From positions 1-64,000 of IMG/VR virus record IMGVR_UViG_3300007775_000001: 64,000 nucleotides of DNA; one strand, 5' to 3'. Numbering within the stretch: the first letter of the stretch is position 1; every line of letters starts with the position of its first letter. A program made the position numbers and the translations under genes. Positions 1 through 64,000 of this stretch are shown piece after piece. Below the pieces are notes generated by a model. That model was not told where the DNA came from, made no database searches, and saw only the letters and a program-made list of their open reading frames with translations. This DNA is from a virus.

Positions 1-69
1 GCCGTGAACAACGATCCGATCACGGGAATCCCACTGACCCCTTGTGGTGGGGTTGTGACTCAGTAACAT

Positions 70-621
70 ATGGCTCTGTCGATCACTACCTATGCGGCAC
101 TCATCAAATCCAACATCCAGTCAGCACTTGGATCGTCTGGAGGAGGGAGCCTGGATGCGTTCTGCACAGCGGTTGCTACCGGTGTTGTTAACATAGCGAC
201 GGGTCTCACCGGTCAAATCGCTGCTCCAGCGGGAACGGGTACAAGCACAGGAACGGGGATCACATTTTCTGGTTCAGGGGTTGCAAGTGGAATTATTGCG
301 GCGAAGCCTGGGTCATGGCCGGGTGGTTCACAATTGTCTCCGATTGCGACCGCTATTGGGAACGCAACGGCAACGCATTTCGGAAGTGCTGCTCTTGCGT
401 CTGACGCAAATGGCACGGCTGCATTTGCATCGTTCCTTGGTGCAATTTCGTCCATGGCGTCAGCGATTCAGGCAGCGGCTTCATTTTCAGGTGGGGAATG
501 GGCAAACTTCTGTACGGCACTGGCGACGGGAATTTGCAATGAGATTGGAAACAACGGGGCTGGCACATTGAGCGGCGCGGCGCTTCCTGGAGCGGGTAGC
601 GGTGTTGTAACCATAGCGTAG
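70..621 (+). CDS. Gly/Ala/Ser-rich virion (baseplate-region) protein
   Basis: 183 aa small-residue-rich ORF directly upstream of baseplate genes; call is from context only. Confidence 0.5.
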   Translation: MALSITTYAALIKSNIQSALGSSGGGSLDAFCTAVATGVVNIATGLTGQIAAPAGTGTSTGTGITFSGSGVASGIIAAKPGSWPGGSQLSPIATAIGNATATHFGSAALASDANGTAAFASFLGAISSMASAIQAAASFSGGEWANFCTALATGICNEIGNNGAGTLSGAALPGAGSGVVTIA

Positions 622-628
622 GAAGAAA

Positions 629-2506
629 ATGGCCGGGATCGGTGATCTTGTCAATCAGGTGATCAGTACAGTCGCTACCAAGCTTGGTCTTTCTGGCACG
701 CCTGGAGCGGCTTATCCTCCCGAATTCACGCGGGTTACAAACACTCCTAAGTATAATCAGGGTGAATGGAAAGACAACCCTGGATACGGATTCAGGGTTG
801 TTCGTGTGAAGGATGATGGAAGTGGTGTACCTGTTGATGGATGGCGTCCGTTCATTCTCCAGGTTAATCCTCAGTCTCTTGATCAAGACGAGATTTTTGC
901 GATCAATGTGACACCCACTTTCAGAGGTGTGATCGTTGAGCATCAGGGCTCTGTGCTCAAGGACATCTCTATTCAGGGTACGACTGGTATCTCTCCTGGT
1001 CGTACAACCGGTGGTGCATTCTCGAAGACAGGGAAGCCGGTGCTTGGAATGGGTCGATCTGGATACGAGGAATTCAATGAGCTTCGGTCGTACTTCAGGG
1101 CGTACGTGGAAGCTAAGCGTATTGATGACCGGGTGAATGGTGAACTTCGTCTTGTGTTCGACAACAACAAGGACTATGAGTCCCTATACGTTGAACCTCA
1201 AAAATTCTCCATGCACCGTGCCAAGGGCTTTCTGTACAACTACAATATCGTCCTGAAGGCTATCGGTGTTGCGCACATCAATGCGACAGCCGAAGAGCCA
1301 AATGTTCTCAACAGGCTGTCGGAAACGCTTTCGGATGTGAATGATTTGCTTGCTACAGCTAATGCCTACATCAATGCTGGTGTTGGCATTTTGAATCAGG
1401 TCGAGCGTGGTTTCACAGACCTGATTCTTGGGCCGATCCGTGCTTTGACCAATATCGTGAACTCGCTCAATACAGCGGTGAACACGGTTTCAAACTTCGG
1501 TTCTGGGATCAAGAGTAGTGTCAACAGTGCTGGGACGCTCGCAACGCGCAAGGCGCGGAACCTGTCAGACTTTGGGGTGACCAGAACATCGTTGGAGACA
1601 CTGAAGGCCGATGTGGATCGTGTCCGCGACAACATGATCGAGTCTGTTGGAATCGATTTGACCTCTTACAACGAGGCCACTGGTCGTGTGACAACATCTC
1701 CGGGTGTGACGAGAGATGCAACATACCTAGAGCATAAAACTATTCATGGCATGATGCTTGTGAGCAAGTCCATTTCACTTTTGCTTGCGCAGAACAAGGC
1801 GTTCGTTGATGATGTCAGCGATGAGATCAATGACGTGGTGGACAAGTATGGTGGAACTATTGCTATTGCTACTCCGCGATCTGCGAAAGTATCTGTTGTC
1901 ATGGGTGGGGATACCATCCAGACCATTGCGGCGCGCGAGCTAGGAGACCCAGACAGGTTCAGAGAACTTATTTTGCTGAACAAGCTTCAGCCGCCATACA
2001 TTGATGATACTTCTGCTGAAGGGGTGTTGATTCCTGGTGACTCGATTCTCATTCCGCGTTTCACTTCAGCGTTGGATATGGGGGCTCGTGAGAGCAAGTT
2101 GTATCCAATCTCTGAGGCTCTGAGTGTCCAGGAAAGAGCTTTCGGAATTGATCTGAGGCTTGATGGCAAGAACGACATCGTTCTGACCAATAGGGGTGAC
2201 TACGATCTGATTGGCGGAATCCTGAATTTCACCCAGGCGTTGTTGATCAAGCTGAGCTTGGAGCCTGGGTCTCTGAAGAGACATCTGGCAATCGGTACGG
2301 GGCTTCAACCTGGGAACAAGATCACGAGCAGGAAGTTGGGAGAGATCAGGAATCAGGTGTACAACTCTCTCTTGGCGGATACAAGAACTCAGTCTGTGCC
2401 AAGTGTGATCATTAGTGTGGACAATTCGAAGGTTGAGATCGTAGTAGCGGTGAAGCCGAAGAGCTTGAATCAGGTCATTCCGCTTCCGATCACGCTTCCA
2501 AACTAG
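629..2506 (+). CDS. Tail/baseplate protein with LysM-like domain and C-terminal gp25-like wedge region
   Basis: LysM-like GDTIQTIAARELGDPDRFRELILLNKL; C-terminal GIDLRLD...GDYDLIGGILNFTQAL...EPGSLKRH resembles GPW/gp25; precedes baseplate J. Confidence 0.6.
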   Translation: MAGIGDLVNQVISTVATKLGLSGTPGAAYPPEFTRVTNTPKYNQGEWKDNPGYGFRVVRVKDDGSGVPVDGWRPFILQVNPQSLDQDEIFAINVTPTFRGVIVEHQGSVLKDISIQGTTGISPGRTTGGAFSKTGKPVLGMGRSGYEEFNELRSYFRAYVEAKRIDDRVNGELRLVFDNNKDYESLYVEPQKFSMHRAKGFLYNYNIVLKAIGVAHINATAEEPNVLNRLSETLSDVNDLLATANAYINAGVGILNQVERGFTDLILGPIRALTNIVNSLNTAVNTVSNFGSGIKSSVNSAGTLATRKARNLSDFGVTRTSLETLKADVDRVRDNMIESVGIDLTSYNEATGRVTTSPGVTRDATYLEHKTIHGMMLVSKSISLLLAQNKAFVDDVSDEINDVVDKYGGTIAIATPRSAKVSVVMGGDTIQTIAARELGDPDRFRELILLNKLQPPYIDDTSAEGVLIPGDSILIPRFTSALDMGARESKLYPISEALSVQERAFGIDLRLDGKNDIVLTNRGDYDLIGGILNFTQALLIKLSLEPGSLKRHLAIGTGLQPGNKITSRKLGEIRNQVYNSLLADTRTQSVPSVIISVDNSKVEIVVAVKPKSLNQVIPLPITLPN

Positions 2507-2515
2507 GGGCAGAAA

Positions 2516-5500
2516 GTGGCCGAATTCACTCCGAAGACGTTCCCTCAGATTCTTGGGGATATGATTGCGACCGTGGTGGCTAACTCTCCACTCACGGATG
2601 CGAGTGTGGGTTCTGTGGTTAGAACCATGCTTGAGGCTGCGGCTCAGGAAGATGATGAGCAATACTTTCAGATGCTCAACATCCTGCGTAGCTTCTCGCT
2701 GGATACGACAACAGGATTAGACCTTGACGCGCGGGGTGAGGAGTTCGGTATCACGAGACAGCAGTCCCAACAGGCTACCACTGTCGTAACGTTGGGAGAC
2801 TCTTCTTTCTCGAAAGTGCAGACGGGTGTGTTCTCTGGCGCTGTTGGGCCGCTCTCTGGTGAGACCGCTGTCAAGGCGGATAGTTCGACAGGATTCCCGG
2901 TAAGTGGAAGCATCATCATTGGTCGTGGCACTCCGAATTCTGAAACGGTCGGATACTCTTCGATCACGGCTGGTCTTGGTTTTGTGACCTTCAACCTGTC
3001 TGCTGGCTTGTCTTTTGATCATGGGACGGACGAGAGCATCATCTTGTCTCAGGGAGGCAATCGGGTATTCACGGCTGGTCTTGTTGTGGCTGTTCCTGCT
3101 TCGGACTTGAGCGAAAAGATTGACTTTTCGCTCGATTCGACTGTGACTCTTCTTGATGGCGAGGTGTCTCTGACGGGTGTTGCTGTTACAGCGGTTGTTG
3201 GGGGGTCTGGTGTCAATGTCTCGATTGGTGCGATTAGCACTTTCGATTCACCTCCGTTCTCAACTGCGACGGTTACCAATCCCAACCGTGTAACAAACGG
3301 TAGAGACCTGGAGGGTGATCAGGAGTATCGCGACAGAATCAAAGATAGGATTCAGTCTCTATCTCGTGGAACGGGTTTGTCCATCATCTCAGGTGTGGCA
3401 GGTCTGGTTTCTTCGGAAGAGAACAAGCGTGTTGTGTCGGCTTCTATCGTTGAGCCAACCACTGTGCCTGACATTGTCAAGTTGTACATCGATGATGGCA
3501 CGGGATTCATCCCTTCGAGTTCCGGTGTTGGATTTGAGGAGGTTGTTGCGGTTGCAACGGGTGGAGAACAGTTCCTTGGAATAGACAACGTTCCGGTGAT
3601 GAAGGCTTCCTTGTTGTCAACGCTTTCTGAACCATTCGATTTCTCATCTGGTGGCGAAACGCTGACGGTGGACGTTGGGAACGATACCGAGACGGTGACG
3701 TTTGCAACGAGTGATTTTGTCGATCCTGCGAATGCCACTGCGGTTGAAGTTCAGGTCAAGTTCAACAAGGCTTCTTTGTTTGAAGCTCGTGTTGCATCCA
3801 ATGGCACGGTACGCATCTTCGCGAGACGGAACAAGGAAGATGACATCATCGTAACTGGCGGAACAGCGAATGCGATTCTTGGGTTCCCTCAGAGTTCGAG
3901 GCGGTACACAACACATCTTTACAAGTCGAATCGGAATGCTATTTCTTTGCTCAGTAAAGATGGTGCAACCGCTCGAATCGAATCTGGTAACGCTGAGACC
4001 TTCGATCTTTCTGGGACAACGTTCAATCTGTGCGTTGTGATCGATGGGAAGACTGACACGCCGATTCAGATTCCCTTGTTCACATCGGACTTTGTCGATC
4101 CTGCGAATGCCACTGCTGAAGAGGTTGTGGCAGCGATTGGTGCGCGTGCTCCTGGTCTCTCCAGTGAAGCTTCTTTGGTTGGGACACGGGTTAAGCTGTT
4201 CTCGCGGTTGCTTCTCAGTGTGGATTCGAAGATTCAGGTTGTGGAGAACTTCGATCAGGTCTTCAACGAGGAGAGCAGTGTTGACACAGACCGTACAACA
4301 GAACTGAGTGCTCTTGCCGGGACAGCGAATCTGTTTGCGGTTAATAGCGATTACGTTCATGTGGGTCACGATACGGTCAAGTTCAATTCGGTCTATGTCC
4401 AGATGAGCACTCCTTCATCTGATGACATTGGGTTGCTTGTCGAGTATTGGAATGGGAGCACTTGGGTTCCTGTCGGTGTTTTTGACGGGACTGCTGGATT
4501 CACCCAGAATGGGATCATCACGATTCCGCCACTGTTTGATTGGATGAAGACCGCTGGCCCCGGAACGTCTGCTTACTGGCTTAGGCTTCAGAGAACGACG
4601 GTGACGGTGACCACACCTCCTGTCGCACAATTGGTCAGGGTGTGTTCTGCGAACGCTGTATTGGCGTTTCCTTCGGGTGTTCAGTCCGGGGCCGATGCCG
4701 ACTATACGGTGAACCGTTTTGTGGGCCAGATAGAGCTTCTGACATCCCTCGTGGCTGGTGAAAAACTTGTTCTTGGATCGGATGACACACGGGCCTTTGT
4801 CACAACTGTCAACTCTGATACCTACAACTTCACAGGTGGTGGACAGGGATTGAACGTCACAATTGATGGGGTTGCTCAGAGCTACACCTTCCTTGTGGGG
4901 GATTTTGTTGATCCTGCGAATGGTACAGCCGCCGAAGTGGCAGCCGCTTTGAACGCTGGCTTGACAGGTGTATCAGCCGAAGTGGTTGATACTAACTATG
5001 TCAAGCTGACCATCAAGAGTCACGATTCGACAGGAACAATCATCGTAACTGGCGGAACAGCGAATGTGATTCTTGGGTTCCCAACGACTCAGGTGATTTC
5101 TCTCCAATCGCACTACGCTTTTGCTGAGTCTGGTTCTGCGGAAAACTACAGCTTCACAGTTGGCGATCTGGTCATTGTTGTGATCGATGGTGAAGATGTT
5201 GATCTGTTCTCAGTGCCATGTACACATGCAAGCGTATTGACCGGGGCGACAGATACGACGCATGTGATAGATTCCAATTTGTCATCGTATTTCCCGAATG
5301 CGACAGACCTTGTTGGTTTCGAATTGGAGATGACAAGTGGTGCTCAGAGTGGTGAGAGAAAGACGATCACTGCCTACGATCCTGGCACCGGAACAGTGAC
5401 GTTGAACGCTGCGTTGACTGGAACTCCGTTGGCGGCAGACACCTATGAAATCTTGCCTGTCACGGCAGAAGACGTGGTCTTCTTCTGGAACAACAAGAAA

Positions 5501-6052
5501 ATCACTTCGCTCAGCAATGCAGCAACAATCGAAGTGTCTGACGGTGGCCGAAGAGTCCAGATTGTAACTTTGACCATCGCTGCTTCTGGATCGGTACAGG
5601 TGACCGGTGGTGCAGGAAACGCGACACTTAATTTCTCTACCAGTAAGTTTGTTGGGGTAGATGGCTATCAGTTTCTCACTGGCCTTGCTCAGATCGCTCA
5701 GTGGGTCGTTGACGGGCGTCCTGACGATCAGGAGACATATCCCGGACTCCGCGCAGTTGGCAATCAGGTCGAGGTGCTTGAGCCAGCGTTGAGGAAGATC
5801 ACGATTGAGATCGATGTGACCACTCAGCCAAGCGTTTCTCTGACTTCTGTGATCAACGATGTGAAGTCGGCTGTTTCGGCATACATCAACGGTTTGGGGG
5901 TTGGCGAAGACGTGATTCTGTCCGATATAGTTGTAGCGGTGAAAGGTGTTGCCGGGGTGTTTGATGCGGTGATGCTTACACCGGTTGTGAATACTCCGGT
6001 TTCCGATAACGAGCTTGCGCGGATCAGCGAAGCGGATATTGCTGTCGTGTAG
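2516..6052 (+). CDS. Baseplate J/gp47-like wedge protein with large repeat-containing insertion
   Basis: N-terminal KTFPQILGDM..GSVVRTMLEA..GLDLDARGEEFGITR; GRDLEGDQEYRDRI; C-terminal VSAYINGLGVGEDVILSDIV are baseplate-J hallmarks. Confidence 0.85.
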   Translation: MAEFTPKTFPQILGDMIATVVANSPLTDASVGSVVRTMLEAAAQEDDEQYFQMLNILRSFSLDTTTGLDLDARGEEFGITRQQSQQATTVVTLGDSSFSKVQTGVFSGAVGPLSGETAVKADSSTGFPVSGSIIIGRGTPNSETVGYSSITAGLGFVTFNLSAGLSFDHGTDESIILSQGGNRVFTAGLVVAVPASDLSEKIDFSLDSTVTLLDGEVSLTGVAVTAVVGGSGVNVSIGAISTFDSPPFSTATVTNPNRVTNGRDLEGDQEYRDRIKDRIQSLSRGTGLSIISGVAGLVSSEENKRVVSASIVEPTTVPDIVKLYIDDGTGFIPSSSGVGFEEVVAVATGGEQFLGIDNVPVMKASLLSTLSEPFDFSSGGETLTVDVGNDTETVTFATSDFVDPANATAVEVQVKFNKASLFEARVASNGTVRIFARRNKEDDIIVTGGTANAILGFPQSSRRYTTHLYKSNRNAISLLSKDGATARIESGNAETFDLSGTTFNLCVVIDGKTDTPIQIPLFTSDFVDPANATAEEVVAAIGARAPGLSSEASLVGTRVKLFSRLLLSVDSKIQVVENFDQVFNEESSVDTDRTTELSALAGTANLFAVNSDYVHVGHDTVKFNSVYVQMSTPSSDDIGLLVEYWNGSTWVPVGVFDGTAGFTQNGIITIPPLFDWMKTAGPGTSAYWLRLQRTTVTVTTPPVAQLVRVCSANAVLAFPSGVQSGADADYTVNRFVGQIELLTSLVAGEKLVLGSDDTRAFVTTVNSDTYNFTGGGQGLNVTIDGVAQSYTFLVGDFVDPANGTAAEVAAALNAGLTGVSAEVVDTNYVKLTIKSHDSTGTIIVTGGTANVILGFPTTQVISLQSHYAFAESGSAENYSFTVGDLVIVVIDGEDVDLFSVPCTHASVLTGATDTTHVIDSNLSSYFPNATDLVGFELEMTSGAQSGERKTITAYDPGTGTVTLNAALTGTPLAADTYEILPVTAEDVVFFWNNKKITSLSNAATIEVSDGGRRVQIVTLTIAASGSVQVTGGAGNATLNFSTSKFVGVDGYQFLTGLAQIAQWVVDGRPDDQETYPGLRAVGNQVEVLEPALRKITIEIDVTTQPSVSLTSVINDVKSAVSAYINGLGVGEDVILSDIVVAVKGVAGVFDAVMLTPVVNTPVSDNELARISEADIAVV

Positions 6053-6070
6053 AGTTTCTACGTAGAAACT
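6053..6070. repeat. Dispersed palindrome copy 1 (AGTTTCTACGTAGAAACT)
   Basis: 18-bp perfect palindrome immediately after the baseplate J stop codon. Confidence 0.95.
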
Positions 6071-6074
6071 GCTC

Positions 6075-7190
6075 ATGGTCACAAAGTTTAACAAAATGGT
6101 TCGGTATGTCCCCGGTATGTACAATCCGGGGAGCAATACTAACATCAAGGCTCTCCTGTCGGCTTGGGGTGGGTCTGATGATGCTGTTGTGACCCAGATC
6201 AAGGCTGCCAAGGATCAACTCTTTGTGACCAAGGCTAGCGGTGAATTCCTTGATCTGCTGGGAAGCAATGTCGGTGTTCTCAGAACGTCTGGGCTTGCGG
6301 TAAGCGATGATATCTATCGTCAGTTGATTCCACTGCTCAGCTTCTATCCGAAGCAGATCGCTCCAACGATCTACAAGCTGTTGGAGGTCTTCTTTGGAGA
6401 GGGCAATCCTGACATCGGCGTGTGGCAGACCAATACCAACGAGATCGTTGTGATCACGCCTGATGCGATTCTCTTCACGGCTGGGAGAGGTCTGAAGGGA
6501 GCGTTTTTTCTTCGCAGCTTTGGGGCCACTGTAGATTCGGTTAGTGTTCCTGGCAACACGGTGACGATTACGTTTGATGATCCGGATCAGACCGTAGCAG
6601 TCAATCAGTTGGCGGGTGCCAAGGTAGGAAACTACGGATACGAGTTGGTCATCGCGAGCAATACGGCTGGAAATAGTCCTGTGTTGACTCTGGCGGCTGG
6701 AGAAGATATATTCAGATTCACAGCCATGGAGAGCGTGAATCTGACTCTGCCTGGGTATGAGGGGCACTATCTTCATGACCCGGATGCAGCGTGGCAGATT
6801 ACAGGACAGAGAGGAATTCTTGGAGAGATCATTAACGCGACCGACATGAAGAATGCGTTGTTGATGAATGATACTTCTGGGATTCCCGACACAACAGGTA
6901 GTCTAGTGTTCGATTTTGGAGGGCAGCTTGAAGAAGTTCCAGTCCCCTATTTGGGGAGACCAAACAATTCGGTTCTGCTTATTGACCCGACCTACATTTT
7001 CACCAAGGATCATGCGATTGGGGCCGTGGTGAATTATGTCAATGAGCCTGCGATTGTTCCTGAGACGGATGGTGATGACTACGCGATTTATCTTGCTGGT
7101 ACGAGGTCATCCATCGAGATTGCGCAAGGTTTGATTAGACAGATTGTTGCAGCCGGTGTGGTAGTCCGGTTCATTGAGATTCCGGTTTAG
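6075..7190 (+). CDS. Baseplate wedge/tail protein (gpI-like position)
   Basis: ASGEFLDLLGSNVGVLR..SDDIYRQLI motif typical of the gene following baseplate J. Confidence 0.6.
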   Translation: MVTKFNKMVRYVPGMYNPGSNTNIKALLSAWGGSDDAVVTQIKAAKDQLFVTKASGEFLDLLGSNVGVLRTSGLAVSDDIYRQLIPLLSFYPKQIAPTIYKLLEVFFGEGNPDIGVWQTNTNEIVVITPDAILFTAGRGLKGAFFLRSFGATVDSVSVPGNTVTITFDDPDQTVAVNQLAGAKVGNYGYELVIASNTAGNSPVLTLAAGEDIFRFTAMESVNLTLPGYEGHYLHDPDAAWQITGQRGILGEIINATDMKNALLMNDTSGIPDTTGSLVFDFGGQLEEVPVPYLGRPNNSVLLIDPTYIFTKDHAIGAVVNYVNEPAIVPETDGDDYAIYLAGTRSSIEIAQGLIRQIVAAGVVVRFIEIPV

Positions 7191-7199
7191 GGGCACATC

Positions 7200-8801
7200 A
7201 TGCAGAGAAAGCAGCGTTTCGTTGCAGATCAGAGATGGGATTTGTCTCAATATGACTCTATGATGGGTTTCATAGAGGAATCTTTCAGGTCTTTGAATCA
7301 GTATTTTGTTTCTTCTGATTCAAAGGTTCTTGCTGGATGGGAAATTGAGACTATTTCTGGATTGAACATTCGTGTGAAAAAAGATCAGGTTTCTGTATTG
7401 GTTCTTTCTGATCGGTCTGGTCATGAGGAATTTCATTGGAGATTGGCGACAGAGAGTGATTTGTTTTTGTCTCTTGGAAACAATGATGTGCATTATGTTG
7501 AAGTTCAGTTTGTAGAATCAACTGAAGATTCTTCTACTGTTGCATTTTGGGACTCTCAGACTAATTCTGAATTTTCTCAGGCATCTGATCAAACTGTTGT
7601 TCAGATGCCTGTTCTTGTATCCAATACATCTGGATTTACCGGTGATCCTGATAAAGTTCCTCTTGCGGTAGTAACAACTTCTGGTGGTGTTGTCACGGGA
7701 ATAGTTGATTCAAGACCGTTGATATTTGCGTTGGATTCAGATTTTGATTTTGGTATTCCTCGTAGCGATAGAGCGATCAAAACTGTCAAGAATATGTTTG
7801 ATGCTCTTGCTACGTCTTTGAAAGAATTGAAGAATACAACAAATTGGTATGACGACGGAGGTTCTTTCCAAATAACGTCTGAGAAGGGCGCGGCTAACGG
7901 CTACGCGAGTCTGGACGGCAGCGGGGATGTTCCTGATGCGCAGATTCCGGTCGGTATCCAGCGCAAGAGCGAGCGCGACATCATCAATGGGTATCCCACG
8001 CTGATTGACAATGGTGGTTCACCGGCAATTGCGGCGTCGCAACTCTCGCTGGCGGAACTACTTAGCCGAAAGGACGCGGCCAGCGGTTATGCGGGGTTGG
8101 ATTCGTTGTCTCGCCTTGTCCGCTCGGCCTTCACCATTGGGCCGTTCTCTCTGCCGGACAGTGCTTCGCCCGCTGCGGATTTGGTGGCCGCAGGCGTACC
8201 GGATGACTGCTATTACATTGCGATTGTCGCTGACAAATTGGGGTATCCGGAGGCGGTCTACGGCACAGGCGGAATCCGATCATACGGCATGGTGACAGGC
8301 CGATATGCCACGAGCAATGCCTATTCCTATTGTTATCAAGAATTTCGCAGCGTTTCGGCATCCCTCGGAACCTACCGTCGATATTCTACCTCGGCTGGGG
8401 CCGCGTGGTCAGCTTGGGTTCAGACTTCTGACACCATCGACATCTCACGGATCGTCTACGGCGGCAACGCCAGCGCCACCACCAATCTCGCGAACGCAGG
8501 CGATTTGAATGCGGTTACGAAGTCCGGGTTCTACAAGGCTGACAATCCGTCGGTGACGGAAACCCCCGCAGCCGGGGGATGGGATATCATCCACGTCGAG
8601 CACGAGCCACTCAACGGCTACGGCTTCCAGATCGCCGTGCAGGTCGCAATGACGGATATCTGGATTCGGCAAAAGACGGCTGGCTCCTGGGGCTCCTGGG
8701 TATCATATGCCAAGGCGGCGGCAAACGGCATTGCGTCGCTGGACGGCTCATCCATATTGTTTCAGAGCACCTACGGGGCGCATTGTGGCAGGCGGCGGTA
8801 G
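7200..8801 (+). CDS. Tail fibre protein
   Basis: Repeated KGAANGYASLDG-type units; knob-like segment DLNAVTKSGFY...QIAV..IWIRQK..GSWGSW; position after baseplate genes. Confidence 0.75.
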   Translation: MQRKQRFVADQRWDLSQYDSMMGFIEESFRSLNQYFVSSDSKVLAGWEIETISGLNIRVKKDQVSVLVLSDRSGHEEFHWRLATESDLFLSLGNNDVHYVEVQFVESTEDSSTVAFWDSQTNSEFSQASDQTVVQMPVLVSNTSGFTGDPDKVPLAVVTTSGGVVTGIVDSRPLIFALDSDFDFGIPRSDRAIKTVKNMFDALATSLKELKNTTNWYDDGGSFQITSEKGAANGYASLDGSGDVPDAQIPVGIQRKSERDIINGYPTLIDNGGSPAIAASQLSLAELLSRKDAASGYAGLDSLSRLVRSAFTIGPFSLPDSASPAADLVAAGVPDDCYYIAIVADKLGYPEAVYGTGGIRSYGMVTGRYATSNAYSYCYQEFRSVSASLGTYRRYSTSAGAAWSAWVQTSDTIDISRIVYGGNASATTNLANAGDLNAVTKSGFYKADNPSVTETPAAGGWDIIHVEHEPLNGYGFQIAVQVAMTDIWIRQKTAGSWGSWVSYAKAAANGIASLDGSSILFQSTYGAHCGRRR

Positions 8802-8802
8802 C

Positions 8803-9666
8803 ATGAATGCTAGCTTGATCGACGCCGGGACTTTCCCGCAGGCGAGAATCGGTGCCGGGGCCGTTGGGCAGTCGCAGCTAAAGACCGGCTTACAGCAGAG
8901 TACGTTGTTGATGACGCCGGGCACTACATCCATCACGGTCACGAGCGGGCCTTACGCGCTCAATGCGTTCTGGTCGGCGTCTGCTCCCGATTCACTGTGG
9001 CTGCGGCGCGTCGCCGGTATCACGGCGGGATACGCGTCGCAGGAGGGCGTTACCAACATTGACTCGTCTAACCACACCTATTACTTCCAGATTCGTTACA
9101 TCACGGCGAGTCCGCCCTACGACCTAGGGGACGGGGAAATCCCTGTGTTTGTATTCCTACTGCTGGACGCGAGCGGCAATGTGGTGGGGGTGGACGTGGC
9201 GCCAGACCCACCGTGGGCCAACAACGGCCCCACGCCGATCAGCCCGGCTCACCCACGCGTCAGGACTGCTGGTGACGGCAAGCGATATCTGCGTGTGCCG
9301 CTTGTACCGGCGCCGGGCTTGGGGGCGAGTGCCAGCGAGCGGGAAGCCTTCGCTGAATGTCTGTGCCAGCCATTTGATGACAATTCGGCATGGCAGGAAA
9401 TAGAGATTGATCAGAAGATCAAGAATCAGGACATGTCGCTGGTGCCGCACCCCTGGCAAGGAAACGATCTGGGCGCGCGCACGGTGGTGCTACTAGACCC
9501 GGTGAGTGCCATGGCTCATCGGATGGCGCGGCTGCACGATCTGCAAGAGCCCGACCAGCGGCCCAGAGACTTGCTGCTGGACGGTGCGCTGCGCGTGGAC
9601 AACACGTCGCTGCGGCGGGCTGGCCCGCCGGGTGTGCTTATCTGCGGGGCGACATGGGCGTCCTGA
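8803..9666 (+). CDS. Tail fibre-associated protein (possibly the distal part of the fibre, frameshifted)
   Basis: ATG 1 nt after the fibre stop; frame open from 8707; IGAGAVGQSQLKT and ITASPPYDLGDGEIP segments resemble fibre proteins. Confidence 0.55.
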   Translation: MNASLIDAGTFPQARIGAGAVGQSQLKTGLQQSTLLMTPGTTSITVTSGPYALNAFWSASAPDSLWLRRVAGITAGYASQEGVTNIDSSNHTYYFQIRYITASPPYDLGDGEIPVFVFLLLDASGNVVGVDVAPDPPWANNGPTPISPAHPRVRTAGDGKRYLRVPLVPAPGLGASASEREAFAECLCQPFDDNSAWQEIEIDQKIKNQDMSLVPHPWQGNDLGARTVVLLDPVSAMAHRMARLHDLQEPDQRPRDLLLDGALRVDNTSLRRAGPPGVLICGATWAS

Positions 9667-10157
9667 GCCAACCTCCAGCTATTATCGAAAGCATACCCTT
9701 TAGCGAGAGCGGACTGTTCGGCATGAAGGGATGGTCGAGCATGGATAAGGGAATGTTGGCAACAGCTATTGTTGCGACAATTGCGGATGTGGAGACCACG
9801 AAGCGGACGGACAAGCGCGTGCCGGAGCGCAACCCGTTGCTAGGCAAGCATCCCAGCAACGGGTTGTTGAACGCGGGCGGTCTGGCGGCAATTGCGGGCG
9901 GTACAGCACTGGCGGCGGCATTGCCGGAGGAGGAACGAATCCGGGCATTGGCGGCATGGGCCGCTGCGGAGGCGATTCTGGCTTACAACAATGCTCATCC
10001 GAAGGGACGCGGGTATGCTCCAGCCATTGTGGGAGGCGTCCTGGCGTACATGCTAGCGGGCCGTCTCCCTAGCACTGAAGCAACGTCTGGTCTAAGTTTC
10101 GGTCTAGAGGTTACTCCAGATGGGAGCCCTGCTCTGGCCATGCAAAAGAAATTCTAG
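9654..10157 (+). CDS. Hypothetical hydrophobic protein
   Basis: 167 aa ORF with hydrophobic segments and an ERNPLLG motif; start uncertain. Confidence 0.45.
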   Translation: MGVLSQPPAIIESIPFSESGLFGMKGWSSMDKGMLATAIVATIADVETTKRTDKRVPERNPLLGKHPSNGLLNAGGLAAIAGGTALAAALPEEERIRALAAWAAAEAILAYNNAHPKGRGYAPAIVGGVLAYMLAGRLPSTEATSGLSFGLEVTPDGSPALAMQKKF

Positions 10158-10204
10158 CTTTCACCCACTCCAAGAGCATGAGACGTACTTATCAGGAGGT
10201 TGTC

Positions 10205-10687
10205 ATGGTTGATTTGAACATGCGTTTGAGCGAGAACTTTTCTCTGCGGGAGATGCTGTACAGTGAGACGGCAGCCCGTCAGGGGATCGACAATGTGCCC
10301 AACGATGAGCAGCTTGAGAACCTGAAGTTTTTGGTGAACTCGTTGCTCCAGCCAATCCGTACAGTGATTGGCAAACCACTTATCGTGAAAAGTGGGCTCA
10401 GGGTTCTGGAACTCAATCGTGCTGTAGGCAGTAAAGACACGAGTCAGCATGTGCTTGGAGAGGCAGCCGATATTGAAATGATCGGTATGAGCAACTACGA
10501 GCTTGCTCAGTTCATCCAAGACAACATGCAGCACGATCAGGTCATCTTGGAATTCTACACACCCGGCAATCCACATAGCGGGTGGGTACATGTTTCAGTG
10601 AAGCGGGACGCGGTCAACAGGAGTCAAAGTCTCACAGCATCGTTGGTCAGTGGGTCTGTCCAGTATCAAAATGGACTGATTGCGTGA
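10205..10687 (+). CDS. Endolysin, peptidase M15 family
   Basis: LSENFSLREM, SGLR..ELNRAVG, SQH..GEAADI, WVHVS zinc-peptidase motifs; GGAGG RBS before ATG 10205. Confidence 0.9.
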   Translation: MVDLNMRLSENFSLREMLYSETAARQGIDNVPNDEQLENLKFLVNSLLQPIRTVIGKPLIVKSGLRVLELNRAVGSKDTSQHVLGEAADIEMIGMSNYELAQFIQDNMQHDQVILEFYTPGNPHSGWVHVSVKRDAVNRSQSLTASLVSGSVQYQNGLIA

Positions 10688-10709
10688 CATTCCGATAAGG
10701 GTGTGATCT

Positions 10710-11048
10710 ATGTCAGTCTGCGGTGTATCAGAGCGTTACGGCTCAAAAAGGAGTTATGGACAGATGAGCTTCGGGAAACTCATTGCCGCGTCGGTCGGAA
10801 TTGCCATGCTGATCGGCATGCCCATCGGGTATGACCGATACAGGGAAGGTCGGCTGGAGGCACATGTTGCGTCTCACGATCTGGTTGACCAGAGAGAGCG
10901 TGAGAAGATCGAATCCCGTGTTGAAAAGCAGGTCGAAGAACTCAAGAGTGATATGAACAGGCAGTTCGACAAGCTTGATCGACACCTTGTCTACATCAGG
11001 GAAAGGATCGATGCCGCCAGCGAAGCAGAAAAAAAGCCTTCTCGTTAG
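10710..11048 (+). CDS. Single-TM coiled-coil protein in lysis cassette (holin/antiholin candidate)
   Basis: One hydrophobic helix followed by a charged coiled coil; follows the endolysin. Confidence 0.4.
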   Translation: MSVCGVSERYGSKRSYGQMSFGKLIAASVGIAMLIGMPIGYDRYREGRLEAHVASHDLVDQREREKIESRVEKQVEELKSDMNRQFDKLDRHLVYIRERIDAASEAEKKPSR

Positions 11049-11424
11049 ACTCTATGAGAGGGATTGGTCATGGGTTGACTCGTTCATTGCGGGCGGATTG
11101 ATGCTCGCGGTTGGGTATTATTGGGGACGAGCAAATCTCTTCCACGTATCCTTCAAAGAGTCCGTAGGGTTCTTGACTTTCATGGTCAGGATGTTTGGTG
11201 CGATGGCTTTTTGGATGCTGGCCTGGACAGCCGCAAGGGCTCCTCGTCCATCCAAGGACTACATCCAGTGGGAGAAGCTTTCGGCTGCACAGATGGTGGT
11301 GCTCAAGCTGAGCGACAACTATATCGCGATCACGGCTGCGTTGTGTACCATCGGGTTCATGATCAGCATTGCTCCCGGTGTGTCTGACATCATCGCTTCA
11401 TGGATTGTCAGAGGAGCGAAATGA
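10975..11424 (+). CDS. Multi-TM membrane protein (holin candidate)
   Basis: About three hydrophobic segments; lies between endolysin and spanins. Confidence 0.45.
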   Translation: MIDTLSTSGKGSMPPAKQKKSLLVRLYERDWSWVDSFIAGGLMLAVGYYWGRANLFHVSFKESVGFLTFMVRMFGAMAFWMLAWTAARAPRPSKDYIQWEKLSAAQMVVLKLSDNYIAITAALCTIGFMISIAPGVSDIIASWIVRGAK

Positions 11425-11864
11425 GCTTGCTACTGAACAAGTACGTCATCGGCGGTCTCGTTCTGCTTGCGATCTACGGTGGAACTGTAGCGAAATACAA
11501 GATCGAGATCAGTGGACTTCACGATCAGATCACGCAACTGGAGAACGAGAAGATTGAGCTTGGCAACAGGTTCAATGTCGAGAAGGCACGGACTACTGAT
11601 CTGGCTCAACAGCTTGCCGCCGAGCAGGTGGCGCGGGTCAAGGTCGAGAAAGACCGTGATCGTTTGGCTCAGACTGTCCAAGATCAGAATGCTCAGATTA
11701 CAGGGCTCAAAGCGAGAGCCCTACAGGCTGAAGCCATGGCGAATCAGAAGGCGGCGGAAGCTTTGCTCGCCGGTGAGCGCGAACGTCGAGCAATCGACAA
11801 TCTTGCACATGGCTACGAGGTGATGAACTCATGGTTCAGAGACAAGTTTGGCTTTGGGTCGTAG
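11421..11864 (+). CDS. Inner-membrane spanin (Rz-like)
   Basis: N-terminal TM then long coiled coil; overlaps a downstream lipoprotein gene. Confidence 0.7.
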   Translation: MSLLLNKYVIGGLVLLAIYGGTVAKYKIEISGLHDQITQLENEKIELGNRFNVEKARTTDLAQQLAAEQVARVKVEKDRDRLAQTVQDQNAQITGLKARALQAEAMANQKAAEALLAGERERRAIDNLAHGYEVMNSWFRDKFGFGS

Positions 11865-12184
11865 GTCTACTGTTGCTTGCGGGTTGCTCGAACGCGAAGC
11901 CAGAGAAGTTTGACTGTCCGACTCCTCCCCCTCCTGTCACGATCACATTGACCAAGAAAGTGAAGGTCGAGGTTCCCGTACCGGTGTATAGGACTCCTCC
12001 TCCTGAACTGATGAACGAGTACAAGCCCGATGGGATTCCGGAGTTTGTACCTCCTAGTGATCCACGGGCAACGAGCGCATTGACCGGAGACGAGGGCGAG
12101 AAGCCGCTTCTCCGTATCGTTCAAGACCTCATCAACAGAGACAAAGCATGGAGAGCGTGGGCGACCAAGCATCCAGACCAGTAG
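11831..12184 (+). CDS. Outer-membrane spanin lipoprotein (Rz1-like)
   Basis: Lipobox LLAGC, proline-rich mature part, overlaps the i-spanin 3' end. Confidence 0.75.
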   Translation: MVQRQVWLWVVGLLLLAGCSNAKPEKFDCPTPPPPVTITLTKKVKVEVPVPVYRTPPPELMNEYKPDGIPEFVPPSDPRATSALTGDEGEKPLLRIVQDLINRDKAWRAWATKHPDQ

Positions 12185-12456
12185 ACAGGAGACCGCTTCG
12201 CAAGAGAGCCAAGTTTATTGGCCCGATGATCTGTGCGATCATGAGTGTGACGGTCTTCCTTGGTGCGACGGTATTTGTGGGCGTCTTGGTCTATGAGAAG
12301 GGCGTGACCAGTGATGTTGTCGCACTGTCGAAGGAGGTCTTTTCTTTTGCCGGATCGACGGTGTTCGGATTGTTGGGCCTTGGTGCAACCATCGGTGGTG
12401 CTGCTGGATTGCACGATGGACTTCGGGACATGGGTTCGGCCAAAGCTGCAATGTGA
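12148..12456 (+). CDS. Two-TM membrane protein (holin candidate)
   Basis: Two hydrophobic helices at the end of the lysis cassette. Confidence 0.4.
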   Translation: MESVGDQASRPVDRRPLRKRAKFIGPMICAIMSVTVFLGATVFVGVLVYEKGVTSDVVALSKEVFSFAGSTVFGLLGLGATIGGAAGLHDGLRDMGSAKAAM

Positions 12457-12478
12457 GTTTCTACGTAGAAACTCACAT
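12451..12478. repeat. Dispersed palindrome copy 2, extended to 28 bp
   Basis: ATGTGAGTTTCTACGTAGAAACTCACAT; contains the stop codons of both convergent genes. Confidence 0.95.
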
Positions 12479-13822
12479 GCGCTCAGCCCTGATCCTGAAG
12501 GCGGGTTCGGATCGGTAGGAGGTGGCCCGCTCGACGCTGTGGTTCTTGAGGTTGCTTTGCCCCACCACGATGAAGTCAAACACTTCAGCGTACTCCTTCC
12601 CCTCTGCTTTCCTCAAAACCCTTCCAATTCCTTGCTTGGTCTGGATTTCGGTTGCTTGGAAGCGGCCATTGATCAACACGTCTACTGATGGGATGTCGGT
12701 TCCTTCACCGAAGATTTCTGTGGCGATCAGGCATGGGAATTCACGATTGATGAATCTCTTCTTCTGGTCTTCGCGGTATGAGACAGGAAGCTCGCCATGC
12801 AGGTAGACGGCTTCTGGGATCATATGGTTCAGAATTTTGCCATGTTCGACTCGTCTAACTAGAATGAGAACTTGCTTTCCTTCAGCGATCTTGGCCTGGG
12901 CGACAGCGGCGATCTTCTTGTTGGTCGGCTCGTAGCGGATAATTTCATCGTAGGCTGTAGCGTATTTGTGCTTTGACCATCCTTTGAGACGATGATGGAA
13001 GAGTGTGATTTGTGGTCGTACGAGATACCCCCGTTCAATCAGTTGCGAGGTGGTGACGCGGTAGATCACTTCACTGATGACCCCGTGCAAGGTCATGTTC
13101 TCACCATCTTGACGGACAAATGTTCCGGTCATGCCGTAGCGATGGTAGGCGTTGTAGCATGCCCGGTTGAGATCGAGGTAGGTCTTTGCCGCTGAGTGGT
13201 GAAACTCGTCTGTGAACAGAAGTTGGAATCGCTCGAAATCTGCTGGATTGGGTTTGGCAAGAGCTTGGATGTTTGTGACGATGATTGGCTTGTCATCGGT
13301 GATGTTGTTTGAGACCTGTCCTGGGAAGAAGATATCGAAGCTCTCTGTGACCTGTGAGCGAAGGCCCACGTTTGGTGTGATGAAAAGCGTTGGAACGTCC
13401 TTGTATGCGATGACCAGAGCAGATGTGAATGTCTTACCTCCACCAGTTCCGATGATGTATACACCACGGTTTTGCACAGAACTGATTTTGGCAGCTTCGA
13501 CTTGATAGGGTCTGGGTCGCATCTCTTCTGGGATGCTGATTTTGATGCCAGCCTTGCCGGTGGGTGGTACGCGTTGATCAACGATATCGTACGCGATGTT
13601 CTCTTTGTTGAGATACCGTTTGACCATGTGGACAAGGCCAAGTGGGAACTCTCCATTCTTGTTCATTAGGTACTCACGAGCATCCCAGAAGGGTCGTGAT
13701 CGTCTGGCGAATACGGCTCCCTTGATTTCATAGCTCATGAGTCTTCGAAGAACATCGAAGGTCTCATTTTCGGCTCCAGCGATTTTCCCGAATGTGTTCT
13801 GGAGGTAGATTTTCATGCTCAA
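12473..13822 (-). CDS. Superfamily 2 DNA helicase (UvsW-like)
   Basis: RPYQ, GTGGGKT Walker A, DEFHH, GMTGT, QGIGRVLR motifs. Confidence 0.9.
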   Translation of the reverse strand: MSMKIYLQNTFGKIAGAENETFDVLRRLMSYEIKGAVFARRSRPFWDAREYLMNKNGEFPLGLVHMVKRYLNKENIAYDIVDQRVPPTGKAGIKISIPEEMRPRPYQVEAAKISSVQNRGVYIIGTGGGKTFTSALVIAYKDVPTLFITPNVGLRSQVTESFDIFFPGQVSNNITDDKPIIVTNIQALAKPNPADFERFQLLFTDEFHHSAAKTYLDLNRACYNAYHRYGMTGTFVRQDGENMTLHGVISEVIYRVTTSQLIERGYLVRPQITLFHHRLKGWSKHKYATAYDEIIRYEPTNKKIAAVAQAKIAEGKQVLILVRRVEHGKILNHMIPEAVYLHGELPVSYREDQKKRFINREFPCLIATEIFGEGTDIPSVDVLINGRFQATEIQTKQGIGRVLRKAEGKEYAEVFDFIVVGQSNLKNHSVERATSYRSEPAFRIRAERM

Positions 13823-13900
13823 TCTCCTTGCAATCTTTGACGGTGTAGGGTAAGATTATCAACTATCTAGGGATAAGTCCATCGAATTCGCGGGGCCGGT

Positions 13901-14284
13901 ATGGTTGATCATGTCCTTCTTCACCACAAGGACACAGAGGTTGTTTTTGTGGTGTCCAATATCTTCTGTATCAAACAGGAGACAAGTGAGCGTGGTGTCC
14001 TGGTTGTGCCAATCAATGGTGATTCGATAGGTGCCGTTGAGGTTAGGGAGAGCTTCGCTGATGTGATGGCACTGATGAAGGTTGGCGATGGCTTCAAGGG
14101 CGGCATGGCTCATGTCAGGGACTTCAAGACTGATGCCATGGCGTTGTTAAACCCGTCCAACGTCTTCTATCTCTACGAGGAAGGTGATGGGTGTGTTGTT
14201 TGTCCAGTTGCCGGTGGATTCGAAGAGAATGGCATGAAAATCAAGTCGGTGTCCTACCTGTTGCAGTATCTTTTCAAAGACTGA
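13901..14284 (+). CDS. Hypothetical protein
   Basis: 127 aa ORF, first gene of the divergent replication operon. Confidence 0.55.
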   Translation: MVDHVLLHHKDTEVVFVVSNIFCIKQETSERGVLVVPINGDSIGAVEVRESFADVMALMKVGDGFKGGMAHVRDFKTDAMALLNPSNVFYLYEEGDGCVVCPVAGGFEENGMKIKSVSYLLQYLFKD

Positions 14285-14288
14285 GTCG

Positions 14289-14813
14289 ATGTTCTTCCCA
14301 CACTTCACGGAGTACAATGTCGTGCGTGCGGAGCCTCAAGGGATTGACCTTGAGGCAGAGATCAGACGTGCGAAGAAGAGGAACACTGCGATTGCTGAGA
14401 AGGTTGTCTTCAGGTTCCTAATGGACAAGAAGAAGATCAGAGAGACGCAGGCGAACAAAGCGATCCAGAAAGAGAACGAGTTCGATGTTCGTCTCCGTTC
14501 TGTGAGCGAGTTCATGTCCCTGTGGAATAGGTGGAGAGCCTTCTATCTGGGTCTTGGATCGATACAACCGAAAACGAGTTCTCAGCTTACTGCGATTGAG
14601 AATGCAATCGATATTGCGAATGCAAACTCGTTCAAGTTGACGGTGTTCATCGCGGCTATTCATCGCGAATTCAAGAGACGGAACGTGAATCCGGGCTTTC
14701 ACGATCTGGTCAGGTTCGGTGAAGAACACTACCACAAGCACTTCAATGGTGTCATCGCTGACCTGGATGATGTGAGCTACCAAGAGGAGGCATTGGATGG
14801 CGGCTCCGTTTAA
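14289..14813 (+). CDS. Hypothetical protein
   Basis: 174 aa ORF coupled to the DnaB-like gene. Confidence 0.6.
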   Translation: MFFPHFTEYNVVRAEPQGIDLEAEIRRAKKRNTAIAEKVVFRFLMDKKKIRETQANKAIQKENEFDVRLRSVSEFMSLWNRWRAFYLGLGSIQPKTSSQLTAIENAIDIANANSFKLTVFIAAIHREFKRRNVNPGFHDLVRFGEEHYHKHFNGVIADLDDVSYQEEALDGGSV

Positions 14814-16146
14814 CTTTGGACAAGCTTTCCAGGAGGAAATGCTTGCCTTGATGCTGGCCGATGCTGGATTTGCACATCGGGCAGGGCAATACGTTCCAGA
14901 AGACAGACTGTATAGTGAGGTTCACAAATGGCTCTTCACGTTCGTTAAAGAGCGTGTTGACACATCGAATGAAGTCCCGTCCTACTCTGAGATCGAGAAC
15001 GAGATCATCCGCAAGGTTGATCGTTCAAAGCGACGGATGTATAAGGCATTTCTGGACGAGGTGTACACCAAACCGATTCCGAATCCAGGGTACGTCAAGA
15101 CGATGCTGACGGATTATGCGCGTCGTGCGTTTTTCTTGAACGTCTTCAGCACGGGCCAAACGCTGTGGAACAGTCGGAAATTTGACGAGGCATACATATC
15201 TGTCCAGGACGGAATAAACGAGCTTTACGGGATTGACTTCTCAGATGAGGTGTCGGTTTCGCTGAGTGAGTTTGAAGATGTGCGTCAACAGTTTGTGACA
15301 GACAGCACAACAACAAAGCGACGGCTTCCAACAGGTATCCCCGGTATCGATTCGGTGTTGCAAGGTGGTCTTGCCAAGGGCGAGATGGGGATCATCCTGG
15401 CTGAAGCTAAGCGCGGAAAGTCAATTTCACTGATACACATGGGAGCGATCTGCCTCATGATGCGGATGGGTCGTGTTGTACACTTCCAGTTGGAGGGTGC
15501 AGCCGATCAAACTACGATGCGTTATCAGGCAAGGCTATCGCATGTCCCGTACAATCGAATCAGGCGTGATGATCTGACCGATCCAGAGAGGGAAGCATTG
15601 CTGAAGTTCCCTCAACGGATCGGTGACAACCTCGAAGTGATACCTCTGAACTCAAGGTGGGACTACACCGTTGCCGATCTGGATGCTAGAATTGTTCAGA
15701 TGCAGAGGCGTGGTCGTGCTCCTGATCTTGTCATCGTTGACTATGGTGATCTTCTGACCACGGACAAGCATCGAGAGGTAAGATTGAAACAGATGCAGGT
15801 TTTCCGTGAGTTGAAGCAGCTTGCCATGGTGCGCAAGGTGGCATTGTGGACGGCTTCTCAATCACAGAGGCCATCGAAGGAACAGAGCGGTGCTCCGACC
15901 GTGCTCAGGAGCAAGGATATCGCAGAAGCGTACGAGAAGGTCAGGATCACGGACTTCCTGATGACGTTGAATCAGACCGCTCGTGAAAGGCTGATGGGTG
16001 TGATGCGTGTTCACATCGACATCTATCGGGACAACGAGGCCGACAAAACCATCATGCCTGTGGTGGACTTCTCCAGGATGGTATTCCATTCCGCCAAGTA
16101 TGGATGCATCGATCCTTCGACGGTGCCAAGATTCGGTAAGCGATGA
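14797..16146 (+). CDS. Replicative DNA helicase, DnaB family
   Basis: LPTGIPGIDSVLQGGL, AEAKRGKS Walker A, VIVDYGDLL Walker B, LWTASQ. Confidence 0.9.
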   Translation: MAAPFNFGQAFQEEMLALMLADAGFAHRAGQYVPEDRLYSEVHKWLFTFVKERVDTSNEVPSYSEIENEIIRKVDRSKRRMYKAFLDEVYTKPIPNPGYVKTMLTDYARRAFFLNVFSTGQTLWNSRKFDEAYISVQDGINELYGIDFSDEVSVSLSEFEDVRQQFVTDSTTTKRRLPTGIPGIDSVLQGGLAKGEMGIILAEAKRGKSISLIHMGAICLMMRMGRVVHFQLEGAADQTTMRYQARLSHVPYNRIRRDDLTDPEREALLKFPQRIGDNLEVIPLNSRWDYTVADLDARIVQMQRRGRAPDLVIVDYGDLLTTDKHREVRLKQMQVFRELKQLAMVRKVALWTASQSQRPSKEQSGAPTVLRSKDIAEAYEKVRITDFLMTLNQTARERLMGVMRVHIDIYRDNEADKTIMPVVDFSRMVFHSAKYGCIDPSTVPRFGKR

Positions 16147-17183
16147 TGGATGTGTTCTTCGAAGACGATCCGCACGAGACATTTGTCTCGTCACAGGAAC
16201 GGTATCCAAACTTTTCGCTCGAAGAGTACCTGAAAGAACTGGCGGTTCCGTTCAAGGTACATGCTTCGGACGATCACGAGGAGCATGCAATATGCTGTCC
16301 TGAGTGCGTCAATCGTGGTGAAGAACGTCCTGATATCAAGTATAGGTTGTGGATCAACCACGAGAAGGGGTCGTTCACGTGCTACAACTGCGACTGGAGT
16401 GGGACGCTCGTATCCTTGGTGCGTTCACTGTCTCAGGTGACGGTTGAGAAAGCAATCAAGATTCTGAGTGGTAAAAGTCTTGACCCTATGGAACACATGA
16501 ATCTGAAGCTCGTGATGGAGGAGCAGGAAGATGTGAGCTTCGGTGAAGACGATGTTCTGAAGCCCGTAGACCTTCCTTACGGGTTCGATCCGATCACGGG
16601 GCCACATCCATACCTGGAGAAGCGTGGTATCCCATGGGAATACGCGAGAGATCATGAATGGGGTCACTGTTCTGTCGGGTTCTACGCGAATCGGATCATC
16701 GTGCCTACCTTCATGAACAGTGTGCTCGTGTACTGGCAGGCGCGTGCTACCTGGGAAGATAACAGCAAGGACTTCAGGAAGGTGCTGAATCCCACACAGG
16801 CAAGCTCGAAACCAATTCTGTACCAGTATGATGATGCCAAGGAATTCTCACACATCATTATTGTCGAGGGGTTTACAGATGCAGTGAAGGTCGGGCCGGA
16901 TGCGGTAGCCACAAATGGCAAGCGGTTGCATGGAAAGCAGGTCGGGTGGCTTTCGAAGACAAAGGCTCAGACTGTCACGCTGATGTGGGATGAAGATGCC
17001 TGGAAGACTCGTAAGCGCAAGAACGGAGGGATCGTGCAGTCTCCTATCATGAGTGCTGCTGATCTGTTGAAGGTGCGTTTCCATGTCCGTTTGGCACGGA
17101 TGCCAGACGCGAACGATGCTGGATCATACCCCTACAAAAGTCCTGCTCTCCGTAAGATCATCGAGGATGCCACTCCAGCTTGA
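16143..17183 (+). CDS. DNA primase (Zn finger plus TOPRIM)
   Basis: CPEC...CYNC zinc finger; YLEKRGI; RIIVP; IIVEGFTDA; MWDED. Confidence 0.85.
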   Translation: MMDVFFEDDPHETFVSSQERYPNFSLEEYLKELAVPFKVHASDDHEEHAICCPECVNRGEERPDIKYRLWINHEKGSFTCYNCDWSGTLVSLVRSLSQVTVEKAIKILSGKSLDPMEHMNLKLVMEEQEDVSFGEDDVLKPVDLPYGFDPITGPHPYLEKRGIPWEYARDHEWGHCSVGFYANRIIVPTFMNSVLVYWQARATWEDNSKDFRKVLNPTQASSKPILYQYDDAKEFSHIIIVEGFTDAVKVGPDAVATNGKRLHGKQVGWLSKTKAQTVTLMWDEDAWKTRKRKNGGIVQSPIMSAADLLKVRFHVRLARMPDANDAGSYPYKSPALRKIIEDATPA

Positions 17184-17208
17184 CAACTCAGAATGAGTGT
17201 AGTACAGT
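17180..17208 (+). promoter_or_regulatory. Sigma70-type early promoter
   Basis: TTGACA-17 bp-TACAGT with TGTAG before the -10. Confidence 0.75.
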
Positions 17209-17243
17209 CATACCGCAACTACTCATTCTGAACGGAGAGAGCT

Positions 17244-17621
17244 ATGCCAATCCAAGTTCCAGAGAAGCTTCCGTTCGAGGAAGGCTTCTACGAGTGCGTG
17301 TCTGACAAGCACCAAAAGTTCTGGGCAATCGTCCAGAACAATGACACGGGTAGATTCACTACCTCGTGGGGGAAGTTGGGTCGCCCCGCACAGGGAGAGA
17401 AGTCCGGTCTGCTTCAGAGAGAAGCGACAGCCAAGGTCAACGAGAAGATTCGCAAGGGGTACAAGTTCAAGATGGGTGTCGGAGCGATGGCAAAGCATTG
17501 TGTATACGCGGCTTCGAAGGTGGAGATGAGGGAAGCTATTGCCTCTCGCGGGCTCATCACTCCGGAGCTTCGGAAGAAGCATACCGGTATGGACATCCTT
17601 GCAGAGCTTGCCAACATTTGA
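17244..17621 (+). CDS. WGR-domain protein
   Basis: KFWAI...TSWGKLGRPAQ...EKIRKGYK matches the WGR pattern; ends DILAELANI. Confidence 0.75.
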   Translation: MPIQVPEKLPFEEGFYECVSDKHQKFWAIVQNNDTGRFTTSWGKLGRPAQGEKSGLLQREATAKVNEKIRKGYKFKMGVGAMAKHCVYAASKVEMREAIASRGLITPELRKKHTGMDILAELANI

Positions 17622-17634
17622 GTTCTCTTTTTTG

Positions 17635-17663
17635 TTGACAACCCTGTAGTCATGTAGTACAGT
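17635..17663 (+). promoter_or_regulatory. Sigma70-type early promoter
   Basis: TTGACA-17 bp-TACAGT with TGTAG. Confidence 0.8.
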
Positions 17664-17704
17664 GGTTTTGAAGGATCAGATTGAACCTGAACGGAGTGGC
17701 GACC

Positions 17705-18592
17705 ATGAATGACATCCAGAACGCGGATCGTCGTGGAACGATGATCTATTGGGAAGTGAAGGACTTCGGGGCCACAAGAGATCAGTTGGAAGCTTTGGGC
17801 TTCGGGAATTATGTTCCCCGCAACAAGGCTCGCGCGGCTTTGATCAAGGCCCTGAAGAAGATCACAAAGGGCGAGCAGGAATTCTACCGTCGATTCGCGG
17901 ATGAGCCCACGTCGGTACGCTTCGCGGTCGTGAATCCGGAGACGGTGCAGACCCGTGATCACGCTGGCAAGGCCAACATCGACATCGAGTTCCACAAGCG
18001 GATCGTGATCCATCTGGACAAGAAGACGGAGAACCTGACCATCGTCTCTGGCGATGACATGACCTTCTTCAACGCGATCCAACGGGTCTACTACCGCGAA
18101 CGTGAAACTCTGGACGCTCAGCAATTCCGGGCCTTTGTAACCCGCGTGGTGTTGGAGGTGGGTCGCGGTGTGCCGATGCGAACGGCTGGCGGAATCTACT
18201 TTATCGACAACCGGAAGGTTGAGGTTCTGGATAAGCTGACTCAGATTTTCGACCAGTATCCGGGGACTTCGACACTGTACAAGGTGGGTCTGTACGGTGA
18301 CCCCGATTCGATGGTGGCTCTCCAAGAAGCTGTGTCCACCGATATTGCTTCGGAGATCGACACGATGATCCGTGAGATGTCTGAAGACACAGTAGAACCG
18401 ATGACTCCCCGGATGGTGCAGACCCGTAAGGATCGGTTGGATGAAGTGCTGGGCAAGGTGGAATTCTACCGGAACGTGCTTAGCAACCGGTCGGTAGAAC
18501 TCAAGACCCGTGCAGAGCAACTGAAGGCTGCGGTGACTGTCTACACGGGAACGACGCACCAAACCTTTCTGGACATGCTGGAAGACATCTAA
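17705..18592 (+). CDS. Conserved phage protein (DUF3150/DUF6744-like)
   Basis: VPMRTAGGIYFI motif and helical C-terminus; ATG 17705 follows the leader motif. Confidence 0.5.
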   Translation: MNDIQNADRRGTMIYWEVKDFGATRDQLEALGFGNYVPRNKARAALIKALKKITKGEQEFYRRFADEPTSVRFAVVNPETVQTRDHAGKANIDIEFHKRIVIHLDKKTENLTIVSGDDMTFFNAIQRVYYRERETLDAQQFRAFVTRVVLEVGRGVPMRTAGGIYFIDNRKVEVLDKLTQIFDQYPGTSTLYKVGLYGDPDSMVALQEAVSTDIASEIDTMIREMSEDTVEPMTPRMVQTRKDRLDEVLGKVEFYRNVLSNRSVELKTRAEQLKAAVTVYTGTTHQTFLDMLEDI

Positions 18593-18631
18593 TAGGAGGG
18601 GCCTTGGCCCCTCCTCTGTTCAGAGCTACCC

Positions 18632-18660
18632 TTGACCTTTTGTAGCACATGTAGTACACT
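18632..18660 (+). promoter_or_regulatory. Sigma70-type early promoter
   Basis: TTGACC-17 bp-TACACT with TGTAG. Confidence 0.75.
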
Positions 18661-18697
18661 ATAGGTGAAGGGTGGTTCTGAACAGAGGAGATTGACC

Positions 18698-19546
18698 ATG
18701 AAGAAGATTCGAGTGTTCTACAGCGACAGTCAGAGTGTGGATGATCGGACGCTCTTCAGTCCTTCGGTGCGCAAGCCACGGCTTGTGATGGTGGACTGGT
18801 ACAACAAGCAAGCGTTTCCGGTCAAGGTACTGAACTTCGATCCTGTGACCGCAAAAGACCTTCATCGCGTCCACGAGAAGCGGTATGTGAACGGCGTATT
18901 GAAGACCAAGCGTCAGAACGGGTTCGGGTCGCGTTCAAAAGCGATTGCTCAAAGTCTGCTCTGGACTTCGGGTTCGATGGTGGCTGCGACACTGGATGCC
19001 ATGAAGACTGGTGGTGTGGCTGTCAGTCCCACGAGCGGTTTCCATCATGCCGGATACTTTGGTGGTGGTGGCTTCTGCACGTTCAACGGGCTCATGCTGG
19101 CTGCTCTTAAGGCGTTCGATGCCGGTGCCAAGAAGGTTGCGATCCTGGACTTGGATCAGCACTACGGCAACGGGACAGACAGTATCATCAGAGAGCTTCG
19201 GCTGAAAGACAAGGTGGCCCACTGGACTCTGGGTAGCTCTGATGTTAACACGAGAAATGCCCACTTGTTCATTGACTGGCTCCCTGGTAAGATCGAGCAG
19301 TGCTTCGCTGGAGCGGACGTGCTGATCTACCAAGCCGGTGCGGATTGTCACAAGGATGATCCGCTGGGTGGCCGGTTCACTACTGAGCAGATGTTTCTTC
19401 GAGATCGCGCCGTCTTCCAGACGGCGAAACGGCTGGGTCTTCCCGTGGCGTGGAATCTCGCGGGTGGATACCAAGACCCTGTGGAAAAAGTTGTGGCAAT
19501 CCATCGCAATACGATGATGGAAGCTATCGACACGTATCTCAGCTAG
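18698..19546 (+). CDS. Zn-dependent histone deacetylase family protein
   Basis: GFHHAG, GGGFCTFN, ILDLDQHYGNGT, YQAGADCHKDDPLG and AGGY motifs intact. Confidence 0.92.
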   Translation: MKKIRVFYSDSQSVDDRTLFSPSVRKPRLVMVDWYNKQAFPVKVLNFDPVTAKDLHRVHEKRYVNGVLKTKRQNGFGSRSKAIAQSLLWTSGSMVAATLDAMKTGGVAVSPTSGFHHAGYFGGGGFCTFNGLMLAALKAFDAGAKKVAILDLDQHYGNGTDSIIRELRLKDKVAHWTLGSSDVNTRNAHLFIDWLPGKIEQCFAGADVLIYQAGADCHKDDPLGGRFTTEQMFLRDRAVFQTAKRLGLPVAWNLAGGYQDPVEKVVAIHRNTMMEAIDTYLS

Positions 19547-19557
19547 TGGAGATCGGC

Positions 19558-19827
19558 ATGTCGTTCAATGTGACAGAAGAGACGCTTGAGATCGATGCTG
19601 ACAACATGAAACCAACCAGTATTCGGTTTGACGCGGATCAGAAGAAGTACCTGAAGGCCCTGATGATTGCTTTCCGCAAGAAGACGGGCGAACGGGCAAC
19701 GCTGGGATGGCTGATCAAGAAGCTCATTGAGACAGCCGTCCCAGCGTTCCTAGAAGAGTACGGGATCACTTCGGAAGAGATCAGCGAGATTGAGAAGACG
19801 ATCAAGGTGGTCAAAAAAGAGGTTTGA
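19558..19827 (+). CDS. Small putative DNA-binding protein (ribbon-helix-helix-like)
   Basis: KPTSIRFDADQKKYLKAL..TLGWLIKKLIE strand-helix-helix pattern. Confidence 0.4.
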   Translation: MSFNVTEETLEIDADNMKPTSIRFDADQKKYLKALMIAFRKKTGERATLGWLIKKLIETAVPAFLEEYGITSEEISEIEKTIKVVKKEV

Positions 19828-19852
19828 CTTTCTGTATGACATGTAGTACAGT
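19824..19852 (+). promoter_or_regulatory. Sigma70-type early promoter
   Basis: TTGACT-17 bp-TACAGT with TGTAG. Confidence 0.8.
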
Positions 19853-19894
19853 TTGATTGTGGTTGAACGAGTAACCTGAACGGAGAGATTGACC

Positions 19895-20794
19895 ATGACA
19901 GAATTCAACGATCTGACCATCGGTGATCATACCCTGGCCGCTCGTGTGCCTGTGGTGGATTCGGAAGATGCCTTTGTTCCTGCCGTGAACAAGGCGTACT
20001 GTTGGCCCGACACGATCAGTGATATCACTCAGGACATCAACGAGAACAAGAAGGTGCTCCTGACGGGTCACACGGGAACCGGCAAGACCAGCCTCTTCAT
20101 GCAGTTGGCCGCTCGCATCGGGCAACCGGTGATGCGCTCCAACATGAACGGACAAATCACGGTCGGTGATTTTGTCGGTATGTGGACAGTTCAAGGTGGG
20201 CAGACGGTGTGGACGGACGGTGTCCTTCCCTACTGTATGCGTCACGGGTTCTGGCTCGTGCTGGATGAACTGGACTTCGCGGAACCTGCGATTCTGGCTG
20301 TGCTCAACAGCGTTCTGGAACCAAAGGGTTCCCTGATGTTGAAAGAGAAGGGTCATGAGGTTGTGCGACCACACAAAGACTTCCGGCTCTTCGCTACTGC
20401 GAACACGGTGGGCTGTATGCAGGAATACCGGTCGCTGTACCAGGGAACAGGAATCATCAACGAGGCGTTCCTGGATCGGTGGCGTGTGTATATGATCAAT
20501 TATCTGAAGCCGGAAGATGAGGCCAAGGTTATCGCGGAGTCGGTGCCTCGCATGCGTGAGAACATCACTCAGGTCATGGTGCGCGTCATGTCGCTCGTGC
20601 GCGAAGCTTTCAAGAAGGATGAAGTCCGCTGCACGTTCAGCACGCGACGTGGGCTGGATTGGGCGGAACTGATGGTACGTCACCGTCATCCACTGAAGGC
20701 CGCCGAATCGAGTATCTTCAGCAAGGTTTCCCCGGAAGATGCCGAAACGATCAAGGGGATCATCAAGCGGGTCATGAACCTGCGGGATGAGTAG
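19895..20794 (+). CDS. MoxR/CobS-like AAA+ ATPase
   Basis: GHTGTGKT, LVLDELD, FRLFATANT, EAFLDRW, FSTRR. Confidence 0.9.
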   Translation: MTEFNDLTIGDHTLAARVPVVDSEDAFVPAVNKAYCWPDTISDITQDINENKKVLLTGHTGTGKTSLFMQLAARIGQPVMRSNMNGQITVGDFVGMWTVQGGQTVWTDGVLPYCMRHGFWLVLDELDFAEPAILAVLNSVLEPKGSLMLKEKGHEVVRPHKDFRLFATANTVGCMQEYRSLYQGTGIINEAFLDRWRVYMINYLKPEDEAKVIAESVPRMRENITQVMVRVMSLVREAFKKDEVRCTFSTRRGLDWAELMVRHRHPLKAAESSIFSKVSPEDAETIKGIIKRVMNLRDE

Positions 20795-21161
20795 GGACAT
20801 GGAGAGGGTCATCCAGCCGGTTGATTTCAACAGGGTGAACAGGGTTGATTACCGTTGTTCATTCGACTGGCCGGATGACTTCTACCTTCAGTGTCATCGT
20901 AATCTGAGCTTTGATAATCAGTTGAAGAACGTGTTTGAGGTTTTCACGTCTGAGGGCGAGTTCATCAGAGCTTTCGCCACAAGTCTACAAGAAGCAGAGC
21001 GAGCAGCCTGGGATTACTACAACGAGATGGTGAAGGACTGTCCGCATCCGATGTTTGAGAAGGTGGAGGACAATACTGACGGGGCCGGGAATTGCAAGAT
21101 GTGTGGAGTCTTCAAGTCCGGAGTCTTCAGGCCGCAACAGACCCCGTCCTACAACGCTTGA
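20787..21161 (+). CDS. Hypothetical protein with Cys/His cluster
   Basis: 124 aa; CPH...CKMC. Confidence 0.55.
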   Translation: MSRDMERVIQPVDFNRVNRVDYRCSFDWPDDFYLQCHRNLSFDNQLKNVFEVFTSEGEFIRAFATSLQEAERAAWDYYNEMVKDCPHPMFEKVEDNTDGAGNCKMCGVFKSGVFRPQQTPSYNA

Positions 21162-21167
21162 GGGATC

Positions 21168-21410
21168 ATGGCCGAAGATATGGACACCGTTCTTGGGATG
21201 GCATTCGGGCAGAAAAAGCCCGCTAAACCGGAACGCAAGGGGTTCACGCGGCGGCTGGATGCACCTGATCGTGATCTGTCGTGGGCGCACCAAGTCGAGC
21301 TAGTTCAGGACGAGGAAAAGCTTGACACCAATGCCAAGAAGGCAGAATTCGACCGGCAGATCGATGAGGCCACTGCACCTGATTTCATGAGTGACCTACA
21401 AGACATTTGA
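21168..21410 (+). CDS. Hypothetical protein
   Basis: 80 aa; ends DFMSDLQDI. Confidence 0.55.
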   Translation: MAEDMDTVLGMAFGQKKPAKPERKGFTRRLDAPDRDLSWAHQVELVQDEEKLDTNAKKAEFDRQIDEATAPDFMSDLQDI

Positions 21411-21435
21411 CATTCGAGGGAGACTGTAGTACAGT
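21407..21435 (+). promoter_or_regulatory. Sigma70-type early promoter
   Basis: TTGACA-17 bp-TACAGT with TGTAG. Confidence 0.8.
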
Positions 21436-21471
21436 AGTACCGTAGTGAGGAACCTGAACGGAGAGATTGAC

Positions 21472-23325
21472 ATGAGCGGTTTTCATTTCCTCAGTGCGAT
21501 GCAGCGCATCGGTCGGACGATTGCCCGCCAATACGGGATCAACGTGATCTACGAGGGCAACAGTCCCGGCACCGATGGCAAGACCATCGTGCTTCCCGAT
21601 GTCCAAAACCTGACCGATGAACTTCGGCATGATCTTGATGGGTATCTTGATCATGAGGTCGGACATTGCCGACACACTGATTTCAACGTTCTGCGGAGCG
21701 TTGACAATCGGTTCCAATCGGAACTGCTGAGTGCGCTGGAAGGCGTGCGGGTGGATCGTGAGATGATTCGCGATTACCCTGGCAGTCAGTTCCACATCAA
21801 CGATTTGAACGACAAGCTTCGCGCCAAAGCTGCTGAGAAGTGGGTTGGCACTCCCACTGCGATTCGGCTTCTGCATGGTGTTCGTGACGGGATGCGTGGT
21901 CAACCCATTGTGAGTGACCACGACACAGCCCGTTATCTCGATGCCTTGGGTGATGAGATCAGCAAGCTCAACACCTACACTTCCACTGGTCAAATGCGAG
22001 ACGCTACCGCTCGCATCATGAAGATCATCCTGGAAGAACGAGAGCGCGAGCAAGAAGAGCAGCAACAGCAGCAACAGCAGCAACAGCAAGCCGGTGGTGC
22101 TGGTGGTGGTGATTCTCAATCCAAGGGTGGTGGTCAGAAGCAAGAAGATGGCGACCAGGATCAAGAAGATGGCGACCAGGATGAAGACCAAGATCGGAAG
22201 GGTGACGGTGATGGTGGTGGGGACAGCGAAGACCATGACCAGGAGGGTGAAGGGGACGGTGACCAGGATCAGCAAGCCGGTGGTGGTGCTGATGAGAAAT
22301 TCGATGACATGATCACTGAAAACAGCGGTGCCGACAATTCCGAATTCGACAACCATGCGACCAACCTTCAGCAATTGATGAACGGTAACATGGCTCCCGA
22401 AATTGAGGGTGAACCGGAAATACAAGGTGGTCGGCCCTGGCATGACGGTTTCAGTGATGCCAAGCACATTCCCCTGACTACCCGGTTCGATCAGATTCAT
22501 GACGTGTCGGGTGGTGGTGATCCTGTCCGGTACAACGTTCTCCGGAACAAGGTCAAGGGGATCATGAGTCCGATTCGCCGCGAGATGGAACGTGTTCTGA
22601 AGGTGAAAGAGAACGCGCGGTGGCGGATGGATCGTGAGCGTGGTCACATCAACAACCGGTCGTTGTCTCAATTGGTTGCGAGCCCTGGCTTCCGGACTCC
22701 CTTCAAGGAATTCCAGAAGACTGAGACAACCAACGTGGCGATTCAACTGCTCGTTGACCTGTCGGGTTCCATGGCTGGCTCTAAACTTCAGACGGCGAAA
22801 GAGGCTGCGACAGCCATGGCCGAAGTTCTTCGCTCCCTGGATATCCCGTTCGAGGTGACCGGGTTCCATAGCGAGGGTGACTACGACATGCAAAAGGTGG
22901 CGCGCGAAGTTGGCGATATCAGTCGCTTCAATCGGACTCATGAACGGCTCGATCATTGGGTATACAAGTCGTTCGGGGATTCGCGGATGGATGGTATCAC
23001 GCGGATGGAGTCCGGTGGCAACAACACCGATGGTGAGTCGGTGCGATGGGCAGCGGCCCGTCTGGCAGAGCAGAAACAGAAACGGAAGATCATGATTGTC
23101 TTCAGTGACGGTATGCCTGCCTGCCATGGCAACATGAGCATGCTCAACGGTGACTTGGTGCGCGCGGTCAAAGAGATCGACCGCTCCGGGATTGAAGTGG
23201 TTGGAGTGGGTATCGAGCACAATGGAGTGAGTCGGTTCTACCCTAACAACATTGCGATCAACAACGTGGAAGACCTGACCGGTGGTGTGCTGCGGAAACT
23301 CTCTTCGATGTTGACAGAGGCATAG
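21472..23325 (+). CDS. CobT-like protein: HExxH domain, acidic Q/D/G linker, C-terminal VWA
   Basis: DHEVGH; poly-Q/acidic linker; MIDAS DLSGSM; IVFSDGMP. Confidence 0.88.
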   Translation: MSGFHFLSAMQRIGRTIARQYGINVIYEGNSPGTDGKTIVLPDVQNLTDELRHDLDGYLDHEVGHCRHTDFNVLRSVDNRFQSELLSALEGVRVDREMIRDYPGSQFHINDLNDKLRAKAAEKWVGTPTAIRLLHGVRDGMRGQPIVSDHDTARYLDALGDEISKLNTYTSTGQMRDATARIMKIILEEREREQEEQQQQQQQQQQAGGAGGGDSQSKGGGQKQEDGDQDQEDGDQDEDQDRKGDGDGGGDSEDHDQEGEGDGDQDQQAGGGADEKFDDMITENSGADNSEFDNHATNLQQLMNGNMAPEIEGEPEIQGGRPWHDGFSDAKHIPLTTRFDQIHDVSGGGDPVRYNVLRNKVKGIMSPIRREMERVLKVKENARWRMDRERGHINNRSLSQLVASPGFRTPFKEFQKTETTNVAIQLLVDLSGSMAGSKLQTAKEAATAMAEVLRSLDIPFEVTGFHSEGDYDMQKVAREVGDISRFNRTHERLDHWVYKSFGDSRMDGITRMESGGNNTDGESVRWAAARLAEQKQKRKIMIVFSDGMPACHGNMSMLNGDLVRAVKEIDRSGIEVVGVGIEHNGVSRFYPNNIAINNVEDLTGGVLRKLSSMLTEA

Positions 23326-23326
23326 C

Positions 23327-23611
23327 ATGCTGAATGCGCGGCGGCTTCTGGAGTATTGCGAGGAGCATGACATCTATGTTCCGAAGGGTGCGACTCGCGC
23401 CTATCTGGAAGCCGCTGTTGCCAGACATGCATTGCATGGTAAGAAAAGCGATCAAAAGGGCTGCTTTGGGTTCTGGCAGCGCGAGTTGATGGATTGTATG
23501 ACTTGTGACTACGAGTCCCCGTGCTTTGAGGTTTCGATGGGTACAGAGCGCGACAAATACATGAGGGGAGTCGATAGTCAGGAGAACCCCAAGATTCGAT
23601 TCGCGAAGTAG
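23327..23611 (+). CDS. Hypothetical Cys-rich protein
   Basis: 94 aa; CFG...CMTC...C. Confidence 0.55.
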   Translation: MLNARRLLEYCEEHDIYVPKGATRAYLEAAVARHALHGKKSDQKGCFGFWQRELMDCMTCDYESPCFEVSMGTERDKYMRGVDSQENPKIRFAK

Positions 23612-23684
23612 AGGCCGCGCCCAATGTCCGGTACTGTTCTCTCTCCGTTCAGGTTGCCGGACAAAGGGTGCGGTTTCTCATTTT
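23611..23684 (+). ncRNA. 3'-UTR hairpin with loop antisense to early-gene leaders (candidate sRNA/terminator)
   Basis: Stems GAGGCCGCGCCC/GGGTGCGGTTTC and TGTCCGGTA/TGCCGGACA; apex TCTCTCCGTTCAGGTT is the reverse complement of AACCTGAACGGAGAGA. Confidence 0.5.
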
Positions 23685-23799
23685 GAGATGTGAAAATGAC
23701 AGTCAAGATTTCATTGACGCAAGGCAAGGTCGCCAAAGAGTATCATGGTGACCTTGCAAGAGTAAGATAGGTATTGACACTCTCTGTAAGGTGTGAGAC

Positions 23800-24130
23800 G
23801 ATGTCACTCCCTCAAGGCCGGTAAGCTTTGAGAACAGCCAACCAAGAGCCCGTCTGTAACCTCTAATGAAGAGGGTGGTGACGGGGGGTATGCGGTGCAA
23901 TTCCGTATGGTCACATGGTTGACCTGAGAGCGGCTGGAGCGCAGTCCCTAGCTCGAATAGCTCAGACAGGGGTGCCGTTAGGGAACGGCAACGTGGGGTT
24001 GACAGCCCGTAGTCGCGGAACCCATCCGTCCAGACTAGACTGATAAACTGGAAGAGAAAAACCAGTCCCTATGGTCTGCGTCGGTGAAGCTCAGGTGAGC
24101 CCATGCCCGTTGGGGGTAGGGGGGAACTGT
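23800..24130 (+). ncRNA. Candidate structured non-coding RNA, family unknown
   Basis: No credible ORF; nested helices and a T-loop-like GGTGCAATTCC hairpin. Confidence 0.4.
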
Positions 24131-24146
24131 TTTCCAGAGCTTCCTG

Positions 24147-24410
24147 ATGGAAGACTTAACTACTAAACAACTGTTACTAGAGGTATGCTTAGAAATGAAC
24201 ACTCAGAAAGTAAATGACGAGAAGGAAGAGGGAGTGGATGGAAATGGATGGAGTCCAACACTGGAGCTTCGGTTTTTGAAGAAGAAGGTGAAGCTTGTTG
24301 AAGGTGGTGATGCGTTCGACAGGTTTATTCTCCAGCAGAAGTGGATCGACATGAACAACATCTCGAAGAAAGAATGGCGTGATGTTCCCTCTGTCAAAGA
24401 AGGGTCATGA
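24147..24410 (+). CDS. Hypothetical protein
   Basis: ORF with ILQQKW..EWRDVP motif; start uncertain. Confidence 0.5.
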   Translation: MEDLTTKQLLLEVCLEMNTQKVNDEKEEGVDGNGWSPTLELRFLKKKVKLVEGGDAFDRFILQQKWIDMNNISKKEWRDVPSVKEGS

Positions 24411-24979
24411 AAACCTGTGCCGCTGGAAGGGATTTGATCAGCATGGGAGACGGTGAGAGCTATCTCCATGCTGACGATGGATCGAGTTGCACGCATGGCT
24501 CCGTGCGAAGTGTCCAGATAGGGAATGAGGCTCTTCATGTGTCTGGGTATGATCCTGAACAGGGGAAAGTGATAGACCCAACACTTGAGAAGGCTCCAGA
24601 GTCTACCTATCGTGGTGAGTCGTACTCGTTGTTCGATGCAGCCTACCTACCTCTCGTTGCAGAGGAAGCAGCCGAAGTCATCCAGGCCATTACCAAGGCG
24701 ATGCGCTTCGGGCCAGATCACAGATATAGAAAGGGTTCACATGCAGGTCGCACCAATGTCGAGGCGATAGCCTACGAGGTGGGTGATCTGCTCGCTGTCA
24801 TCGATGAGCTTGGTCTTCCGGCAGACTTGATCATTGCGGGTCGGACGAGGAAGATCGAGCGTCTGAGAACCTATGGCCCGCATGTGTGGGAAGAAGGGAT
24901 GTGGGCCAAGGAAGACATGGTGGACAATGAAGGGTCTGATCCTGTTGGCAAAACGAGTGTTCAGACTGAAGAAGCCTGA
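24407..24979 (+). CDS. MazG-like nucleotide pyrophosphohydrolase domain protein
   Basis: AEEAAEVIQAITKAMRFG ... EVGDLL (EExxE/ExxD). Confidence 0.7.
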   Translation: MKTCAAGRDLISMGDGESYLHADDGSSCTHGSVRSVQIGNEALHVSGYDPEQGKVIDPTLEKAPESTYRGESYSLFDAAYLPLVAEEAAEVIQAITKAMRFGPDHRYRKGSHAGRTNVEAIAYEVGDLLAVIDELGLPADLIIAGRTRKIERLRTYGPHVWEEGMWAKEDMVDNEGSDPVGKTSVQTEEA

Positions 24980-25151
24980 GTCCAAGAAGCTGTGCTCTCA
25001 GTCCGAAACAGTAGTCGTTTCCCCTGAGATCACACCGGGCCAATGGTGCCTCAAGCATCAAAGAGGCCAGCCGCATTACACTGATGGAACCTTGCCCAAG
25101 GGAGCTTGACATGATCACAGAAGAGAAGATCGATCAGAAGGTCAACCCGAA

Positions 25152-25712
25152 GTGCCCACATCATGGATTGGAGGAGTATCGGTGGTGATTGAGCGAACAG
25201 GCTCATGTGCGTACTGCAATGAGCGAGCACCCTGGCCGGTGGGTCAGGAGTTGCCCGCTCATCCTGAGTGCGAGAAGAAGGAACGAGAGGCCATGGATAA
25301 CAGTGAGGTCAATTGTGGTGGGATCGTACCTTCCGTGGTCATGAAGGAGACAGTGCGCCAGCGCGTAAAGAAGACGGTCTTCCTAAATCCAACCCTGATC
25401 GAGCAACAGCAAATCACGCCAGAAGGCGTGGAGAAGATCATGACCTTGCACATACGCAAGCTCATGATCATAGACGCCATGGAGGCGTGCAGCCCTATGA
25501 CCGATGGGGCGAAGTTGCGCGAGTTGGCGGATCAGGTGACAAAGATCGAGTTCGAGCTTCAAGAAGCATGGCGGTTCCCTCGCAACATCGACTACCACAA
25601 GTTCTGGGAATTGCCCCATTGCTCGTGTCCGAAGATGGACAACAACGACAATTGGGGGACGCCATATCACGTCTATTCTGAGAAGTGTATTTTGCATGCC
25701 GATGAGGGATGA
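25152..25712 (+). CDS. Hypothetical phage protein
   Basis: EFELQEAWRF...CSCPKMDN..CILH; start uncertain. Confidence 0.55.
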   Translation: MPTSWIGGVSVVIERTGSCAYCNERAPWPVGQELPAHPECEKKEREAMDNSEVNCGGIVPSVVMKETVRQRVKKTVFLNPTLIEQQQITPEGVEKIMTLHIRKLMIIDAMEACSPMTDGAKLRELADQVTKIEFELQEAWRFPRNIDYHKFWELPHCSCPKMDNNDNWGTPYHVYSEKCILHADEG

Positions 25713-26031
25713 ATACCGGGTGACCGGCGCGGATTCGAGATGCGTGGGATGCGTGTATGCAGAGTCGATGTTCTGCAACCATCCTGAAGAGGTGAACAGC
25801 AGACCGATGGCGATCTTCCAGTTCGAGGCAAGAGGGGAAGATGATCCATGTGGGCCAGACGGTTTGCTCTACGAGAAGAGCTTTGTGTCTGAGCTAGGGG
25901 AGACATTGGATGCCTAAAAAAGAGAAACCAATTCGGGACATTCTAGAGAAAGAAATGCGCCAATGGGAAGTGCATACCGCAAATTCAAGAGGGTTTGACG
26001 ACTGTCGTTAGTAATCCGAAAAGGGGTTGCT

Positions 26032-26047
26032 GTTTCTACGTAGAAAC
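26032..26047. repeat. Dispersed palindrome copy 3
   Basis: GTTTCTACGTAGAAAC upstream of the 26078 module. Confidence 0.95.
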
Positions 26048-26077
26048 TGACTGTGTGCCTCATCATGGAGAACAGAA

Positions 26078-26509
26078 ATGTCTAAGGGCAACACGTTTGA
26101 AAACGATCTGCTACAGTTGATTTTCAACGCTGTAGCGATTGCCAACATCGCGGACGATGCGGGCACCGGCCCGCTGACCGACCTGTATGTGTCGCTGCAT
26201 ACATCCGATCCTGGTGAGGCTGGAGACCAGAGTACCAATGAGATTGCTTACACGGGTTACGCTCGTGTGGCAGTCGCTAGGACTTCGGGTGGATGGACTG
26301 TGTCTGCGAACAGTGTGTCTCCAGCGGCAAATATTGATTTCGGTGAGATGACAGGTGGCGCGGGTGGTACAGTCACTCACTTTGCTATTGGTACTCTTAC
26401 CTCTGGCGCGGGTAAGCTCCTGTACAGCGGCACTGTGTCTCCCAATATTGTTGTGTCAACGGGTGTGACTCCTCGCCTTACCACGGCTAGTGCAATTACA
26501 GAAGATTGA
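26078..26509 (+). CDS. Virion structural protein (tail/appendage associated)
   Basis: ENDLLQLIFN, LYVSLHTSDPGEAG, YTGYARVAV, TVTHFAIG pattern common in phage structural genes. Confidence 0.7.
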   Translation: MSKGNTFENDLLQLIFNAVAIANIADDAGTGPLTDLYVSLHTSDPGEAGDQSTNEIAYTGYARVAVARTSGGWTVSANSVSPAANIDFGEMTGGAGGTVTHFAIGTLTSGAGKLLYSGTVSPNIVVSTGVTPRLTTASAITED

Positions 26510-26510
26510 T

Positions 26511-26921
26511 ATGTTCCCACGATTTGAAATCCGCTATGCGGATGGGACAGTGGTTCGTGGAGGAGGGTCGGAAGACACAGAGATGGTGACGTTGACATTT
26601 CCTCGCTCGTGGATTGAGGCTCCGGGTGACGGGGTTGTCACTGTCTTTGTAGAGAATGCAACCGCTGGAAGAATTGCCTTACATCCGCACGAGAGGTACT
26701 ACTGTATCCCTCCTGAATGTGAAGGTGGCCCAGACTTTGGATTCACAGAGCCGGAAGCTGGTCTTGGGCCATACGTGAGAGGTCAACTCAAGATCGTCAA
26801 AGAAGGGTTGTGGGTTAACGACGAGAAGTATCGTCGGATTGTAGCAGAGGCGAAATCCAGTGATTTTGCCAATCTTCAAACATCTGGTCATCCACGTCAT
26901 AATTTCAAGGCAAGAGACTGA
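26511..26921 (+). CDS. Hypothetical protein
   Basis: Coupled between two structural-type genes. Confidence 0.55.
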   Translation: MFPRFEIRYADGTVVRGGGSEDTEMVTLTFPRSWIEAPGDGVVTVFVENATAGRIALHPHERYYCIPPECEGGPDFGFTEPEAGLGPYVRGQLKIVKEGLWVNDEKYRRIVAEAKSSDFANLQTSGHPRHNFKARD

Positions 26922-28732
26922 TGTCTGGAAAGCGTGTTTATACCAATATTATTTGGGATCATGAGGGCAACCTTGTTGATTCCAAGTGGTATGAATACGA
27001 GGGTGTGTGGTCTCTGGCGCATAATACTTTTGCTGGAGATCAGGTTCGATTCCGGTTCCGGAATGATGATGGAAGTGAGTCGGCTGCTTCGTGGCGTCAA
27101 GCTCTCAATGCGTCTGACACACAAGATGTAGACACAGTCTATCGTGTTCGCTTCGAGCTAGAAGACGATGGAGCGGGAGCTTCTTCGAATCATACTGTTC
27201 AGTTCGAGTACAATTTGAACGGTGCTGGATGGAACGCTGTTGGTAGTGCATCCAGCGTGGTTCGGTCTGCCGCATCTCAGTTGGTTGACGGATCAGATAC
27301 CACCCAACAGTTGAGTGCTGGATCAAATTTTCTTACCACAAATGCCGGGCAGGACGATGTTGATGGTCAAGCAGGTGGCTCGAATCTTGATTTCGCTGAC
27401 GGTGTCAATGACCGTGCTGAATTGGAGTTTTCTTACACTATTGTCTCTGGTGATGTTGTCAATCTAGATGACATCCAGCTTAGAATCACAGACGGTGGGA
27501 CTCCGTACACCACGTATACTAGTGGTACTGCCGGGATTACCGTCAGTGAAGCGAATATCCAGTCTGGCGTAGGATCGTCTGACGGACTTGGCACCGCTAC
27601 TGCCGATAGTGATGCTTTCTTTGCAGGAGCGGGGTCTTCTAGTGGTACAGGGGTAGCGTCCGGTTCTGGTACAAGAATTGTAGGAGGGATAGGATCGTCT
27701 AGTGGGACATCCACGACAAGCGCGGAAGGTGCTGAGGCTGGCTCTGTTGTAGAAGGAGCGGGGTCTTCTGATGGGTTGAGTGCCGCTACTGCTGTTGGTA
27801 AATCCACTGCTTCAGGCGATGGATCGTCTGATGGGATTAGCACTGCTACCGCCGATAGTGATGCAATTTCAAGTGGTGATGGGTCTTCTGATGGGTTGAG
27901 TGCCGCTACTGCTGTTGGTAAATCCACTGCTTCAGGCGATGGATCGTCTGATGGTTTAGGAACTACATCGGGTGCTGGTGCTGGAATCAAGGGTGGAGAT
28001 GGCTCTGTATTCGCTTCTGCCAGCGTTTCTGGTGTGGGGGAAGCCCTGTCATCAGGTGATGGATTATCTGCTGGTATAGCGACTTCTAGTGCGTCTGGCG
28101 CGGCTGATTTTGCAGGCTCAGGATCGTCTAACGGTGTTGCGACCGCAAGTGGCGTGGGACGATCTGTGGCGGAAGCTGTTGCATCATCTAATGGTCAGGG
28201 TTTGGCTAGTGCTGAAGGTGTTGCTCTATCGGTAAGCGGCACTGGTTCATCGAACGGTGTGGCAACATCGAACGGTGTTGGTGCGTCTATTGCTGCTAGC
28301 GCCGGTCTAGTGAATGGTGTTTCATCGTCTTCAGGTGTTGGTGTAGCGTTGTTTAGTGGTTCGGGTGTTTCTTCTGGTATATCGACAGGACTCGCTGATG
28401 GTGCTAAGATTGCATCCTGTATTGCGTCAGCATTCGGTGTATCAATAGCTGTTTTTGAAGGTGATTCTTTTGCAATTCTTGTTGGAGCAGGGTCTTCCAG
28501 TGGATTAGTGTCTTGTGATGCTGTGGGCGCTTCTATTATTGGAGCCATGTTTCAATCTTCTGGTGTTGCAGTTGTTTTTGGGGTAAGCGACGTAACAGAA
28601 TTGGTCGTCGAAATAGGTGCGGAGATAGTTGTTGGGATTACTGTTTCTGGCGATATGTCTGAATCTAGTCTCATTAGTGGCGATATGTCTGCATCTAGTC
28701 TCATTAGTGGCGATATGGAGATCGGTAACTAG
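26921..28732 (+). CDS. Gly/Ser/Ala repeat-rich fibre or appendage protein
   Basis: Globular N-terminus then many GxGSSxG repeats, including an approximately 120-bp-period DNA duplication near 27760-27955. Confidence 0.6.
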   Translation: MSGKRVYTNIIWDHEGNLVDSKWYEYEGVWSLAHNTFAGDQVRFRFRNDDGSESAASWRQALNASDTQDVDTVYRVRFELEDDGAGASSNHTVQFEYNLNGAGWNAVGSASSVVRSAASQLVDGSDTTQQLSAGSNFLTTNAGQDDVDGQAGGSNLDFADGVNDRAELEFSYTIVSGDVVNLDDIQLRITDGGTPYTTYTSGTAGITVSEANIQSGVGSSDGLGTATADSDAFFAGAGSSSGTGVASGSGTRIVGGIGSSSGTSTTSAEGAEAGSVVEGAGSSDGLSAATAVGKSTASGDGSSDGISTATADSDAISSGDGSSDGLSAATAVGKSTASGDGSSDGLGTTSGAGAGIKGGDGSVFASASVSGVGEALSSGDGLSAGIATSSASGAADFAGSGSSNGVATASGVGRSVAEAVASSNGQGLASAEGVALSVSGTGSSNGVATSNGVGASIAASAGLVNGVSSSSGVGVALFSGSGVSSGISTGLADGAKIASCIASAFGVSIAVFEGDSFAILVGAGSSSGLVSCDAVGASIIGAMFQSSGVAVVFGVSDVTELVVEIGAEIVVGITVSGDMSESSLISGDMSASSLISGDMEIGN

Positions 28733-28751
28733 ATTTGCCGATATAATAACT

Positions 28752-29072
28752 ATGGACAAAATATATATTGGCAACGATCTTGTTGTTAGTGTCAGTAATC
28801 TCAAGAATATTATTACCGGTTCTCCGATAGCTGGAGCTACTGTTGAACTTAGAATGTTTGATCACTTGGATGTATTGGTAACTGGTTCTGTTGCTTGGCC
28901 GCTTGCTGTACCCGCTGTAGGTGGTTCTCCGGGTAGCTATTCAGCCACAATTGGGTACGATGAGATTAACCTTGTCAGACGATATATCTACAAGATTCAG
29001 ATAGATGTGGATGATGGTGCTGGGAATAATGCCAGATTTGTGAAGCGTGTTTTTTGTGACGAGCAAGCGTAA
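28752..29072 (+). CDS. Small beta-rich virion accessory protein
   Basis: IYIGNDLVV..PIAGATVEL..GSYSATI, Ig/BppU-like pattern. Confidence 0.45.
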   Translation: MDKIYIGNDLVVSVSNLKNIITGSPIAGATVELRMFDHLDVLVTGSVAWPLAVPAVGGSPGSYSATIGYDEINLVRRYIYKIQIDVDDGAGNNARFVKRVFCDEQA

Positions 29073-29101
29073 AAAGGAGATACAAGCGTAAAAAGGAGAT
29101 A
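29064..29101. repeat. 19-bp tandem duplication
   Basis: CAAGCGTAAAAAGGAGATA x2, spanning a stop codon and an RBS. Confidence 0.9.
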
Positions 29102-29102
29102 T

Positions 29103-29354
29103 ATGATCTCTGATAAGCGACCAGAGACATTGAAGGACTATCAGTACATCGTTGGCGAAGCTTACATGGTCGCCATGAGGGAATGGCTAAGCTTGCCTCG
29201 TGATGAACAGACGAGTGAAACACGAGGCAAGCTGTTCCAACCCGTCTTGGATTACATAAAGGAGCATACCCTGAGATGGCCGCTCAAAGCCGTGGACAAG
29301 TTGGGAAACGTCATAACAGATGTGGATGTCATGGAAGAGCTAAAGGCTCTGTAG
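29103..29354 (+). CDS. Hypothetical protein
   Basis: 83 aa, strong RBS; ends DVMEELKAL. Confidence 0.65.
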   Translation: MISDKRPETLKDYQYIVGEAYMVAMREWLSLPRDEQTSETRGKLFQPVLDYIKEHTLRWPLKAVDKLGNVITDVDVMEELKAL

Positions 29355-29362
29355 GAGTGGGT

Positions 29363-30061
29363 ATGGCAAAGTTGATCGTGTCCATCAATCAGATCGAAGA
29401 CGCTGAACGGCTCCAGGAAGTGAATTCTCTGATCTGGGGTCTAAAGGTGCATACGCTTGTGCTCAAGCATGGCGCACCAAAGTTGATCGACCGACTGAAG
29501 GTCATGGGGTTCCAGAACGTGTTTGTCGATCTGAAGCTTCGGGATATTCCAGAGATCATGGGAGAAGAGGTCTTCGAATTGATCAACGCGGGCGCGGATA
29601 TCGTGAGTGTCGATGGCGATGCTGAGAACAGGGGTCTGAAGATAGCTTCAGCCGTTGCTAGTGGAGAGAAAAAGGGACGACTTGCCTGTACCACTACCAC
29701 TGCACTGAGCAGCGACCATGTGACATTATCGGATGCAGAGATCATGCAGAAGATGTTCGAGTCATCGATGAAGGCGGTGGTGGCGGACATCCCTATGGTG
29801 ATCGGCAATCCACGGTTCTTCAAGGATGTCGCCATTCCTGAGAAGTCGTTTGAGATCATCACACCGGGTATACGTCCTACATGGTATGAAGGTACGAGTG
29901 AAGGTCATGTTCGCACGATGACCCCTTACGTGGCGGTTGAAGCTGGGTCTGATTATCTCGTGGTGGGAAGGCCCATCACGCTCAACGAGAACCCCGCACG
30001 AGCAGTGTGGACGATCCTGAAGGAGATGAGTAATGGCAAAGGCAACGTTCAAGCGGTCTGA
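29363..30061 (+). CDS. pyrF: Orotidine-5'-phosphate decarboxylase homologue
   Basis: VFVDLKLRDIP (DxKxxD), ITPGIRP, GSDYLVVGRPIT. Confidence 0.85.
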   Translation: MAKLIVSINQIEDAERLQEVNSLIWGLKVHTLVLKHGAPKLIDRLKVMGFQNVFVDLKLRDIPEIMGEEVFELINAGADIVSVDGDAENRGLKIASAVASGEKKGRLACTTTTALSSDHVTLSDAEIMQKMFESSMKAVVADIPMVIGNPRFFKDVAIPEKSFEIITPGIRPTWYEGTSEGHVRTMTPYVAVEAGSDYLVVGRPITLNENPARAVWTILKEMSNGKGNVQAV

Positions 30062-30611
30062 TCAGAACGAGACGCGAACGCTTGCATTACAACCAGGGAT
30101 CGTCGGATCATGTGGATTCTCAGAAGACCGGCGATACCGGTACTGGCTTTTGCGTTCCTGGAGCACAGAGGGTGGTCTGTACGGAAAAGGGATGGTTGTC
30201 TTTGTGATGTTGAATCCATCCAAGGCGAATCATACGGTTGATGATCCAACCATCCGTCGCTGTACGGACTTCGCACGGGCATGGGGATACCAAGCTTTGT
30301 GTATCCTGAACATCTATGCATACGTCGAGACGGTGTCGGGCGATCTGCTGAAGACGGAAGACCCGATTGGGGAGAAGAACGATCAGACGATCAGGGGACT
30401 TCTGTACAACAGGTGTCGGACTGTGGTGGTTGCATGGGGTGCCCTAAAAGGTAGCCAGGAGCGTGCTGGAGAGGTGTTGGAAGAGCTTCGCACGCATGGC
30501 CCTGTGTACTGTCTGGGAACCAACAAGGATGGGTCACCGAAGCATCCTCTGTATCTGAAGGGTGACACAGAACTTCGGGTGTACCGTGAAAGAGCTACTA
30601 TTCAGAGTTGA
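30033..30611 (+). CDS. DUF1643 family protein
   Basis: YRYWL.R.W, MLNPSKA, DDPTIRRC, VVAWG, PKHPLY. Confidence 0.85.
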   Translation: MAKATFKRSDQNETRTLALQPGIVGSCGFSEDRRYRYWLLRSWSTEGGLYGKGMVVFVMLNPSKANHTVDDPTIRRCTDFARAWGYQALCILNIYAYVETVSGDLLKTEDPIGEKNDQTIRGLLYNRCRTVVVAWGALKGSQERAGEVLEELRTHGPVYCLGTNKDGSPKHPLYLKGDTELRVYRERATIQS

Positions 30612-30765
30612 GGCCCCGTTTTTTGTGGCGGGGTTTGTGGTGAACCCGATTAACAGGATGGTGATTGTAGCCGCACCAATCGTCAAGTATCTGGTCGGGT
30701 TCAGTATGCGGAAAGCAGTGCTGTACTGTCGTGGAAGGGGTTGGGATATCCAACTCCTGAAGTAG

Positions 30766-30779
30766 TTTCTACGTAGAAA
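30766..30779. repeat. Dispersed palindrome copy 4 (14-bp core)
   Basis: TTTCTACGTAGAAA after the stop of small ORF 30562..30765. Confidence 0.9.
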
Positions 30780-30793
30780 TCGAAGGAGATCGG

Positions 30794-31087
30794 ATGCTAA
30801 CCAAGACGCAATTCGCCAAAGCGGTACTTCAGAACCTCGCGAGTGTGAAAGGGCATGATGCCCTGCGCTTCGAGGAGGCTTTCACAGAAGAAGATGCCAA
30901 GGATGGCGGGATTGCTCTGTGTATGAAACAGGTTGGTTTGCTCAACGGCAAGGAGATCGATCCACGGGCGGACAGTGCGGTGTTCCTCTGTGCTGAAGAG
31001 CTTCCTGGTGGTGACGATGTCTCTGTGCTACAGTTGACAATAGGTGAGATCATGGACTTGCTCTCCGATGAAGCAACAGCCGGATAA
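30794..31087 (+). CDS. Hypothetical protein
   Basis: 97 aa with AAGGAG RBS. Confidence 0.6.
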   Translation: MLTKTQFAKAVLQNLASVKGHDALRFEEAFTEEDAKDGGIALCMKQVGLLNGKEIDPRADSAVFLCAEELPGGDDVSVLQLTIGEIMDLLSDEATAG

Positions 31088-31096
31088 GGAGACATC

Positions 31097-31585
31097 ATGG
31101 AGACTACCAAGATTGATCTGGGTGGAGTCCGGGTTGAAGTGGACACGGATTGTGGTGTGCTTCACGTACACGACAAGGGGAATGGTCACACGCTGTTGCG
31201 GATGTGTGGTCTGAACCATGCTCCTGTGTGTGATCACGACAACATTGACAACGCTGAAGTGACCAGAATGGAGACAGGCAAGCTGGTGATCTGTGGGACT
31301 GTCACAGAGGTTAGTTATCCGTTGCCGGAGGGTCACATATCTCCGGTGTACAGTTCGAGAACTCTGTATGCGGCGGGCTGGGAAGACTCAGATGGCAACA
31401 TGGGAATGTTTGCCGGCCCTGTGGCGGATATCAACGATCTGTTGACACTGGATGCTCCAGCGAGTAAACCGGTTGGAGGTGTTGCGAAGATTGTGCGGTT
31501 GGTACTCTCCACGGAAGGTGAGACAGTACCCATGTACCAATGGTCTTCCGAATCGCATTCCTGGGAAAAAATTACACAGGGGTAG
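31097..31585 (+). CDS. Hypothetical protein
   Basis: 162 aa with AAGGAG RBS. Confidence 0.6.
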   Translation: METTKIDLGGVRVEVDTDCGVLHVHDKGNGHTLLRMCGLNHAPVCDHDNIDNAEVTRMETGKLVICGTVTEVSYPLPEGHISPVYSSRTLYAAGWEDSDGNMGMFAGPVADINDLLTLDAPASKPVGGVAKIVRLVLSTEGETVPMYQWSSESHSWEKITQG

Positions 31586-31586
31586 C

Positions 31587-32162
31587 ATGGCTCTTTCATT
31601 AACAGAGAGGTCGAAGCGGTATCGTCTTCGGCACCCTGAGAGAGCCGCAAGGATTCGGCGCAACAACTATCGCAAGAACGCGAGTAGGCGTGCGGCTGAT
31701 GCGCGCGCCTACTACCGTGCTCATAGGGAAGAAGTTAAGGCCAAGAAGAAGGCGTACTACCGGGTTCACCGCGAACGAGAGGTTGAAAACGCTCGTGAAC
31801 GGAGAGCCAATAGGACTCCTGAACAGCGGGAAGCGGATCGATGGAAGGATACGAGGCGTCGTTATCTGAGGCTGTATGGCCCGTTGATGGCGATCCTAAT
31901 CTTCAAGGAATTCTACAAGGCACCGCGCGTTGTGATCAAGAAGAGGCGTCCGCTTAGCAAGGAATATCTACAACCGGGCCGCACCAATGATCAACCGGAC
32001 GAGCAGGAGGTGAAAGATGCGGTTGCGACTTTCTTGAAGAGAGGTGGTCAGATCAAGAAGGAAGAGCTTGACAAGTCGGTGAGTGGTAGGCTAAGAAAAA
32101 GCAAGTCTATCGATGATCTTCGCAAGAAGTTGAACTCGACTGGATGGGAACCGCTGATGTAA
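31587..32162 (+). CDS. Highly basic hypothetical protein
   Basis: Arg/Lys-rich with AYYRAHREE/AYYRVHRER repeats. Confidence 0.5.
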   Translation: MALSLTERSKRYRLRHPERAARIRRNNYRKNASRRAADARAYYRAHREEVKAKKKAYYRVHREREVENARERRANRTPEQREADRWKDTRRRYLRLYGPLMAILIFKEFYKAPRVVIKKRRPLSKEYLQPGRTNDQPDEQEVKDAVATFLKRGGQIKKEELDKSVSGRLRKSKSIDDLRKKLNSTGWEPLM

Positions 32163-32163
32163 T

Positions 32164-32237
32164 GTCTCCGTAGCTCAACTGGATAGAGCATGGGATTTCT
32201 AATCCCACGGTCGAGGGTTCGAGTCCTTCCGGAGACG
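32164..32237 (+). tRNA. tRNA-Arg (anticodon TCT)
   Basis: Acceptor GTCTCCG/CGGAGAC, D arm GCTC/GAGC, anticodon stem TGGGA/TCCCA with loop TTTCTAA, T loop TTCGAGT; CCA not encoded. Confidence 0.93.
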
Positions 32238-32238
32238 C

Positions 32239-32267
32239 TTGACATGCCAAGGATGATGTAGTAGAGT
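32239..32267 (+). promoter_or_regulatory. Sigma70-type promoter of the same class
   Basis: TTGACA-17 bp-TAGAGT with TGTAG. Confidence 0.65.
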
Positions 32268-32354
32268 GACGTTACCCTTGAGAGTTACGGAGCCTAGCTA
32301 TTTGCCCGTACCTGCTTGTGGTGCGGGTACGGGATTTGATAGCAGCGGGCCGGT

Positions 32355-32426
32355 AGAACAGTAGCTCAATGGTAGAGCGTCCCCCTTGAACGGGGAAGGT
32401 AGCTGGTTCGACTCCAGCCTGTCATG
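32355..32426 (+). pseudogene. tRNA-like element, anticodon TGA, defective acceptor stem
   Basis: Intact D, anticodon and T arms; acceptor AGAACAG/CTGTCAT has 2 mismatches; short variable loop. Confidence 0.65.
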
Positions 32427-32470
32427 TGTCGCGAGACATAGCGGCCTGTTATGTGTCGCGAGACATAGCG
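32417..32470. repeat. 27-bp tandem duplication
   Basis: GCCTGT[C/T]ATGTGTCGCGAGACATAGCG x2. Confidence 0.9.
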
Positions 32471-32741
32471 CCGGAACAACCCCTTTAGCTTTCAAGAGCA
32501 TTGTTGTTTTCAGACGGGTGAGTCGTAAAGCTGGCTGTCGAGGGTCGGAGTGGTAGCGCGACAGACATGTGGTGATTCCACCGACCACGGCTCACAGATG
32601 TAGAGTAGAAAGGATATGCCGGTGCTCTAAGTCTACCTCTCGTACAGGTGGAAACGGGAGCGAGAGTTCCCCACCGGCTCCAATATCTGACGATGCTCTC
32701 CTGGCGGCAATGAAGCTGCACACGAGAACAGGAGAGGCAAC

Positions 32742-33014
32742 ATGAAAAGACAGTATACGGTGGGGCAGCACGTCATCTTCATTGACGAGCATTTTCAGAG
32801 GCACGATGCGCTGATCCAACACTGGTGGCCTGCGGAGAACGTTCCTCAGTACGTCAACGAAAAGGGTGAGCCGGGTTGCAATCTGGTGTTTGTCAGTGCA
32901 GACCCCAAACGGGATGACTCGTATGGACGGCAGACAGAGCATGCAACATCCGTCGTTCACAAGTCGATGAACCCCGCACGAGGGTATTGTTGGTGCTGGC
33001 CTGACGAGGTGTAG
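32742..33014 (+). CDS. Hypothetical protein
   Basis: 90 aa with GGAGAGG RBS. Confidence 0.65.
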   Translation: MKRQYTVGQHVIFIDEHFQRHDALIQHWWPAENVPQYVNEKGEPGCNLVFVSADPKRDDSYGRQTEHATSVVHKSMNPARGYCWCWPDEV

Positions 33015-33083
33015 TCGATCCTGTGAAACGGACGGGAACCGAGCAGGAACCTGGGGTTTCATCGTCGCCAAGAGAGCATCGTT

Positions 33084-33110
33084 CAGAGCCCGAAGGGGCT
33101 CTGTTTTTTT
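33084..33110 (+). terminator. Rho-independent terminator
   Basis: CAGAGCCC-GAAG-GGGCTCTG followed by T7. Confidence 0.9.
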
Positions 33111-33148
33111 GACCTGGGACGAGAAGATTGTCCAAAAAGGAGAAGAGC

Positions 33149-33670
33149 ATGGAATACTTCCAACCCGCCGTGCTCACAAATATTCCGAGTGCTCAAACTT
33201 TGGCTGAGCAACACAGTATCTCCGTCAAAGAGGCTCAGAAACTCATCGACGAGATGATGAAGGAACAGGTCTTCATCAATGATCAGTATCAGGTCAACGT
33301 CAGTAAAGAGGGGTCGAGCATGCCGGGATGGCCCGACTTGCTTCACCTCTCTATCAAGCGACGTGACAAGAAGTCCATCCGTGATTGGAGAACACTTCAG
33401 GAGATCAAGAACCTGATCGTTGGGCCGGAAGCTGAAGCAGTCGAGTTGTTCCCCGCCGAATCCCGGTTGGTAGACACTGCCAACCAATACCATCTGTATG
33501 CTCTATTCGATCCTGAGTCTGGGAAGCCGATCAGGTTCCCTTTTGGGTTCACGTCCAGGATGATGATGGATGGGGATGGGGAATTTCGGGCGGATGGGTC
33601 AAGACAACGCCCCTTTTCAAAGAGGGAGCAGAAACCCTTCAAACGCCAATCTGGAAGGAGAAAGCGATGA
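33149..33670 (+). CDS. Conserved phage hypothetical protein
   Basis: HLSIKRRD..WRTLQEIKN..GPEAEAVELFPAESRLVD.ANQYHL. Confidence 0.7.
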   Translation: MEYFQPAVLTNIPSAQTLAEQHSISVKEAQKLIDEMMKEQVFINDQYQVNVSKEGSSMPGWPDLLHLSIKRRDKKSIRDWRTLQEIKNLIVGPEAEAVELFPAESRLVDTANQYHLYALFDPESGKPIRFPFGFTSRMMMDGDGEFRADGSRQRPFSKREQKPFKRQSGRRKR

Positions 33671-33975
33671 AGATGTACCGTGGGAAGCGTGATGCCCAAG
33701 GCGAGCCTACAGTGACCGTTTTGGACGGCACGGATGAGAAGCCCCTTGACCCTCGGCACGATGTCCGGGATCACAGTCCCTTGGGGTTCGAGTGGGGGTA
33801 CTATGGGTCTGGCCCCTGTCAACTTGGACTGGCGATCCTATGTGACTGTGTGGAAGTCGAGAAAGCCGCCATGCACTACCAAGGGTTCACTCGCAATATC
33901 ATCGCCAATCTGAATGCTCAGAATGGATGGGAACTGAGCGAAGACGATGTCAAGCGTATGGTGCCTTTCCCTTGA
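33667..33975 (+). CDS. DUF6166-like protein
   Basis: HSPLGFEWGYYGSGPCQLGLAIL. Confidence 0.7.
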   Translation: MKMYRGKRDAQGEPTVTVLDGTDEKPLDPRHDVRDHSPLGFEWGYYGSGPCQLGLAILCDCVEVEKAAMHYQGFTRNIIANLNAQNGWELSEDDVKRMVPFP

Positions 33976-34000
33976 CATTCTGTAGTACCTGTAGTACACT
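33972..34000 (+). promoter_or_regulatory. Sigma70-type early promoter
   Basis: TTGACA-17 bp-TACACT with doubled TGTAGTAC. Confidence 0.8.
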
Positions 34001-34033
34001 GGATTCAAAGATTCAAAGAGAGAGAGAAAGCAC

Positions 34034-34603
34034 ATGGAAGTCAAGAGCTTTGTGAACAAGATGACTCAGGCAGTCACATTCGCTGAGATCATGCACGGTG
34101 ATCAGAAGTGGGGGGTTTATCCCTACATGGTTCACTTGCGGGATGTCTGGCGGATTATCGTGGAGAGTGGGTTCAGCGATCCGACCAAGGAAACGCACCA
34201 AACTCTTCAGATTGCGGCATACCTGCATGATGTGGTGGAAGACACGGATGCCACGAGTCTCATGGTTGGTCAGGATTTTGGCGGGAAGGTTGGCGATCTG
34301 GTGTGGGCTGTGACCGGAACAGGCAAGAACCGGAAGGCTCGTCAGCAAATGATCTACGAGTGCATCCATCAGGTTCCGGATTTCCAAGCAGTGATCCTGA
34401 AGGTGGCGGATCGTATCTCCAACGTCGAGGGTTCGCTTCGCGATCCTGGCTGCAATACAGACTATCTGGAGGTTTACCGTGGGGAGTGGGAGAAGTTCAG
34501 CACCATGCTCCATCGGGGCAAGGAGGGTGACACGCGGCTCAGTGCAATGTGGACACGGCTTGATCGTGCTCTTCATTTTCACAAGGGGGTATTCGAGAAA
34601 TGA
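34034..34603 (+). CDS. HD-domain hydrolase, SpoT/Mesh1-like
   Basis: H.DQ....PYMVH, AAYLHDVVEDT, LKVADRISN. Confidence 0.85.
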   Translation: MEVKSFVNKMTQAVTFAEIMHGDQKWGVYPYMVHLRDVWRIIVESGFSDPTKETHQTLQIAAYLHDVVEDTDATSLMVGQDFGGKVGDLVWAVTGTGKNRKARQQMIYECIHQVPDFQAVILKVADRISNVEGSLRDPGCNTDYLEVYRGEWEKFSTMLHRGKEGDTRLSAMWTRLDRALHFHKGVFEK

Positions 34604-35286
34604 TTCTATACCACGGAACCGGTGAGCACAATCTTGCGTCGATCCTGAAGGATGGGCTTCTTCCGCGCAACATGCGCAAGATCAAGAAGGGCAACTGGAA
34701 GAGTATGCCGTCGAATCCAAACGCGACGTACTTGACCAGTGTGTATGCTCCATACTTCGCCTTTGGCTCAACTACCAAGAAGGGTGAGCGATGGGTGATT
34801 TTGGAGATCGACACGGATAAGTTGGATCAGAACAACCTCTGTCCGGATGAAGATTTCCTGGAGCAAGCAACACGGGGAACAGCCCAGGTGCCGGAAGCTG
34901 GTGTGGGCATGAAGGCTCGAACGATGTGGTTCAGGAACCATATCCGGGAGTTCTTCCATCTGTTCCACAAGTCGATTCGACACATGGGGACGTGCTGTTA
35001 CTACGGTAAGATTCCCCTCGAAGCGGTCAACAAGATCGTGCTGTTCGATCCGAAAGTCTGTGCCAGTATGACTCTGATATGTCTTGATCCGTTGATCAGC
35101 ATCGTGAACTTTCGCTTCATGGAAGCGAAGTATAAGGCTGTGACGGACTGGATGATGGGTCGAGATATCAGTGACCAATACGGTCACTTCATCAACATCA
35201 TGGCGTCGGAAGAAGAGCAGAAGGAAGGTATCGATTATCTTGTTGTTGCTCAGAAGAAGGCGTTGGAGGTGGTGTTGGAACGGTAG
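34600..35286 (+). CDS. ADP-ribosyltransferase-fold protein
   Basis: LYHGT...SILKDGL...YLTS..APYFA..VILEID. Confidence 0.6.
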   Translation: MILYHGTGEHNLASILKDGLLPRNMRKIKKGNWKSMPSNPNATYLTSVYAPYFAFGSTTKKGERWVILEIDTDKLDQNNLCPDEDFLEQATRGTAQVPEAGVGMKARTMWFRNHIREFFHLFHKSIRHMGTCCYYGKIPLEAVNKIVLFDPKVCASMTLICLDPLISIVNFRFMEAKYKAVTDWMMGRDISDQYGHFINIMASEEEQKEGIDYLVVAQKKALEVVLER

Positions 35287-35318
35287 GTTGAACCCAAAAC
35301 GGTAGGTTGAACCCAAAA
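35281..35318. repeat. 19-bp tandem duplication
   Basis: CGGTAGGTTGAACCCAAAA x2, spanning a stop codon. Confidence 0.9.
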
Positions 35319-35330
35319 CGAGAGGTTGAA

Positions 35331-36011
35331 ATGGTGACCCCGAAACCGAAGTCGTATCGCATTCTGAAGATGGATCGTGAGTTCATCGCGAAAGTGGTTG
35401 TGGAAGCGATGTTGAACGAGGAGTACGAAGCCCTGAAGGAAGAGCTTCGCAAGCTGGTCGAGAAGTTGTACGCGGTTTGCTATAAGCCGTTTTTGGCTAC
35501 CATGGACAAGCTCCCCAAGGGGGCATTCTCCATGGACAGTGGTTTTACTGTGACCGTGGGGGGTGACAAGAAATTGCAGCATGTGTGTCTCCCTTATAAC
35601 TTCGACACCTACGTGCGCCCAAGGGATTTCCGGGTGTTCCAGTGTGCTGTGCCTCTGCCAAAGAGCTACGCGGCACAGGTCGCCAGGGCCAAGGAGTTGT
35701 GGGACAAGATTTACGCGCAGGGGAAGAAACGTCGCCAGAAGGAACGCGAGATCATGTCCCTGCTTGAAGCCAACAGGGTCACGAGCACCAATCGTCTTGA
35801 AGAGACGTGGCCGGAAGTGGTGCCGTTGTTCAAAAAGACGCACATCTATGGGAACATGTTGCCGAAGGTCAAGGATGAATCGCGTCTGAGCGTCACCGAA
35901 CAAAGGCAGCGTGACGAGCAAGCTCGGCTGACATCGTTGCAGAAGGTAAAGCAGGAGGCAACGGAGATAGTCAAGAAACATCTCCAGAAGGCGGGTTCCA
36001 AGAAGAGCTAG
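35331..36011 (+). CDS. Hypothetical protein (Nmad5-like)
   Basis: VTSTNRLEETWPE resembles the conserved T.xxL...WPE motif of Nmad5. Confidence 0.4.
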   Translation: MVTPKPKSYRILKMDREFIAKVVVEAMLNEEYEALKEELRKLVEKLYAVCYKPFLATMDKLPKGAFSMDSGFTVTVGGDKKLQHVCLPYNFDTYVRPRDFRVFQCAVPLPKSYAAQVARAKELWDKIYAQGKKRRQKEREIMSLLEANRVTSTNRLEETWPEVVPLFKKTHIYGNMLPKVKDESRLSVTEQRQRDEQARLTSLQKVKQEATEIVKKHLQKAGSKKS

Positions 36012-36014
36012 ATC

Positions 36015-36482
36015 ATGGCTGCGAAGTTGGTTGAGGAGATAGTCGTTGAAACTGTTGGTAGTCGTGTGAAGGAGCTTCGCGACTATCTCCAACACCGTGT
36101 CTCGTGTCCGTTGGCATATTCAGAAGACGGTGAGTGTACCTGTAGTCTGGATAAGCTAATGTACCTGGGAGAAGACAGTGAGCTTGTCAACACCATCATC
36201 GCTGAGGTGGACAAAGTAGTTGATGAGCGTGTAGAAGATGCCATAGGCGAAGAGGAGAAGGAGTCGAACAATCTGGCGTATCAATTGGACAGCATCAGTT
36301 TCAGGGTCAATGATATTGACAAGGCCATGCGTGTTGAGCTTCCTGAATTGATCTGGCGTGCTAAGTACGACAAAGAGATGACCATGGATCGATTCATTCA
36401 GGAGATCGGTTATATACACGAGGAGATCATGGTCTGTCTTGGAGACGCTTACCCTGAGATGTCGAAGAAAGACGAGTCATGA
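36015..36482 (+). CDS. Hypothetical protein, paralogue A
   Basis: YLQHRVSC...ECTCSLD. Confidence 0.65.
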   Translation: MAAKLVEEIVVETVGSRVKELRDYLQHRVSCPLAYSEDGECTCSLDKLMYLGEDSELVNTIIAEVDKVVDERVEDAIGEEEKESNNLAYQLDSISFRVNDIDKAMRVELPELIWRAKYDKEMTMDRFIQEIGYIHEEIMVCLGDAYPEMSKKDES

Positions 36483-36901
36483 CAGATCGATCATTCAATT
36501 TTGCTGTCAAGCAGAGCACCAATCTGCTTTCCAAGGCATTTGAGGGATACCTTCAACATCGGGTTGAGTGCGCAAAGGCATACGACGATGGTGCCGAATG
36601 TTCCTGTGGTCTTGATGCACTCAAGACGGCTGGTGAGAAGGGTGGATATCTCAGAGAGATTGATCATATTTTCGAGGAGACTCTGAGCGGTTTGCAAGAT
36701 GAGGCTCAGTACGAACACAAGAAGATCATCAAGAACTACGATGAATTCCAGGCAACGGTGATCGATCTGGACATTGTCGCCAACGATATCCTGGACAGCG
36801 TGAGAATCATCGAGCAGAGCTATAGCAGTGCGGCCTTGGATGACATCCGGGCATGTGCTCATCAGGTCAGGAAGATTTTTAACCATGTGAGCAAGCTGTG
36901 A
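36479..36901 (+). CDS. Hypothetical protein, paralogue B
   Basis: YLQHRVEC...ECSCGLD. Confidence 0.65.
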   Translation: MTDRSFNFAVKQSTNLLSKAFEGYLQHRVECAKAYDDGAECSCGLDALKTAGEKGGYLREIDHIFEETLSGLQDEAQYEHKKIIKNYDEFQATVIDLDIVANDILDSVRIIEQSYSSAALDDIRACAHQVRKIFNHVSKL

Positions 36902-37320
36902 TTCCGTCGAAGACACGCGAAGAGATTAACGAGATCGTAATGGGGATCGTGGAGAATCGTATCTTCACGCACCTTCATATCCATGATCAGCAACGCGATC
37001 TAACCACGGTGTTCATGGTGTTGCTACTCATGGAGTCAAAGGATATCGAGTGGTTGAAGAAAGCTCGTGTCGGGTTGATCTACGAGTATATGGACAAAGC
37101 TGCACCTCGTTCGATCAACGGATATCCATGCTTCTTTAGTTGTCAGTACACCAACGAGGAAGATATGGAGATCATTAAGAGGAAGGTGTTGTCTGTTCGG
37201 AAGAGCATGAAGGAGGCTCTTCGCGGAAACGTACAGGAAGCTTTGAACTTCGGCACAAGGGAAGGTGTGCATGGCACTCTTCAAGAGGCAATCGGGGGCG
37301 ACGAGGGAGAGCAGGCATAG
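36898..37320 (+). CDS. Hypothetical protein
   Basis: GLIYEYMDKAAPRSINGYPCFFS; coupled by GTGA overlap. Confidence 0.6.
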   Translation: MIPSKTREEINEIVMGIVENRIFTHLHIHDQQRDLTTVFMVLLLMESKDIEWLKKARVGLIYEYMDKAAPRSINGYPCFFSCQYTNEEDMEIIKRKVLSVRKSMKEALRGNVQEALNFGTREGVHGTLQEAIGGDEGEQA

Positions 37321-37584
37321 GAAGTTCGGCAAGCCACGGTTCAAGAGAAAGTCTGATGCGATCAGGGTTGCTCAGCATCGGAACTTTGGCAAGCCAAGGC
37401 CACGTTCGAGAGTCCCGATCACGAGCGATCTGATCAGGGACGAGGTTGCTCTGTTCTTGTCGAGGGGTAGAATTATCAGACAACTGCCTGAACAGGCGGT
37501 TGTGCGACGTGATATTCTTGCTCCCAGAGCCAAGGGTTACGATTCGATCCTGGCCTATGGATTCAGCATTGTGGAAGACTGAAA

Positions 37585-37848
37585 ATGGCAAGAAACTTCA
37601 GGTGGAAGGATTCTGGTGTTGATCTGTCGAGGAGAAAGTTTCTCAATGATCTTGATGCTGAATCGAAGGGAAGGCACGATTTTGGAGAGTTTAGAACCAA
37701 GAGTGGCGAATATAAACAACTCCCGTCAGACGGTGATGGGTTTGTGGACTGTCCACCAAAGATGGTAAGGTATGTTTCACCGATCAAACAGAGAGGGAAG
37801 GATGCTGCAAGCGATATCGACATCCTTGCGGAACTGAAAGATATTTGA
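37585..37848 (+). CDS. Hypothetical protein
   Basis: 87 aa; ends DILAELKDI. Confidence 0.6.
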   Translation: MARNFRWKDSGVDLSRRKFLNDLDAESKGRHDFGEFRTKSGEYKQLPSDGDGFVDCPPKMVRYVSPIKQRGKDAASDIDILAELKDI

Positions 37849-37923
37849 CATCTTTCTCTTTCTTCTTGACCTTGGCTAAGCTTTTGCTATGATAGTACAG
37901 GCTTATTCAAGCGGTGGATCATC

Positions 37924-38148
37924 ATGGAAAGAGGTTCTGTGGATCAAGCCAACGGAAACGGTGGCGGCGACCGAAACTGGTATTCGGTCAGGGAGACCGC
38001 CGAAATTCTGAGGGTGTCGGATAAGACGGTGTACAGGTGGCTATCTGACAATCGCATCCCCGCAAGTGAATGGTTTCCTGTGGGTGGGGCAAAGCGCATC
38101 TTCAAGAGGTTTGTGGATGATGTCGCCCAGGGTCGGAGGTCAATCTAA
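37924..38148 (+). CDS. Excisionase-like helix-turn-helix DNA-binding protein
   Basis: WYSVRETAEILRVSDKTVYRWL...IPA. Confidence 0.8.
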   Translation: MERGSVDQANGNGGGDRNWYSVRETAEILRVSDKTVYRWLSDNRIPASEWFPVGGAKRIFKRFVDDVAQGRRSI

Positions 38149-38750
38149 TGTACATCGCGGTTTGTGGTGCTCCAGGGACATGCAAGAGCAAGGTGCGTGA
38201 ATTCCTTGGAACCAAGGGAATTGATGACCTGACTATGGCTGTTCAGAATCCGACTCTCGATCAGTGCATATCGATCACTCTGGATGCCTTCATCGCTCAG
38301 ACATCAGCCGAAGACAGGTTGGATCAAGGGGATTGTGATGTCGTGCTTTCGAGCACGGTATGGGAGACCTACGAGGTGTATGTCAACCTCGCTGTCCAGA
38401 AGGGTTTTCTGTCTGCTCGTGATGTCCTGGCACTTCAGCGGATGTACGACAGGTACTTCAGGACGGGGTTGCGTTCTCCTGATTTCGCAATCTGTTTACG
38501 GTCGGATTACTTCACGTCGGCTCATCATATGGGTATGTATGGGGGTCTGATTCCGCATCATGAATGGGACGAGATTCGGGATCGGTACGATGCCTTCTTT
38601 GATAGGATTGGTGTGACCAAGCTGGTATTTGATATTGGCCCCGACATCGCACCGATTCTTGAAGAGATTGATATTCTCGTTCAGTCCACGAGACTTCAGC
38701 TTCGGCAAGAGACAAATACAATCTGGGGAGATAGGACATTCATCCTATGA
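38148..38750 (+). CDS. Divergent deoxynucleoside/nucleotide kinase-like protein
   Basis: N-terminal IAVCGAPGTCKS P-loop variant; PDFAICLR. Confidence 0.5.
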   Translation: MYIAVCGAPGTCKSKVREFLGTKGIDDLTMAVQNPTLDQCISITLDAFIAQTSAEDRLDQGDCDVVLSSTVWETYEVYVNLAVQKGFLSARDVLALQRMYDRYFRTGLRSPDFAICLRSDYFTSAHHMGMYGGLIPHHEWDEIRDRYDAFFDRIGVTKLVFDIGPDIAPILEEIDILVQSTRLQLRQETNTIWGDRTFIL

Positions 38751-39026
38751 GCGATCATCCTGGCTTCAGTTGGAACAGTAGGGGTATCGAGGTTGGACGC
38801 AAGCTTCCGCAAGGTGGAGTTCAGAGAGTCCGTGCGACTCCGAAAGAGATAGTCCAGCAACCATCTGGCTATGAGCTTGAGAGCGTTGTCTACGCTCTGT
38901 GTCTGTGCGTGGGGGAAATGATCGACATGCACGAGGCTCAGGCACAGGTTCTCCAGAACATGCAGTCCATACGCCAGATTGGGGGCAAGGAGCCCATCGA
39001 AAAGCCTTCAGAGGAGGAAGGATAGC

Positions 39027-42000
39027 ATGTTTGTGCATCTGCACAACCATACCGAATTCAGCATTGCAGACGGCTTGTTCGCCCCGAAAAAATGGGTCGA
39101 AGCTATTGCAGATGCCGGGTTCAAGGGACATGCTCTGACAGACCACGGGAACGTGGGTGGTCATCTTCCGTTCTACAAGGCCATGAAGGACAAGAAACTC
39201 ACGCCGCTCCTTGGGTGTGAGTTTTATTTTGTGGATGACCCGTTAGAGAAGATCGTCGAGAACAGGCGGTCGAGTCATCTGATCCTTTTGGCGCAGAACT
39301 ACGATGGATACCGAAATCTGCTGAAGCTGCAAGCCTTGTCTTACGAGGAGGGATTTTATTTTCGGCCACGAATCGGGCTCAAGTGGTTGAAGGAATACCA
39401 CGAGGGATTGGTTTGCTTGACGGCATGCCTGGGTGGTGTGCTAAGCACCGAAGTCTGGCGCGAATTTGCTGCGAATGACGCGGGGACGATGTACAAGGGT
39501 CTTGAAGATCGCTTCAGGCTCTTGTACTCCATTTTCAGTGACGATCTGTACGTTGAGTTTCAGGGACATGAACTTGACGAGCAGGTTCGGATTCAAACAG
39601 AGTTCTACAATCGGTTGCGCAACCTGCCTGGGTTCCAGCACGTCATTACAAACGACTGTCACTACATCCTGCCTGAGCATGCACCAATTCAGACCATGCT
39701 CAAGGACTCTGCTTACAAGAAGCAGAACACCGAAGCTGGTCAGAGCTATACGACTACCGATAGTCTATGGCTGAAGCCGCCGCTGGAAGTTCTGAAATCG
39801 TTCCTCAGAAAGCATACCTACATGCCGAAGGAATTTGTTCTTGATGGTATGCGACGTACAGAAGAGGTGTTCGACAAGTGCTCGAAATTGGAATTGCCTT
39901 CTGGACAGCGATATCTTCCACGATACAGGACAGAGATCGATTCGAAGGAGCACTTCAAGGCTCTCACCGTTGGTCGGTTGCGAGAGTTCTTGAAGTCGGA
40001 CTTGCTCAGGGCTCCCCGACAAGACTACATTGACCGGTTCGCCAAGGAGTACAAGACGATCAGCAAGTACGATCTGGAAGATTACTTCCTGATCGTATGG
40101 GATATCGTCAGATTCGCTCAGGAACGCGGAATCTACACGGGTTTGGGCCGGGGGAGTGCAGCGGGTAGCCTGATCAGTTATCTCCTTGGGATCGTGCGTA
40201 TAGACCCACTAGAGCATGGTCTTTTCTTCGAGCGGTTCCTGAACGAGAATCGTTGTGAGAATGGGGAGCTTCCAGACATCGATCTGGATTTCGAATCGAG
40301 TCGTCGCGAGGAAGTGAAGGAGTATATCTACCAGACCTACGGTCATGACAAGGTCTGTGAGATCGGAACCTACGGTCGGATGAAGCTGAAGACCGGGATC
40401 ATCGATTTTGGGACGATGCTTGGTGTGAGCGACCGGTCAAGTTTGCTCAAGATTACTACTGCCCTGGAGCTTGATCGGGCACACGCTGACAATCTTGATG
40501 AGGCTATGGCGGTTGATCCGGCTCTTCAGAATCTCGTGGAAAAGAATCCTCAGTTTGGATTTTCGATTCGGGAGTTGTTGGGGCAGATCAAAAGCCAAGG
40601 CGTTCACCCAGCCGGGGTGCTCATCGCCAATCAACCCATTGATGAAATTGCGGCTGTCAAGACACAGCGCGCCAAAGATAGTGGCGAGAAGGAGCGGATT
40701 AGGGTCACTCAGTCGGAAGACAAGTACCTCATCGCTCAGGGTCTTGTGAAGATGGATGTACTTGGGATCAAGGAGTACGATCAGCTTCGCTACGTGGTTG
40801 AGAACGCTCCAGACAAGCCGTTCACAATGGAGAACTATGTTGAACGGATCATGGATGACGAGCGCGACTACCAAGCTGCCAAAGCTCGTGGCGTGGATGT
40901 GGAGCGCAAGTATCCCATCCAGACAAAGGTCTGGGAGATGTTCTCCTCCGGTCAGACGGACGGTGTGTTTCAGTTTGCATCCGACGGAATGCGAGAGCTA
41001 CTGAGATTGATGGAAGCCAATACACTGAACGATCTGATTGCCGCGAATGCTCTGTATCGACCTGGATGCCTTGAGAACGGATGGCATACCCTGTACTGCA
41101 AGCGCAAAAGCGGTGAAGAAGCAGTGGCATACGTGCATCCAGACTTGAAGCAAGCCTTGGGGTCTACCTATGGTGTGATCGTGTTCCAAGAGCAGTTCAT
41201 GGAAGCGATTCACAAGCTTGGTAGCATCCCTTTGGTTGATGCCGACACAATCCGGAGTGCGTTGGGCAAGAAGGATAAAGACAAGCTCGCAAAATTCAAA
41301 GGTCAGTTTGTGAGTGGCGCGGAGTCCAAGATTGGGAAGAGTGAGGCGGAAGAGGTGTGGGATCAGATCGAGAAGGCGTCTGGGTATACCTTCAACCGGT
41401 CTCACTCCGCCGCCTATTCAACGCTGGCGTACCTGTCACAATATATGAAGGTGAGGTATCCAGGACTGTACTGGGCGGCTCAGCTTCATTGGGATACGGC
41501 CAAGAACAAGCATGACGAGGTACTTCTTGATAGGCGTGCTGCACAGGACATGGGGATCGAGTTCAAGCTTCCGTCCATCAACACATCGAAGTCCAGTTTC
41601 TACGTAGAAACTGCGAGCGGTAAGATCGTCTGGTCGCTGATTGGTGTGAAGGGGGTGGCGGAAAATACCGCCAAGGAGATTGAGGCCCATCAACCGTTCT
41701 CGTCATTTGAAGACTTTCAGAAACGAGTCAACAAGTCCAAGGTACGCTGGAATCACATGGTTTCGCTGGCGTACGCGGGACTCTTTGATGAGTTCGGTGA
41801 CCGGCGAGAGATCGTCAAGCTTATTCATGAGCAGAAGAAGAAGCCCGTCCCTAGCTTGTCTGAACAGGACATGATCTTTGCGTACTATGAGCAGATGGGT
41901 TTCTTCGAACGCAAGCTGAAGAGGGTGTTCAGCGGGTTTGATTCGGAGACGGTAACAGAACGTGATCTGGTGTCTCATCTGAATGGCGCGGATATGTCTG

Positions 42001-42242
42001 TTGGAGGGATGATCACAGCCGTCAAACGCATCACGACAAAGAATGGTGATCGGATGGGATTTTTGACCCTGTCCGATCTGGACGAGAGTATTGATGTTAC
42101 GGTGTTTCCTGATCAATGGTCGAAGCATGTGACTGATCTGAAGGTCGGGAACATCGTTGAAATCTGGGGACAGAAGAACAATTACCGTGGCTCTGAACGC
42201 ACATTGGAGCTTAGAGACCTCAAGGTGATCAACACGAGATAG
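39027..42242 (+). CDS. dnaE: DNA polymerase III alpha subunit (family C)
   Basis: PHP HLHNHTEFS..DG, LTDHG, GRGSAAGSL, PDIDLDF, HPAGV, FNRSHS, C-terminal OB fold. Confidence 0.96.
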   Translation: MFVHLHNHTEFSIADGLFAPKKWVEAIADAGFKGHALTDHGNVGGHLPFYKAMKDKKLTPLLGCEFYFVDDPLEKIVENRRSSHLILLAQNYDGYRNLLKLQALSYEEGFYFRPRIGLKWLKEYHEGLVCLTACLGGVLSTEVWREFAANDAGTMYKGLEDRFRLLYSIFSDDLYVEFQGHELDEQVRIQTEFYNRLRNLPGFQHVITNDCHYILPEHAPIQTMLKDSAYKKQNTEAGQSYTTTDSLWLKPPLEVLKSFLRKHTYMPKEFVLDGMRRTEEVFDKCSKLELPSGQRYLPRYRTEIDSKEHFKALTVGRLREFLKSDLLRAPRQDYIDRFAKEYKTISKYDLEDYFLIVWDIVRFAQERGIYTGLGRGSAAGSLISYLLGIVRIDPLEHGLFFERFLNENRCENGELPDIDLDFESSRREEVKEYIYQTYGHDKVCEIGTYGRMKLKTGIIDFGTMLGVSDRSSLLKITTALELDRAHADNLDEAMAVDPALQNLVEKNPQFGFSIRELLGQIKSQGVHPAGVLIANQPIDEIAAVKTQRAKDSGEKERIRVTQSEDKYLIAQGLVKMDVLGIKEYDQLRYVVENAPDKPFTMENYVERIMDDERDYQAAKARGVDVERKYPIQTKVWEMFSSGQTDGVFQFASDGMRELLRLMEANTLNDLIAANALYRPGCLENGWHTLYCKRKSGEEAVAYVHPDLKQALGSTYGVIVFQEQFMEAIHKLGSIPLVDADTIRSALGKKDKDKLAKFKGQFVSGAESKIGKSEAEEVWDQIEKASGYTFNRSHSAAYSTLAYLSQYMKVRYPGLYWAAQLHWDTAKNKHDEVLLDRRAAQDMGIEFKLPSINTSKSSFYVETASGKIVWSLIGVKGVAENTAKEIEAHQPFSSFEDFQKRVNKSKVRWNHMVSLAYAGLFDEFGDRREIVKLIHEQKKKPVPSLSEQDMIFAYYEQMGFFERKLKRVFSGFDSETVTERDLVSHLNGADMSVGGMITAVKRITTKNGDRMGFLTLSDLDESIDVTVFPDQWSKHVTDLKVGNIVEIWGQKNNYRGSERTLELRDLKVINTR
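41594..41613. repeat. Dispersed palindrome copy 5 (20 bp, inside dnaE)
   Basis: CAGTTTCTACGTAGAAACTG encoding SFYVET. Confidence 0.95.
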
Positions 42243-42255
42243 GTTGACAAAGCAA

Positions 42256-42720
42256 ATGGCCGAGAGTACAACTGATGTCAGCATCGAGATCGATGAGTTG
42301 GTTTCTGACCCCATCAAACTGAAAGTCAGAGAAGCTCTTCACATTTCTGAAGACATCGATCACGAGATAGACAAAGCAGCCGGTGATTACGGCTACTATG
42401 CCGTGCTTGCGGAGAAAGCAAACTCGAAGCTTCAGCGAATTGAGTATGGCTATATCCAGTGGCGCGGTACTGCTGAACACAGCAAGCAAAGAGAGAGGGA
42501 AGCACAACGATTGAAGCCTTTGACCAAAGAGCAGATGGTTTCCTACATCCACTCTCTCCCACGATATGCAGCGTTTAGGTTGACACTCGTGAAGCTCACT
42601 GAGCAAGCAGGCTCTCTGAGAGCGATTGCAAAAGCCTTCGAGGTGAAGGCTGGATTGGTGCAAACCAAGGCTAGCAATCGCAGGAAGGAGATGGGAATAT
42701 CTAAGCGTCCAGGTGCTTAG
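42256..42720 (+). CDS. UvsY-like helical recombination mediator candidate
   Basis: All-helical, about 150 aa, in the recombination block. Confidence 0.45.
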   Translation: MAESTTDVSIEIDELVSDPIKLKVREALHISEDIDHEIDKAAGDYGYYAVLAEKANSKLQRIEYGYIQWRGTAEHSKQREREAQRLKPLTKEQMVSYIHSLPRYAAFRLTLVKLTEQAGSLRAIAKAFEVKAGLVQTKASNRRKEMGISKRPGA

Positions 42721-42765
42721 ATTGTCAGCGCACTCGTGCGCTCAACTCTAGTTTGTGAGGTCGTG

Positions 42766-43806
42766 ATGGAAGGTCAAGCAAAGCCGGTGGCCGTCAGTGA
42801 AGAACAATTCGCTGAAGACCCTCGTGGTGATGGAGTTGTCGATGAATCCGAAGCTGTGTTCCAGGCTTCGGAAGAAGCGGAAGCTCAGCCAGAAGATCAG
42901 AGCGGTGATGAGGAAGCCGCTGCTTCTGGTGAGGCGGCTCCTTCGGAAGATGCTGCTGTACCGGCAGTGGTGGAACATGCTGTTCCTCCTCAACAGGCTG
43001 AGGCGATGCGTGACCAAGCGCGCAATAGCTATCGGTCTCTTCAGCGTGGCTGGTTCGAGTTCGCCAAATCGATCGCTCAGATCGTGGACACATCGGCGTA
43101 CACAAGCCTGGGCCACGAGTCCTTCAAATCTTTCTGCGAAGCAGAGTACCCGGACATTGCATACTCGACGTTGACCAAGTACGTCGCGGTGGTGCATCAG
43201 TACGGGGAGGAGATCGAAACTCGTCTGTCTGCGAATCCGGAGACGGTCGTTCCCGCTCTGGAGTCCCTGTACCAACTCGCGTCGGCACAGGGCCGGGTGG
43301 AAGAGGGCGACCGCTCCACGGCTCGCAAGCTGAGCAACCTGATCAAGAAGGTGTTCGAGGGCAATCTGTCCTATCACAGCTTGCGTGACAAGCTGGCAGA
43401 ACTTCGCGAAGCCTCGACGGGAACCGATCAAGCTTCTTCGACCGAAGCGGAAGTACACGGGATCGAAGAACAGCTTGCAGGTGAGGTTGTCGATGAAGTG
43501 ATGGCCGAAGGTGAAGAGGTCTCTGCTGTCGAGGAGGGTGCCGTCCCGAATGCGGAGCGGATCGTGAGCATCATCATGTCACAGATCGTGCCGCTGAAGG
43601 ACAACATCGCCATGCTGGAAAATGTCCTGACCACTGACCAGAGTCAGGTCACTGATGAGGTGGTGAGCGGCATTACGGAGATCGAGAATTTCCACAATCG
43701 GGTGAACGACTTCCTCAACGCCATGGAGAGATTGTCCAATGGTGGAGAAGAGCCGTCCGTCGATGCTCCCGTGGAAGTATCTCAGGGTGAAGAGGCAGGC
43801 GAATAG
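42766..43806 (+). CDS. Acidic protein with central putative HTH (DUF3102/partition-protein-like)
   Basis: WFEFAKSIAQI...AYTSLGHESFKSFCEAE...YSTLTKYV. Confidence 0.45.
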   Translation: MEGQAKPVAVSEEQFAEDPRGDGVVDESEAVFQASEEAEAQPEDQSGDEEAAASGEAAPSEDAAVPAVVEHAVPPQQAEAMRDQARNSYRSLQRGWFEFAKSIAQIVDTSAYTSLGHESFKSFCEAEYPDIAYSTLTKYVAVVHQYGEEIETRLSANPETVVPALESLYQLASAQGRVEEGDRSTARKLSNLIKKVFEGNLSYHSLRDKLAELREASTGTDQASSTEAEVHGIEEQLAGEVVDEVMAEGEEVSAVEEGAVPNAERIVSIIMSQIVPLKDNIAMLENVLTTDQSQVTDEVVSGITEIENFHNRVNDFLNAMERLSNGGEEPSVDAPVEVSQGEEAGE

Positions 43807-43852
43807 CCTGCCTCCGTGTCGGTAAGCAGTTCTCACCGAAGAGAGATTGGAC

Positions 43853-44788
43853 ATGAGTCTGACTGACAAGCTTCAAGAAGAAGCGAAACGACAGAAGGAA
43901 CGCAAGGCTGAACAAGGCGACTTCGAGAAGGTTGACTGGTTCAAGCCCAAGGATGGTGACAACATCATCCGGATCATGCCTCACTGGAGGATTCCCGAAG
44001 AGCTTTTCTTTGTGTCGGTGATCCTGCACTTCAGTATCGAGGTGCCCAAACAGGACGGATCGGGAACCATCCCCATTCCGGTACGGTGTCCGGCCAATGA
44101 GACACCGGCTCGCAAGTGTCCTATCTGTGAACTGATCGACAAGGCCAACAAGGAGCAGAAGGCGTTCTTCAAGGACGTGCGTCCTGTGGAACGCTACCTG
44201 TACAACGTCTTTGTGGCCGCCGAAGAGAAGATCAAGCCGTATCCGGCTCCTCTCACGGTGCACCAAGGAATCTTCGAATGGATTGAGGAGATTCCGAATC
44301 CGGTCGATCTGGACACGGGACGGGCATGGAAGTTGGTCAAGGAGGTGGACAAGACCAAGAGTGCTGCGTTCGGCACCAAGTACAAGGTGCGGCCAAGCAT
44401 GAATCCGTCTCCATTCCCAAGCAAGTTCCGCGAGCTTGTGCGGGATATGACCGACCTTTCCAAGCTGTATGGTGAAAAGCACGACGACGCTCTTAAGCGT
44501 GTCGCTGTGTCTCTTGCCAAGAAGGCTGGGATGATTGCGGTGAAAGATGATATCCCGTACGAGACAGGCCCGAAGTCAGATGAATTTGCTGAGGCACCCA
44601 AGCAGGCCGCGAGTGCTCCAGCGAAAGATGAGTTCGGTGATGCCGCTCCTGCAAAGGACTCGAAGCCTGAGTTTGCGGATGATTCTCCTTCCGAAGAAAG
44701 TTCTGAAGAACTCTCTCCAGAAGACATGGGTATCCAAAGCAGTGATGCTGAACTGAACGCTGAACTGAAGGCTCTGGGTATCGAGTAG
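43853..44788 (+). CDS. Single-stranded DNA-binding protein (gp32-like)
   Basis: WFKPKDGDNIIRIMP, H..C..CPIC zinc site, long acidic tail. Confidence 0.75.
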   Translation: MSLTDKLQEEAKRQKERKAEQGDFEKVDWFKPKDGDNIIRIMPHWRIPEELFFVSVILHFSIEVPKQDGSGTIPIPVRCPANETPARKCPICELIDKANKEQKAFFKDVRPVERYLYNVFVAAEEKIKPYPAPLTVHQGIFEWIEEIPNPVDLDTGRAWKLVKEVDKTKSAAFGTKYKVRPSMNPSPFPSKFRELVRDMTDLSKLYGEKHDDALKRVAVSLAKKAGMIAVKDDIPYETGPKSDEFAEAPKQAASAPAKDEFGDAAPAKDSKPEFADDSPSEESSEELSPEDMGIQSSDAELNAELKALGIE

Positions 44789-44806
44789 CAACCAAGGAGG
44801 GTTGAC

Positions 44807-45778
44807 ATGGCTGCTGGATTCAAAAGGGGTGGTGCGCAATCTGCCGCTGCCCCTCCCTCTACGGTTGTCAAGCCAGAGGGCTCCCCTGTTTCGAAGTTGG
44901 TCAATTCTGTTGGTCAAGAAGACAAGTTGCTGTCGCTGTTGAAGGAAGACAAGATCGATGATGTGATCTTGCCGGACAGTGACAGCATGAGTCTTCTGGA
45001 GGTCGCGGGATGGGTTCCGATGCCTGAGCCTATCTCGAAGGTGATGGCATGCCCTGGAATCCCTATCGGGCTTGTTACGATGGTGCAAGGCAAGAAGGAT
45101 TCTGGCAAGACCACGTATGCTACAGAGGCTCTTCGCTCTGTTCAAGAGGAGGGCGGCATTGCTGTTCTTCTGGACACAGAGAACAAGTTCAATCTGAAGC
45201 GTGCGGCAATGATGGGGGTGGATGTCAAGCGTCTGCTGATCATCAAGGGTGAGACCATCGAGGACATCTTCGAGAAATTCATCGGATTCCTCAAGCGTCT
45301 CGAATCTGATGACCGCTACAAGCTGTTCCGTTCCAAGAAGATTCTGTTTGTGTGGGACTCTCTTGGAGCGACACCGTCCAAAGCGGAGATGGATGATAAG
45401 ACAACTGACTTTTCGATGACCGCTGCCAAGGTGATCAAGGGATACATGCGCAAGCTGATCACACGGCTTCGCAAGGCCAACGCTGCTTTCTTGATCATCA
45501 ATCAGGTGTATGCGAACATGAACACCTTCGGGAAGAAAACAACTGCGTACGGTGGGTCTGGCCCGGAGTATCACAGTGCTGTCATCCTGGAATGTACCAA
45601 GAAGAGTCGCATTCGACCGAAAGGTGCTAAGAAGGATGCAGAGTTCGCTGGCACTGAAGTCGAGATCGAATGCACCAAGAATCACATCGGTCAACCGTTT
45701 AGGAAGGTCGATGTGCAGATCGATCACAAAGGTTTTGTGATTGGTCGTGAGGTGGAGTACGCTCCAGAACCTGTTTGA
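44807..45778 (+). CDS. recA: RecA/UvsX recombinase
   Basis: GKKDSGKTT, LDTE, VWDSLGA, IINQ, YGGSG. Confidence 0.88.
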   Translation: MAAGFKRGGAQSAAAPPSTVVKPEGSPVSKLVNSVGQEDKLLSLLKEDKIDDVILPDSDSMSLLEVAGWVPMPEPISKVMACPGIPIGLVTMVQGKKDSGKTTYATEALRSVQEEGGIAVLLDTENKFNLKRAAMMGVDVKRLLIIKGETIEDIFEKFIGFLKRLESDDRYKLFRSKKILFVWDSLGATPSKAEMDDKTTDFSMTAAKVIKGYMRKLITRLRKANAAFLIINQVYANMNTFGKKTTAYGGSGPEYHSAVILECTKKSRIRPKGAKKDAEFAGTEVEIECTKNHIGQPFRKVDVQIDHKGFVIGREVEYAPEPV

Positions 45779-45790
45779 TCGGGGTCTCTC

Positions 45791-46846
45791 ATGCCAAAAG
45801 CATTGCTGTACTCTGATCTGCACATCAGGCCAGAGCGTCTAGCTGACTGTGATCATGCCCTGACTGTTATCGGACAGGCCGCCAAGGAACATGGTGTCGA
45901 GTACATCATCAACCTGGGTGACACGTTCGATGTTCGGGGCATTGTTCACACGGGCTGTCTGGAGACGTTGCGTAATCACTATCTTCAGTGGGCCAAGGAT
46001 GGTCTGAAGCAGATCATTCTTGTGGGTAACCACGATCAGGAAGACCGCGAAGGTGTGGTTCATCCCATGAGGGTGTTTGCGTCATATCCGGGTTGGGTGG
46101 TTGTTGATCGTCCGATGGTGATCAGACGAGCATCGAATTGGGCGTTCTTCCCCTACATGCACAAAATCACTGAGGCGGATATCGATGCGGTTGTGAGGGC
46201 ACGTAACATCGACTATGCCTTTGTCCATTGGGGAATCAAGGGTGCGAAGCGCAATGACAAGAACGTGGACACGGATGGGGTTCCTCCTGAATGGATTGCC
46301 AAGAAGGTAGGCACGGTATTCAGTGGTCACTACCACTATCGTTCTACATTTGGGATGCATGGGATTCAGTATGTAGGGAGCCCGATCCAACAGGACTTCG
46401 GTGAACGGGATCAAGAGAAGGGGTACATGATCTTCGATGAGGTTGAACGTTCTTCGAGGTTCTATCCCATCATGGGGACACGGAAGCATCATCAGATCGA
46501 GGTGCTGTTTGATCCTGACGGAAATCCAGCCGTCAGTGGCGACATGAGCGACATTCAGAAGGGTGATTTCCTCAAGGCTACTATCAAGGGTGAAGAAGCG
46601 ATTGTGTCTGGGTTTTCAGATGCCGATCTTCGAAAGCTCATTCCCAAAGAGGCGAATCCTGGCAGGCTTCTGATCGAGCGCGACATTAACGATGGATCAT
46701 CTTCCCGGATTGAGTTGACAGGGACAGAGATTCATTCCACACGCACGGTTATGCAGAAGTATGTAGATCACGTTGACACCGATCTTGACAAGGAACGGTT
46801 GTTGAATATGGGATTCGAAATGTTGGAGGGCCTATCTCATGAGTGA
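45791..46846 (+). CDS. Mre11/SbcD-like nuclease
   Basis: SDLH, LGDTFD, GNHD, SGHYH, YVGSPIQQDFGE. Confidence 0.9.
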   Translation: MPKALLYSDLHIRPERLADCDHALTVIGQAAKEHGVEYIINLGDTFDVRGIVHTGCLETLRNHYLQWAKDGLKQIILVGNHDQEDREGVVHPMRVFASYPGWVVVDRPMVIRRASNWAFFPYMHKITEADIDAVVRARNIDYAFVHWGIKGAKRNDKNVDTDGVPPEWIAKKVGTVFSGHYHYRSTFGMHGIQYVGSPIQQDFGERDQEKGYMIFDEVERSSRFYPIMGTRKHHQIEVLFDPDGNPAVSGDMSDIQKGDFLKATIKGEEAIVSGFSDADLRKLIPKEANPGRLLIERDINDGSSSRIELTGTEIHSTRTVMQKYVDHVDTDLDKERLLNMGFEMLEGLSHE

Positions 46847-47090
46847 ACAATTGAAGGCTCCCTGGACTCCAGACGATGTTAGGGCTCTTTTCGATTCTCA
46901 GACGGAAGGAGTATTCCATCCCTACACTTGTCCCAATCGTGGAGATGGAAATCATCGTCATGTTGGGAGAGACCTTGGGATGCTGATTCCGACCATCAAG
47001 GGATGGGTGTGTCTGTTCTGTGATTATACTCAGGATTGGGCTCACACATTCAGCACAGAGGGTCATAGGAAAAATGCCGGTTCTGCGTGA
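46839..47090 (+). CDS. Small Zn-binding hypothetical protein
   Basis: HPYTC...WVCLFCDYTQDWAH. Confidence 0.6.
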   Translation: MSEQLKAPWTPDDVRALFDSQTEGVFHPYTCPNRGDGNHRHVGRDLGMLIPTIKGWVCLFCDYTQDWAHTFSTEGHRKNAGSA

Positions 47091-47385
47091 TTTTGTCTGC
47101 GGGTCATGCGATTACACCAAAGATGACTTCGCTGAGATTGATGATGTACTCGCTTGTCCCAGATGTGGCAAGGAGATGCGTCATGCTTGGTTGTCTGCCC
47201 CCAATTCGAATCAGTTGGGTGCAGAAGGTTCTTCTAGTTCAATCGCTGCCATGCAACAGTCGTTCCGTGAGAGGTTTGTCAAGAAGGAAATGGACGATGT
47301 TCGAAATAAGCATGGGAGCAATTTTGATGAGTCGCTAGTCAGTGCAGAAGCGGCGCGGATCAGAAAGGACAAAGGGCTGTCATGA
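47074..47385 (+). CDS. FmdB-like zinc-ribbon protein
   Basis: MPVLRDFVCGSC...CPRCG. Confidence 0.65.
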   Translation: MPVLRDFVCGSCDYTKDDFAEIDDVLACPRCGKEMRHAWLSAPNSNQLGAEGSSSSIAAMQQSFRERFVKKEMDDVRNKHGSNFDESLVSAEAARIRKDKGLS

Positions 47386-48182
47386 AACCAAGTCTTCGGA
47401 AGCAGTACGTTGGGAAGGAGTTTTCAGTTCTCGACCATGGTTTTGTGCAACTGGTCGATGTGATGGGGGATGATGGTGCTATCGTTTCTGCTGCTCGTAC
47501 TTCAGTCCACAATGTCAAGACGAGTCGTGATACGCGGGGTTTGATCAACTATCTCATGCGGAACATGCATACGTCTCCGTTCGAGATGGTTGAGTTCAAG
47601 TTTCTCTGCAAGATGCCAATCTTTGTGGCCCGTCAGTGGGTGCGTCATCGGACAGCTTCGATTAATGAGCAGTCTGCTCGCTACGGTGTGATGGACGATG
47701 AGTTCTACATGCCTGAACAGTGGCGTGTGCAATCCAAGAACAACAAGCAGGGATCATCTGAAGAGGTTGTGGATCAGTTCTACACGGGTCGCATCCAGAC
47801 CAGGGCTCAGGAGATCAGGAAGGAAGCGTACGATCACTATCAGAATCAATTGAACATTGGTGTTGCTCGCGAAGAGGCGCGGATCGATCTACCCCTTTCT
47901 CTCTACACCAAGTGGGTGTGGAAGATTGATCTACTGAATCTGTTCCGGTTCTTGAAGCTTCGGATGGACTCACACGCTCAGTACGAGATCAGGGTCTATG
48001 CGAACGCCATGGCAGAGATCGTGCGTGCTTTTGTTCCGATAGCTTGGGATGCGTTTGAGGAGCACTGGCTATACGCCAAGACGCTTTCTCGCAGTGATTA
48101 CGATGCGTTGAAGAAATTCGCTGTGACAGGAAGCCTTCCAGCCGAAGCAATGCGAATCCTTGGGATGCCACTCGCGACATGA
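47382..48182 (+). CDS. thyX: FAD-dependent thymidylate synthase
   Basis: HTSPFE, RQWVRHRTASINEQSARY, LRMDSHAQYEIR. Confidence 0.96.
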   Translation: MKPSLRKQYVGKEFSVLDHGFVQLVDVMGDDGAIVSAARTSVHNVKTSRDTRGLINYLMRNMHTSPFEMVEFKFLCKMPIFVARQWVRHRTASINEQSARYGVMDDEFYMPEQWRVQSKNNKQGSSEEVVDQFYTGRIQTRAQEIRKEAYDHYQNQLNIGVAREEARIDLPLSLYTKWVWKIDLLNLFRFLKLRMDSHAQYEIRVYANAMAEIVRAFVPIAWDAFEEHWLYAKTLSRSDYDALKKFAVTGSLPAEAMRILGMPLAT

Positions 48183-48610
48183 GCAAGCTGCTTCGATTCA
48201 TTGGTGCATTCATCAGAATGTGGTGGGTGTACCAATGGGTCAACATGGATTCGGTGGTTCCGCGTCACGATTTCGATCCACGGCGCACGCGGATTTATAT
48301 GCTCAGCGTTGCTGGTCAGATCGTTCTTAAGCCTCGTTCTCAGGTTCATCTATCGAAGATGCGTGATCGCTGGGTGAACGAGATGCAGCGGGTGATGGAT
48401 TCGACGGGGTTTCTGATCAGGCGACGGGTATTTTGGGGAAGCAAGTTCGTCTCTCAAAAGCGAGCCTTCTTCATCTTGTTCAGGCGCATCAAGAAGAAGG
48501 AGAAGTGGAGACTGCGGTCGTACCGTGCTACCATGAGAACACGGCTGCGTTCATTCGGATATTGGTTGCTGGACGGGACACCAGAAACGGTTCTTACCTT
48601 CAGAGATTGA
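48179..48610 (+). CDS. Basic hypothetical protein
   Basis: 143 aa coupled to thyX. Confidence 0.5.
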   Translation: MSKLLRFIGAFIRMWWVYQWVNMDSVVPRHDFDPRRTRIYMLSVAGQIVLKPRSQVHLSKMRDRWVNEMQRVMDSTGFLIRRRVFWGSKFVSQKRAFFILFRRIKKKEKWRLRSYRATMRTRLRSFGYWLLDGTPETVLTFRD

Positions 48611-48611
48611 C

Positions 48612-50411
48612 ATGAAGATCACTAGACTGAAGCTCAACAACTTCCTGAGCTACAAGGAGCAGGAATTCTCCGACTTCGATGGGCCAGCATTGATTCTGAT
48701 CGAGGGTCACAACAAGGATCAGGGTGATTCGAACGGTTCTGGCAAGAGCAGTGTCTTCGACGGAATCTCGTGGGCACTATTTGGTCAGACTCTTCGGGAC
48801 TCGAAGACCGATAACGTCATCAACAGAGATGCAAAGAAGGCAGGTTGCTCCGTTGAACTCGATGTGGAGGTGCAGGGCAAGGTCTTTCAGATCGTACGTT
48901 TCTACGGTCATCCGTCTGAGAAGAATAACCTTTACCTGAAGGAAGATGGGACAGATGTCACATTGGGCACAACAACCCTGACCCAAAAGTTTCTTAAGAA
49001 GGCTATTGGGATCGATTTCGATCTGTTCCGCTGCACAGTTGTCTTCGCTCAGGGCGAAACATTCAAGTTCATAGACGAGACGGACAAGAAGCAGAAGGAG
49101 ATTCTGTCGAAGATCATGCGGATCGATTTTGGCCCACTCTTGGATAAGTCCAAGAAAGAAGTCTCTGGACTGGAGTCAAAGCGATCCGACGTTGAACGGG
49201 TGATTGTGTCCCTGGATGCCAAGCTGGAGATCAATCCTGAAGAGACCTACAAAGACGAGGTCGAGAAGTGGGAGAAAGAGCACCAGGAATCGATTTCCAG
49301 GGCTGAACGGATTGTTTCTGAGGCACAGGATAGGCTTGATGGAGAAGGTTCCTTGAAAGTCGATGTAGAGGCCCTGAAGGTTACTCGTGAGAAGATCGTT
49401 GATCGTATCTCGGCAATCGAGAAGTCCATCGATGAGATGCAGGACATGCGTACCAACAATCTTGCCGATCAGCGGTCGTTCGACAGTGAGTTGAATCGCT
49501 TTAACAAGCTCGTTGCTGATGGCAAGTGTCCTACTTGTCTCCAGGCCGTTGAGGCTCATGATCTGAAGAGCGAGATTGATACCCTGAAGATCAAGCGCCA
49601 TGTGGCTACGGATGCTGCTCAGAAGGCAGAGAAGGTGATCGTGGAGTGCCGTAACTCCAAGACTGAATTCGAGGCCAAGAAGGATAAGATCGATACGGTC
49701 ATCGCTGAAACAGAAGCCCACAAGAAACGGTTGGCTAATCTGGCCGATGTGCTTGAGCAGGGCAAGAACGCTCTGAATACCATCAAGACAGAGGTCAACC
49801 CGTGGGCGGATCGGATCAAGCGTGAGATGGAGGAGTACGAGAAGACCAAGTTCAAGCGTCAAGAGGCAGAGAAGAAGGTAGCGGAGATCGATGAGAAGCT
49901 TCGTTATGCTCGTTTTTGGGTGACTGGATTCGGTGATTCTGGCATGAAGTCCTTTATCTTCGATCTGGTATGCTCGTCTCTCACATCGAAAGCCAATCGG
50001 TACGTTGGTATCATGACGGATGGAATGGTATCCATCGTGTTCACCACACAGACCAAGCTCAAGAGTGGAGAGGTCAGGGAACGTTTCTCGTGCGACATCA
50101 TTACAAACGGTGAGCGTATTCCGTACGAGAGCTACAGTGGTGGCGAGAAGACGCGTATTTCACTTGCGGTTGATCTTGCTCTGTCTGACGTGATGTCGGA
50201 TTACTATGGGTCTCAATTCAATGTTGCTGTGTTCGATGAGCAAGACCTGTACATGGACAACAAGGGGCGAACGAGCTACATGAATCTGCTGAAGGAGGTT
50301 GCTCAGCGGAAGCGTGTGTTTGTTGTGGCTCACGATGACGTGTTCAAGGGTGCTTTCAGTGACTCATGGATCATCGAGAAGGAAGGTGGTTTCTCGAAGA
50401 GGGTGGCGTGA
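48612..50411 (+). CDS. Rad50/SbcC-like ATPase
   Basis: NGSGKSS, coiled coil with CPTC hook, YSGGEK, VFDE, VVAH. Confidence 0.92.
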   Translation: MKITRLKLNNFLSYKEQEFSDFDGPALILIEGHNKDQGDSNGSGKSSVFDGISWALFGQTLRDSKTDNVINRDAKKAGCSVELDVEVQGKVFQIVRFYGHPSEKNNLYLKEDGTDVTLGTTTLTQKFLKKAIGIDFDLFRCTVVFAQGETFKFIDETDKKQKEILSKIMRIDFGPLLDKSKKEVSGLESKRSDVERVIVSLDAKLEINPEETYKDEVEKWEKEHQESISRAERIVSEAQDRLDGEGSLKVDVEALKVTREKIVDRISAIEKSIDEMQDMRTNNLADQRSFDSELNRFNKLVADGKCPTCLQAVEAHDLKSEIDTLKIKRHVATDAAQKAEKVIVECRNSKTEFEAKKDKIDTVIAETEAHKKRLANLADVLEQGKNALNTIKTEVNPWADRIKREMEEYEKTKFKRQEAEKKVAEIDEKLRYARFWVTGFGDSGMKSFIFDLVCSSLTSKANRYVGIMTDGMVSIVFTTQTKLKSGEVRERFSCDIITNGERIPYESYSGGEKTRISLAVDLALSDVMSDYYGSQFNVAVFDEQDLYMDNKGRTSYMNLLKEVAQRKRVFVVAHDDVFKGAFSDSWIIEKEGGFSKRVA

Positions 50412-50929
50412 AGGAATCCGTTTTTCAGAAGGAAGTGATCAAGTCTTTCCGCGAAGCGGGGGGATGGGCAGAGAAATTCCCAGATTTCCCAACGTCTCAG
50501 ATGGACAGTGCCAACCTGGACACGGTTCGGTTCACTCCAGAGAAGCCATTCGATGTGATGGGGATGTTTAGGTTCAGAGCTTTCGCGGTGGAATGCAAAC
50601 AGATGAAGGGCTTCAAGGCTCTGAATCTTGGTATGATGCGTGACAGTCAGATCAGGGTTCTGACGGAAGTGACAGAGAGGCAGGCTGCTCACGCTTTTGT
50701 GTTCTTGAATGTGCGGATTGGCAGAACGATCAATCGTCTGATCATCTTGCCATGGGCAGACCTGTACAACAGGCTCCAAGTCAGAAGCATTGCGGCAGAT
50801 GAGTTGAGATCGATGCCTTACTTCCAGGGCAAGTTTGGGATGTTCAACATTCAGCCGTGGCTTCTTGAGAAGACCAATGCCAAATTCCAACGGAGACAAC
50901 GCATCATCAGAGCTAGAGCGAGCGGTTAG
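50408..50929 (+). CDS. RecU-like Holliday junction resolvase
   Basis: KPFD....AFAVECK PD-(D/E)xK core; RDSQIRVL. Confidence 0.65.
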   Translation: MKESVFQKEVIKSFREAGGWAEKFPDFPTSQMDSANLDTVRFTPEKPFDVMGMFRFRAFAVECKQMKGFKALNLGMMRDSQIRVLTEVTERQAAHAFVFLNVRIGRTINRLIILPWADLYNRLQVRSIAADELRSMPYFQGKFGMFNIQPWLLEKTNAKFQRRQRIIRARASG

Positions 50930-51251
50930 TCGTTTTGGCGAGATGGGAATGGCATACGGTCATTCCGATGTGTCGGTCGAAGAGGTGCCACGGGCAATTT
51001 TCGCTGCAACAGCGAGCACAACACGCCACTTTGGTCATATCGGTATCAGCATTCATCCGGAGAGTGGAAGAGCCTTTGTCCGGATCACGCTGAGATGGTA
51101 TGCTCGATGGAATTGGATCGTGTTGAGATGGCTTCTGAAGCGAAAGAGAGAGCGTTGGTTGAACCGGGCTGAAACACGATGCAGGATGGTTGTACCTAAC
51201 GGAATCCGTTTGGTCGTGTACTATGGCAAGCGTAAAATCGAAGACGAGTAA
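50877..51251 (+). CDS. Hypothetical protein
   Basis: ORF in a contiguous operon. Confidence 0.45.
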   Translation: MPNSNGDNASSELERAVSRFGEMGMAYGHSDVSVEEVPRAIFAATASTTRHFGHIGISIHPESGRAFVRITLRWYARWNWIVLRWLLKRKRERWLNRAETRCRMVVPNGIRLVVYYGKRKIEDE

Positions 51252-51600
51252 TTTGTTTCTTCAGATGCTCGTAACTATCAGGAAGGATCGTACCTACTTC
51301 CCGAAGGTCATTGATCAGTTCTGGGAACTGAACCATGAGCATCGCATCGCCCTGGTCAGGTATCTGATGGATCAGGTAGGCAAGGAATCGTGGAAAGAAT
51401 GGGCCGCCGATCCGACTCAGCATGTAGAGATCATCAAAGCGTTGTTGATGGCATACACGGGTCGCAAGGAACTCGATGAGCCGTCGCGCATTGATTTGGC
51501 AAAGCTGATCGGTGGCTATACTCAGACCAAGGAGTATCGCGAGATTGAGATATCGCTTTCTTCTTCTGTGAACGTCACAGAAGCTTTGGAGAACTTGTGA
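51223..51600 (+). CDS. Hypothetical protein
   Basis: Ends NVTEALENL. Confidence 0.55.
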   Translation: MASVKSKTSNLFLQMLVTIRKDRTYFPKVIDQFWELNHEHRIALVRYLMDQVGKESWKEWAADPTQHVEIIKALLMAYTGRKELDEPSRIDLAKLIGGYTQTKEYREIEISLSSSVNVTEALENL

Positions 51601-51970
51601 TGACCGTGCTTGAACTATTGAAGATCGGGAAAGACCCGGTCAATTTCGCTCTGGAACTGACAGAAACCGAGACCCAGAATTCTGTGTCTGTCAACGTGGC
51701 CGTCTTTGGCGGGAGCTACGATACGATCCTCCGTAGTTTGACCACGGCTGTTCGACAGGGTCTTGCTCAAATGGGGATCACAGAAGAGACCATCGATGGA
51801 CAACGAGCAGAAGGGTAGGGAGTTCAGACAGGAGGAGACTCAGAATCTCCAGAAGTCAGAGAGACCTGATGCGAAGTATATGCAGGATCGTCATCTCTGT
51901 ACTGTCTGTCACGGTGTAGCTCGTGTGTGCGAGCGTGGGGATTGTCCCCAAAGGGGTATTGGAGGTTGAC

Positions 51971-52456
51971 ATGTCTGGCGGATTGACCAATCGTCGTACT
52001 CCCTCGAAGAAGAAGCCCGGCGTGCGTCAACGCATGCGTGGGCTTCAAGGTATCGCTCAGCACAACGCCAGTCTCGCTCAAGCGAATGGCAAGAAACTTT
52101 CAGAGGCTTCTCATTGGATTGCTGCCCTGGCTGTGACAATTCATGGACTGAAGGAGAGATTCCCCGGTCTGGAAGAAGAAGTCGTTTGGAAGTGGGCGGA
52201 TTGGTTTGTCAATGCTGGCAACTACACCAAAGAGCAGATTGAGGAGCTTCAGGGTGTGGTGGCAAAGCTGCCCATCGACAAACTCAGAGTGGTGGAGAAA
52301 CCAAAGCCGGAAGTTACGCCAGAGTCAAAGCCAAGGGCTCGATTCACAAGGAACCGGGATGGCAACAATCAGAACGTGCAAGGTGGCGGACTACCTCAGA
52401 TTGGATCAGGTGGTCATCCATCCGGAGAACACAGAGCTTCGAAGGATCAGTCCTGA
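51971..52456 (+). CDS. Hypothetical protein
   Basis: GGAGG RBS before ATG 51971. Confidence 0.55.
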   Translation: MSGGLTNRRTPSKKKPGVRQRMRGLQGIAQHNASLAQANGKKLSEASHWIAALAVTIHGLKERFPGLEEEVVWKWADWFVNAGNYTKEQIEELQGVVAKLPIDKLRVVEKPKPEVTPESKPRARFTRNRDGNNQNVQGGGLPQIGSGGHPSGEHRASKDQS

Positions 52457-53081
52457 GAAGTGGGAGTCTCTGAAGAAGTCGATCCTTGAGCATGGTGTCT
52501 ATCGTCCCATCCATGTGTGGGAACAAGAACGATGGGCTTTGTCTGGCAACCATCTCCTGAAGGCGATTCGGGAGTTGGTGCAAGAGGGTCACACTCTTGA
52601 ATCGCCTTCAGGTCGTGGTTTTGTGCCGGTGATCTTCCATGATGTAGGGGAGAAAGAAGCCAAGGCGATCTTCTTCCAGACCAACAATACGTTCGCAGAT
52701 TGGGTGGAAGACAATCTGAGCAACGCGATCAAGCGATACAACGAGATCGGTGGGGATGTGTATGGCCTTGGTTTTCCTCAAGGGGAAATCGAAGCGATCA
52801 TGGGTGTGGTTGATCAGGCGATCAAAGAGACTGCACCCATCATGGAGAAGGTCGAGGAGTTGAACGAGCAGGTTATCCAAGATGCTGTCAACGATCCGCC
52901 TGTCGAGGCTCAACGGACTTTGACACTGAGCGAGGGTGTGTACGATCAGCTTGAGGGTGTGCTGATCGACATTGCAAAGCGGCTCAATCCAGATTGGAAG
53001 AAGGGCGACTCCTTCAATGAGGCGGTTGCTGCTCTGGTTCAGATTTGGCGAGAACGACAACTGTCTTCACAGGTCGCATGA
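52359..53081 (+). CDS. ParB/Srx N-terminal domain protein
   Basis: HPEN..R....ESLKKSILEHGVYRPIHV...LSGNHLLKA. Confidence 0.75.
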   Translation: MATIRTCKVADYLRLDQVVIHPENTELRRISPEKWESLKKSILEHGVYRPIHVWEQERWALSGNHLLKAIRELVQEGHTLESPSGRGFVPVIFHDVGEKEAKAIFFQTNNTFADWVEDNLSNAIKRYNEIGGDVYGLGFPQGEIEAIMGVVDQAIKETAPIMEKVEELNEQVIQDAVNDPPVEAQRTLTLSEGVYDQLEGVLIDIAKRLNPDWKKGDSFNEAVAALVQIWRERQLSSQVA

Positions 53082-53806
53082 TCAAGGTCGAGGAGTGGGA
53101 CGGTCTTCAGACCAATGTGGTCATCCACGGTGCTTTCGAAGAGGTCTACAAGAAGGCACAGATCAGGGCTGATCTTCTGGTTACGAGTCCGCCCTATCCA
53201 ACGTCTACCACGAGATACATCCCCTCACTTGGCGGGAATGTGAATGACCGTACGGTGACGCGGAACAGGTTGTACAGCAAGAGTCATGCGAAGGTTGGGG
53301 AGTCCGACTATCTCAGATGGGCTCAGCTATGCATCGGTTTCGCTCCTCTGGTGTTCTTCAATATTCCTGCTCGTGTGCTTGATTACGATCTTGGTGCAAA
53401 GCCGTTTAACCATGTCGTGTGGGTGAAGACCAATGGAGCGGTGCCATTTGCTCACAAAGGGGTGGTACGTTTCCATGAGTTTATATTGCTTTTCGGTGAT
53501 CACAAGCGGTTGAACAAGCCGATGCGCTCAGTTTGGGAGATGGCTTCACAACGAGGGTCAGATCATCCAGCACCGTTCCCGATCAATCTTCCGGCGAGAG
53601 CTATTCATTATGGTAGCAAGCCTGGAGACCTTGTGTTCGATCCGTTTGGAGGAAGCGGGACTACTGCGGCGGTAGCCAAAGCCATGAATAGGCGTTGGCT
53701 CACATGCGACACAGAACAGGAGTTCTGCGAGATGATGGATGATCGAATTGCGAGGGTGAGAACTTCAGGCGACGGGAGCCAACTTGGGGGAAGGGAGGGA
53801 AACTGA
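53078..53806 (+). CDS. DNA methyltransferase, N4C/N6A beta class
   Basis: TSPPY motif IV precedes HPAPFP and DPFGGSGTT motif I. Confidence 0.9.
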   Translation: MIKVEEWDGLQTNVVIHGAFEEVYKKAQIRADLLVTSPPYPTSTTRYIPSLGGNVNDRTVTRNRLYSKSHAKVGESDYLRWAQLCIGFAPLVFFNIPARVLDYDLGAKPFNHVVWVKTNGAVPFAHKGVVRFHEFILLFGDHKRLNKPMRSVWEMASQRGSDHPAPFPINLPARAIHYGSKPGDLVFDPFGGSGTTAAVAKAMNRRWLTCDTEQEFCEMMDDRIARVRTSGDGSQLGGREGN

Positions 53807-53929
53807 CCCCCGTCGCCTTCGGTGCCGGTAAGCATGGTCAGATTCGCATGCGATTTTTCCAAAGTCAAGAACTATTTTTGGTATTGGAAAAATTTCTTGC
53901 GTTCTCGAAGGTGTTCTGTTAGGATGATG

Positions 53930-54532
53930 ATCACGATGACACGGGCCTAGCATGGTGGTGGACGTGTCGGGTCAGTCTGTGGTGCAGGGCAAGGCTCTGC
54001 ACTTCGCTCAAGATGAAGAAGTGCAACACGTGATGACACAGATCAGTCATGCCTAACTGATCTTTGGGAAAGCGGGGAGACCGCTGACTCTAACGTGCCG
54101 GGTAGGGACGATGCGCTGATTCGCATTTGAGACTGGCGATAAGCGTTCCCGAGTCCCAGAAAGGAGGTGAGTCCCATGCTTAGTAATTGATAAACACTGC
54201 GCACTTGCGCGACCTTGAGTCTATTGAGGGGCCTAGACGGATATGAGTCTATCACTATTACGATGTGTTTAGACCATCGGTCTGTGACAGCGTGGAGGCA
54301 GATAGAAGATCATTTGGGGTCTTCTCGCAGTAGCCTTTGAAGCGTACCGCCCGTTGAAGCCAAACACATGCGATGAGAAGTATACGAGGAAAGCCCCGCT
54401 ATTGGATGCAATAGGATGGGGAAATACTGATGGGAAGGTACTGCGTAGTAGTGTCGTTTATGGATCGCCCCGAAGAGGAAAGGGCGTGGGAGCCCTGCCA
54501 TTGAAGACATTCGTTGGCAGGGTTTCTTTTTT
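53930..54532 (+). ncRNA. Candidate long structured non-coding RNA
   Basis: About 600 nt without a credible ORF between a possible promoter (TTGCGT-17-TAGGAT, 53896-53924) and a terminator. Confidence 0.35.
54488..54532 (+). terminator. Rho-independent terminator
   Basis: GAGCCCTGCCA/TGGCAGGGTTT stem plus T tract. Confidence 0.7.
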
Positions 54533-54549
54533 CCGGACAGGGAGTCGAG

Positions 54550-54780
54550 ATGGCAGAACAGGTTGATCGTCCCACCCATTACGGGGGAACAGATTGCATC
54601 GAAGCAATGGAGAAGATGCTGTCCAGAGAAGAGTTCATTGGTTTCCTTCGAGGAACCATCTTCCGATATCAATGGAGATGGCGTCAGAAGAACGGCGAGC
54701 AGGATTTGGAAAAGGCTCGTTGGTACGATAGGTATCTCAAGGAGTACATGCAGAGATGCTCTGAACCAGTTTCTACGTAG
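54550..54780 (+). CDS. DUF3310 family protein
   Basis: VDRPTHY..DCIEAM..GFLRG..Y.WR..KNG.QDLEKARWY. Confidence 0.88.
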   Translation: MAEQVDRPTHYGGTDCIEAMEKMLSREEFIGFLRGTIFRYQWRWRQKNGEQDLEKARWYDRYLKEYMQRCSEPVST

Positions 54781-54784
54781 AAAC
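54769..54784. repeat. Dispersed palindrome copy 6
   Basis: GTTTCTACGTAGAAAC containing the DUF3310 stop codon. Confidence 0.95.
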
Positions 54785-54786
54785 CC

Positions 54787-55656
54787 ATGGCTGCCAAGTT
54801 TGTTCGCACGACATCCAAGCCAGAGGGCAAGAAACCCTTCGATGTGAAGTCTCTTCGCTCGAATCGACCAGTGTTCAAGCGTCGGTCTTCTGTTGCGTTG
54901 GCGACCTCTCCGGTTCCCAAGCATGGCCCGAAGATTGCTCGCATCGAAGACCTGGATGCACTCATGGTTGAGCGTGGTGTTTTGTTTCCGCACGCTTCGA
55001 TTCGCGATTACCTCATCAATGTGAAGGGGTATTCAGAGAGTCAGTACCATATCTTCATGAAGTTCGCTCCAGCAATGGATTGGGACGAGCGCAAGCGTCT
55101 TCTTCAAGACCAGATCACACAGCAACTCGTGGCACGGCACATCGATGGAATTGCCGAAGCCCATGATATGTTTCTGAAGGCGTCCAAGCTGGGTATTGGG
55201 CGTGCTCTTGAAATGCTTGCTAGGCTTCAGGTGAGCGATGTTCCTGTCGAGGTGGAAGTTCCCGACTTGAAGAACCCTGGCAAGACCAAGGTGGTGAAGA
55301 AGTTCTCCTTGCGGAGCGTTGATCTTCTCAACATCTTGTCTGCTTTGAAGAGTGCTCAGGAAATCTACCGCAAGGCCATGGGGATTAACGACGAGGAAGA
55401 CAGCATGGTAAACCTCATGGAGCGGTTCCGACAGACCGTTGGTGCGCAATCACGGTTGAACATCACTCAAGTCAACGTCAACTCTGGTGGTGAGTCGAAA
55501 TCGGTATCTGTCGAGGGTGTTGATTACGATGACGTGAAGCTCATCCTTGAGGCGTTGCGTCAGGCCAAAACAGAGTCCAAGGATGAAGATGAGGAAGAAG
55601 TAGCGGGAGAACTCATCATCCATGGTGATCCTGTCGTGACCAAGGTTGTGAACTGA
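54787..55656 (+). CDS. Hypothetical protein (possible small terminase)
   Basis: Helical core, AQEIYRKAMGI and NITQVNVN tail; weak resemblance only. Confidence 0.35.
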   Translation: MAAKFVRTTSKPEGKKPFDVKSLRSNRPVFKRRSSVALATSPVPKHGPKIARIEDLDALMVERGVLFPHASIRDYLINVKGYSESQYHIFMKFAPAMDWDERKRLLQDQITQQLVARHIDGIAEAHDMFLKASKLGIGRALEMLARLQVSDVPVEVEVPDLKNPGKTKVVKKFSLRSVDLLNILSALKSAQEIYRKAMGINDEEDSMVNLMERFRQTVGAQSRLNITQVNVNSGGESKSVSVEGVDYDDVKLILEALRQAKTESKDEDEEEVAGELIIHGDPVVTKVVN

Positions 55657-55670
55657 CTGTCGCCCCCCCT

Positions 55671-55712
55671 CCCCTTGCGTCAGTCCGTGCAACTGACGCA
55701 AGGGGTCTTTTT
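55671..55712 (+). terminator. Rho-independent terminator
   Basis: CCCCTTGCGTCAGT/ACTGACGCAAGGGG followed by TCTTTTT. Confidence 0.88.
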
Positions 55713-55802
55713 GACTCCTCGTTTTCTTGTTGACTTCCGCTGTACTCCCTGTCATACTGTAGTCGTGGGAAGGAAGTGAGAACTCTGAATGGAGAGAGGG
55801 TC

Positions 55803-56075
55803 ATGAACAGCGCACTGCATGAAGAAAATCACGAGGAGTTTCGAGCGAAACTCCAGAGTGAGCGTGACCGGCTCCTTCCTATCTTCAACCGGGTCGCGAA
55901 TCCGGATGACTGGAAGGCTCCGATCAGCGCATGGGTGGATGCTGCCGAAGTGGACAACGTCGTGCAAGCAATCGGGTACTTCACGGCAACGGTGGCGAAG
56001 GTCGCTTGGGGTCTGAAACCGGGCAAGGCATACGTGACTTCGGTCGGCTACAGGGTTGGCCCGGCTGGGCCATAA
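55803..56075 (+). CDS. Small early hypothetical protein
   Basis: DWKAPI..AIGYFT; preceded by leader CTGAATGGAGAGAG. Confidence 0.65.
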   Translation: MNSALHEENHEEFRAKLQSERDRLLPIFNRVANPDDWKAPISAWVDAAEVDNVVQAIGYFTATVAKVAWGLKPGKAYVTSVGYRVGPAGP

Positions 56076-56292
56076 CACGGGAAAAGAGGAGACTCCCATG
56101 AAGAATTGTACATGCAAGGGGACGGGAAGACAGAGGGTCTACAACGGGAAGACCAATTTCACCATTCCTTGCACAACCTGCAAGGGTTTAGGCAAGCTCC
56201 CGGTGCGACTGGAGACGGGCAATCTCCAATCGCCGTTGGCGAACGTGCGCGTCTTCGAGGAAGGAACACAAGTCGGTTGACAAAGGAGAAAC

Positions 56293-56694
56293 ATGACTGA
56301 ACCACTGTTCACCGAAGCGGATGTGATCTACGCGGTCAATCTGCGAGACGTGGTGGAAGACGGCTGGCTGGATGGCAATGCTGGAACGCTTGCACCAATC
56401 AGCCGCAAGTTCTTCAAGCATCCGGTGTGGGCTTCTCCGGGTGTGTACACGGTGATGGAGAAGGCGGTACAGGAAGATTCGAAGTTCTATACTTTCGAGT
56501 CGCTGTGGGCGTACTTCCTATTCCGTACCGTTCGCTTCGCGGAAGACGTGAATGAATCAACTCGTAAGTTCACGTTCCAGCGTAGGACTGATGGGATGCA
56601 TCATCGTCCGGTTGAGATCATGGTCTGTGTCCAGGCGTGGGCGGTCGATGACCCCAAGCCTGTTGTGACGCTCTATCTCCCGGAGGAAGACTAG
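56293..56694 (+). CDS. Hypothetical protein (DUF6573-like)
   Basis: VIYA....VEDGWL...PVVTLYLPEED. Confidence 0.5.
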   Translation: MTEPLFTEADVIYAVNLRDVVEDGWLDGNAGTLAPISRKFFKHPVWASPGVYTVMEKAVQEDSKFYTFESLWAYFLFRTVRFAEDVNESTRKFTFQRRTDGMHHRPVEIMVCVQAWAVDDPKPVVTLYLPEED

Positions 56695-56716
56695 GGGCTC
56701 TCTCTCCCCTGCCACG

Positions 56717-56753
56717 AGAGCACTCAGGAGAAATTCTGAGTGCTCTTTTTTTT
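56717..56753 (+). terminator. Rho-independent terminator
   Basis: AGAGCACTCAG/CTGAGTGCTCT followed by a T run. Confidence 0.88.
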
Positions 56754-56756
56754 GCC

Positions 56757-56785
56757 TTGACATCATGTAGTACATGTAGTACACT
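56757..56785 (+). promoter_or_regulatory. Sigma70-type early promoter
   Basis: TTGACA-17 bp-TACACT with doubled ATGTAGTAC. Confidence 0.8.
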
Positions 56786-57064
56786 GTAACTGTGGCTGAG
56801 AGAGAAACCCTGAATAGAGGAAAGAACCCATGGAACATTATTCACATCTCATGAGTGGATGCGCTGCGAAGTTTCCTTTCTGTTACGGTGACTGTGGAGA
56901 CGATGTGAAGAAAAACGAGAAGACCGGTCGGTGGTATATCACGATGGGTCATCCGGGCTTCAATAGCACGGCCAACAACGGTAACGGGTATTCGACCGAA
57001 GCCAAGGCTCGCAGTGAACTGAAACGCTACGCACGAGCGTAGCGTTCTGGTCGAGAGAGAGATC

Positions 57065-57361
57065 ATGTCAACAACCGTGGCGCAGACGATTCTGAAGCAG
57101 TTGGGTGGTGGTCGCTTTGCACTGATGACGGGTGCCAAGGGCTTTACGAGTACCGGCAACGGAGTGTTCTTCCGGATCGGTCGCAATCATCGAAGCATCA
57201 ACAAGGTGTCGGTCGATCTGATGGGCGATGACACCTACACCATGAAGTTTTGTCGTGTGCGCAAGAGCGTGGCAACGGTGGCGAAAGAAGTCAAAGGGCT
57301 GTACTTCGATCAGTTGCAAGAGGTCTTCACACGGGAAACTGGGATGTACACTCACTTGTAG
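57065..57361 (+). CDS. Conserved phage hypothetical protein
   Basis: AQTILKQLGG.RF..MTGAK...DTYTMKF...F..ETG.YT.L. Confidence 0.7.
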   Translation: MSTTVAQTILKQLGGGRFALMTGAKGFTSTGNGVFFRIGRNHRSINKVSVDLMGDDTYTMKFCRVRKSVATVAKEVKGLYFDQLQEVFTRETGMYTHL

Positions 57362-57370
57362 GGAAACGAG

Positions 57371-57910
57371 ATGACCAAATATACGAGGTTCCAAGACATC
57401 CCTCAGATGGTCGAAGCCGGGAGTTACGAGGTAGACATCCCGTGGGACTATTTGGAAAAAGGGCTGGCAGGCTACCTGGAGCAAGGTTTGGTGCTTGAGC
57501 CGGACTTCCAGCGTGGTCATGTGTGGAGTGATGAGAAGCGCACGGCATACGTGGAGTTCTGTCTTCGCGGTGGTCGTGGAAATCGTACGATCTTCTTCAA
57601 CTGTCCTGGCTGGCATTCGGTGCGTCGATTGACTGCGGGGAGTTTTGTGCTCGTAGATGGTTTGCAGCGGTTGACCGCCGTGCGGATGTTCATGAGGGAT
57701 GAACTGAGAGCATTCGGTTCTTTCTTCAGCGAGTACACGGATCGGATGTGGTTGTTCGGTCTGTCCGCTTCATTCCGTTTCAACGTCAATCGGTTGGAAA
57801 CGCGGGCCGAAGTGCTCCGGTGGTATCTGGACATGAACACAGGCGGCGTGGTGCATGCGGAGAGCGAGCTTGACCGTGTGCGTGAACTGCTCAGCAAGGA
57901 GACGGTATGA
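57371..57910 (+). CDS. Stand-alone DUF262 (ParB-like/GmrSD N-terminal) protein
   Basis: PDFQRGHVW and VDGLQRLTA motifs. Confidence 0.8.
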   Translation: MTKYTRFQDIPQMVEAGSYEVDIPWDYLEKGLAGYLEQGLVLEPDFQRGHVWSDEKRTAYVEFCLRGGRGNRTIFFNCPGWHSVRRLTAGSFVLVDGLQRLTAVRMFMRDELRAFGSFFSEYTDRMWLFGLSASFRFNVNRLETRAEVLRWYLDMNTGGVVHAESELDRVRELLSKETV

Positions 57911-58103
57911 AAGTCAAAGGGCATTTGTTCACGATCAATCAGAACGTCACGCAAGGTGATCTGAACCGGCAAGTATATTGAATGTCGGGGTCTGGGTTGC
58001 GGCTGAAGCTCAAGGGGAATTCCGTCTTGCAAGAACTGGCTTCTCTGTAGTGGACATTTTTCGCGCAACGTGGTAGGCTGAATCACAAAACGGGAGATTC
58101 CAC

Positions 58104-58658
58104 ATGAAGCAAGAATTGACATTGCGACACTATTTGAAGAGTGTCTCTCAGCTTGAGAAAGACGAGGAGGTACTTCAAGCTTTGGCCGATGCGGTTATGG
58201 GTCTGGAGGCCCATCAGTTTCTTGTCTTCATGGCGCGAGTGAAGGATACCGTCAAGACGGATGCAGGATACCGCGAATTTATCTCGTCGCTCTTCGGGGG
58301 CAAGCGCAAGGTCAATCCGCGCGACGTGACCATCTATATCAAAATAGATGGTGCGCATGAGACCACTCATAACAAGATCAGTGCGATAAAGCATTGTCGT
58401 GCAGTGACGTATGGCGAGAACATGGGTTTGGTCTGTGATCCTGACAGGATGGGTCTAAGGGAGGCCAAAGACCTCGTGGAAGCGTCGAAGATGGGTGAGG
58501 TCAAGGTCGTTCGGCTTTCTGGCAAGGGAGCCAAAGAGGCTTCCGTCCAGTTTGCGAACAATATCATGGCGTGTGGATATGACGTTCGCGTCGAGGGTGG
58601 GGACGAGGAGTATGAGAGCGAAGTCGATGACTTCATTGCGGAGCTAAAGGCACTCTGA
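58104..58658 (+). CDS. Protein with ribosomal bL12 C-terminal-like domain
   Basis: NKISAIKHCRAVT...MGLREAKDLVE; ends DFIAELKAL. Confidence 0.65.
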   Translation: MKQELTLRHYLKSVSQLEKDEEVLQALADAVMGLEAHQFLVFMARVKDTVKTDAGYREFISSLFGGKRKVNPRDVTIYIKIDGAHETTHNKISAIKHCRAVTYGENMGLVCDPDRMGLREAKDLVEASKMGEVKVVRLSGKGAKEASVQFANNIMACGYDVRVEGGDEEYESEVDDFIAELKAL

Positions 58659-59017
58659 TGACACGAGAAGAAAACGACAAGCGGGAACGCCAGATCAGAT
58701 GTGTACGTAAGATGCTGGTCACCCTAGACCAGTTGTTGACTAGGAATACGTTCGATCAGGCTGAGAAGCATTACTATGGCCGCAAGAATGAGATTGTTGG
58801 CGGTGGCAACAACAGTATTTTTACGGGTTTGCGCAACGCTGCGTTTAGTGGTCAGCCATTCTACAAGTTCTCAGACGGTCAGACTGAGGTGGCTTATGAC
58901 TATCTGGATGAACGATTGGTGCTCGTGAATCCCAGCAAGCCTGACATGGAAGAGCGTCTGAAGAGAGACGGGGCCATGTTCGTTCCGCTCGTGGAACTGA
59001 TCAAGAAGTCGAGCTAG
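58658..59017 (+). CDS. Hypothetical protein
   Basis: 119 aa coupled ORF. Confidence 0.55.
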   Translation: MTREENDKRERQIRCVRKMLVTLDQLLTRNTFDQAEKHYYGRKNEIVGGGNNSIFTGLRNAAFSGQPFYKFSDGQTEVAYDYLDERLVLVNPSKPDMEERLKRDGAMFVPLVELIKKSS

Positions 59018-59033
59018 TTTCTACGTAGAAACT
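59016..59033. repeat. Dispersed palindrome copy 7
   Basis: AGTTTCTACGTAGAAACT filling the gap between stop and next ATG. Confidence 0.95.
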
Positions 59034-59034
59034 C

Positions 59035-60033
59035 ATGAGCAAGAAACAACCACGTATGGGCAAGAGCCTGAAAGAAGCCCTGGACAAGAAGGTGCGTGAC
59101 CAAGCTATGATCGCCGTCATGGATCATGACTTGGGTGGCGATATGTCGGATGCTTTTCGGTATTTGCTCAAGCCCATGATAGAGATTCCGGAGAAGAAAC
59201 CCAAGGAGAATAAGCCTGTTCCTCCTCTTGTTCCTATTGTGGTCGTGGCTGTGATGATGGAAGAGATGCCCATTGACAATCACGGTGGGCATGCGTGGGG
59301 CTTCAGGTCGGTTGTGCGTCATTTTGGTCAGGGGAGCAATAACGCTCGTACATACGCTGAAGACGATCTGTCGTTGGTGTGGAGAATCGAAGGTGAGGTT
59401 TATTATCAATCGTGGGAGTACCATCAAGCTCTTGGCTACGCGATGAACTACGTAGCTCAGAAGTTTGGTGCAAAGCGATACGAGCTACGAGTTGTGGGGC
59501 CGATGAAGTCCATGGAAAGTCTTTATCCATATCTGCATTGGGACTCTCTCCCCGTGTCTGCCAAGAGTTTCACATTGAACTGTTCTGGGATCGGTGACTG
59601 GCCTGCATTCAATAACTTCGCCATGAAGGAGTTGGGTTGGAAGAAGCATGAGGTCAGTGACTTCGTGACCAATCCACCACGGTTTCCTGTGGCTTTGTTG
59701 ACCACGAGAACCCTTGATTCTGCATTTGTCTATGCTGCGAAGCTATTGAAGGTCAAGGGCACTGCCCATCTGATGACCGATCAGGTTGCTTCTCGTCTGC
59801 CTGGACATCCGCAATCGGAGCGTGACAAGTACACCTACCAGGAAGGCGGAATTACAGACGAGAAGGGAATCCGTCAAGCCGTCGTGTTACGGAGACAGTG
59901 GTCGGTTTGGCGTCGTGAGTTGGCGTCTGGCAAAGTGACTCTGAAGGAGATCGAGAAGATCATCGAAATCAACAATGGGATCGATGACCGCGAGACAGAG
60001 ACCGATATGCTCAAAGAGCTAGGGAGTCTGTGA
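59035..60033 (+). CDS. Hypothetical protein
   Basis: 332 aa; ends DMLKELGSL. Confidence 0.65.
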   Translation: MSKKQPRMGKSLKEALDKKVRDQAMIAVMDHDLGGDMSDAFRYLLKPMIEIPEKKPKENKPVPPLVPIVVVAVMMEEMPIDNHGGHAWGFRSVVRHFGQGSNNARTYAEDDLSLVWRIEGEVYYQSWEYHQALGYAMNYVAQKFGAKRYELRVVGPMKSMESLYPYLHWDSLPVSAKSFTLNCSGIGDWPAFNNFAMKELGWKKHEVSDFVTNPPRFPVALLTTRTLDSAFVYAAKLLKVKGTAHLMTDQVASRLPGHPQSERDKYTYQEGGITDEKGIRQAVVLRRQWSVWRRELASGKVTLKEIEKIIEINNGIDDRETETDMLKELGSL

Positions 60034-60034
60034 C

Positions 60035-60346
60035 ATGGTCTTTGGAATGAGAGACGCGGTTGAAAAGGAAACGAGAGACATGGCTGCTCATGAGCCGATC
60101 TTGATGAGTTCTTACATCGTGCGTCTCATTGAGGCGTATAGTGATCATCCGGCGGCGGCTGCCCAAACCATAAGCGATTTGAGATGTGCATTGGATGCTC
60201 AGTTGGCTATGGAGCTTTGGTTATTACGAGATGGATACGATTCGGCAACCGGAATCAAGCTCGATCTGAAAACGGGCAAGCCGGTCGCTGCACCAAGAAG
60301 AGGGCCAACAGCAATTGACATCCTAGCGGAGCTTGATCAGCTATGA
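60035..60346 (+). CDS. Hypothetical protein
   Basis: 103 aa; ends DILAELDQL. Confidence 0.6.
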   Translation: MVFGMRDAVEKETRDMAAHEPILMSSYIVRLIEAYSDHPAAAAQTISDLRCALDAQLAMELWLLRDGYDSATGIKLDLKTGKPVAAPRRGPTAIDILAELDQL

Positions 60347-60858
60347 GCATGAGAATCTATGACCACTACGAGTGGAAGAGGAATCTGAACTCTCTGTTTG
60401 CCTTCTGTATCGAGCTACGCAAGAAGGAGCATGCTCGTCTGAAGGCTGAGTTCATGAAGATGACCAAGGAGCAACGCGGCAAGCTGTACGATGAAACCCA
60501 TGATCGAAGGAATTTCATGCAGCGTGGGTCGTGGGAGTTCGATACGAGCATCATGATCTACCCGTATGGGCAGCGACTGTTCTTCGGGTTGTTCGGCTTC
60601 AACTACAGCAATCCGATCCTGGAGACAGTGCAGCAAGATTCGCGGGTGGTGGACTTCCATTATCAGAATCAGTCAGATCGTCCAGACCATATCTCTCCGC
60701 AAGAGTGGCGTGCGCGTCGAAGGGTGTGGGACAAGATCGGTGAGCGAAGTCATGTTTTCGCTGAGATGGGCTTGTCCTTCCAGGTCACAAGTCTGGACAC
60801 GGCAACGATCATGCTCATCATGTGTGCCCACGAGGAGAACCAATGCAACGAGAACTGA
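60343..60858 (+). CDS. Hypothetical protein
   Basis: DFHYQNQSDRPD.IS..EW..R..VW. Confidence 0.6.
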   Translation: MSMRIYDHYEWKRNLNSLFAFCIELRKKEHARLKAEFMKMTKEQRGKLYDETHDRRNFMQRGSWEFDTSIMIYPYGQRLFFGLFGFNYSNPILETVQQDSRVVDFHYQNQSDRPDHISPQEWRARRRVWDKIGERSHVFAEMGLSFQVTSLDTATIMLIMCAHEENQCNEN

Positions 60859-61304
60859 CCATCCGGTATCACATCAATCAGGATGGGCTCGATGTGATGT
60901 TCGAGTTGGAAGATCGGATCATCGCTGCAATCGAGCCGTACGGTTGCAAGATGGTGAGTGCAGGTACGATGGTGGTGGGTCGTTGGAACCGGGGTTTTCA
61001 GGTACGCGGTGACGGTGTAGAATTGGCACTCGCGAAGATCACGGAAATCATGAAGACCGCGCGTGTTGAATTCGGTCACGAGTGGCGAGACATTCAAGAG
61101 GGGTCATGAATAACAAGGAATTGTGGGTCGAGGTCGGAAAGACAGTGTGGTGGTTTATCATGGTTATTCCCGCTCTGCTCTTGTTGTTCGCTGTGGCTGC
61201 TCTGGCTGATGTGGTTGAGAAGTGGGTCAACACCAACAGTGTGTGCAGGCTATACAGGGTGATCATCCCATTCCCTGGGTGGATGAAACGAGACATGAGG
61301 CGGT

Positions 61305-61706
61305 ATGTTGATCGGAATCGTGGGAAGTAGATCGATCACTGACTACACGCTCTTCAAAGAAGAGCTTGAGAAGGTCATGGTGCCAGACCCCAAGCAGGAC
61401 ATGATTGTGTCTGGTGGGGCAAATGGGATAGACTCGCTGGCAGAGCAGTATGCACGAGCGCACGGAATCCAACCGGTGATTCTGCCCGCCTTGTGGGACA
61501 ACTTCGGCAAGGGGGCGGGAAAGATCAGGAACAGTAACGTGGTGAAGGTGGCACACATCATCATCGCATTCTGGGATCAGGAGTCACCGGGAACCAAGGA
61601 CACGATTGATAAGGCTAAAGCCAATGGGAACCTTTTCGAAGTCATCCGACTCAGACCAGGGCAAACAAGCGAGAACTCGATTGCGTGTGGTGAGTTCTTC
61701 GAGTAG
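61305..61706 (+). CDS. SLOG family (DUF2493/YspA-like) protein
   Basis: IVGSRS, IVSGGANGIDSLA, AGKIRN, AFWDQESPGT. Confidence 0.85.
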   Translation: MLIGIVGSRSITDYTLFKEELEKVMVPDPKQDMIVSGGANGIDSLAEQYARAHGIQPVILPALWDNFGKGAGKIRNSNVVKVAHIIIAFWDQESPGTKDTIDKAKANGNLFEVIRLRPGQTSENSIACGEFFE

Positions 61707-61962
61707 ATTGCTCAAGATCAACTGGTGGTTCAGGCTGAAGAGCTGGGTCGGGTTCTGGATCGGTGAGCTAATCGCTCTGGTGCTGATCGTTGTTATCTTC
61801 TTCGGTAGTGTGGTTGCAGCGGTGGCGATAGCTCTATGGATGTTGCTGGCGATGGCTCTATGGATGTTGCTGGCGTTCCTGTTCGCGAATCCAAGGGGTA
61901 TAGCATTCATGATCATCGCTCTGGCAATCGCCTACTGGATCATCACGCACTGAGTGTGAATC

Positions 61963-62826
61963 ATGGCGATGCATAACGATTTTCGAGACGATTTTCGAGA
62001 CGAGGAGCGCAAGGCCAAGGAAGACAAGGTCAGCACTCTTGCCAGAGATGCACTGGATAAGGCGCACGAGATCATTGCCAAAACGGCAGCGATCACGGAC
62101 GAGAAATTCCAGGAGGAGATCAAAAAACTGGCGAAAAAGAAAGCTCTGAAACGTTTGAAATTCAAGTTGAAGCCGCATGGCAACTACGGTGTATTGGGGG
62201 GTGTGCTCTATCCAAACCAGGATGGTAGTGGTCAGGAGTCACACTTCAAGTTTTTCGATTCGCATCTGAGTAGGCTGATCGGGAAGATGATGGCGGCGAT
62301 CACTTACGATTGGTATCCATCCTTTGTGAGTGACAAGGAGATACCGGATCATCATCACTTCACACTATATCCAATCGAGATCGACACAAGCGAGTTGGAA
62401 GGCAGACTGTGCAACGTGGTAGTGTATAGGTTTGGTCTGGAGCGAGTGAATGGCAAGCATGACGAGTTTGTGTCGAATGCGCTGGATGGAACCTATACCA
62501 AAGAGAACAGCCAGATCGTGCGGTTCAATGGGTACTCACGGCATCGGGTGATCAACAGACAGGCGTTACTCGATCACATTCGGGAAGAAGAGCGTGAGCA
62601 AATCCTGAATGTGAAGCGGTACTATCAAAGCCTTGACGCGCGGAACGGTTGGTCGTTGCATCACAATGTACCGTATAGCAAGAGCTTGGCGCGTTATGTA
62701 GAGCAACTGAGACGGTTGTGTGAGGAGGGGGATATCGAGATCGTATTCAACTCTGCATTGGCGCCTAGCACGGAACCAGAGTCCGAAAAGGGGCCTGACT
62801 TCATCGAGGAGTTGAGCAAGCTGTGA
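61963..62826 (+). CDS. Hypothetical protein
   Basis: 287 aa; ends DFIEELSKL. Confidence 0.65.
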   Translation: MAMHNDFRDDFRDEERKAKEDKVSTLARDALDKAHEIIAKTAAITDEKFQEEIKKLAKKKALKRLKFKLKPHGNYGVLGGVLYPNQDGSGQESHFKFFDSHLSRLIGKMMAAITYDWYPSFVSDKEIPDHHHFTLYPIEIDTSELEGRLCNVVVYRFGLERVNGKHDEFVSNALDGTYTKENSQIVRFNGYSRHRVINRQALLDHIREEEREQILNVKRYYQSLDARNGWSLHHNVPYSKSLARYVEQLRRLCEEGDIEIVFNSALAPSTEPESEKGPDFIEELSKL

Positions 62827-63057
62827 AAGTGCGTGGTCATTGCTATCGATGCGACAAACCCATCAATGGATCGACCCAGATGATAGAACCAAAAGATTGC
62901 TGGGAATGCCAAGTCCGAATGAAATGGTGGTGGTGGCTCCTGGAGCTTGTTTGGGTTCTGCTAGTGTTGGGTACTTGTACCTATATAGTCTTTTGGTTAG
63001 GCCATAGTGGGTTGTGGTATCTTTTTGCCCTTCTTTTGTGTGGATCGTCCCACGACC

Positions 63058-64000
63058 ATGAGAAACAACAGCACTGCTGAAGAAGCCAAGTTCAAGCAGT
63101 ACCAGGATGAGAACTTCGGTGAGGTTGCATCCTGGGTGATGCGATCACGGATCGATGGTGCTACGGAGATGTTCTTAACGGACATCTATGGCAACAAGAA
63201 GGAGATCATCACGCTACCCGATGGCAAGAAGATCATTCGACAAACAGAGTATGTGAAGATGGAATCGATTACTCAGAAGTCAGCCAAAGTAGCCAAGAAG
63301 CGCAATCAGAAAGAGGCACCTAAGTTCTCTTCATCAGAGTTCAAGCGTGCTGTCTTGCCTACGATCAAGCCACGGAAGGATAAAATCTTCCCGTTGACCA
63401 AGAATGATAAGTGGGAAGCGGTAGCGTACTCTCCTGATTCGCCTGAAGCGATCCAAGATGAGCGTCAAAACAGTCGCAAGGATTTGAAAGCTCGCATTCA
63501 AGCGATGGATCGTGTCATCAAGAAGCAGATCGTGGAGAGAGACAAGCTTGCGCAAGAGCTACATGACGTGGGCAAAAACGAAGAGGGTGTCAATGCTCAG
63601 TTGTCGAAACTGCTGGGCAATGCTCGCGTGTCTCAACTGACGGTGGGGGCGGCACATCCTTATGTTGACCCGCCAAGCGACATGAACACGGATGATAAGC
63701 TTCCGTGTCCCATGATGTTCTTTCATGCCGATGATCAGGTTTCGGTGTATGCTCACTCGTTGGAGAGTGCGTATGGTTTGGCTGTGATGGTGGCACTGGT
63801 TAACGAGTTCAGTGAAGGTGAAGTGGTTGAAGATAAGGAAGACCTGTCTAATTGGGATCAGGTGAATGCGCGGGCTGCTATCTCGCTTGCTAATACGGGG
63901 CTGAAGAAGTTGGCTGAGATGTCTGTCGCGGTATACGTGTGGGGCGTCCAATGCTCTCATGGGATGTTCATTCCGATCATTCAGAAGTGTTTCGGTGACC
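63058..64000 (+). CDS. Hypothetical protein, truncated by window end
   Basis: Frame from ATG 63058 read by eye with no stop to the end of the window; absent from the ORF track. Confidence 0.65.
   Translation, partial: MRNNSTAEEAKFKQYQDENFGEVASWVMRSRIDGATEMFLTDIYGNKKEIITLPDGKKIIRQTEYVKMESITQKSAKVAKKRNQKEAPKFSSSEFKRAVLPTIKPRKDKIFPLTKNDKWEAVAYSPDSPEAIQDERQNSRKDLKARIQAMDRVIKKQIVERDKLAQELHDVGKNEEGVNAQLSKLLGNARVSQLTVGAAHPYVDPPSDMNTDDKLPCPMMFFHADDQVSVYAHSLESAYGLAVMVALVNEFSEGEVVEDKEDLSNWDQVNARAAISLANTGLKKLAEMSVAVYVWGVQCSHGMFIPIIQKCFGD

Follow-up and report, generated by a model that had tools for sequence, protein, structure and literature searches.

A common C-terminal peptide on unrelated early proteins of an IMG/VR phage and its likeness to the tip of the phage SSB

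Carrier proteins and their common tail

The window analysed is the stretch of 64,000 nucleotides at positions 1 to 64,000 of the viral record IMGVR_UViG_3300007775_000001, referred to here as the IMG/VR phage. Eleven unrelated proteins, ten encoded within the window and one crossing its end, terminate in D-h-h-x-[E/D]-L-x-x-[L/I]-stop, and all are encoded on the plus strand in the early and replication region, away from the head genes. Three of these carriers belong to a cluster that runs from a WGR-like gene to a CobT-like gene: the 125-aa WGR-like protein itself (17244..17621, tail DILAELANI at 17592-17618), a DUF6744 protein (17705..18592, tail TFLDMLEDI at 18563-18589), and an acidic protein of 80 aa encoded shortly upstream of the CobT-like gene (21168..21410, tail DFMSDLQDI at 21381-21407), whose tail is unchanged in a 97% relative, L001. 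Farther along are proteins of 83 aa (29103..29354, tail DVMEELKAL at 29325-29351) and 87 aa (37585..37848, tail DILAELKDI at 37819-37845), the latter tail being the closest to consensus, and a weaker carrier of 125-136 aa (51223..51600, tail NVTEALENL at 51571-51597), which scores 14.3-14.5 with a matrix of the tails but 1.9 in a leave-one-out comparison. The remaining carriers are proteins of 184 aa (58104..58658, tail DFIAELKAL at 58629-58655), 332 aa (59035..60033, tail DMLKELGSL at 60004-60030), 103 aa (60035..60346, tail DILAELDQL at 60317-60343), 287 aa (61963..62826, tail DFIEELSKL at 62797-62823) and 412 aa (63007..64245), the last passing the window end at 64000 so that its tail, DIMRELNEL, lies beyond it. 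The 332-aa protein has a sole homologue among 1.84 billion representatives, which is 82% identical and ends in DVLKELGSL.

All ten C-termini listed in a preliminary description of this DNA are present as written, with small deviations in gene start for two carriers (17681 or 17705; 51190 or 51223). The identities proposed there for individual carriers fared less evenly. The WGR assignment is borderline by Pfam (21.5 bits, the cut-off being 22), but it is supported by position, since the gene adjoins the primase gene and its positional match next to primase in the Rhizobium phages RHEph10 and RHph_X66 is annotated WGR; the resemblance of another carrier to bL12 amounts to a match with E=0.007, which falls below the cut-off.

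The tail is in exact register with the stop codon in all 11 carriers. A strict pattern, [DN][ILVMF][ILVMFT].[ED]L..[LI], occurs nine times at an exact C-terminus and nowhere else among 35,880 residues, and with a looser core pattern that avoids circularity 11 terminal matches are seen where 0.65 would be expected (P ~1e-10). In an all-against-all BLASTP comparison the carriers are mutually unrelated (best non-tail E 0.14), the codons used for the tail differ among them, and the DNA 3' of the tails varies, with promoter-like sites behind some, and terminator hairpins or overlapping starts behind others. The tail is thus neither a DNA repeat, nor a trace of paralogy, nor a by-product of downstream signals, and the initial observation of a shared tag is confirmed and is stronger than first stated.

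The tags have net charges of -1 to -3, with hydrophobic residues at positions 2, 3, 6 and 9. Their helical hydrophobic moments (0.35-0.79) are mostly well above the proteome mean of 0.32 and near the 90th percentile of the proteome, and both tails that were modelled, the tip of SSB (single-stranded DNA-binding protein) and that of the 184-aa carrier (a low-confidence model), are predicted to be helical. The flexible linker said to precede the tag is weakly visible, the polar or flexible fraction of the 20 preceding residues being 0.50-0.80 compared with a proteome mean of 0.58. The moments and predicted helices support the central idea of the preliminary description, that a short acidic amphipathic helix serves as a common address label.

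Genome-specific variants in uncultured relatives

That idea is also supported by the persistence of the tag on unrelated proteins in three related genomes while the carrier genes turn over. In G001, the closest full-length relative, which is uncultured (capsid protein 70% identical, DnaE 56%), about 16 mutually unrelated proteins end in F-x-x-A-L-x-x-L (P ~2e-17), and the same variant is found on 5-7 unrelated proteins of G002, a fragment from another uncultured relative. Position 2 is F in 14 of the 16 tails in G001 compared with 4 of 11 in the IMG/VR phage, and position 5 is acidic in 2 of 16 compared with 8 of 11. In the WGR and DUF6744 orthologues, the tail variant follows its own genome; the WGR orthologue in G001, for example, ends in EFLKALKKL. 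For nine of the 11 carriers G001 has no homologue, and nonetheless there are many carriers in both genomes. We conclude that the label is conserved at the exact C-terminus in three related genomes, with genome-specific variants and a changing set of carrier genes.

One could argue that these tails arose independently as convergent helix ends and have neither a common function nor a shared reader, as acidic amphipathic helices are common and low-scoring internal matches occur throughout the proteome. The enrichment at termini, with P values of 1e-10 to 1e-17 in three genomes, makes this very unlikely, the least probable of the explanations considered here, and the genome-specificity of the variants also speaks against it, as does retention of the tail on DUF6744: of 37 members of that family that were found, 33 have [DE]-F-h-x-x-L-x-x-L as their end.

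Likeness to the SSB tip

The gp32-like SSB (43853..44788, plus strand, identified by its Pfam gp32 match) ends, as had been described, in ELNAELKAL (44750-44776) followed by GIE. This tip is preceded by a long acidic linker that also has DDIPY and DEF motifs in the style of bacterial SSB tips; likewise, a protein encoded at 66407-66754 contains a tag-like DVLAEIESL followed by GETEEPPF, and its -EEPPF end resembles bacterial SSB tips. Between DnaE and SSB are two plus-strand genes (42244..43806), of which the first (42244-42720) is a member of phrog_1069 and the second (42736-43806) encodes an acidic protein of 356 aa that has weak tag-like copies in its interior (DNIAMLENV and DFLNAMERL). In nickie, a Pseudomonas phage, the domain of phrog_1069 forms a fusion with an acidic arm, and this arm bears three tag-like copies.

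The IMG/VR phage is a deep relative of RHEph10 and RHph_X66, of nickie and of the Stenotrophomonas phage BUCTxx99. The five phages have a common gene order and distant orthologues of DnaB, primase, CobS, CobT, DnaE, SSB, RecA, Mre11 and Rad50. When the whole proteome of each cultured relative (~33,000 residues each) was scanned with a matrix derived from the 11 tails, the top match in three of the four was the C-terminal tip of the SSB: DVLADLDSI at the very end in RHEph10, AILAELDNL+V in X66, and DGLDELDDL+LED in nickie. The SSB end of BUCTxx99, DIDDFLGEL, ranked eighth. In these phages the motif is confined to SSB, and the accessory proteins, including the positional WGR orthologues of RHEph10 and X66, have aromatic tails instead. 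In the IMG/VR phage, G001 and G002, the SSB tips lie off the exact C-terminus (+GIE, +GVE and +GI, respectively), and the tip retains its E (position 5) and L (position 2) even in G001, whose accessory tags show A and F there. Tip and accessory tag therefore resemble each other without being identical, and a common reader is not required.

Docking by such tails is an established principle, known from T4 gp32, from gp2.5 and gp4 of T7 and from bacterial SSBs; for the tag motif itself, our literature searches found no published description, so the earlier statement that no described system has this tag holds within their scope. In phage T7, the SSB (gp2.5) and the helicase-primase (gp4) dock on DNA polymerase through acidic C-terminal tails, an arrangement like the present one in that an SSB and another replication protein have one kind of acidic tail with a hydrophobic end and one reader; it differs in that T7 has two core replisome carriers with a terminal Phe, whereas those of the IMG/VR phage are many, are for the most part orphan accessory proteins, and end in a helical motif of Leu/Ile type. 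The bacterial SSB tip (DDDIPF) is likewise a short terminal peptide that follows a disordered linker and serves as a docking site in DNA metabolism, but the logic is reversed: bacteria have one SSB tail and many readers, and here many proteins carry the tail. In T4, a crystal structure places the C-terminal helix of gp32 in a groove of the Dda helicase through V258, L262 and F265 (PMC11551737), an i, i+4, i+7 spacing that corresponds to tag positions 2, 6 and 9. The IMG/VR phage SSB is itself gp32-like by Pfam, and its tail is acidic and leucine-rich and ends a disordered linker. The likeness in sequence is weak, the gp32 end (DLDDLLNDL) scoring 5.1 bits, and gp32 is the one T4 protein on which the peptide is known, in contrast to 11 unrelated accessory proteins here (~16 in G001). 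A Dda-like helicase was not found in the IMG/VR phage.

We favour, with confidence that we would put at about even, the reading that the tag acts as an address label in the manner of SSB tails, as a docking helix for the SSB-tail partner or partners in the phage replication and recombination machinery. The tag is short, lies at the C-terminus or adjoins it, and follows a non-globular linker (a weak signal), it combines acidic residues with a few hydrophobic anchors, and the SSB of the lineage carries it. The tag would be an address peptide kept by selection at the C-terminus, in the form of a short, acidic, amphipathic helix with positions 2, 6 and 9 on its hydrophobic face and a contribution from position 3; because it is of the same kind as the tip of the clade's gp32-type SSB, we read it as a docking plug. 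Such a plug would recruit a rapidly changing set of early accessory proteins, namely WGR, DUF6744 and nine orphans, to the SSB-tail partners or, alternatively, the carriers may compete with SSB for the SSB-tail site. We infer both that the tag binds a protein and which partners are plausible; it may be read by DnaE, by DnaB or primase, by the RecA-like protein, Mre11/Rad50 or the SSB core, and other candidates are CobS/CobT, host proteins and genes found specifically in the uncultured clade, such as DUF6744. As short acidic amphipathic helices are common, part of the resemblance between tag and SSB tip could be convergent. The closeness of that resemblance in the cultured relatives favours docking in an SSB, replication and recombination network over two functions proposed earlier, virion packaging and timed proteolysis.

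Proteolysis, packaging and other candidate readers

Timed proteolysis would require the tag to act as a C-terminal degron through which a host or phage protease of the ClpXP, Lon or FtsH type clears the accessory early proteins together at a set time. The exact register to the stop codon, the hydrophobic final residue and the early accessory nature of the carriers would all fit, and genome-specific variants would suit different hosts. We nevertheless regard a degron as unlikely: SSB, which is required throughout replication, has the same motif as its tip in cultured relatives, and the tails carry a net acidic charge and, in contrast to ends of the ssrA type, have polar residues within their final five positions. 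The LAA or AA end of an ssrA/ClpX-type degron is absent, the tails ending x-x-[LI] with polar and acidic residues; three of 154 proteins of the IMG/VR phage do end in AA, none of them a carrier. Among the families scanned, no protease gene besides that for the head protease was found in this phage, which also counts against a degron.

In encapsulin systems, unrelated cargo proteins have a common C-terminal peptide that follows a linker and serves as an address. By analogy, the tag could load its carriers into the procapsid, so that they would be injected along with the DNA, and a scaffold-like protein (100061-100906) has a tag-like helix, DVLKALGEL, near its N-terminus that is conserved in G001. 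The C-terminus of that protein is without the tag, however, and the encapsulin motif is rich in Gly, Ser, Leu and Ile and is read by a shell of HK97 fold, whereas the carriers here are proteins of the early and replication region, none by the head genes, and the motif is found on the SSB of the lineage. We consider capsid targeting highly improbable.

The reader could instead be a host protein, for instance one from the host's SSB interactome, its beta clamp or its RNA polymerase, and the tag would then send carriers to a hub of the host. A DnaE polymerase is encoded by the phage, but no recognisable clamp gene; tag variants differ between phages with probably different hosts (GC 0.46-0.53); and the accessory tails of the cultured relatives, which infect three host genera, differ per lineage, even between the two Rhizobium lineages. 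On the other hand, the tag does not match the bacterial clamp-binding consensus, QL[SD]LF, and the SSB tips are alike across phages of Rhizobium, Pseudomonas and Stenotrophomonas, which a conserved, phage-encoded reader fits at least equally well. A host reader is in our view no more probable than a degron. In T4, a single ring, the sliding clamp gp45, reads hydrophobic-acidic peptides at the C-termini of the unrelated proteins gp43, gp33 and gp55 (for a review of the system, see PMC2988020). The tag differs in motif and is longer (gp33 ends in TLDFLL), and no gp45-like or beta-clamp gene was detected in the IMG/VR phage genome. A phage clamp-binding tail was rejected, as PF02768 and PF09116 are unmatched in the complete genome and the tag is without Gln and without an aromatic end.

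Finally, the tag may be a client or adaptor label for a motor formed by the CobS-like MoxR AAA+ ATPase (start at 19889 or 19895, end at 20794, plus strand, AAA_5 plus CbbQ_C) and the CobT-like VWA protein (21445-23325, plus strand, CobT_C/VWA). In one version the MIDAS site of the VWA protein would capture the acidic tail (or the tail's free carboxylate); in the other, binding of the tail would fall to the AAA+ ring. The motor would then remodel the carriers and possibly SSB too. The two genes form a MoxR-VWA pair that resembles NorQ and NorD, with an ATPase of the NorQ/CbbQ/CobS type and a VWA partner. The DxSxS MIDAS motif (DLSGS) is intact, and throughout the clade, in every relative examined, the pair lies inside the replication module with no cobalamin genes nearby. 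In NorQD, co-purification with the MoxR ring requires the last two residues of NorD (PMC13036017), and peptide capture by vWA domains has been proposed for vWA-MoxR systems (PMC7159879); the NorQD contact, however, is within a fixed pair and not through a tag on many clients. The presence of three carriers in the WGR-to-CobT cluster points the same way as the intact MIDAS site, but this is a weak argument, because WGR adjoins primase in all relatives. Against a motor label, the cultured relatives have CobS and CobT, yet their accessory proteins are without the tag, and we consider this role unlikely. The C-terminus of CobT is not tag-like by score in the IMG/VR phage, whereas those of RHEph10 and X66 are (AVMGELKKI+LMK, score 10.8).

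The phage and its relatives

The record is complete, at 114,950 bp with terminal repeats, and the window covers its first 64 kb. Nearly all genes lie on the plus strand; one of the very few on the minus strand, encoding 449 aa at 12473-13822, is kept in the uncultured relatives G001 (49% identical) and G002 and in the cultured phages RHEph10, RHph_X66 (X66) and BUCTxx99. By Pfam, genes for tail, baseplate and lysis come first, then those for a DnaB-like helicase (assigned from sequence motifs and homology to annotated DnaB-like helicases), a primase and a WGR-like protein; the next block holds DUF6744, an HDAC-like protein, a CobS-like MoxR ATPase and a CobT-like VWA protein, and further on come a DnaE polymerase, a gp32-like SSB, a RecA/UvsX-like protein, Mre11/Rad50 and ThyX. 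A phage-encoded sliding clamp was considered and rejected, as no sliding-clamp family was found in the genome. Past the window end, in the stretch designated L003, genes for an acyl-carrier-protein-like protein (68629-69144), a NADAR domain (70858-71289), an RF-1 domain (78451-78834) and a sigma-70-family factor (82007-82702) stand among tRNA genes. The DNA of this phage is present mainly in soil metagenome runs and to a small extent in one from a wetland, and no RNA run was among the listed runs containing it; the contigs examined from the metagenome runs were identical to the window and so gave no substitution pattern.

Size and gene order are matched by four cultured phages, RHEph10 (reached by tblastn with CobS) and X66 of Rhizobium, nickie of Pseudomonas and BUCTxx99 of Stenotrophomonas. 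Because gene order is common to all and identity to this phage in the core replication proteins is 22-33%, we regard the four as deep relatives. A blastn search of cultured phages with the DnaE gene at the DNA level gave nothing useful.

A shared C-terminal nonapeptide and its carriers

All ten C-termini quoted in the preliminary description were found in the window as given, and we found an eleventh carrier of the tag, with the tail DIMRELNEL, whose gene (63007-64245) spans the window end. The expectation that the motif would be enriched at C-termini was borne out: the strict pattern [DN]-h-h-x-[ED]-L-x-x-[LI] had nine matches, each at the exact C-terminus, against none at internal positions among 35,880 residues, and in a cleaner gene set a loose core pattern gave 11 terminal matches against 0.65 expected (P ~1e-10). 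The tag is found on about one in ten early genes, all carriers are located in the early and replication region, and the majority are orphan genes. As had been claimed, the carriers show no similarity to one another outside the tail, and paralogy was rejected on that ground; nor is the tag a DNA repeat, its codons varying between carriers. The tail could also have been a by-product of the Shine-Dalgarno site of the next gene, or of a promoter or terminator, but the DNA 3' of the stop codons differs from carrier to carrier (promoter-like sites, terminator hairpins, overlapping starts), and the peptide is therefore not dictated by a nucleotide signal.

The description of the tag as an acidic amphipathic helix held in its chemistry: the tails are net acidic, and hydrophobic residues at positions 2, 3, 6 and 9 give them helical hydrophobic moments that for most tails clearly exceed the proteome mean and on average lie near the 90th percentile. 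Helicity itself was predicted for two tails in otherwise poor single-sequence AlphaFold2 models of the SSB and one carrier (mean pLDDT 41 and 55), which we used for tail helicity only. A flexible linker before the motif is only weakly visible, and the label "bL12-like" given to one carrier was unsupported. Nothing useful came from a PHROGs search with all ten window carriers, an ESM Atlas search with two carriers or scans of IMG/VR with one protein at a time (a carrier, CobT, SSB, P0014 and P0038).

Tag-like sequences were also seen away from the extreme C-terminus. A 115-aa protein at 66407-66754 (L003:2407-2754) has a subterminal tag, DVLAEIESL, followed by GETEEPPF, an end resembling the bacterial SSB tip; it may be a double plug, fitting SSB-tail readers of both phage and host. 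Before the capsid gene, a scaffold-like protein (100061-100906; 16061-16906 of stretch L004) has a tag-like DVLKALGEL helix near its N-terminus, and its G001 counterpart (81011-81808) has QVEKALASL near its own.

Conservation extends beyond this phage. In a 97%-identical contig three tails, and in an 82%-identical protein one tail, are unchanged or differ at one position only. Of 37 detectable homologues of DUF6744, 33 have a [DE]-F-h-x-x-L-x-x-L end, and many are on contigs of 93-119 kb. Scanning IMG/VR and bacterial genomes with a DUF6744 alignment, and a tblastn search of cultured phages with DUF6744, gave nothing useful. The two homologue-bearing contigs analysed were G001 and G002. G001 (110,388 bp; capsid protein 70% and DnaE 56% identical to those of this phage) has 16 proteins with a core-pattern end against 0.65 expected (P ~2e-17), which are mutually unrelated and include seven adjacent small genes in a row, and the 50-kb fragment G002 has five to seven. 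The tag variant is genome-specific: position 2 is F in 14 of 16 tails in G001 versus 4 of 11 in this phage (Fisher p 0.011), whereas position 5 is acidic in 2 of 16 versus 8 of 11 (Fisher p 0.003). Both carriers having orthologues follow the variant of their own genome, the WGR protein ending in DILAELANI in this phage and EFLKALKKL in G001, and DUF6744 in TFLDMLEDI and DFMKSLESL, respectively. G001 lacks homologues of nine of the 11 carriers, and this phage lacks homologues of most carriers in G001. Carrier genes turn over while the label stays, as expected if the label is a functional address that a shared partner recognises.

The SSB tip and the tails of cultured relatives

A position matrix built from the 11 tails was run against all proteins of each of the four cultured relatives (~33,000 residues per proteome). 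Its single best match in RHEph10, X66 and nickie was the tip of the gp32-like SSB C-terminus (DVLADLDSI, which closes the protein, AILAELDNL+V and DGLDELDDL+LED, respectively), and in BUCTxx99 the SSB end, DIDDFLGEL, ranked eighth; the chance of the top match landing on SSB-tip positions is ~1e-4 per genome. SSB-tip peptides of T4, T7 and bacteria have the known job of docking partner proteins. Judged by sequence, then, the tag resembles the SSB tip of its clade, and with it a class of docking peptides. T4 gp32 ends in DLDDLLNDL, and a C-terminal helix of gp32 docks in a groove of the Dda helicase through hydrophobic residues at i, i+4 and i+7 (PMC11551737), a spacing equal to tag positions 2, 6 and 9; as a sequence match to the tag this helix was rejected (matrix score -1.1), the likeness being limited to spacing.

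The SSB tips of this phage, G001 and G002 (ELNAELKAL+GIE, DLEEELRSL+GVE and DLEKEFEEM+GI, respectively) are alike and did not take up the F/A variant of the G001 accessory tags, so that SSB tip and accessory tag may use the same groove loosely or may have different readers. The G002 SSB gene (locus L050, 47777-48946) continues past a long Asp/Glu repeat to end in basic sequence, with the expected tip DLEKEFEEMGI-stop just downstream in another frame; this is probably an assembly frameshift within the repeat.

Upstream of the tip, the SSB linker of this phage (44450-44788) repeats the acidic-aromatic motifs DDIPY, SDEFAEA, KDEFGDA and KPEFADD, all relatives have similar D-A-[DE]-F or PPFD motifs in their SSB linkers, and T4 gp32 has DDF motifs; these may form a second docking element. 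Between DnaE and SSB in nickie, a phrog_1069 protein (L007:18001-19281) has three tag-like copies, DIDELEALL, DEDAELAAL and DSDAELEAL, all in an acidic arm at the N-terminus; this arm is joined to the phrog_1069 domain, which in this phage stands alone at 42244-42720 next to an acidic protein (42736-43806) with weaker copies. A PDB sequence search with the SSB and the phrog_1069 protein gave nothing useful, and a word-based search with the SSB matched only the SSB itself.

In the cultured relatives the acid-Leu motif is confined to the SSB, and 4-10 unrelated accessory proteins in each share a different, aromatic C-terminal tail. Both Rhizobium phages have the form [FY]-G-x-F, which in RHEph10 reads N-P-x-F-G-R-F; the form is [FWY]-G-x-[FW]-[AGS] in nickie and Y-G-x-W in BUCTxx99, eight of whose carriers cluster at 27.3-29.7 kb. 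No protein of this phage has the aromatic tail, and we rejected the possibility that its carriers are homologues of the aromatic-tailed proteins. The protein in the WGR position after the primase has the aromatic tail in three of the four cultured relatives, BUCTxx99 being the exception. The two classes of tag seem to fill the same role in different lineages.

Two further end features were noted in the cultured phages. Ala-Ala ends, among them those of structural-region genes, occur in 22 of 148 called proteins in RHEph10 (genome W01) and 27 of 139 in X66 (W03), ~10 times the expected number, against one to three in each of the other phages; in the Rhizobium phages they could be an ssrA/ClpX-like signal or an effect of termination context. 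The DnaE of the cultured relatives has an extra acidic amphipathic C-terminal helix, which the DnaE of this phage lacks.

A possible address system and its candidate reader

The principle of a shared terminal docking peptide is already known from T4 gp32, T7 gp2.5/gp4, bacterial SSB and the clamp-binding tails of T4; docking of this sort has been described for a few core replisome proteins of T4 and T7 and for bacterial SSB. The novel points are the number of carriers (11 to 16 proteins per genome, mostly orphans), their turnover, the genome-specific variants and, apparently, the borrowing of the SSB tip; a literature search found no published description of this tag. In this phage, a terminal docking device appears to be used genome-wide.

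A bolder proposal, which we advance tentatively and consider rather doubtful as a whole, is that this clade of ~110-kb phages has a plug-and-play address system in which one phage-encoded reader collects all carriers. Newly acquired accessory genes would receive the C-terminal plug of their genome, an SSB-tip-like acidic helix in the soil lineage and an aromatic G-x-aromatic tail in the lineages of RHEph10, nickie and BUCTxx99, and one dedicated reader inside the replication module would gather the carriers where DNA is being replicated or recombined. One class of tag would be exchangeable for the other, as the WGR protein, with a different class in different lineages, suggests. The tail could instead be a degron, a peptide read by a host protein or a capsid-targeting peptide; we rank all three below docking of the SSB-tip kind, given the presence of the motif in the SSB lineage, the acidity of the tails and the confinement of all carriers to the early and replication region.

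Under the proposal of a phage-encoded reader, that protein could be a clade-specific one such as DUF6744, or else the unexplained CobS/CobT motor. CobS/CobT is attractive as a candidate, as its place within the replication module is conserved, it has an intact MIDAS motif and there is a precedent in NorQD, where the extreme C-terminus of the VWA partner is required for binding to the MoxR ring (PMC13036017); CobS is gripped by the CobT N-domain and a VWA finger (CobST preprint).

If the reading of a docking device used genome-wide is right, "dark matter" genes of phages could be sorted into one functional neighbourhood, the nine-residue peptide would be a simple bait for the hub, and a possible role would be at hand for the CobS/CobT genes that many large phages have without any cobalamin pathway. 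The part concerning the SSB tip is open to direct bench tests in the cultured RHEph10, X66, nickie and BUCTxx99. As a separate observation, the CobT-like VWA proteins of two of these phages have tag-like ends, AVMGELKKI+LMK in RHEph10 (locus L006:17043-19553) and QVMGEIKKI+LMS in X66 (locus L008:10006-12342).

Follow-up and report, generated by a model that had tools for sequence, protein, structure and literature searches.

A hairpin at the end of a phage cobS-cobT operon with a loop that co-varies with the operon's own leader

The cobS-cobT operon and the hairpin at its end

The window analysed here is a stretch of 64,000 nucleotides, the first 64 kb of a single 114,950-base (~115-kb) contig of an uncultured virus (IMG/VR record IMGVR_UViG_3300007775_000001), which we refer to as the window phage. 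The sequencing runs that cover more than half of this stretch are soil metagenomes only, and no RNA run containing the locus was listed. Among GenBank phages, we found no DNA match to the window phage, no homologue of the small ORF that closes the operon described below, and no CobT with more than 32.5% identity; thus, no cultured relative is known. Nearly all genes lie on the + strand, as indicated both by strand skew and by the ORFs. Those around the feature of interest are arranged in the order DnaB-like helicase and primase, WGR-domain gene, DUF6744 gene, histone-deacetylase-family gene, cobS, two small ORFs, cobT, and a 94-amino acid (aa) ORF. The product of cobS, called MoxR in an earlier sequence-only reading, is an AAA_5/CbbQ ATPase of 299 aa (phage 'CobS'; start codon at 19895), and cobT encodes a CobT/VWA protein (start codon at 21472). 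From cobS to the hairpin that follows the last ORF, the operon extends over 3.8 kb with a polycistronic layout; the genes in between overlap or abut, leaving no room for a terminator, and none was seen there in a terminator scan. The features at the end of the operon, in window coordinates, are the following.

23327-23611, + strand: last gene of the operon, encoding a 94-aa protein with an HeH/SAP-like N-terminus, four invariant cysteines, and a basic tail (alignment A2)
23610-23678, + strand: two-tier hairpin, with an outer stem (23610-23622 paired with 23666-23678) that includes three G.U pairs and an inner stem (23625-23636 paired with 23650-23663)
23637-23655, + strand: anti-leader at the apex, TTCTCTCTCCGTTCAGGTT, with an exact 16-mer core at 23640-23655
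23676-23686, + strand: U-rich tract TTTCTCATTTT after the outer stem, the probable intrinsic termination point and end of the module

The 94-aa protein contains an HeH/SAP-like N-terminal helix pair and the invariant cysteines C46, C57, C60, and C66, and judging from these features, it looks like a small nucleic-acid-binding protein; the Pfam SAP/HeH matches are weak, and the AlphaFold model is of low confidence (pLDDT 67).

The outer stem of the hairpin begins one base after the T of the stop codon of this ORF and is followed by the U-rich tract. The sequence-only reading had described a two-tier stem directly after the last gene of the cluster, with G.U pairs that favour the + strand, and this description is borne out by folding: the predicted energy of 23610-23678 is -41.3 kcal/mol on the + strand (z -7.4) versus -30.9 kcal/mol on the - strand, which is weaker by about 10 kcal/mol because of the three G.U pairs in the outer stem. 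The 13-bp G+C-rich outer stem followed by UUUCUCAUUUU resembles an intrinsic terminator, but it encloses an insert of 43 nt, and a simple scan did not call a terminator here because the loop exceeds 8 nt. The hairpin is located between the stop codon and a probable intrinsic terminator, with which it is fused in the window phage; a place before a terminator that sRNA and mRNA share is that of 3'-UTR-derived sRNAs. Rfam returned no match for the element at the gathering score in the window, and none at E<=1 in 23300-24200.

A metagenome contig that is 90-99% identical to this stretch is collinear with it up to 23687 and continues with a different sequence. In the window, the hairpin is followed by about 450 nt without a credible ORF (23688-24146); in the 90-99% identical contig, which comes from another soil sample, 250 unrelated bases replace 23688-24029. 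This swap places a mosaic joint exactly at the end of the hairpin module.

Leaders and promoters that match the loop

The apex of the hairpin is the exact reverse complement of AACCTGAACGGAGAGA, the cobS leader that includes the Shine-Dalgarno sequence (SD), a match for which no counterpart is expected in shuffled sequences. Ten to eleven nucleotides of the anti-leader (UCUCUCCGUU) are in the open apical loop. The 16-mer has a mean probability of being unpaired of 0.71, and opening it would cost 5.3 kcal/mol, compared with a duplex energy of about -30 kcal/mol. The sites that pair with the loop, together with the cobS promoter and a second, local anti-leader, are listed below.

17228-17241, + strand: leader of the WGR-domain gene, 14/14 match
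17684-17696, + strand: leader of the DUF6744 gene, 13/13 match
18611-18624, + strand: second anti-leader (local), CTCCTCTGTTCAGA, within the 3' region of the DUF6744 gene; exactly complementary (14/14) to the deacetylase gene's variant leader, 18677-18690
19824-19852, + strand: cobS promoter of the standard sigma-70 type, TTGACT-N-GTAGTACAGT cassette
19873-19888, + strand: cobS leader, 16/16 complementary to the loop
21451-21466, + strand: cobT leader with the same 16-mer, 16/16; own promoter at 21407-21435
55785-55798, + strand: leader of a distant gene (start at 55803); one G.U pair in a 14-nt match, or 18 nt with G.U pairs allowed
64506-64517 of the contig, outside the window: sixth leader, 12 nt, gene at 64524

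The 19-mer at 23637-23655 and the five leader matches reported in the sequence-only reading were all reproduced at the same coordinates. In a scan of the loop against every candidate start-codon leader on the 115-kb contig, pairing above the chance level (<=9 nt) was limited to these six, and the cobS leader was the loop's best + strand duplex partner on the contig. Outside this phage, the leader 16-mer had nine single matches in IMG/VR, no more than expected by chance under a rough estimate of the size of the collection.

Each of the genes that match the loop has its own promoter cassette, of the general form TTGACA-N14-GTAGTACAGT, located 15-30 nt upstream of the leader motif. There are 12 such cassettes on the + strand of the contig (that of cobS, those at 17180, 17635, 18632, and 21407, and seven more), and downstream of half of them (6/12) is a leader with at least 12 nt of pairing to the loop; two further cassettes, those of the deacetylase gene (start codon at 18698) and of a gene at 56830, precede weaker variants of the motif. 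Among relatives of the window phage, the leader motif is also found before start codons without a promoter (at 5990 in L011 and at 8785 in L014), and it is therefore an element of the mRNA rather than a part of the promoter. The deacetylase promoter lies between the two arms of the local complementarity, 18611-18624 and 18677-18690, and in L014, a comparable local anti-SD (8735-8745) immediately precedes the cobS leader. The window also contains two tRNA genes (Rfam RF00005; 32164-32237 and 32355-32426), one of them directly after a standard promoter cassette at 32239.

Relatives of the operon and covariation of loop and leader

In a protein search, contigs of 105-111 kb were found to encode CobT relatives with 37-46% identity, and searches for the locus with CobT and CobS alignments in IMG/VR and JGI metagenomes yielded about fifteen family members. 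Six relatives from different samples (L011, L012/L013, L014, L015, L092, and L177; CobT 33-43% identical) repeat the anatomy of the window phage, namely, cobS, cobT, usually a small ORF, and then the hairpin and a terminator. In these relatives, the terminator is a separate, canonical one, and the hairpin is located between it and the last stop codon, with the exception that, in L014, the 5' part of the hairpin is still inside the end of the small ORF. Homologues of the 94-aa ORF precede the hairpin in L011, L013, L014, L015, and L092. In L177, there is no small ORF and the hairpin directly follows cobT, so that the hairpin is tied to the end of the operon rather than to the small ORF. The CobS proteins of L011 (8828), L013 (8917), L014 (8785), L015 (8940), and L092 (219) have an extra N-terminal region of ~50-70 aa with a zinc-finger-like CxxC...HxxxxH pattern that is absent from CobS of the window phage (19895). 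The loops and the leaders of the six relatives are as follows.

L011: loop TCCTTGTTAGCCC; own leader GGGCTAACAAGGA; motif copies (8-13-nt runs) before seven genes, including cobS and cobT
L012/L013: loop CTCTCCGTTTAGCC; GGCTAAACGGGGAG before cobS; 10 Watson-Crick pairs, 14 with one G.U
L014: loop CGTTTTAGCC; GGCTAAAACG, the 5' half of a leader common to four genes
L015: loop CCTTTGTTTTGGC; GCCAAAACAAAGG before cobS
L092: loop TTCCTACACAC; GTGTGTAGGAA at the 5' end predicted for the cobS and cobT leaders, with the SD ~10 nt further on
L177: 12-nt apical loop ATTAGCTCCTCC; GGAGGAGCTAA ahead of cobS and of one further gene

The stems of the seven hairpins have no sequence in common, and each is more stable than its shuffled versions (z -2.9 to -7.4). 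The anti-leaders are mostly unpaired, with predicted opening costs of 1.4-7.4 kcal/mol versus duplex energies of -20 to -30 kcal/mol. In L013 and L015, the cobS leader is the only motif-bearing leader within the 10-20 kb or so examined, and it is itself predicted to form a hairpin that holds the start codon in its stem and the motif in its loop, which suggests a loop-loop kiss and a contact that could remodel the leader.

We compared the seven loops with the seven cobS leaders in a cross-matrix. Each genome has a different leader, and the Watson-Crick runs between loop and own leader are 16, 13, 10, 10, 13, 11, and 12 nt (window phage, L011, L012/L013, L014, L015, L092, and L177, respectively), whereas the 42 foreign loop-leader pairs reach 5.4 nt on average and 9 nt at most. 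Only one of the 5040 possible arrangements of loops to leaders attains the observed diagonal sum, and for each genome, a shuffled loop does as well as the observed one in 0-8 of 5000 trials. The weakest case is L014, with a run of only 10 nt inside the end of the small ORF. When each locus was scanned for duplexes, the true leaders were at the top of the + strand list in the window phage, L011, and L013, and the cobS leader was among the top hits in L014 and L015. Covariation of the loop with the leaders in related phages, which the sequence-only reading had named as a check on its proposal, is thus present in seven genomes, and as far as sequence comparison goes, it supports RNA-RNA pairing.

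Inverted repeats bound by a single protein co-vary too, and the motif and its inverted copy might accordingly act as DNA, as an operator pair, as terminal inverted repeats of a mobile cobST cassette, or as recombination sites. Extension of the loop-leader runs through non-Watson-Crick pairs did not clearly favour RNA (gains of 32 via G.U, as in a + strand RNA, versus 24 via A.C, as on the opposite strand), and the stems outside the window phage, being perfect Watson-Crick helices that are equally stable on both strands, cannot tell the strands apart. However, there is exactly one inverted copy per locus, always as the loop on a separate stem where the operon ends, before a + strand terminator, and the direct copies are at translation starts, some of which lack a promoter. 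The module contains no transposase or recombinase, the metagenome contigs show no inversion joints, and the cassette is syntenic across the family. We consider a role at the DNA level very unlikely.

It is hardly credible that the inverted copy serves as a normal leader for a gene on the minus strand, or that it was left over by chance from a leader duplication. The standard leader does precede genuine minus-strand genes in L015 (7330), L070 (15768), and L092 (7593), and in the window, a minus-strand ORF of 128 aa with a TTG start (23624-23238) begins 15 nt past the motif. This ORF, however, is antisense to the small ORF that is conserved at the protein level; no standard promoter is present on the minus strand, and in L011, L013, and L177, no minus-strand ORF follows the motif. 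A relic is excluded by the conservation and covariation in seven genomes. The lack of minus-strand ORFs after the motif in these three relatives, together with the fold asymmetry in the window phage, the + strand terminators, and the gene orientation, argues for a + strand RNA.

Seven other family members (L016, L018, L040, L070, L091, L094, and L178) have no anti-leader after cobT, so that the element is dispensable or replaceable. In L094, one of these, a palindrome of the form AATGTACCAC-N3-GTGGTACATT overlaps two promoters (5971-5995 and 9583-9607), resembling a classical operator. Among distant cobS/cobT phages (24-30% identity), inverted leader matches were no more common than in the direct-repeat control (39 versus 49 loci).

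A probable head-to-tail interaction and its possible effects

The structure and the complementarity are established, as are the covariation of loop and leader and the conserved location in front of a terminator; we infer that both ends of the operon are on one transcript and pair in vivo, as we do the sign of the effect and whether it is exerted in cis or in trans. The hairpin loop probably base-pairs with the cobS leader of its own operon and thereby controls translation or stability of the messages. The hairpin would be a cis-encoded RNA element at the 3' untranslated end of the cobS-...-cobT-small-ORF transcript, and its loop would pair with the 5' leader of the operon's first gene, cobS, and, in the window phage, also with the messages that carry the same leader (those of cobT, the WGR-domain and DUF6744 genes, and two distant genes). 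Because the hairpin is made last, pairing could start only after the full operon has been transcribed, and it may occur within one molecule or between molecules. The likeliest effect would be negative feedback, via a blocked ribosome-binding region or a double-stranded RNase substrate.

The sequence-only reading went further, envisaging a regulon-wide small RNA. Part of this holds, in that the window phage, L011, and L014 have a multi-gene leader, which would extend the reach of the loop in these three genomes; the target common to all seven genomes, however, is the cobS leader alone, and the core of the system therefore looks like a head-to-tail (icaR-type) interaction of one operon's message. 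A stable small RNA processed from the 3' end of the mRNA and acting mainly in trans, as a timer that silences all early genes with the standard leader, is possible, although we lean against it. The hairpin has an extremely high predicted stability and, like 3'-UTR-derived sRNAs, a U-tract at its end; the same leader precedes four to seven genes in the window phage, L011, and L014, some of them far from the operon; and these leaders follow sigma-70-type promoters, so that the genes are plausibly early. Against such a timer, the restriction of the motif to the own cobS leader in L013 and L015 indicates that the regulon is not the conserved feature, and a scan found no internal promoter before the hairpin.

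The claim that the pairing overlaps the SD also stands in part. The predicted duplex covers the SD in the window phage, L011, L013, L015, and L177, which favours repression; in L014 and L092, it involves the part of the leader 5' of the SD, and simple occlusion of the ribosome-binding site thus cannot be the whole mechanism. The same pairing might instead have a positive effect, if the 3' loop clamped the 5' leader against RNases that depend on the 5' end or cleave the leader, or if it opened a closed leader hairpin. This seems somewhat unlikely to us, since a duplex over the SD in five genomes should compete with the 30S subunit. Nevertheless, the target is at or near the predicted 5' end of the transcript in L011, L014, and L092, the SD is left uncovered in the latter two, the cobS leader folds of L013 and L015 could be remodelled by a loop-loop contact, and there is a precedent in the hbs mRNA (see below). 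Given that pairing occurs, our estimate leans towards repression and leaves a smaller though considerable share to protection or activation.

Several known systems resemble the phage arrangement in part. In the icaR mRNA of Staphylococcus aureus, a 3'-UTR UCCCCUG motif pairs with the SD of the same mRNA, by which it has been proposed to keep translation from starting and to provide RNase III with a substrate (PMC3868564). The window phage, L011, L013, L015, and L177 likewise have a C/U-rich 3' motif complementary to the SD region of the operon's first gene; unlike that of icaR, however, the phage element closes a polycistronic operon (3.8 kb in the window phage), is displayed in the loop of a dedicated hairpin, and is backed by covariation rather than by experiment, and its complementarity in some genomes extends to several further messages or falls on leader bases outside the SD. 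Ends of one message that join in a duplex about as long (10-16 bp as predicted here) are known from the hbs mRNA of Bacillus subtilis, where a long-range contact of 14 bp that joins the 5'-UTR to the 3'-UTR has a positive effect, protecting against cleavage by RNase Y (PMC5737220). 3'-UTR-derived sRNAs, such as NarS, come from the 3' end of an mRNA, use its terminator, and target the ribosome-binding regions of other messages through a conserved seed (PMC7038943). The phage hairpin shares with them the place at the 3' end, the shared terminator, and the co-varying seed and targets, but the conserved target of its loop is the parent operon itself. The SAS/ESAS of Cluster K mycobacteriophages is a phage-private motif immediately before the start codons of a subset of genes (PMC3203893), and the leader motif described here is similarly private to each phage, precedes the start codons of a subset of genes, and is conserved by gene family; it differs from SAS in sequence, in phage group, and in having an antisense partner, none having been described for SAS. 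Finally, RegB and RegA of phage T4, a nuclease and a repressor protein, shut off early mRNAs through their ribosome-binding regions (reviewed in PMC3014915). Here too, the phage would shut off a class of its own early messages via these regions, with an RNA rather than a protein as the effector. In the titles and abstracts of the literature on phage sRNAs and on 3'-5' UTR pairing, we found no phage family with a private leader that co-varies with a 3' hairpin loop.

To our knowledge, little has been charted of how phages control their genes post-transcriptionally with RNAs of their own, with few known cases, all from cultured model phages. Annotation pipelines miss hairpins of this kind because these are read as ordinary terminators. 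The change of two distant sites together in seven lineages would be the strongest kind of evidence that sequences can offer, and the parts are small enough for a test in E. coli: a sigma-70 promoter, a ~45-nt leader, and a hairpin of 35-73 nt (~70 nt in the window phage). The finding also gives the phage CobS/CobT-like ATPase/VWA pair a regulatory logic; as far as we know, this pair is widespread and functionally unexplained. Speculatively, private leader 'addresses' read by anti-leader loops at message ends could be a general way for phages to meter translation, a generalization that we regard as rather unlikely. If it were true, translation of a message would go on only for as long as the message itself is being made, after which a loop-loop kiss would close it, fixing the protein yield per transcript independently of host RNases; joint changes in leader and loop would let each lineage keep its circuit private; and the local anti-leaders (18611-18624 in the window, 8735 in L014) would be forms of the same principle.

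Apart from the hairpin, the window contains seven exact copies of a 14-bp palindrome, TTTCTACGTAGAAA, where 0.01 would be expected (6055-6068, 12458-12471, 26033-26046, 30766-30779, 41597-41610, 54770-54783, and 59018-59031). At least five of the seven are at gene junctions, and L018 carries eight copies of a cognate palindrome, TTTCGACGTCGAAA. The palindrome of the window phage may be a protein operator or a short hairpin that punctuates operons.
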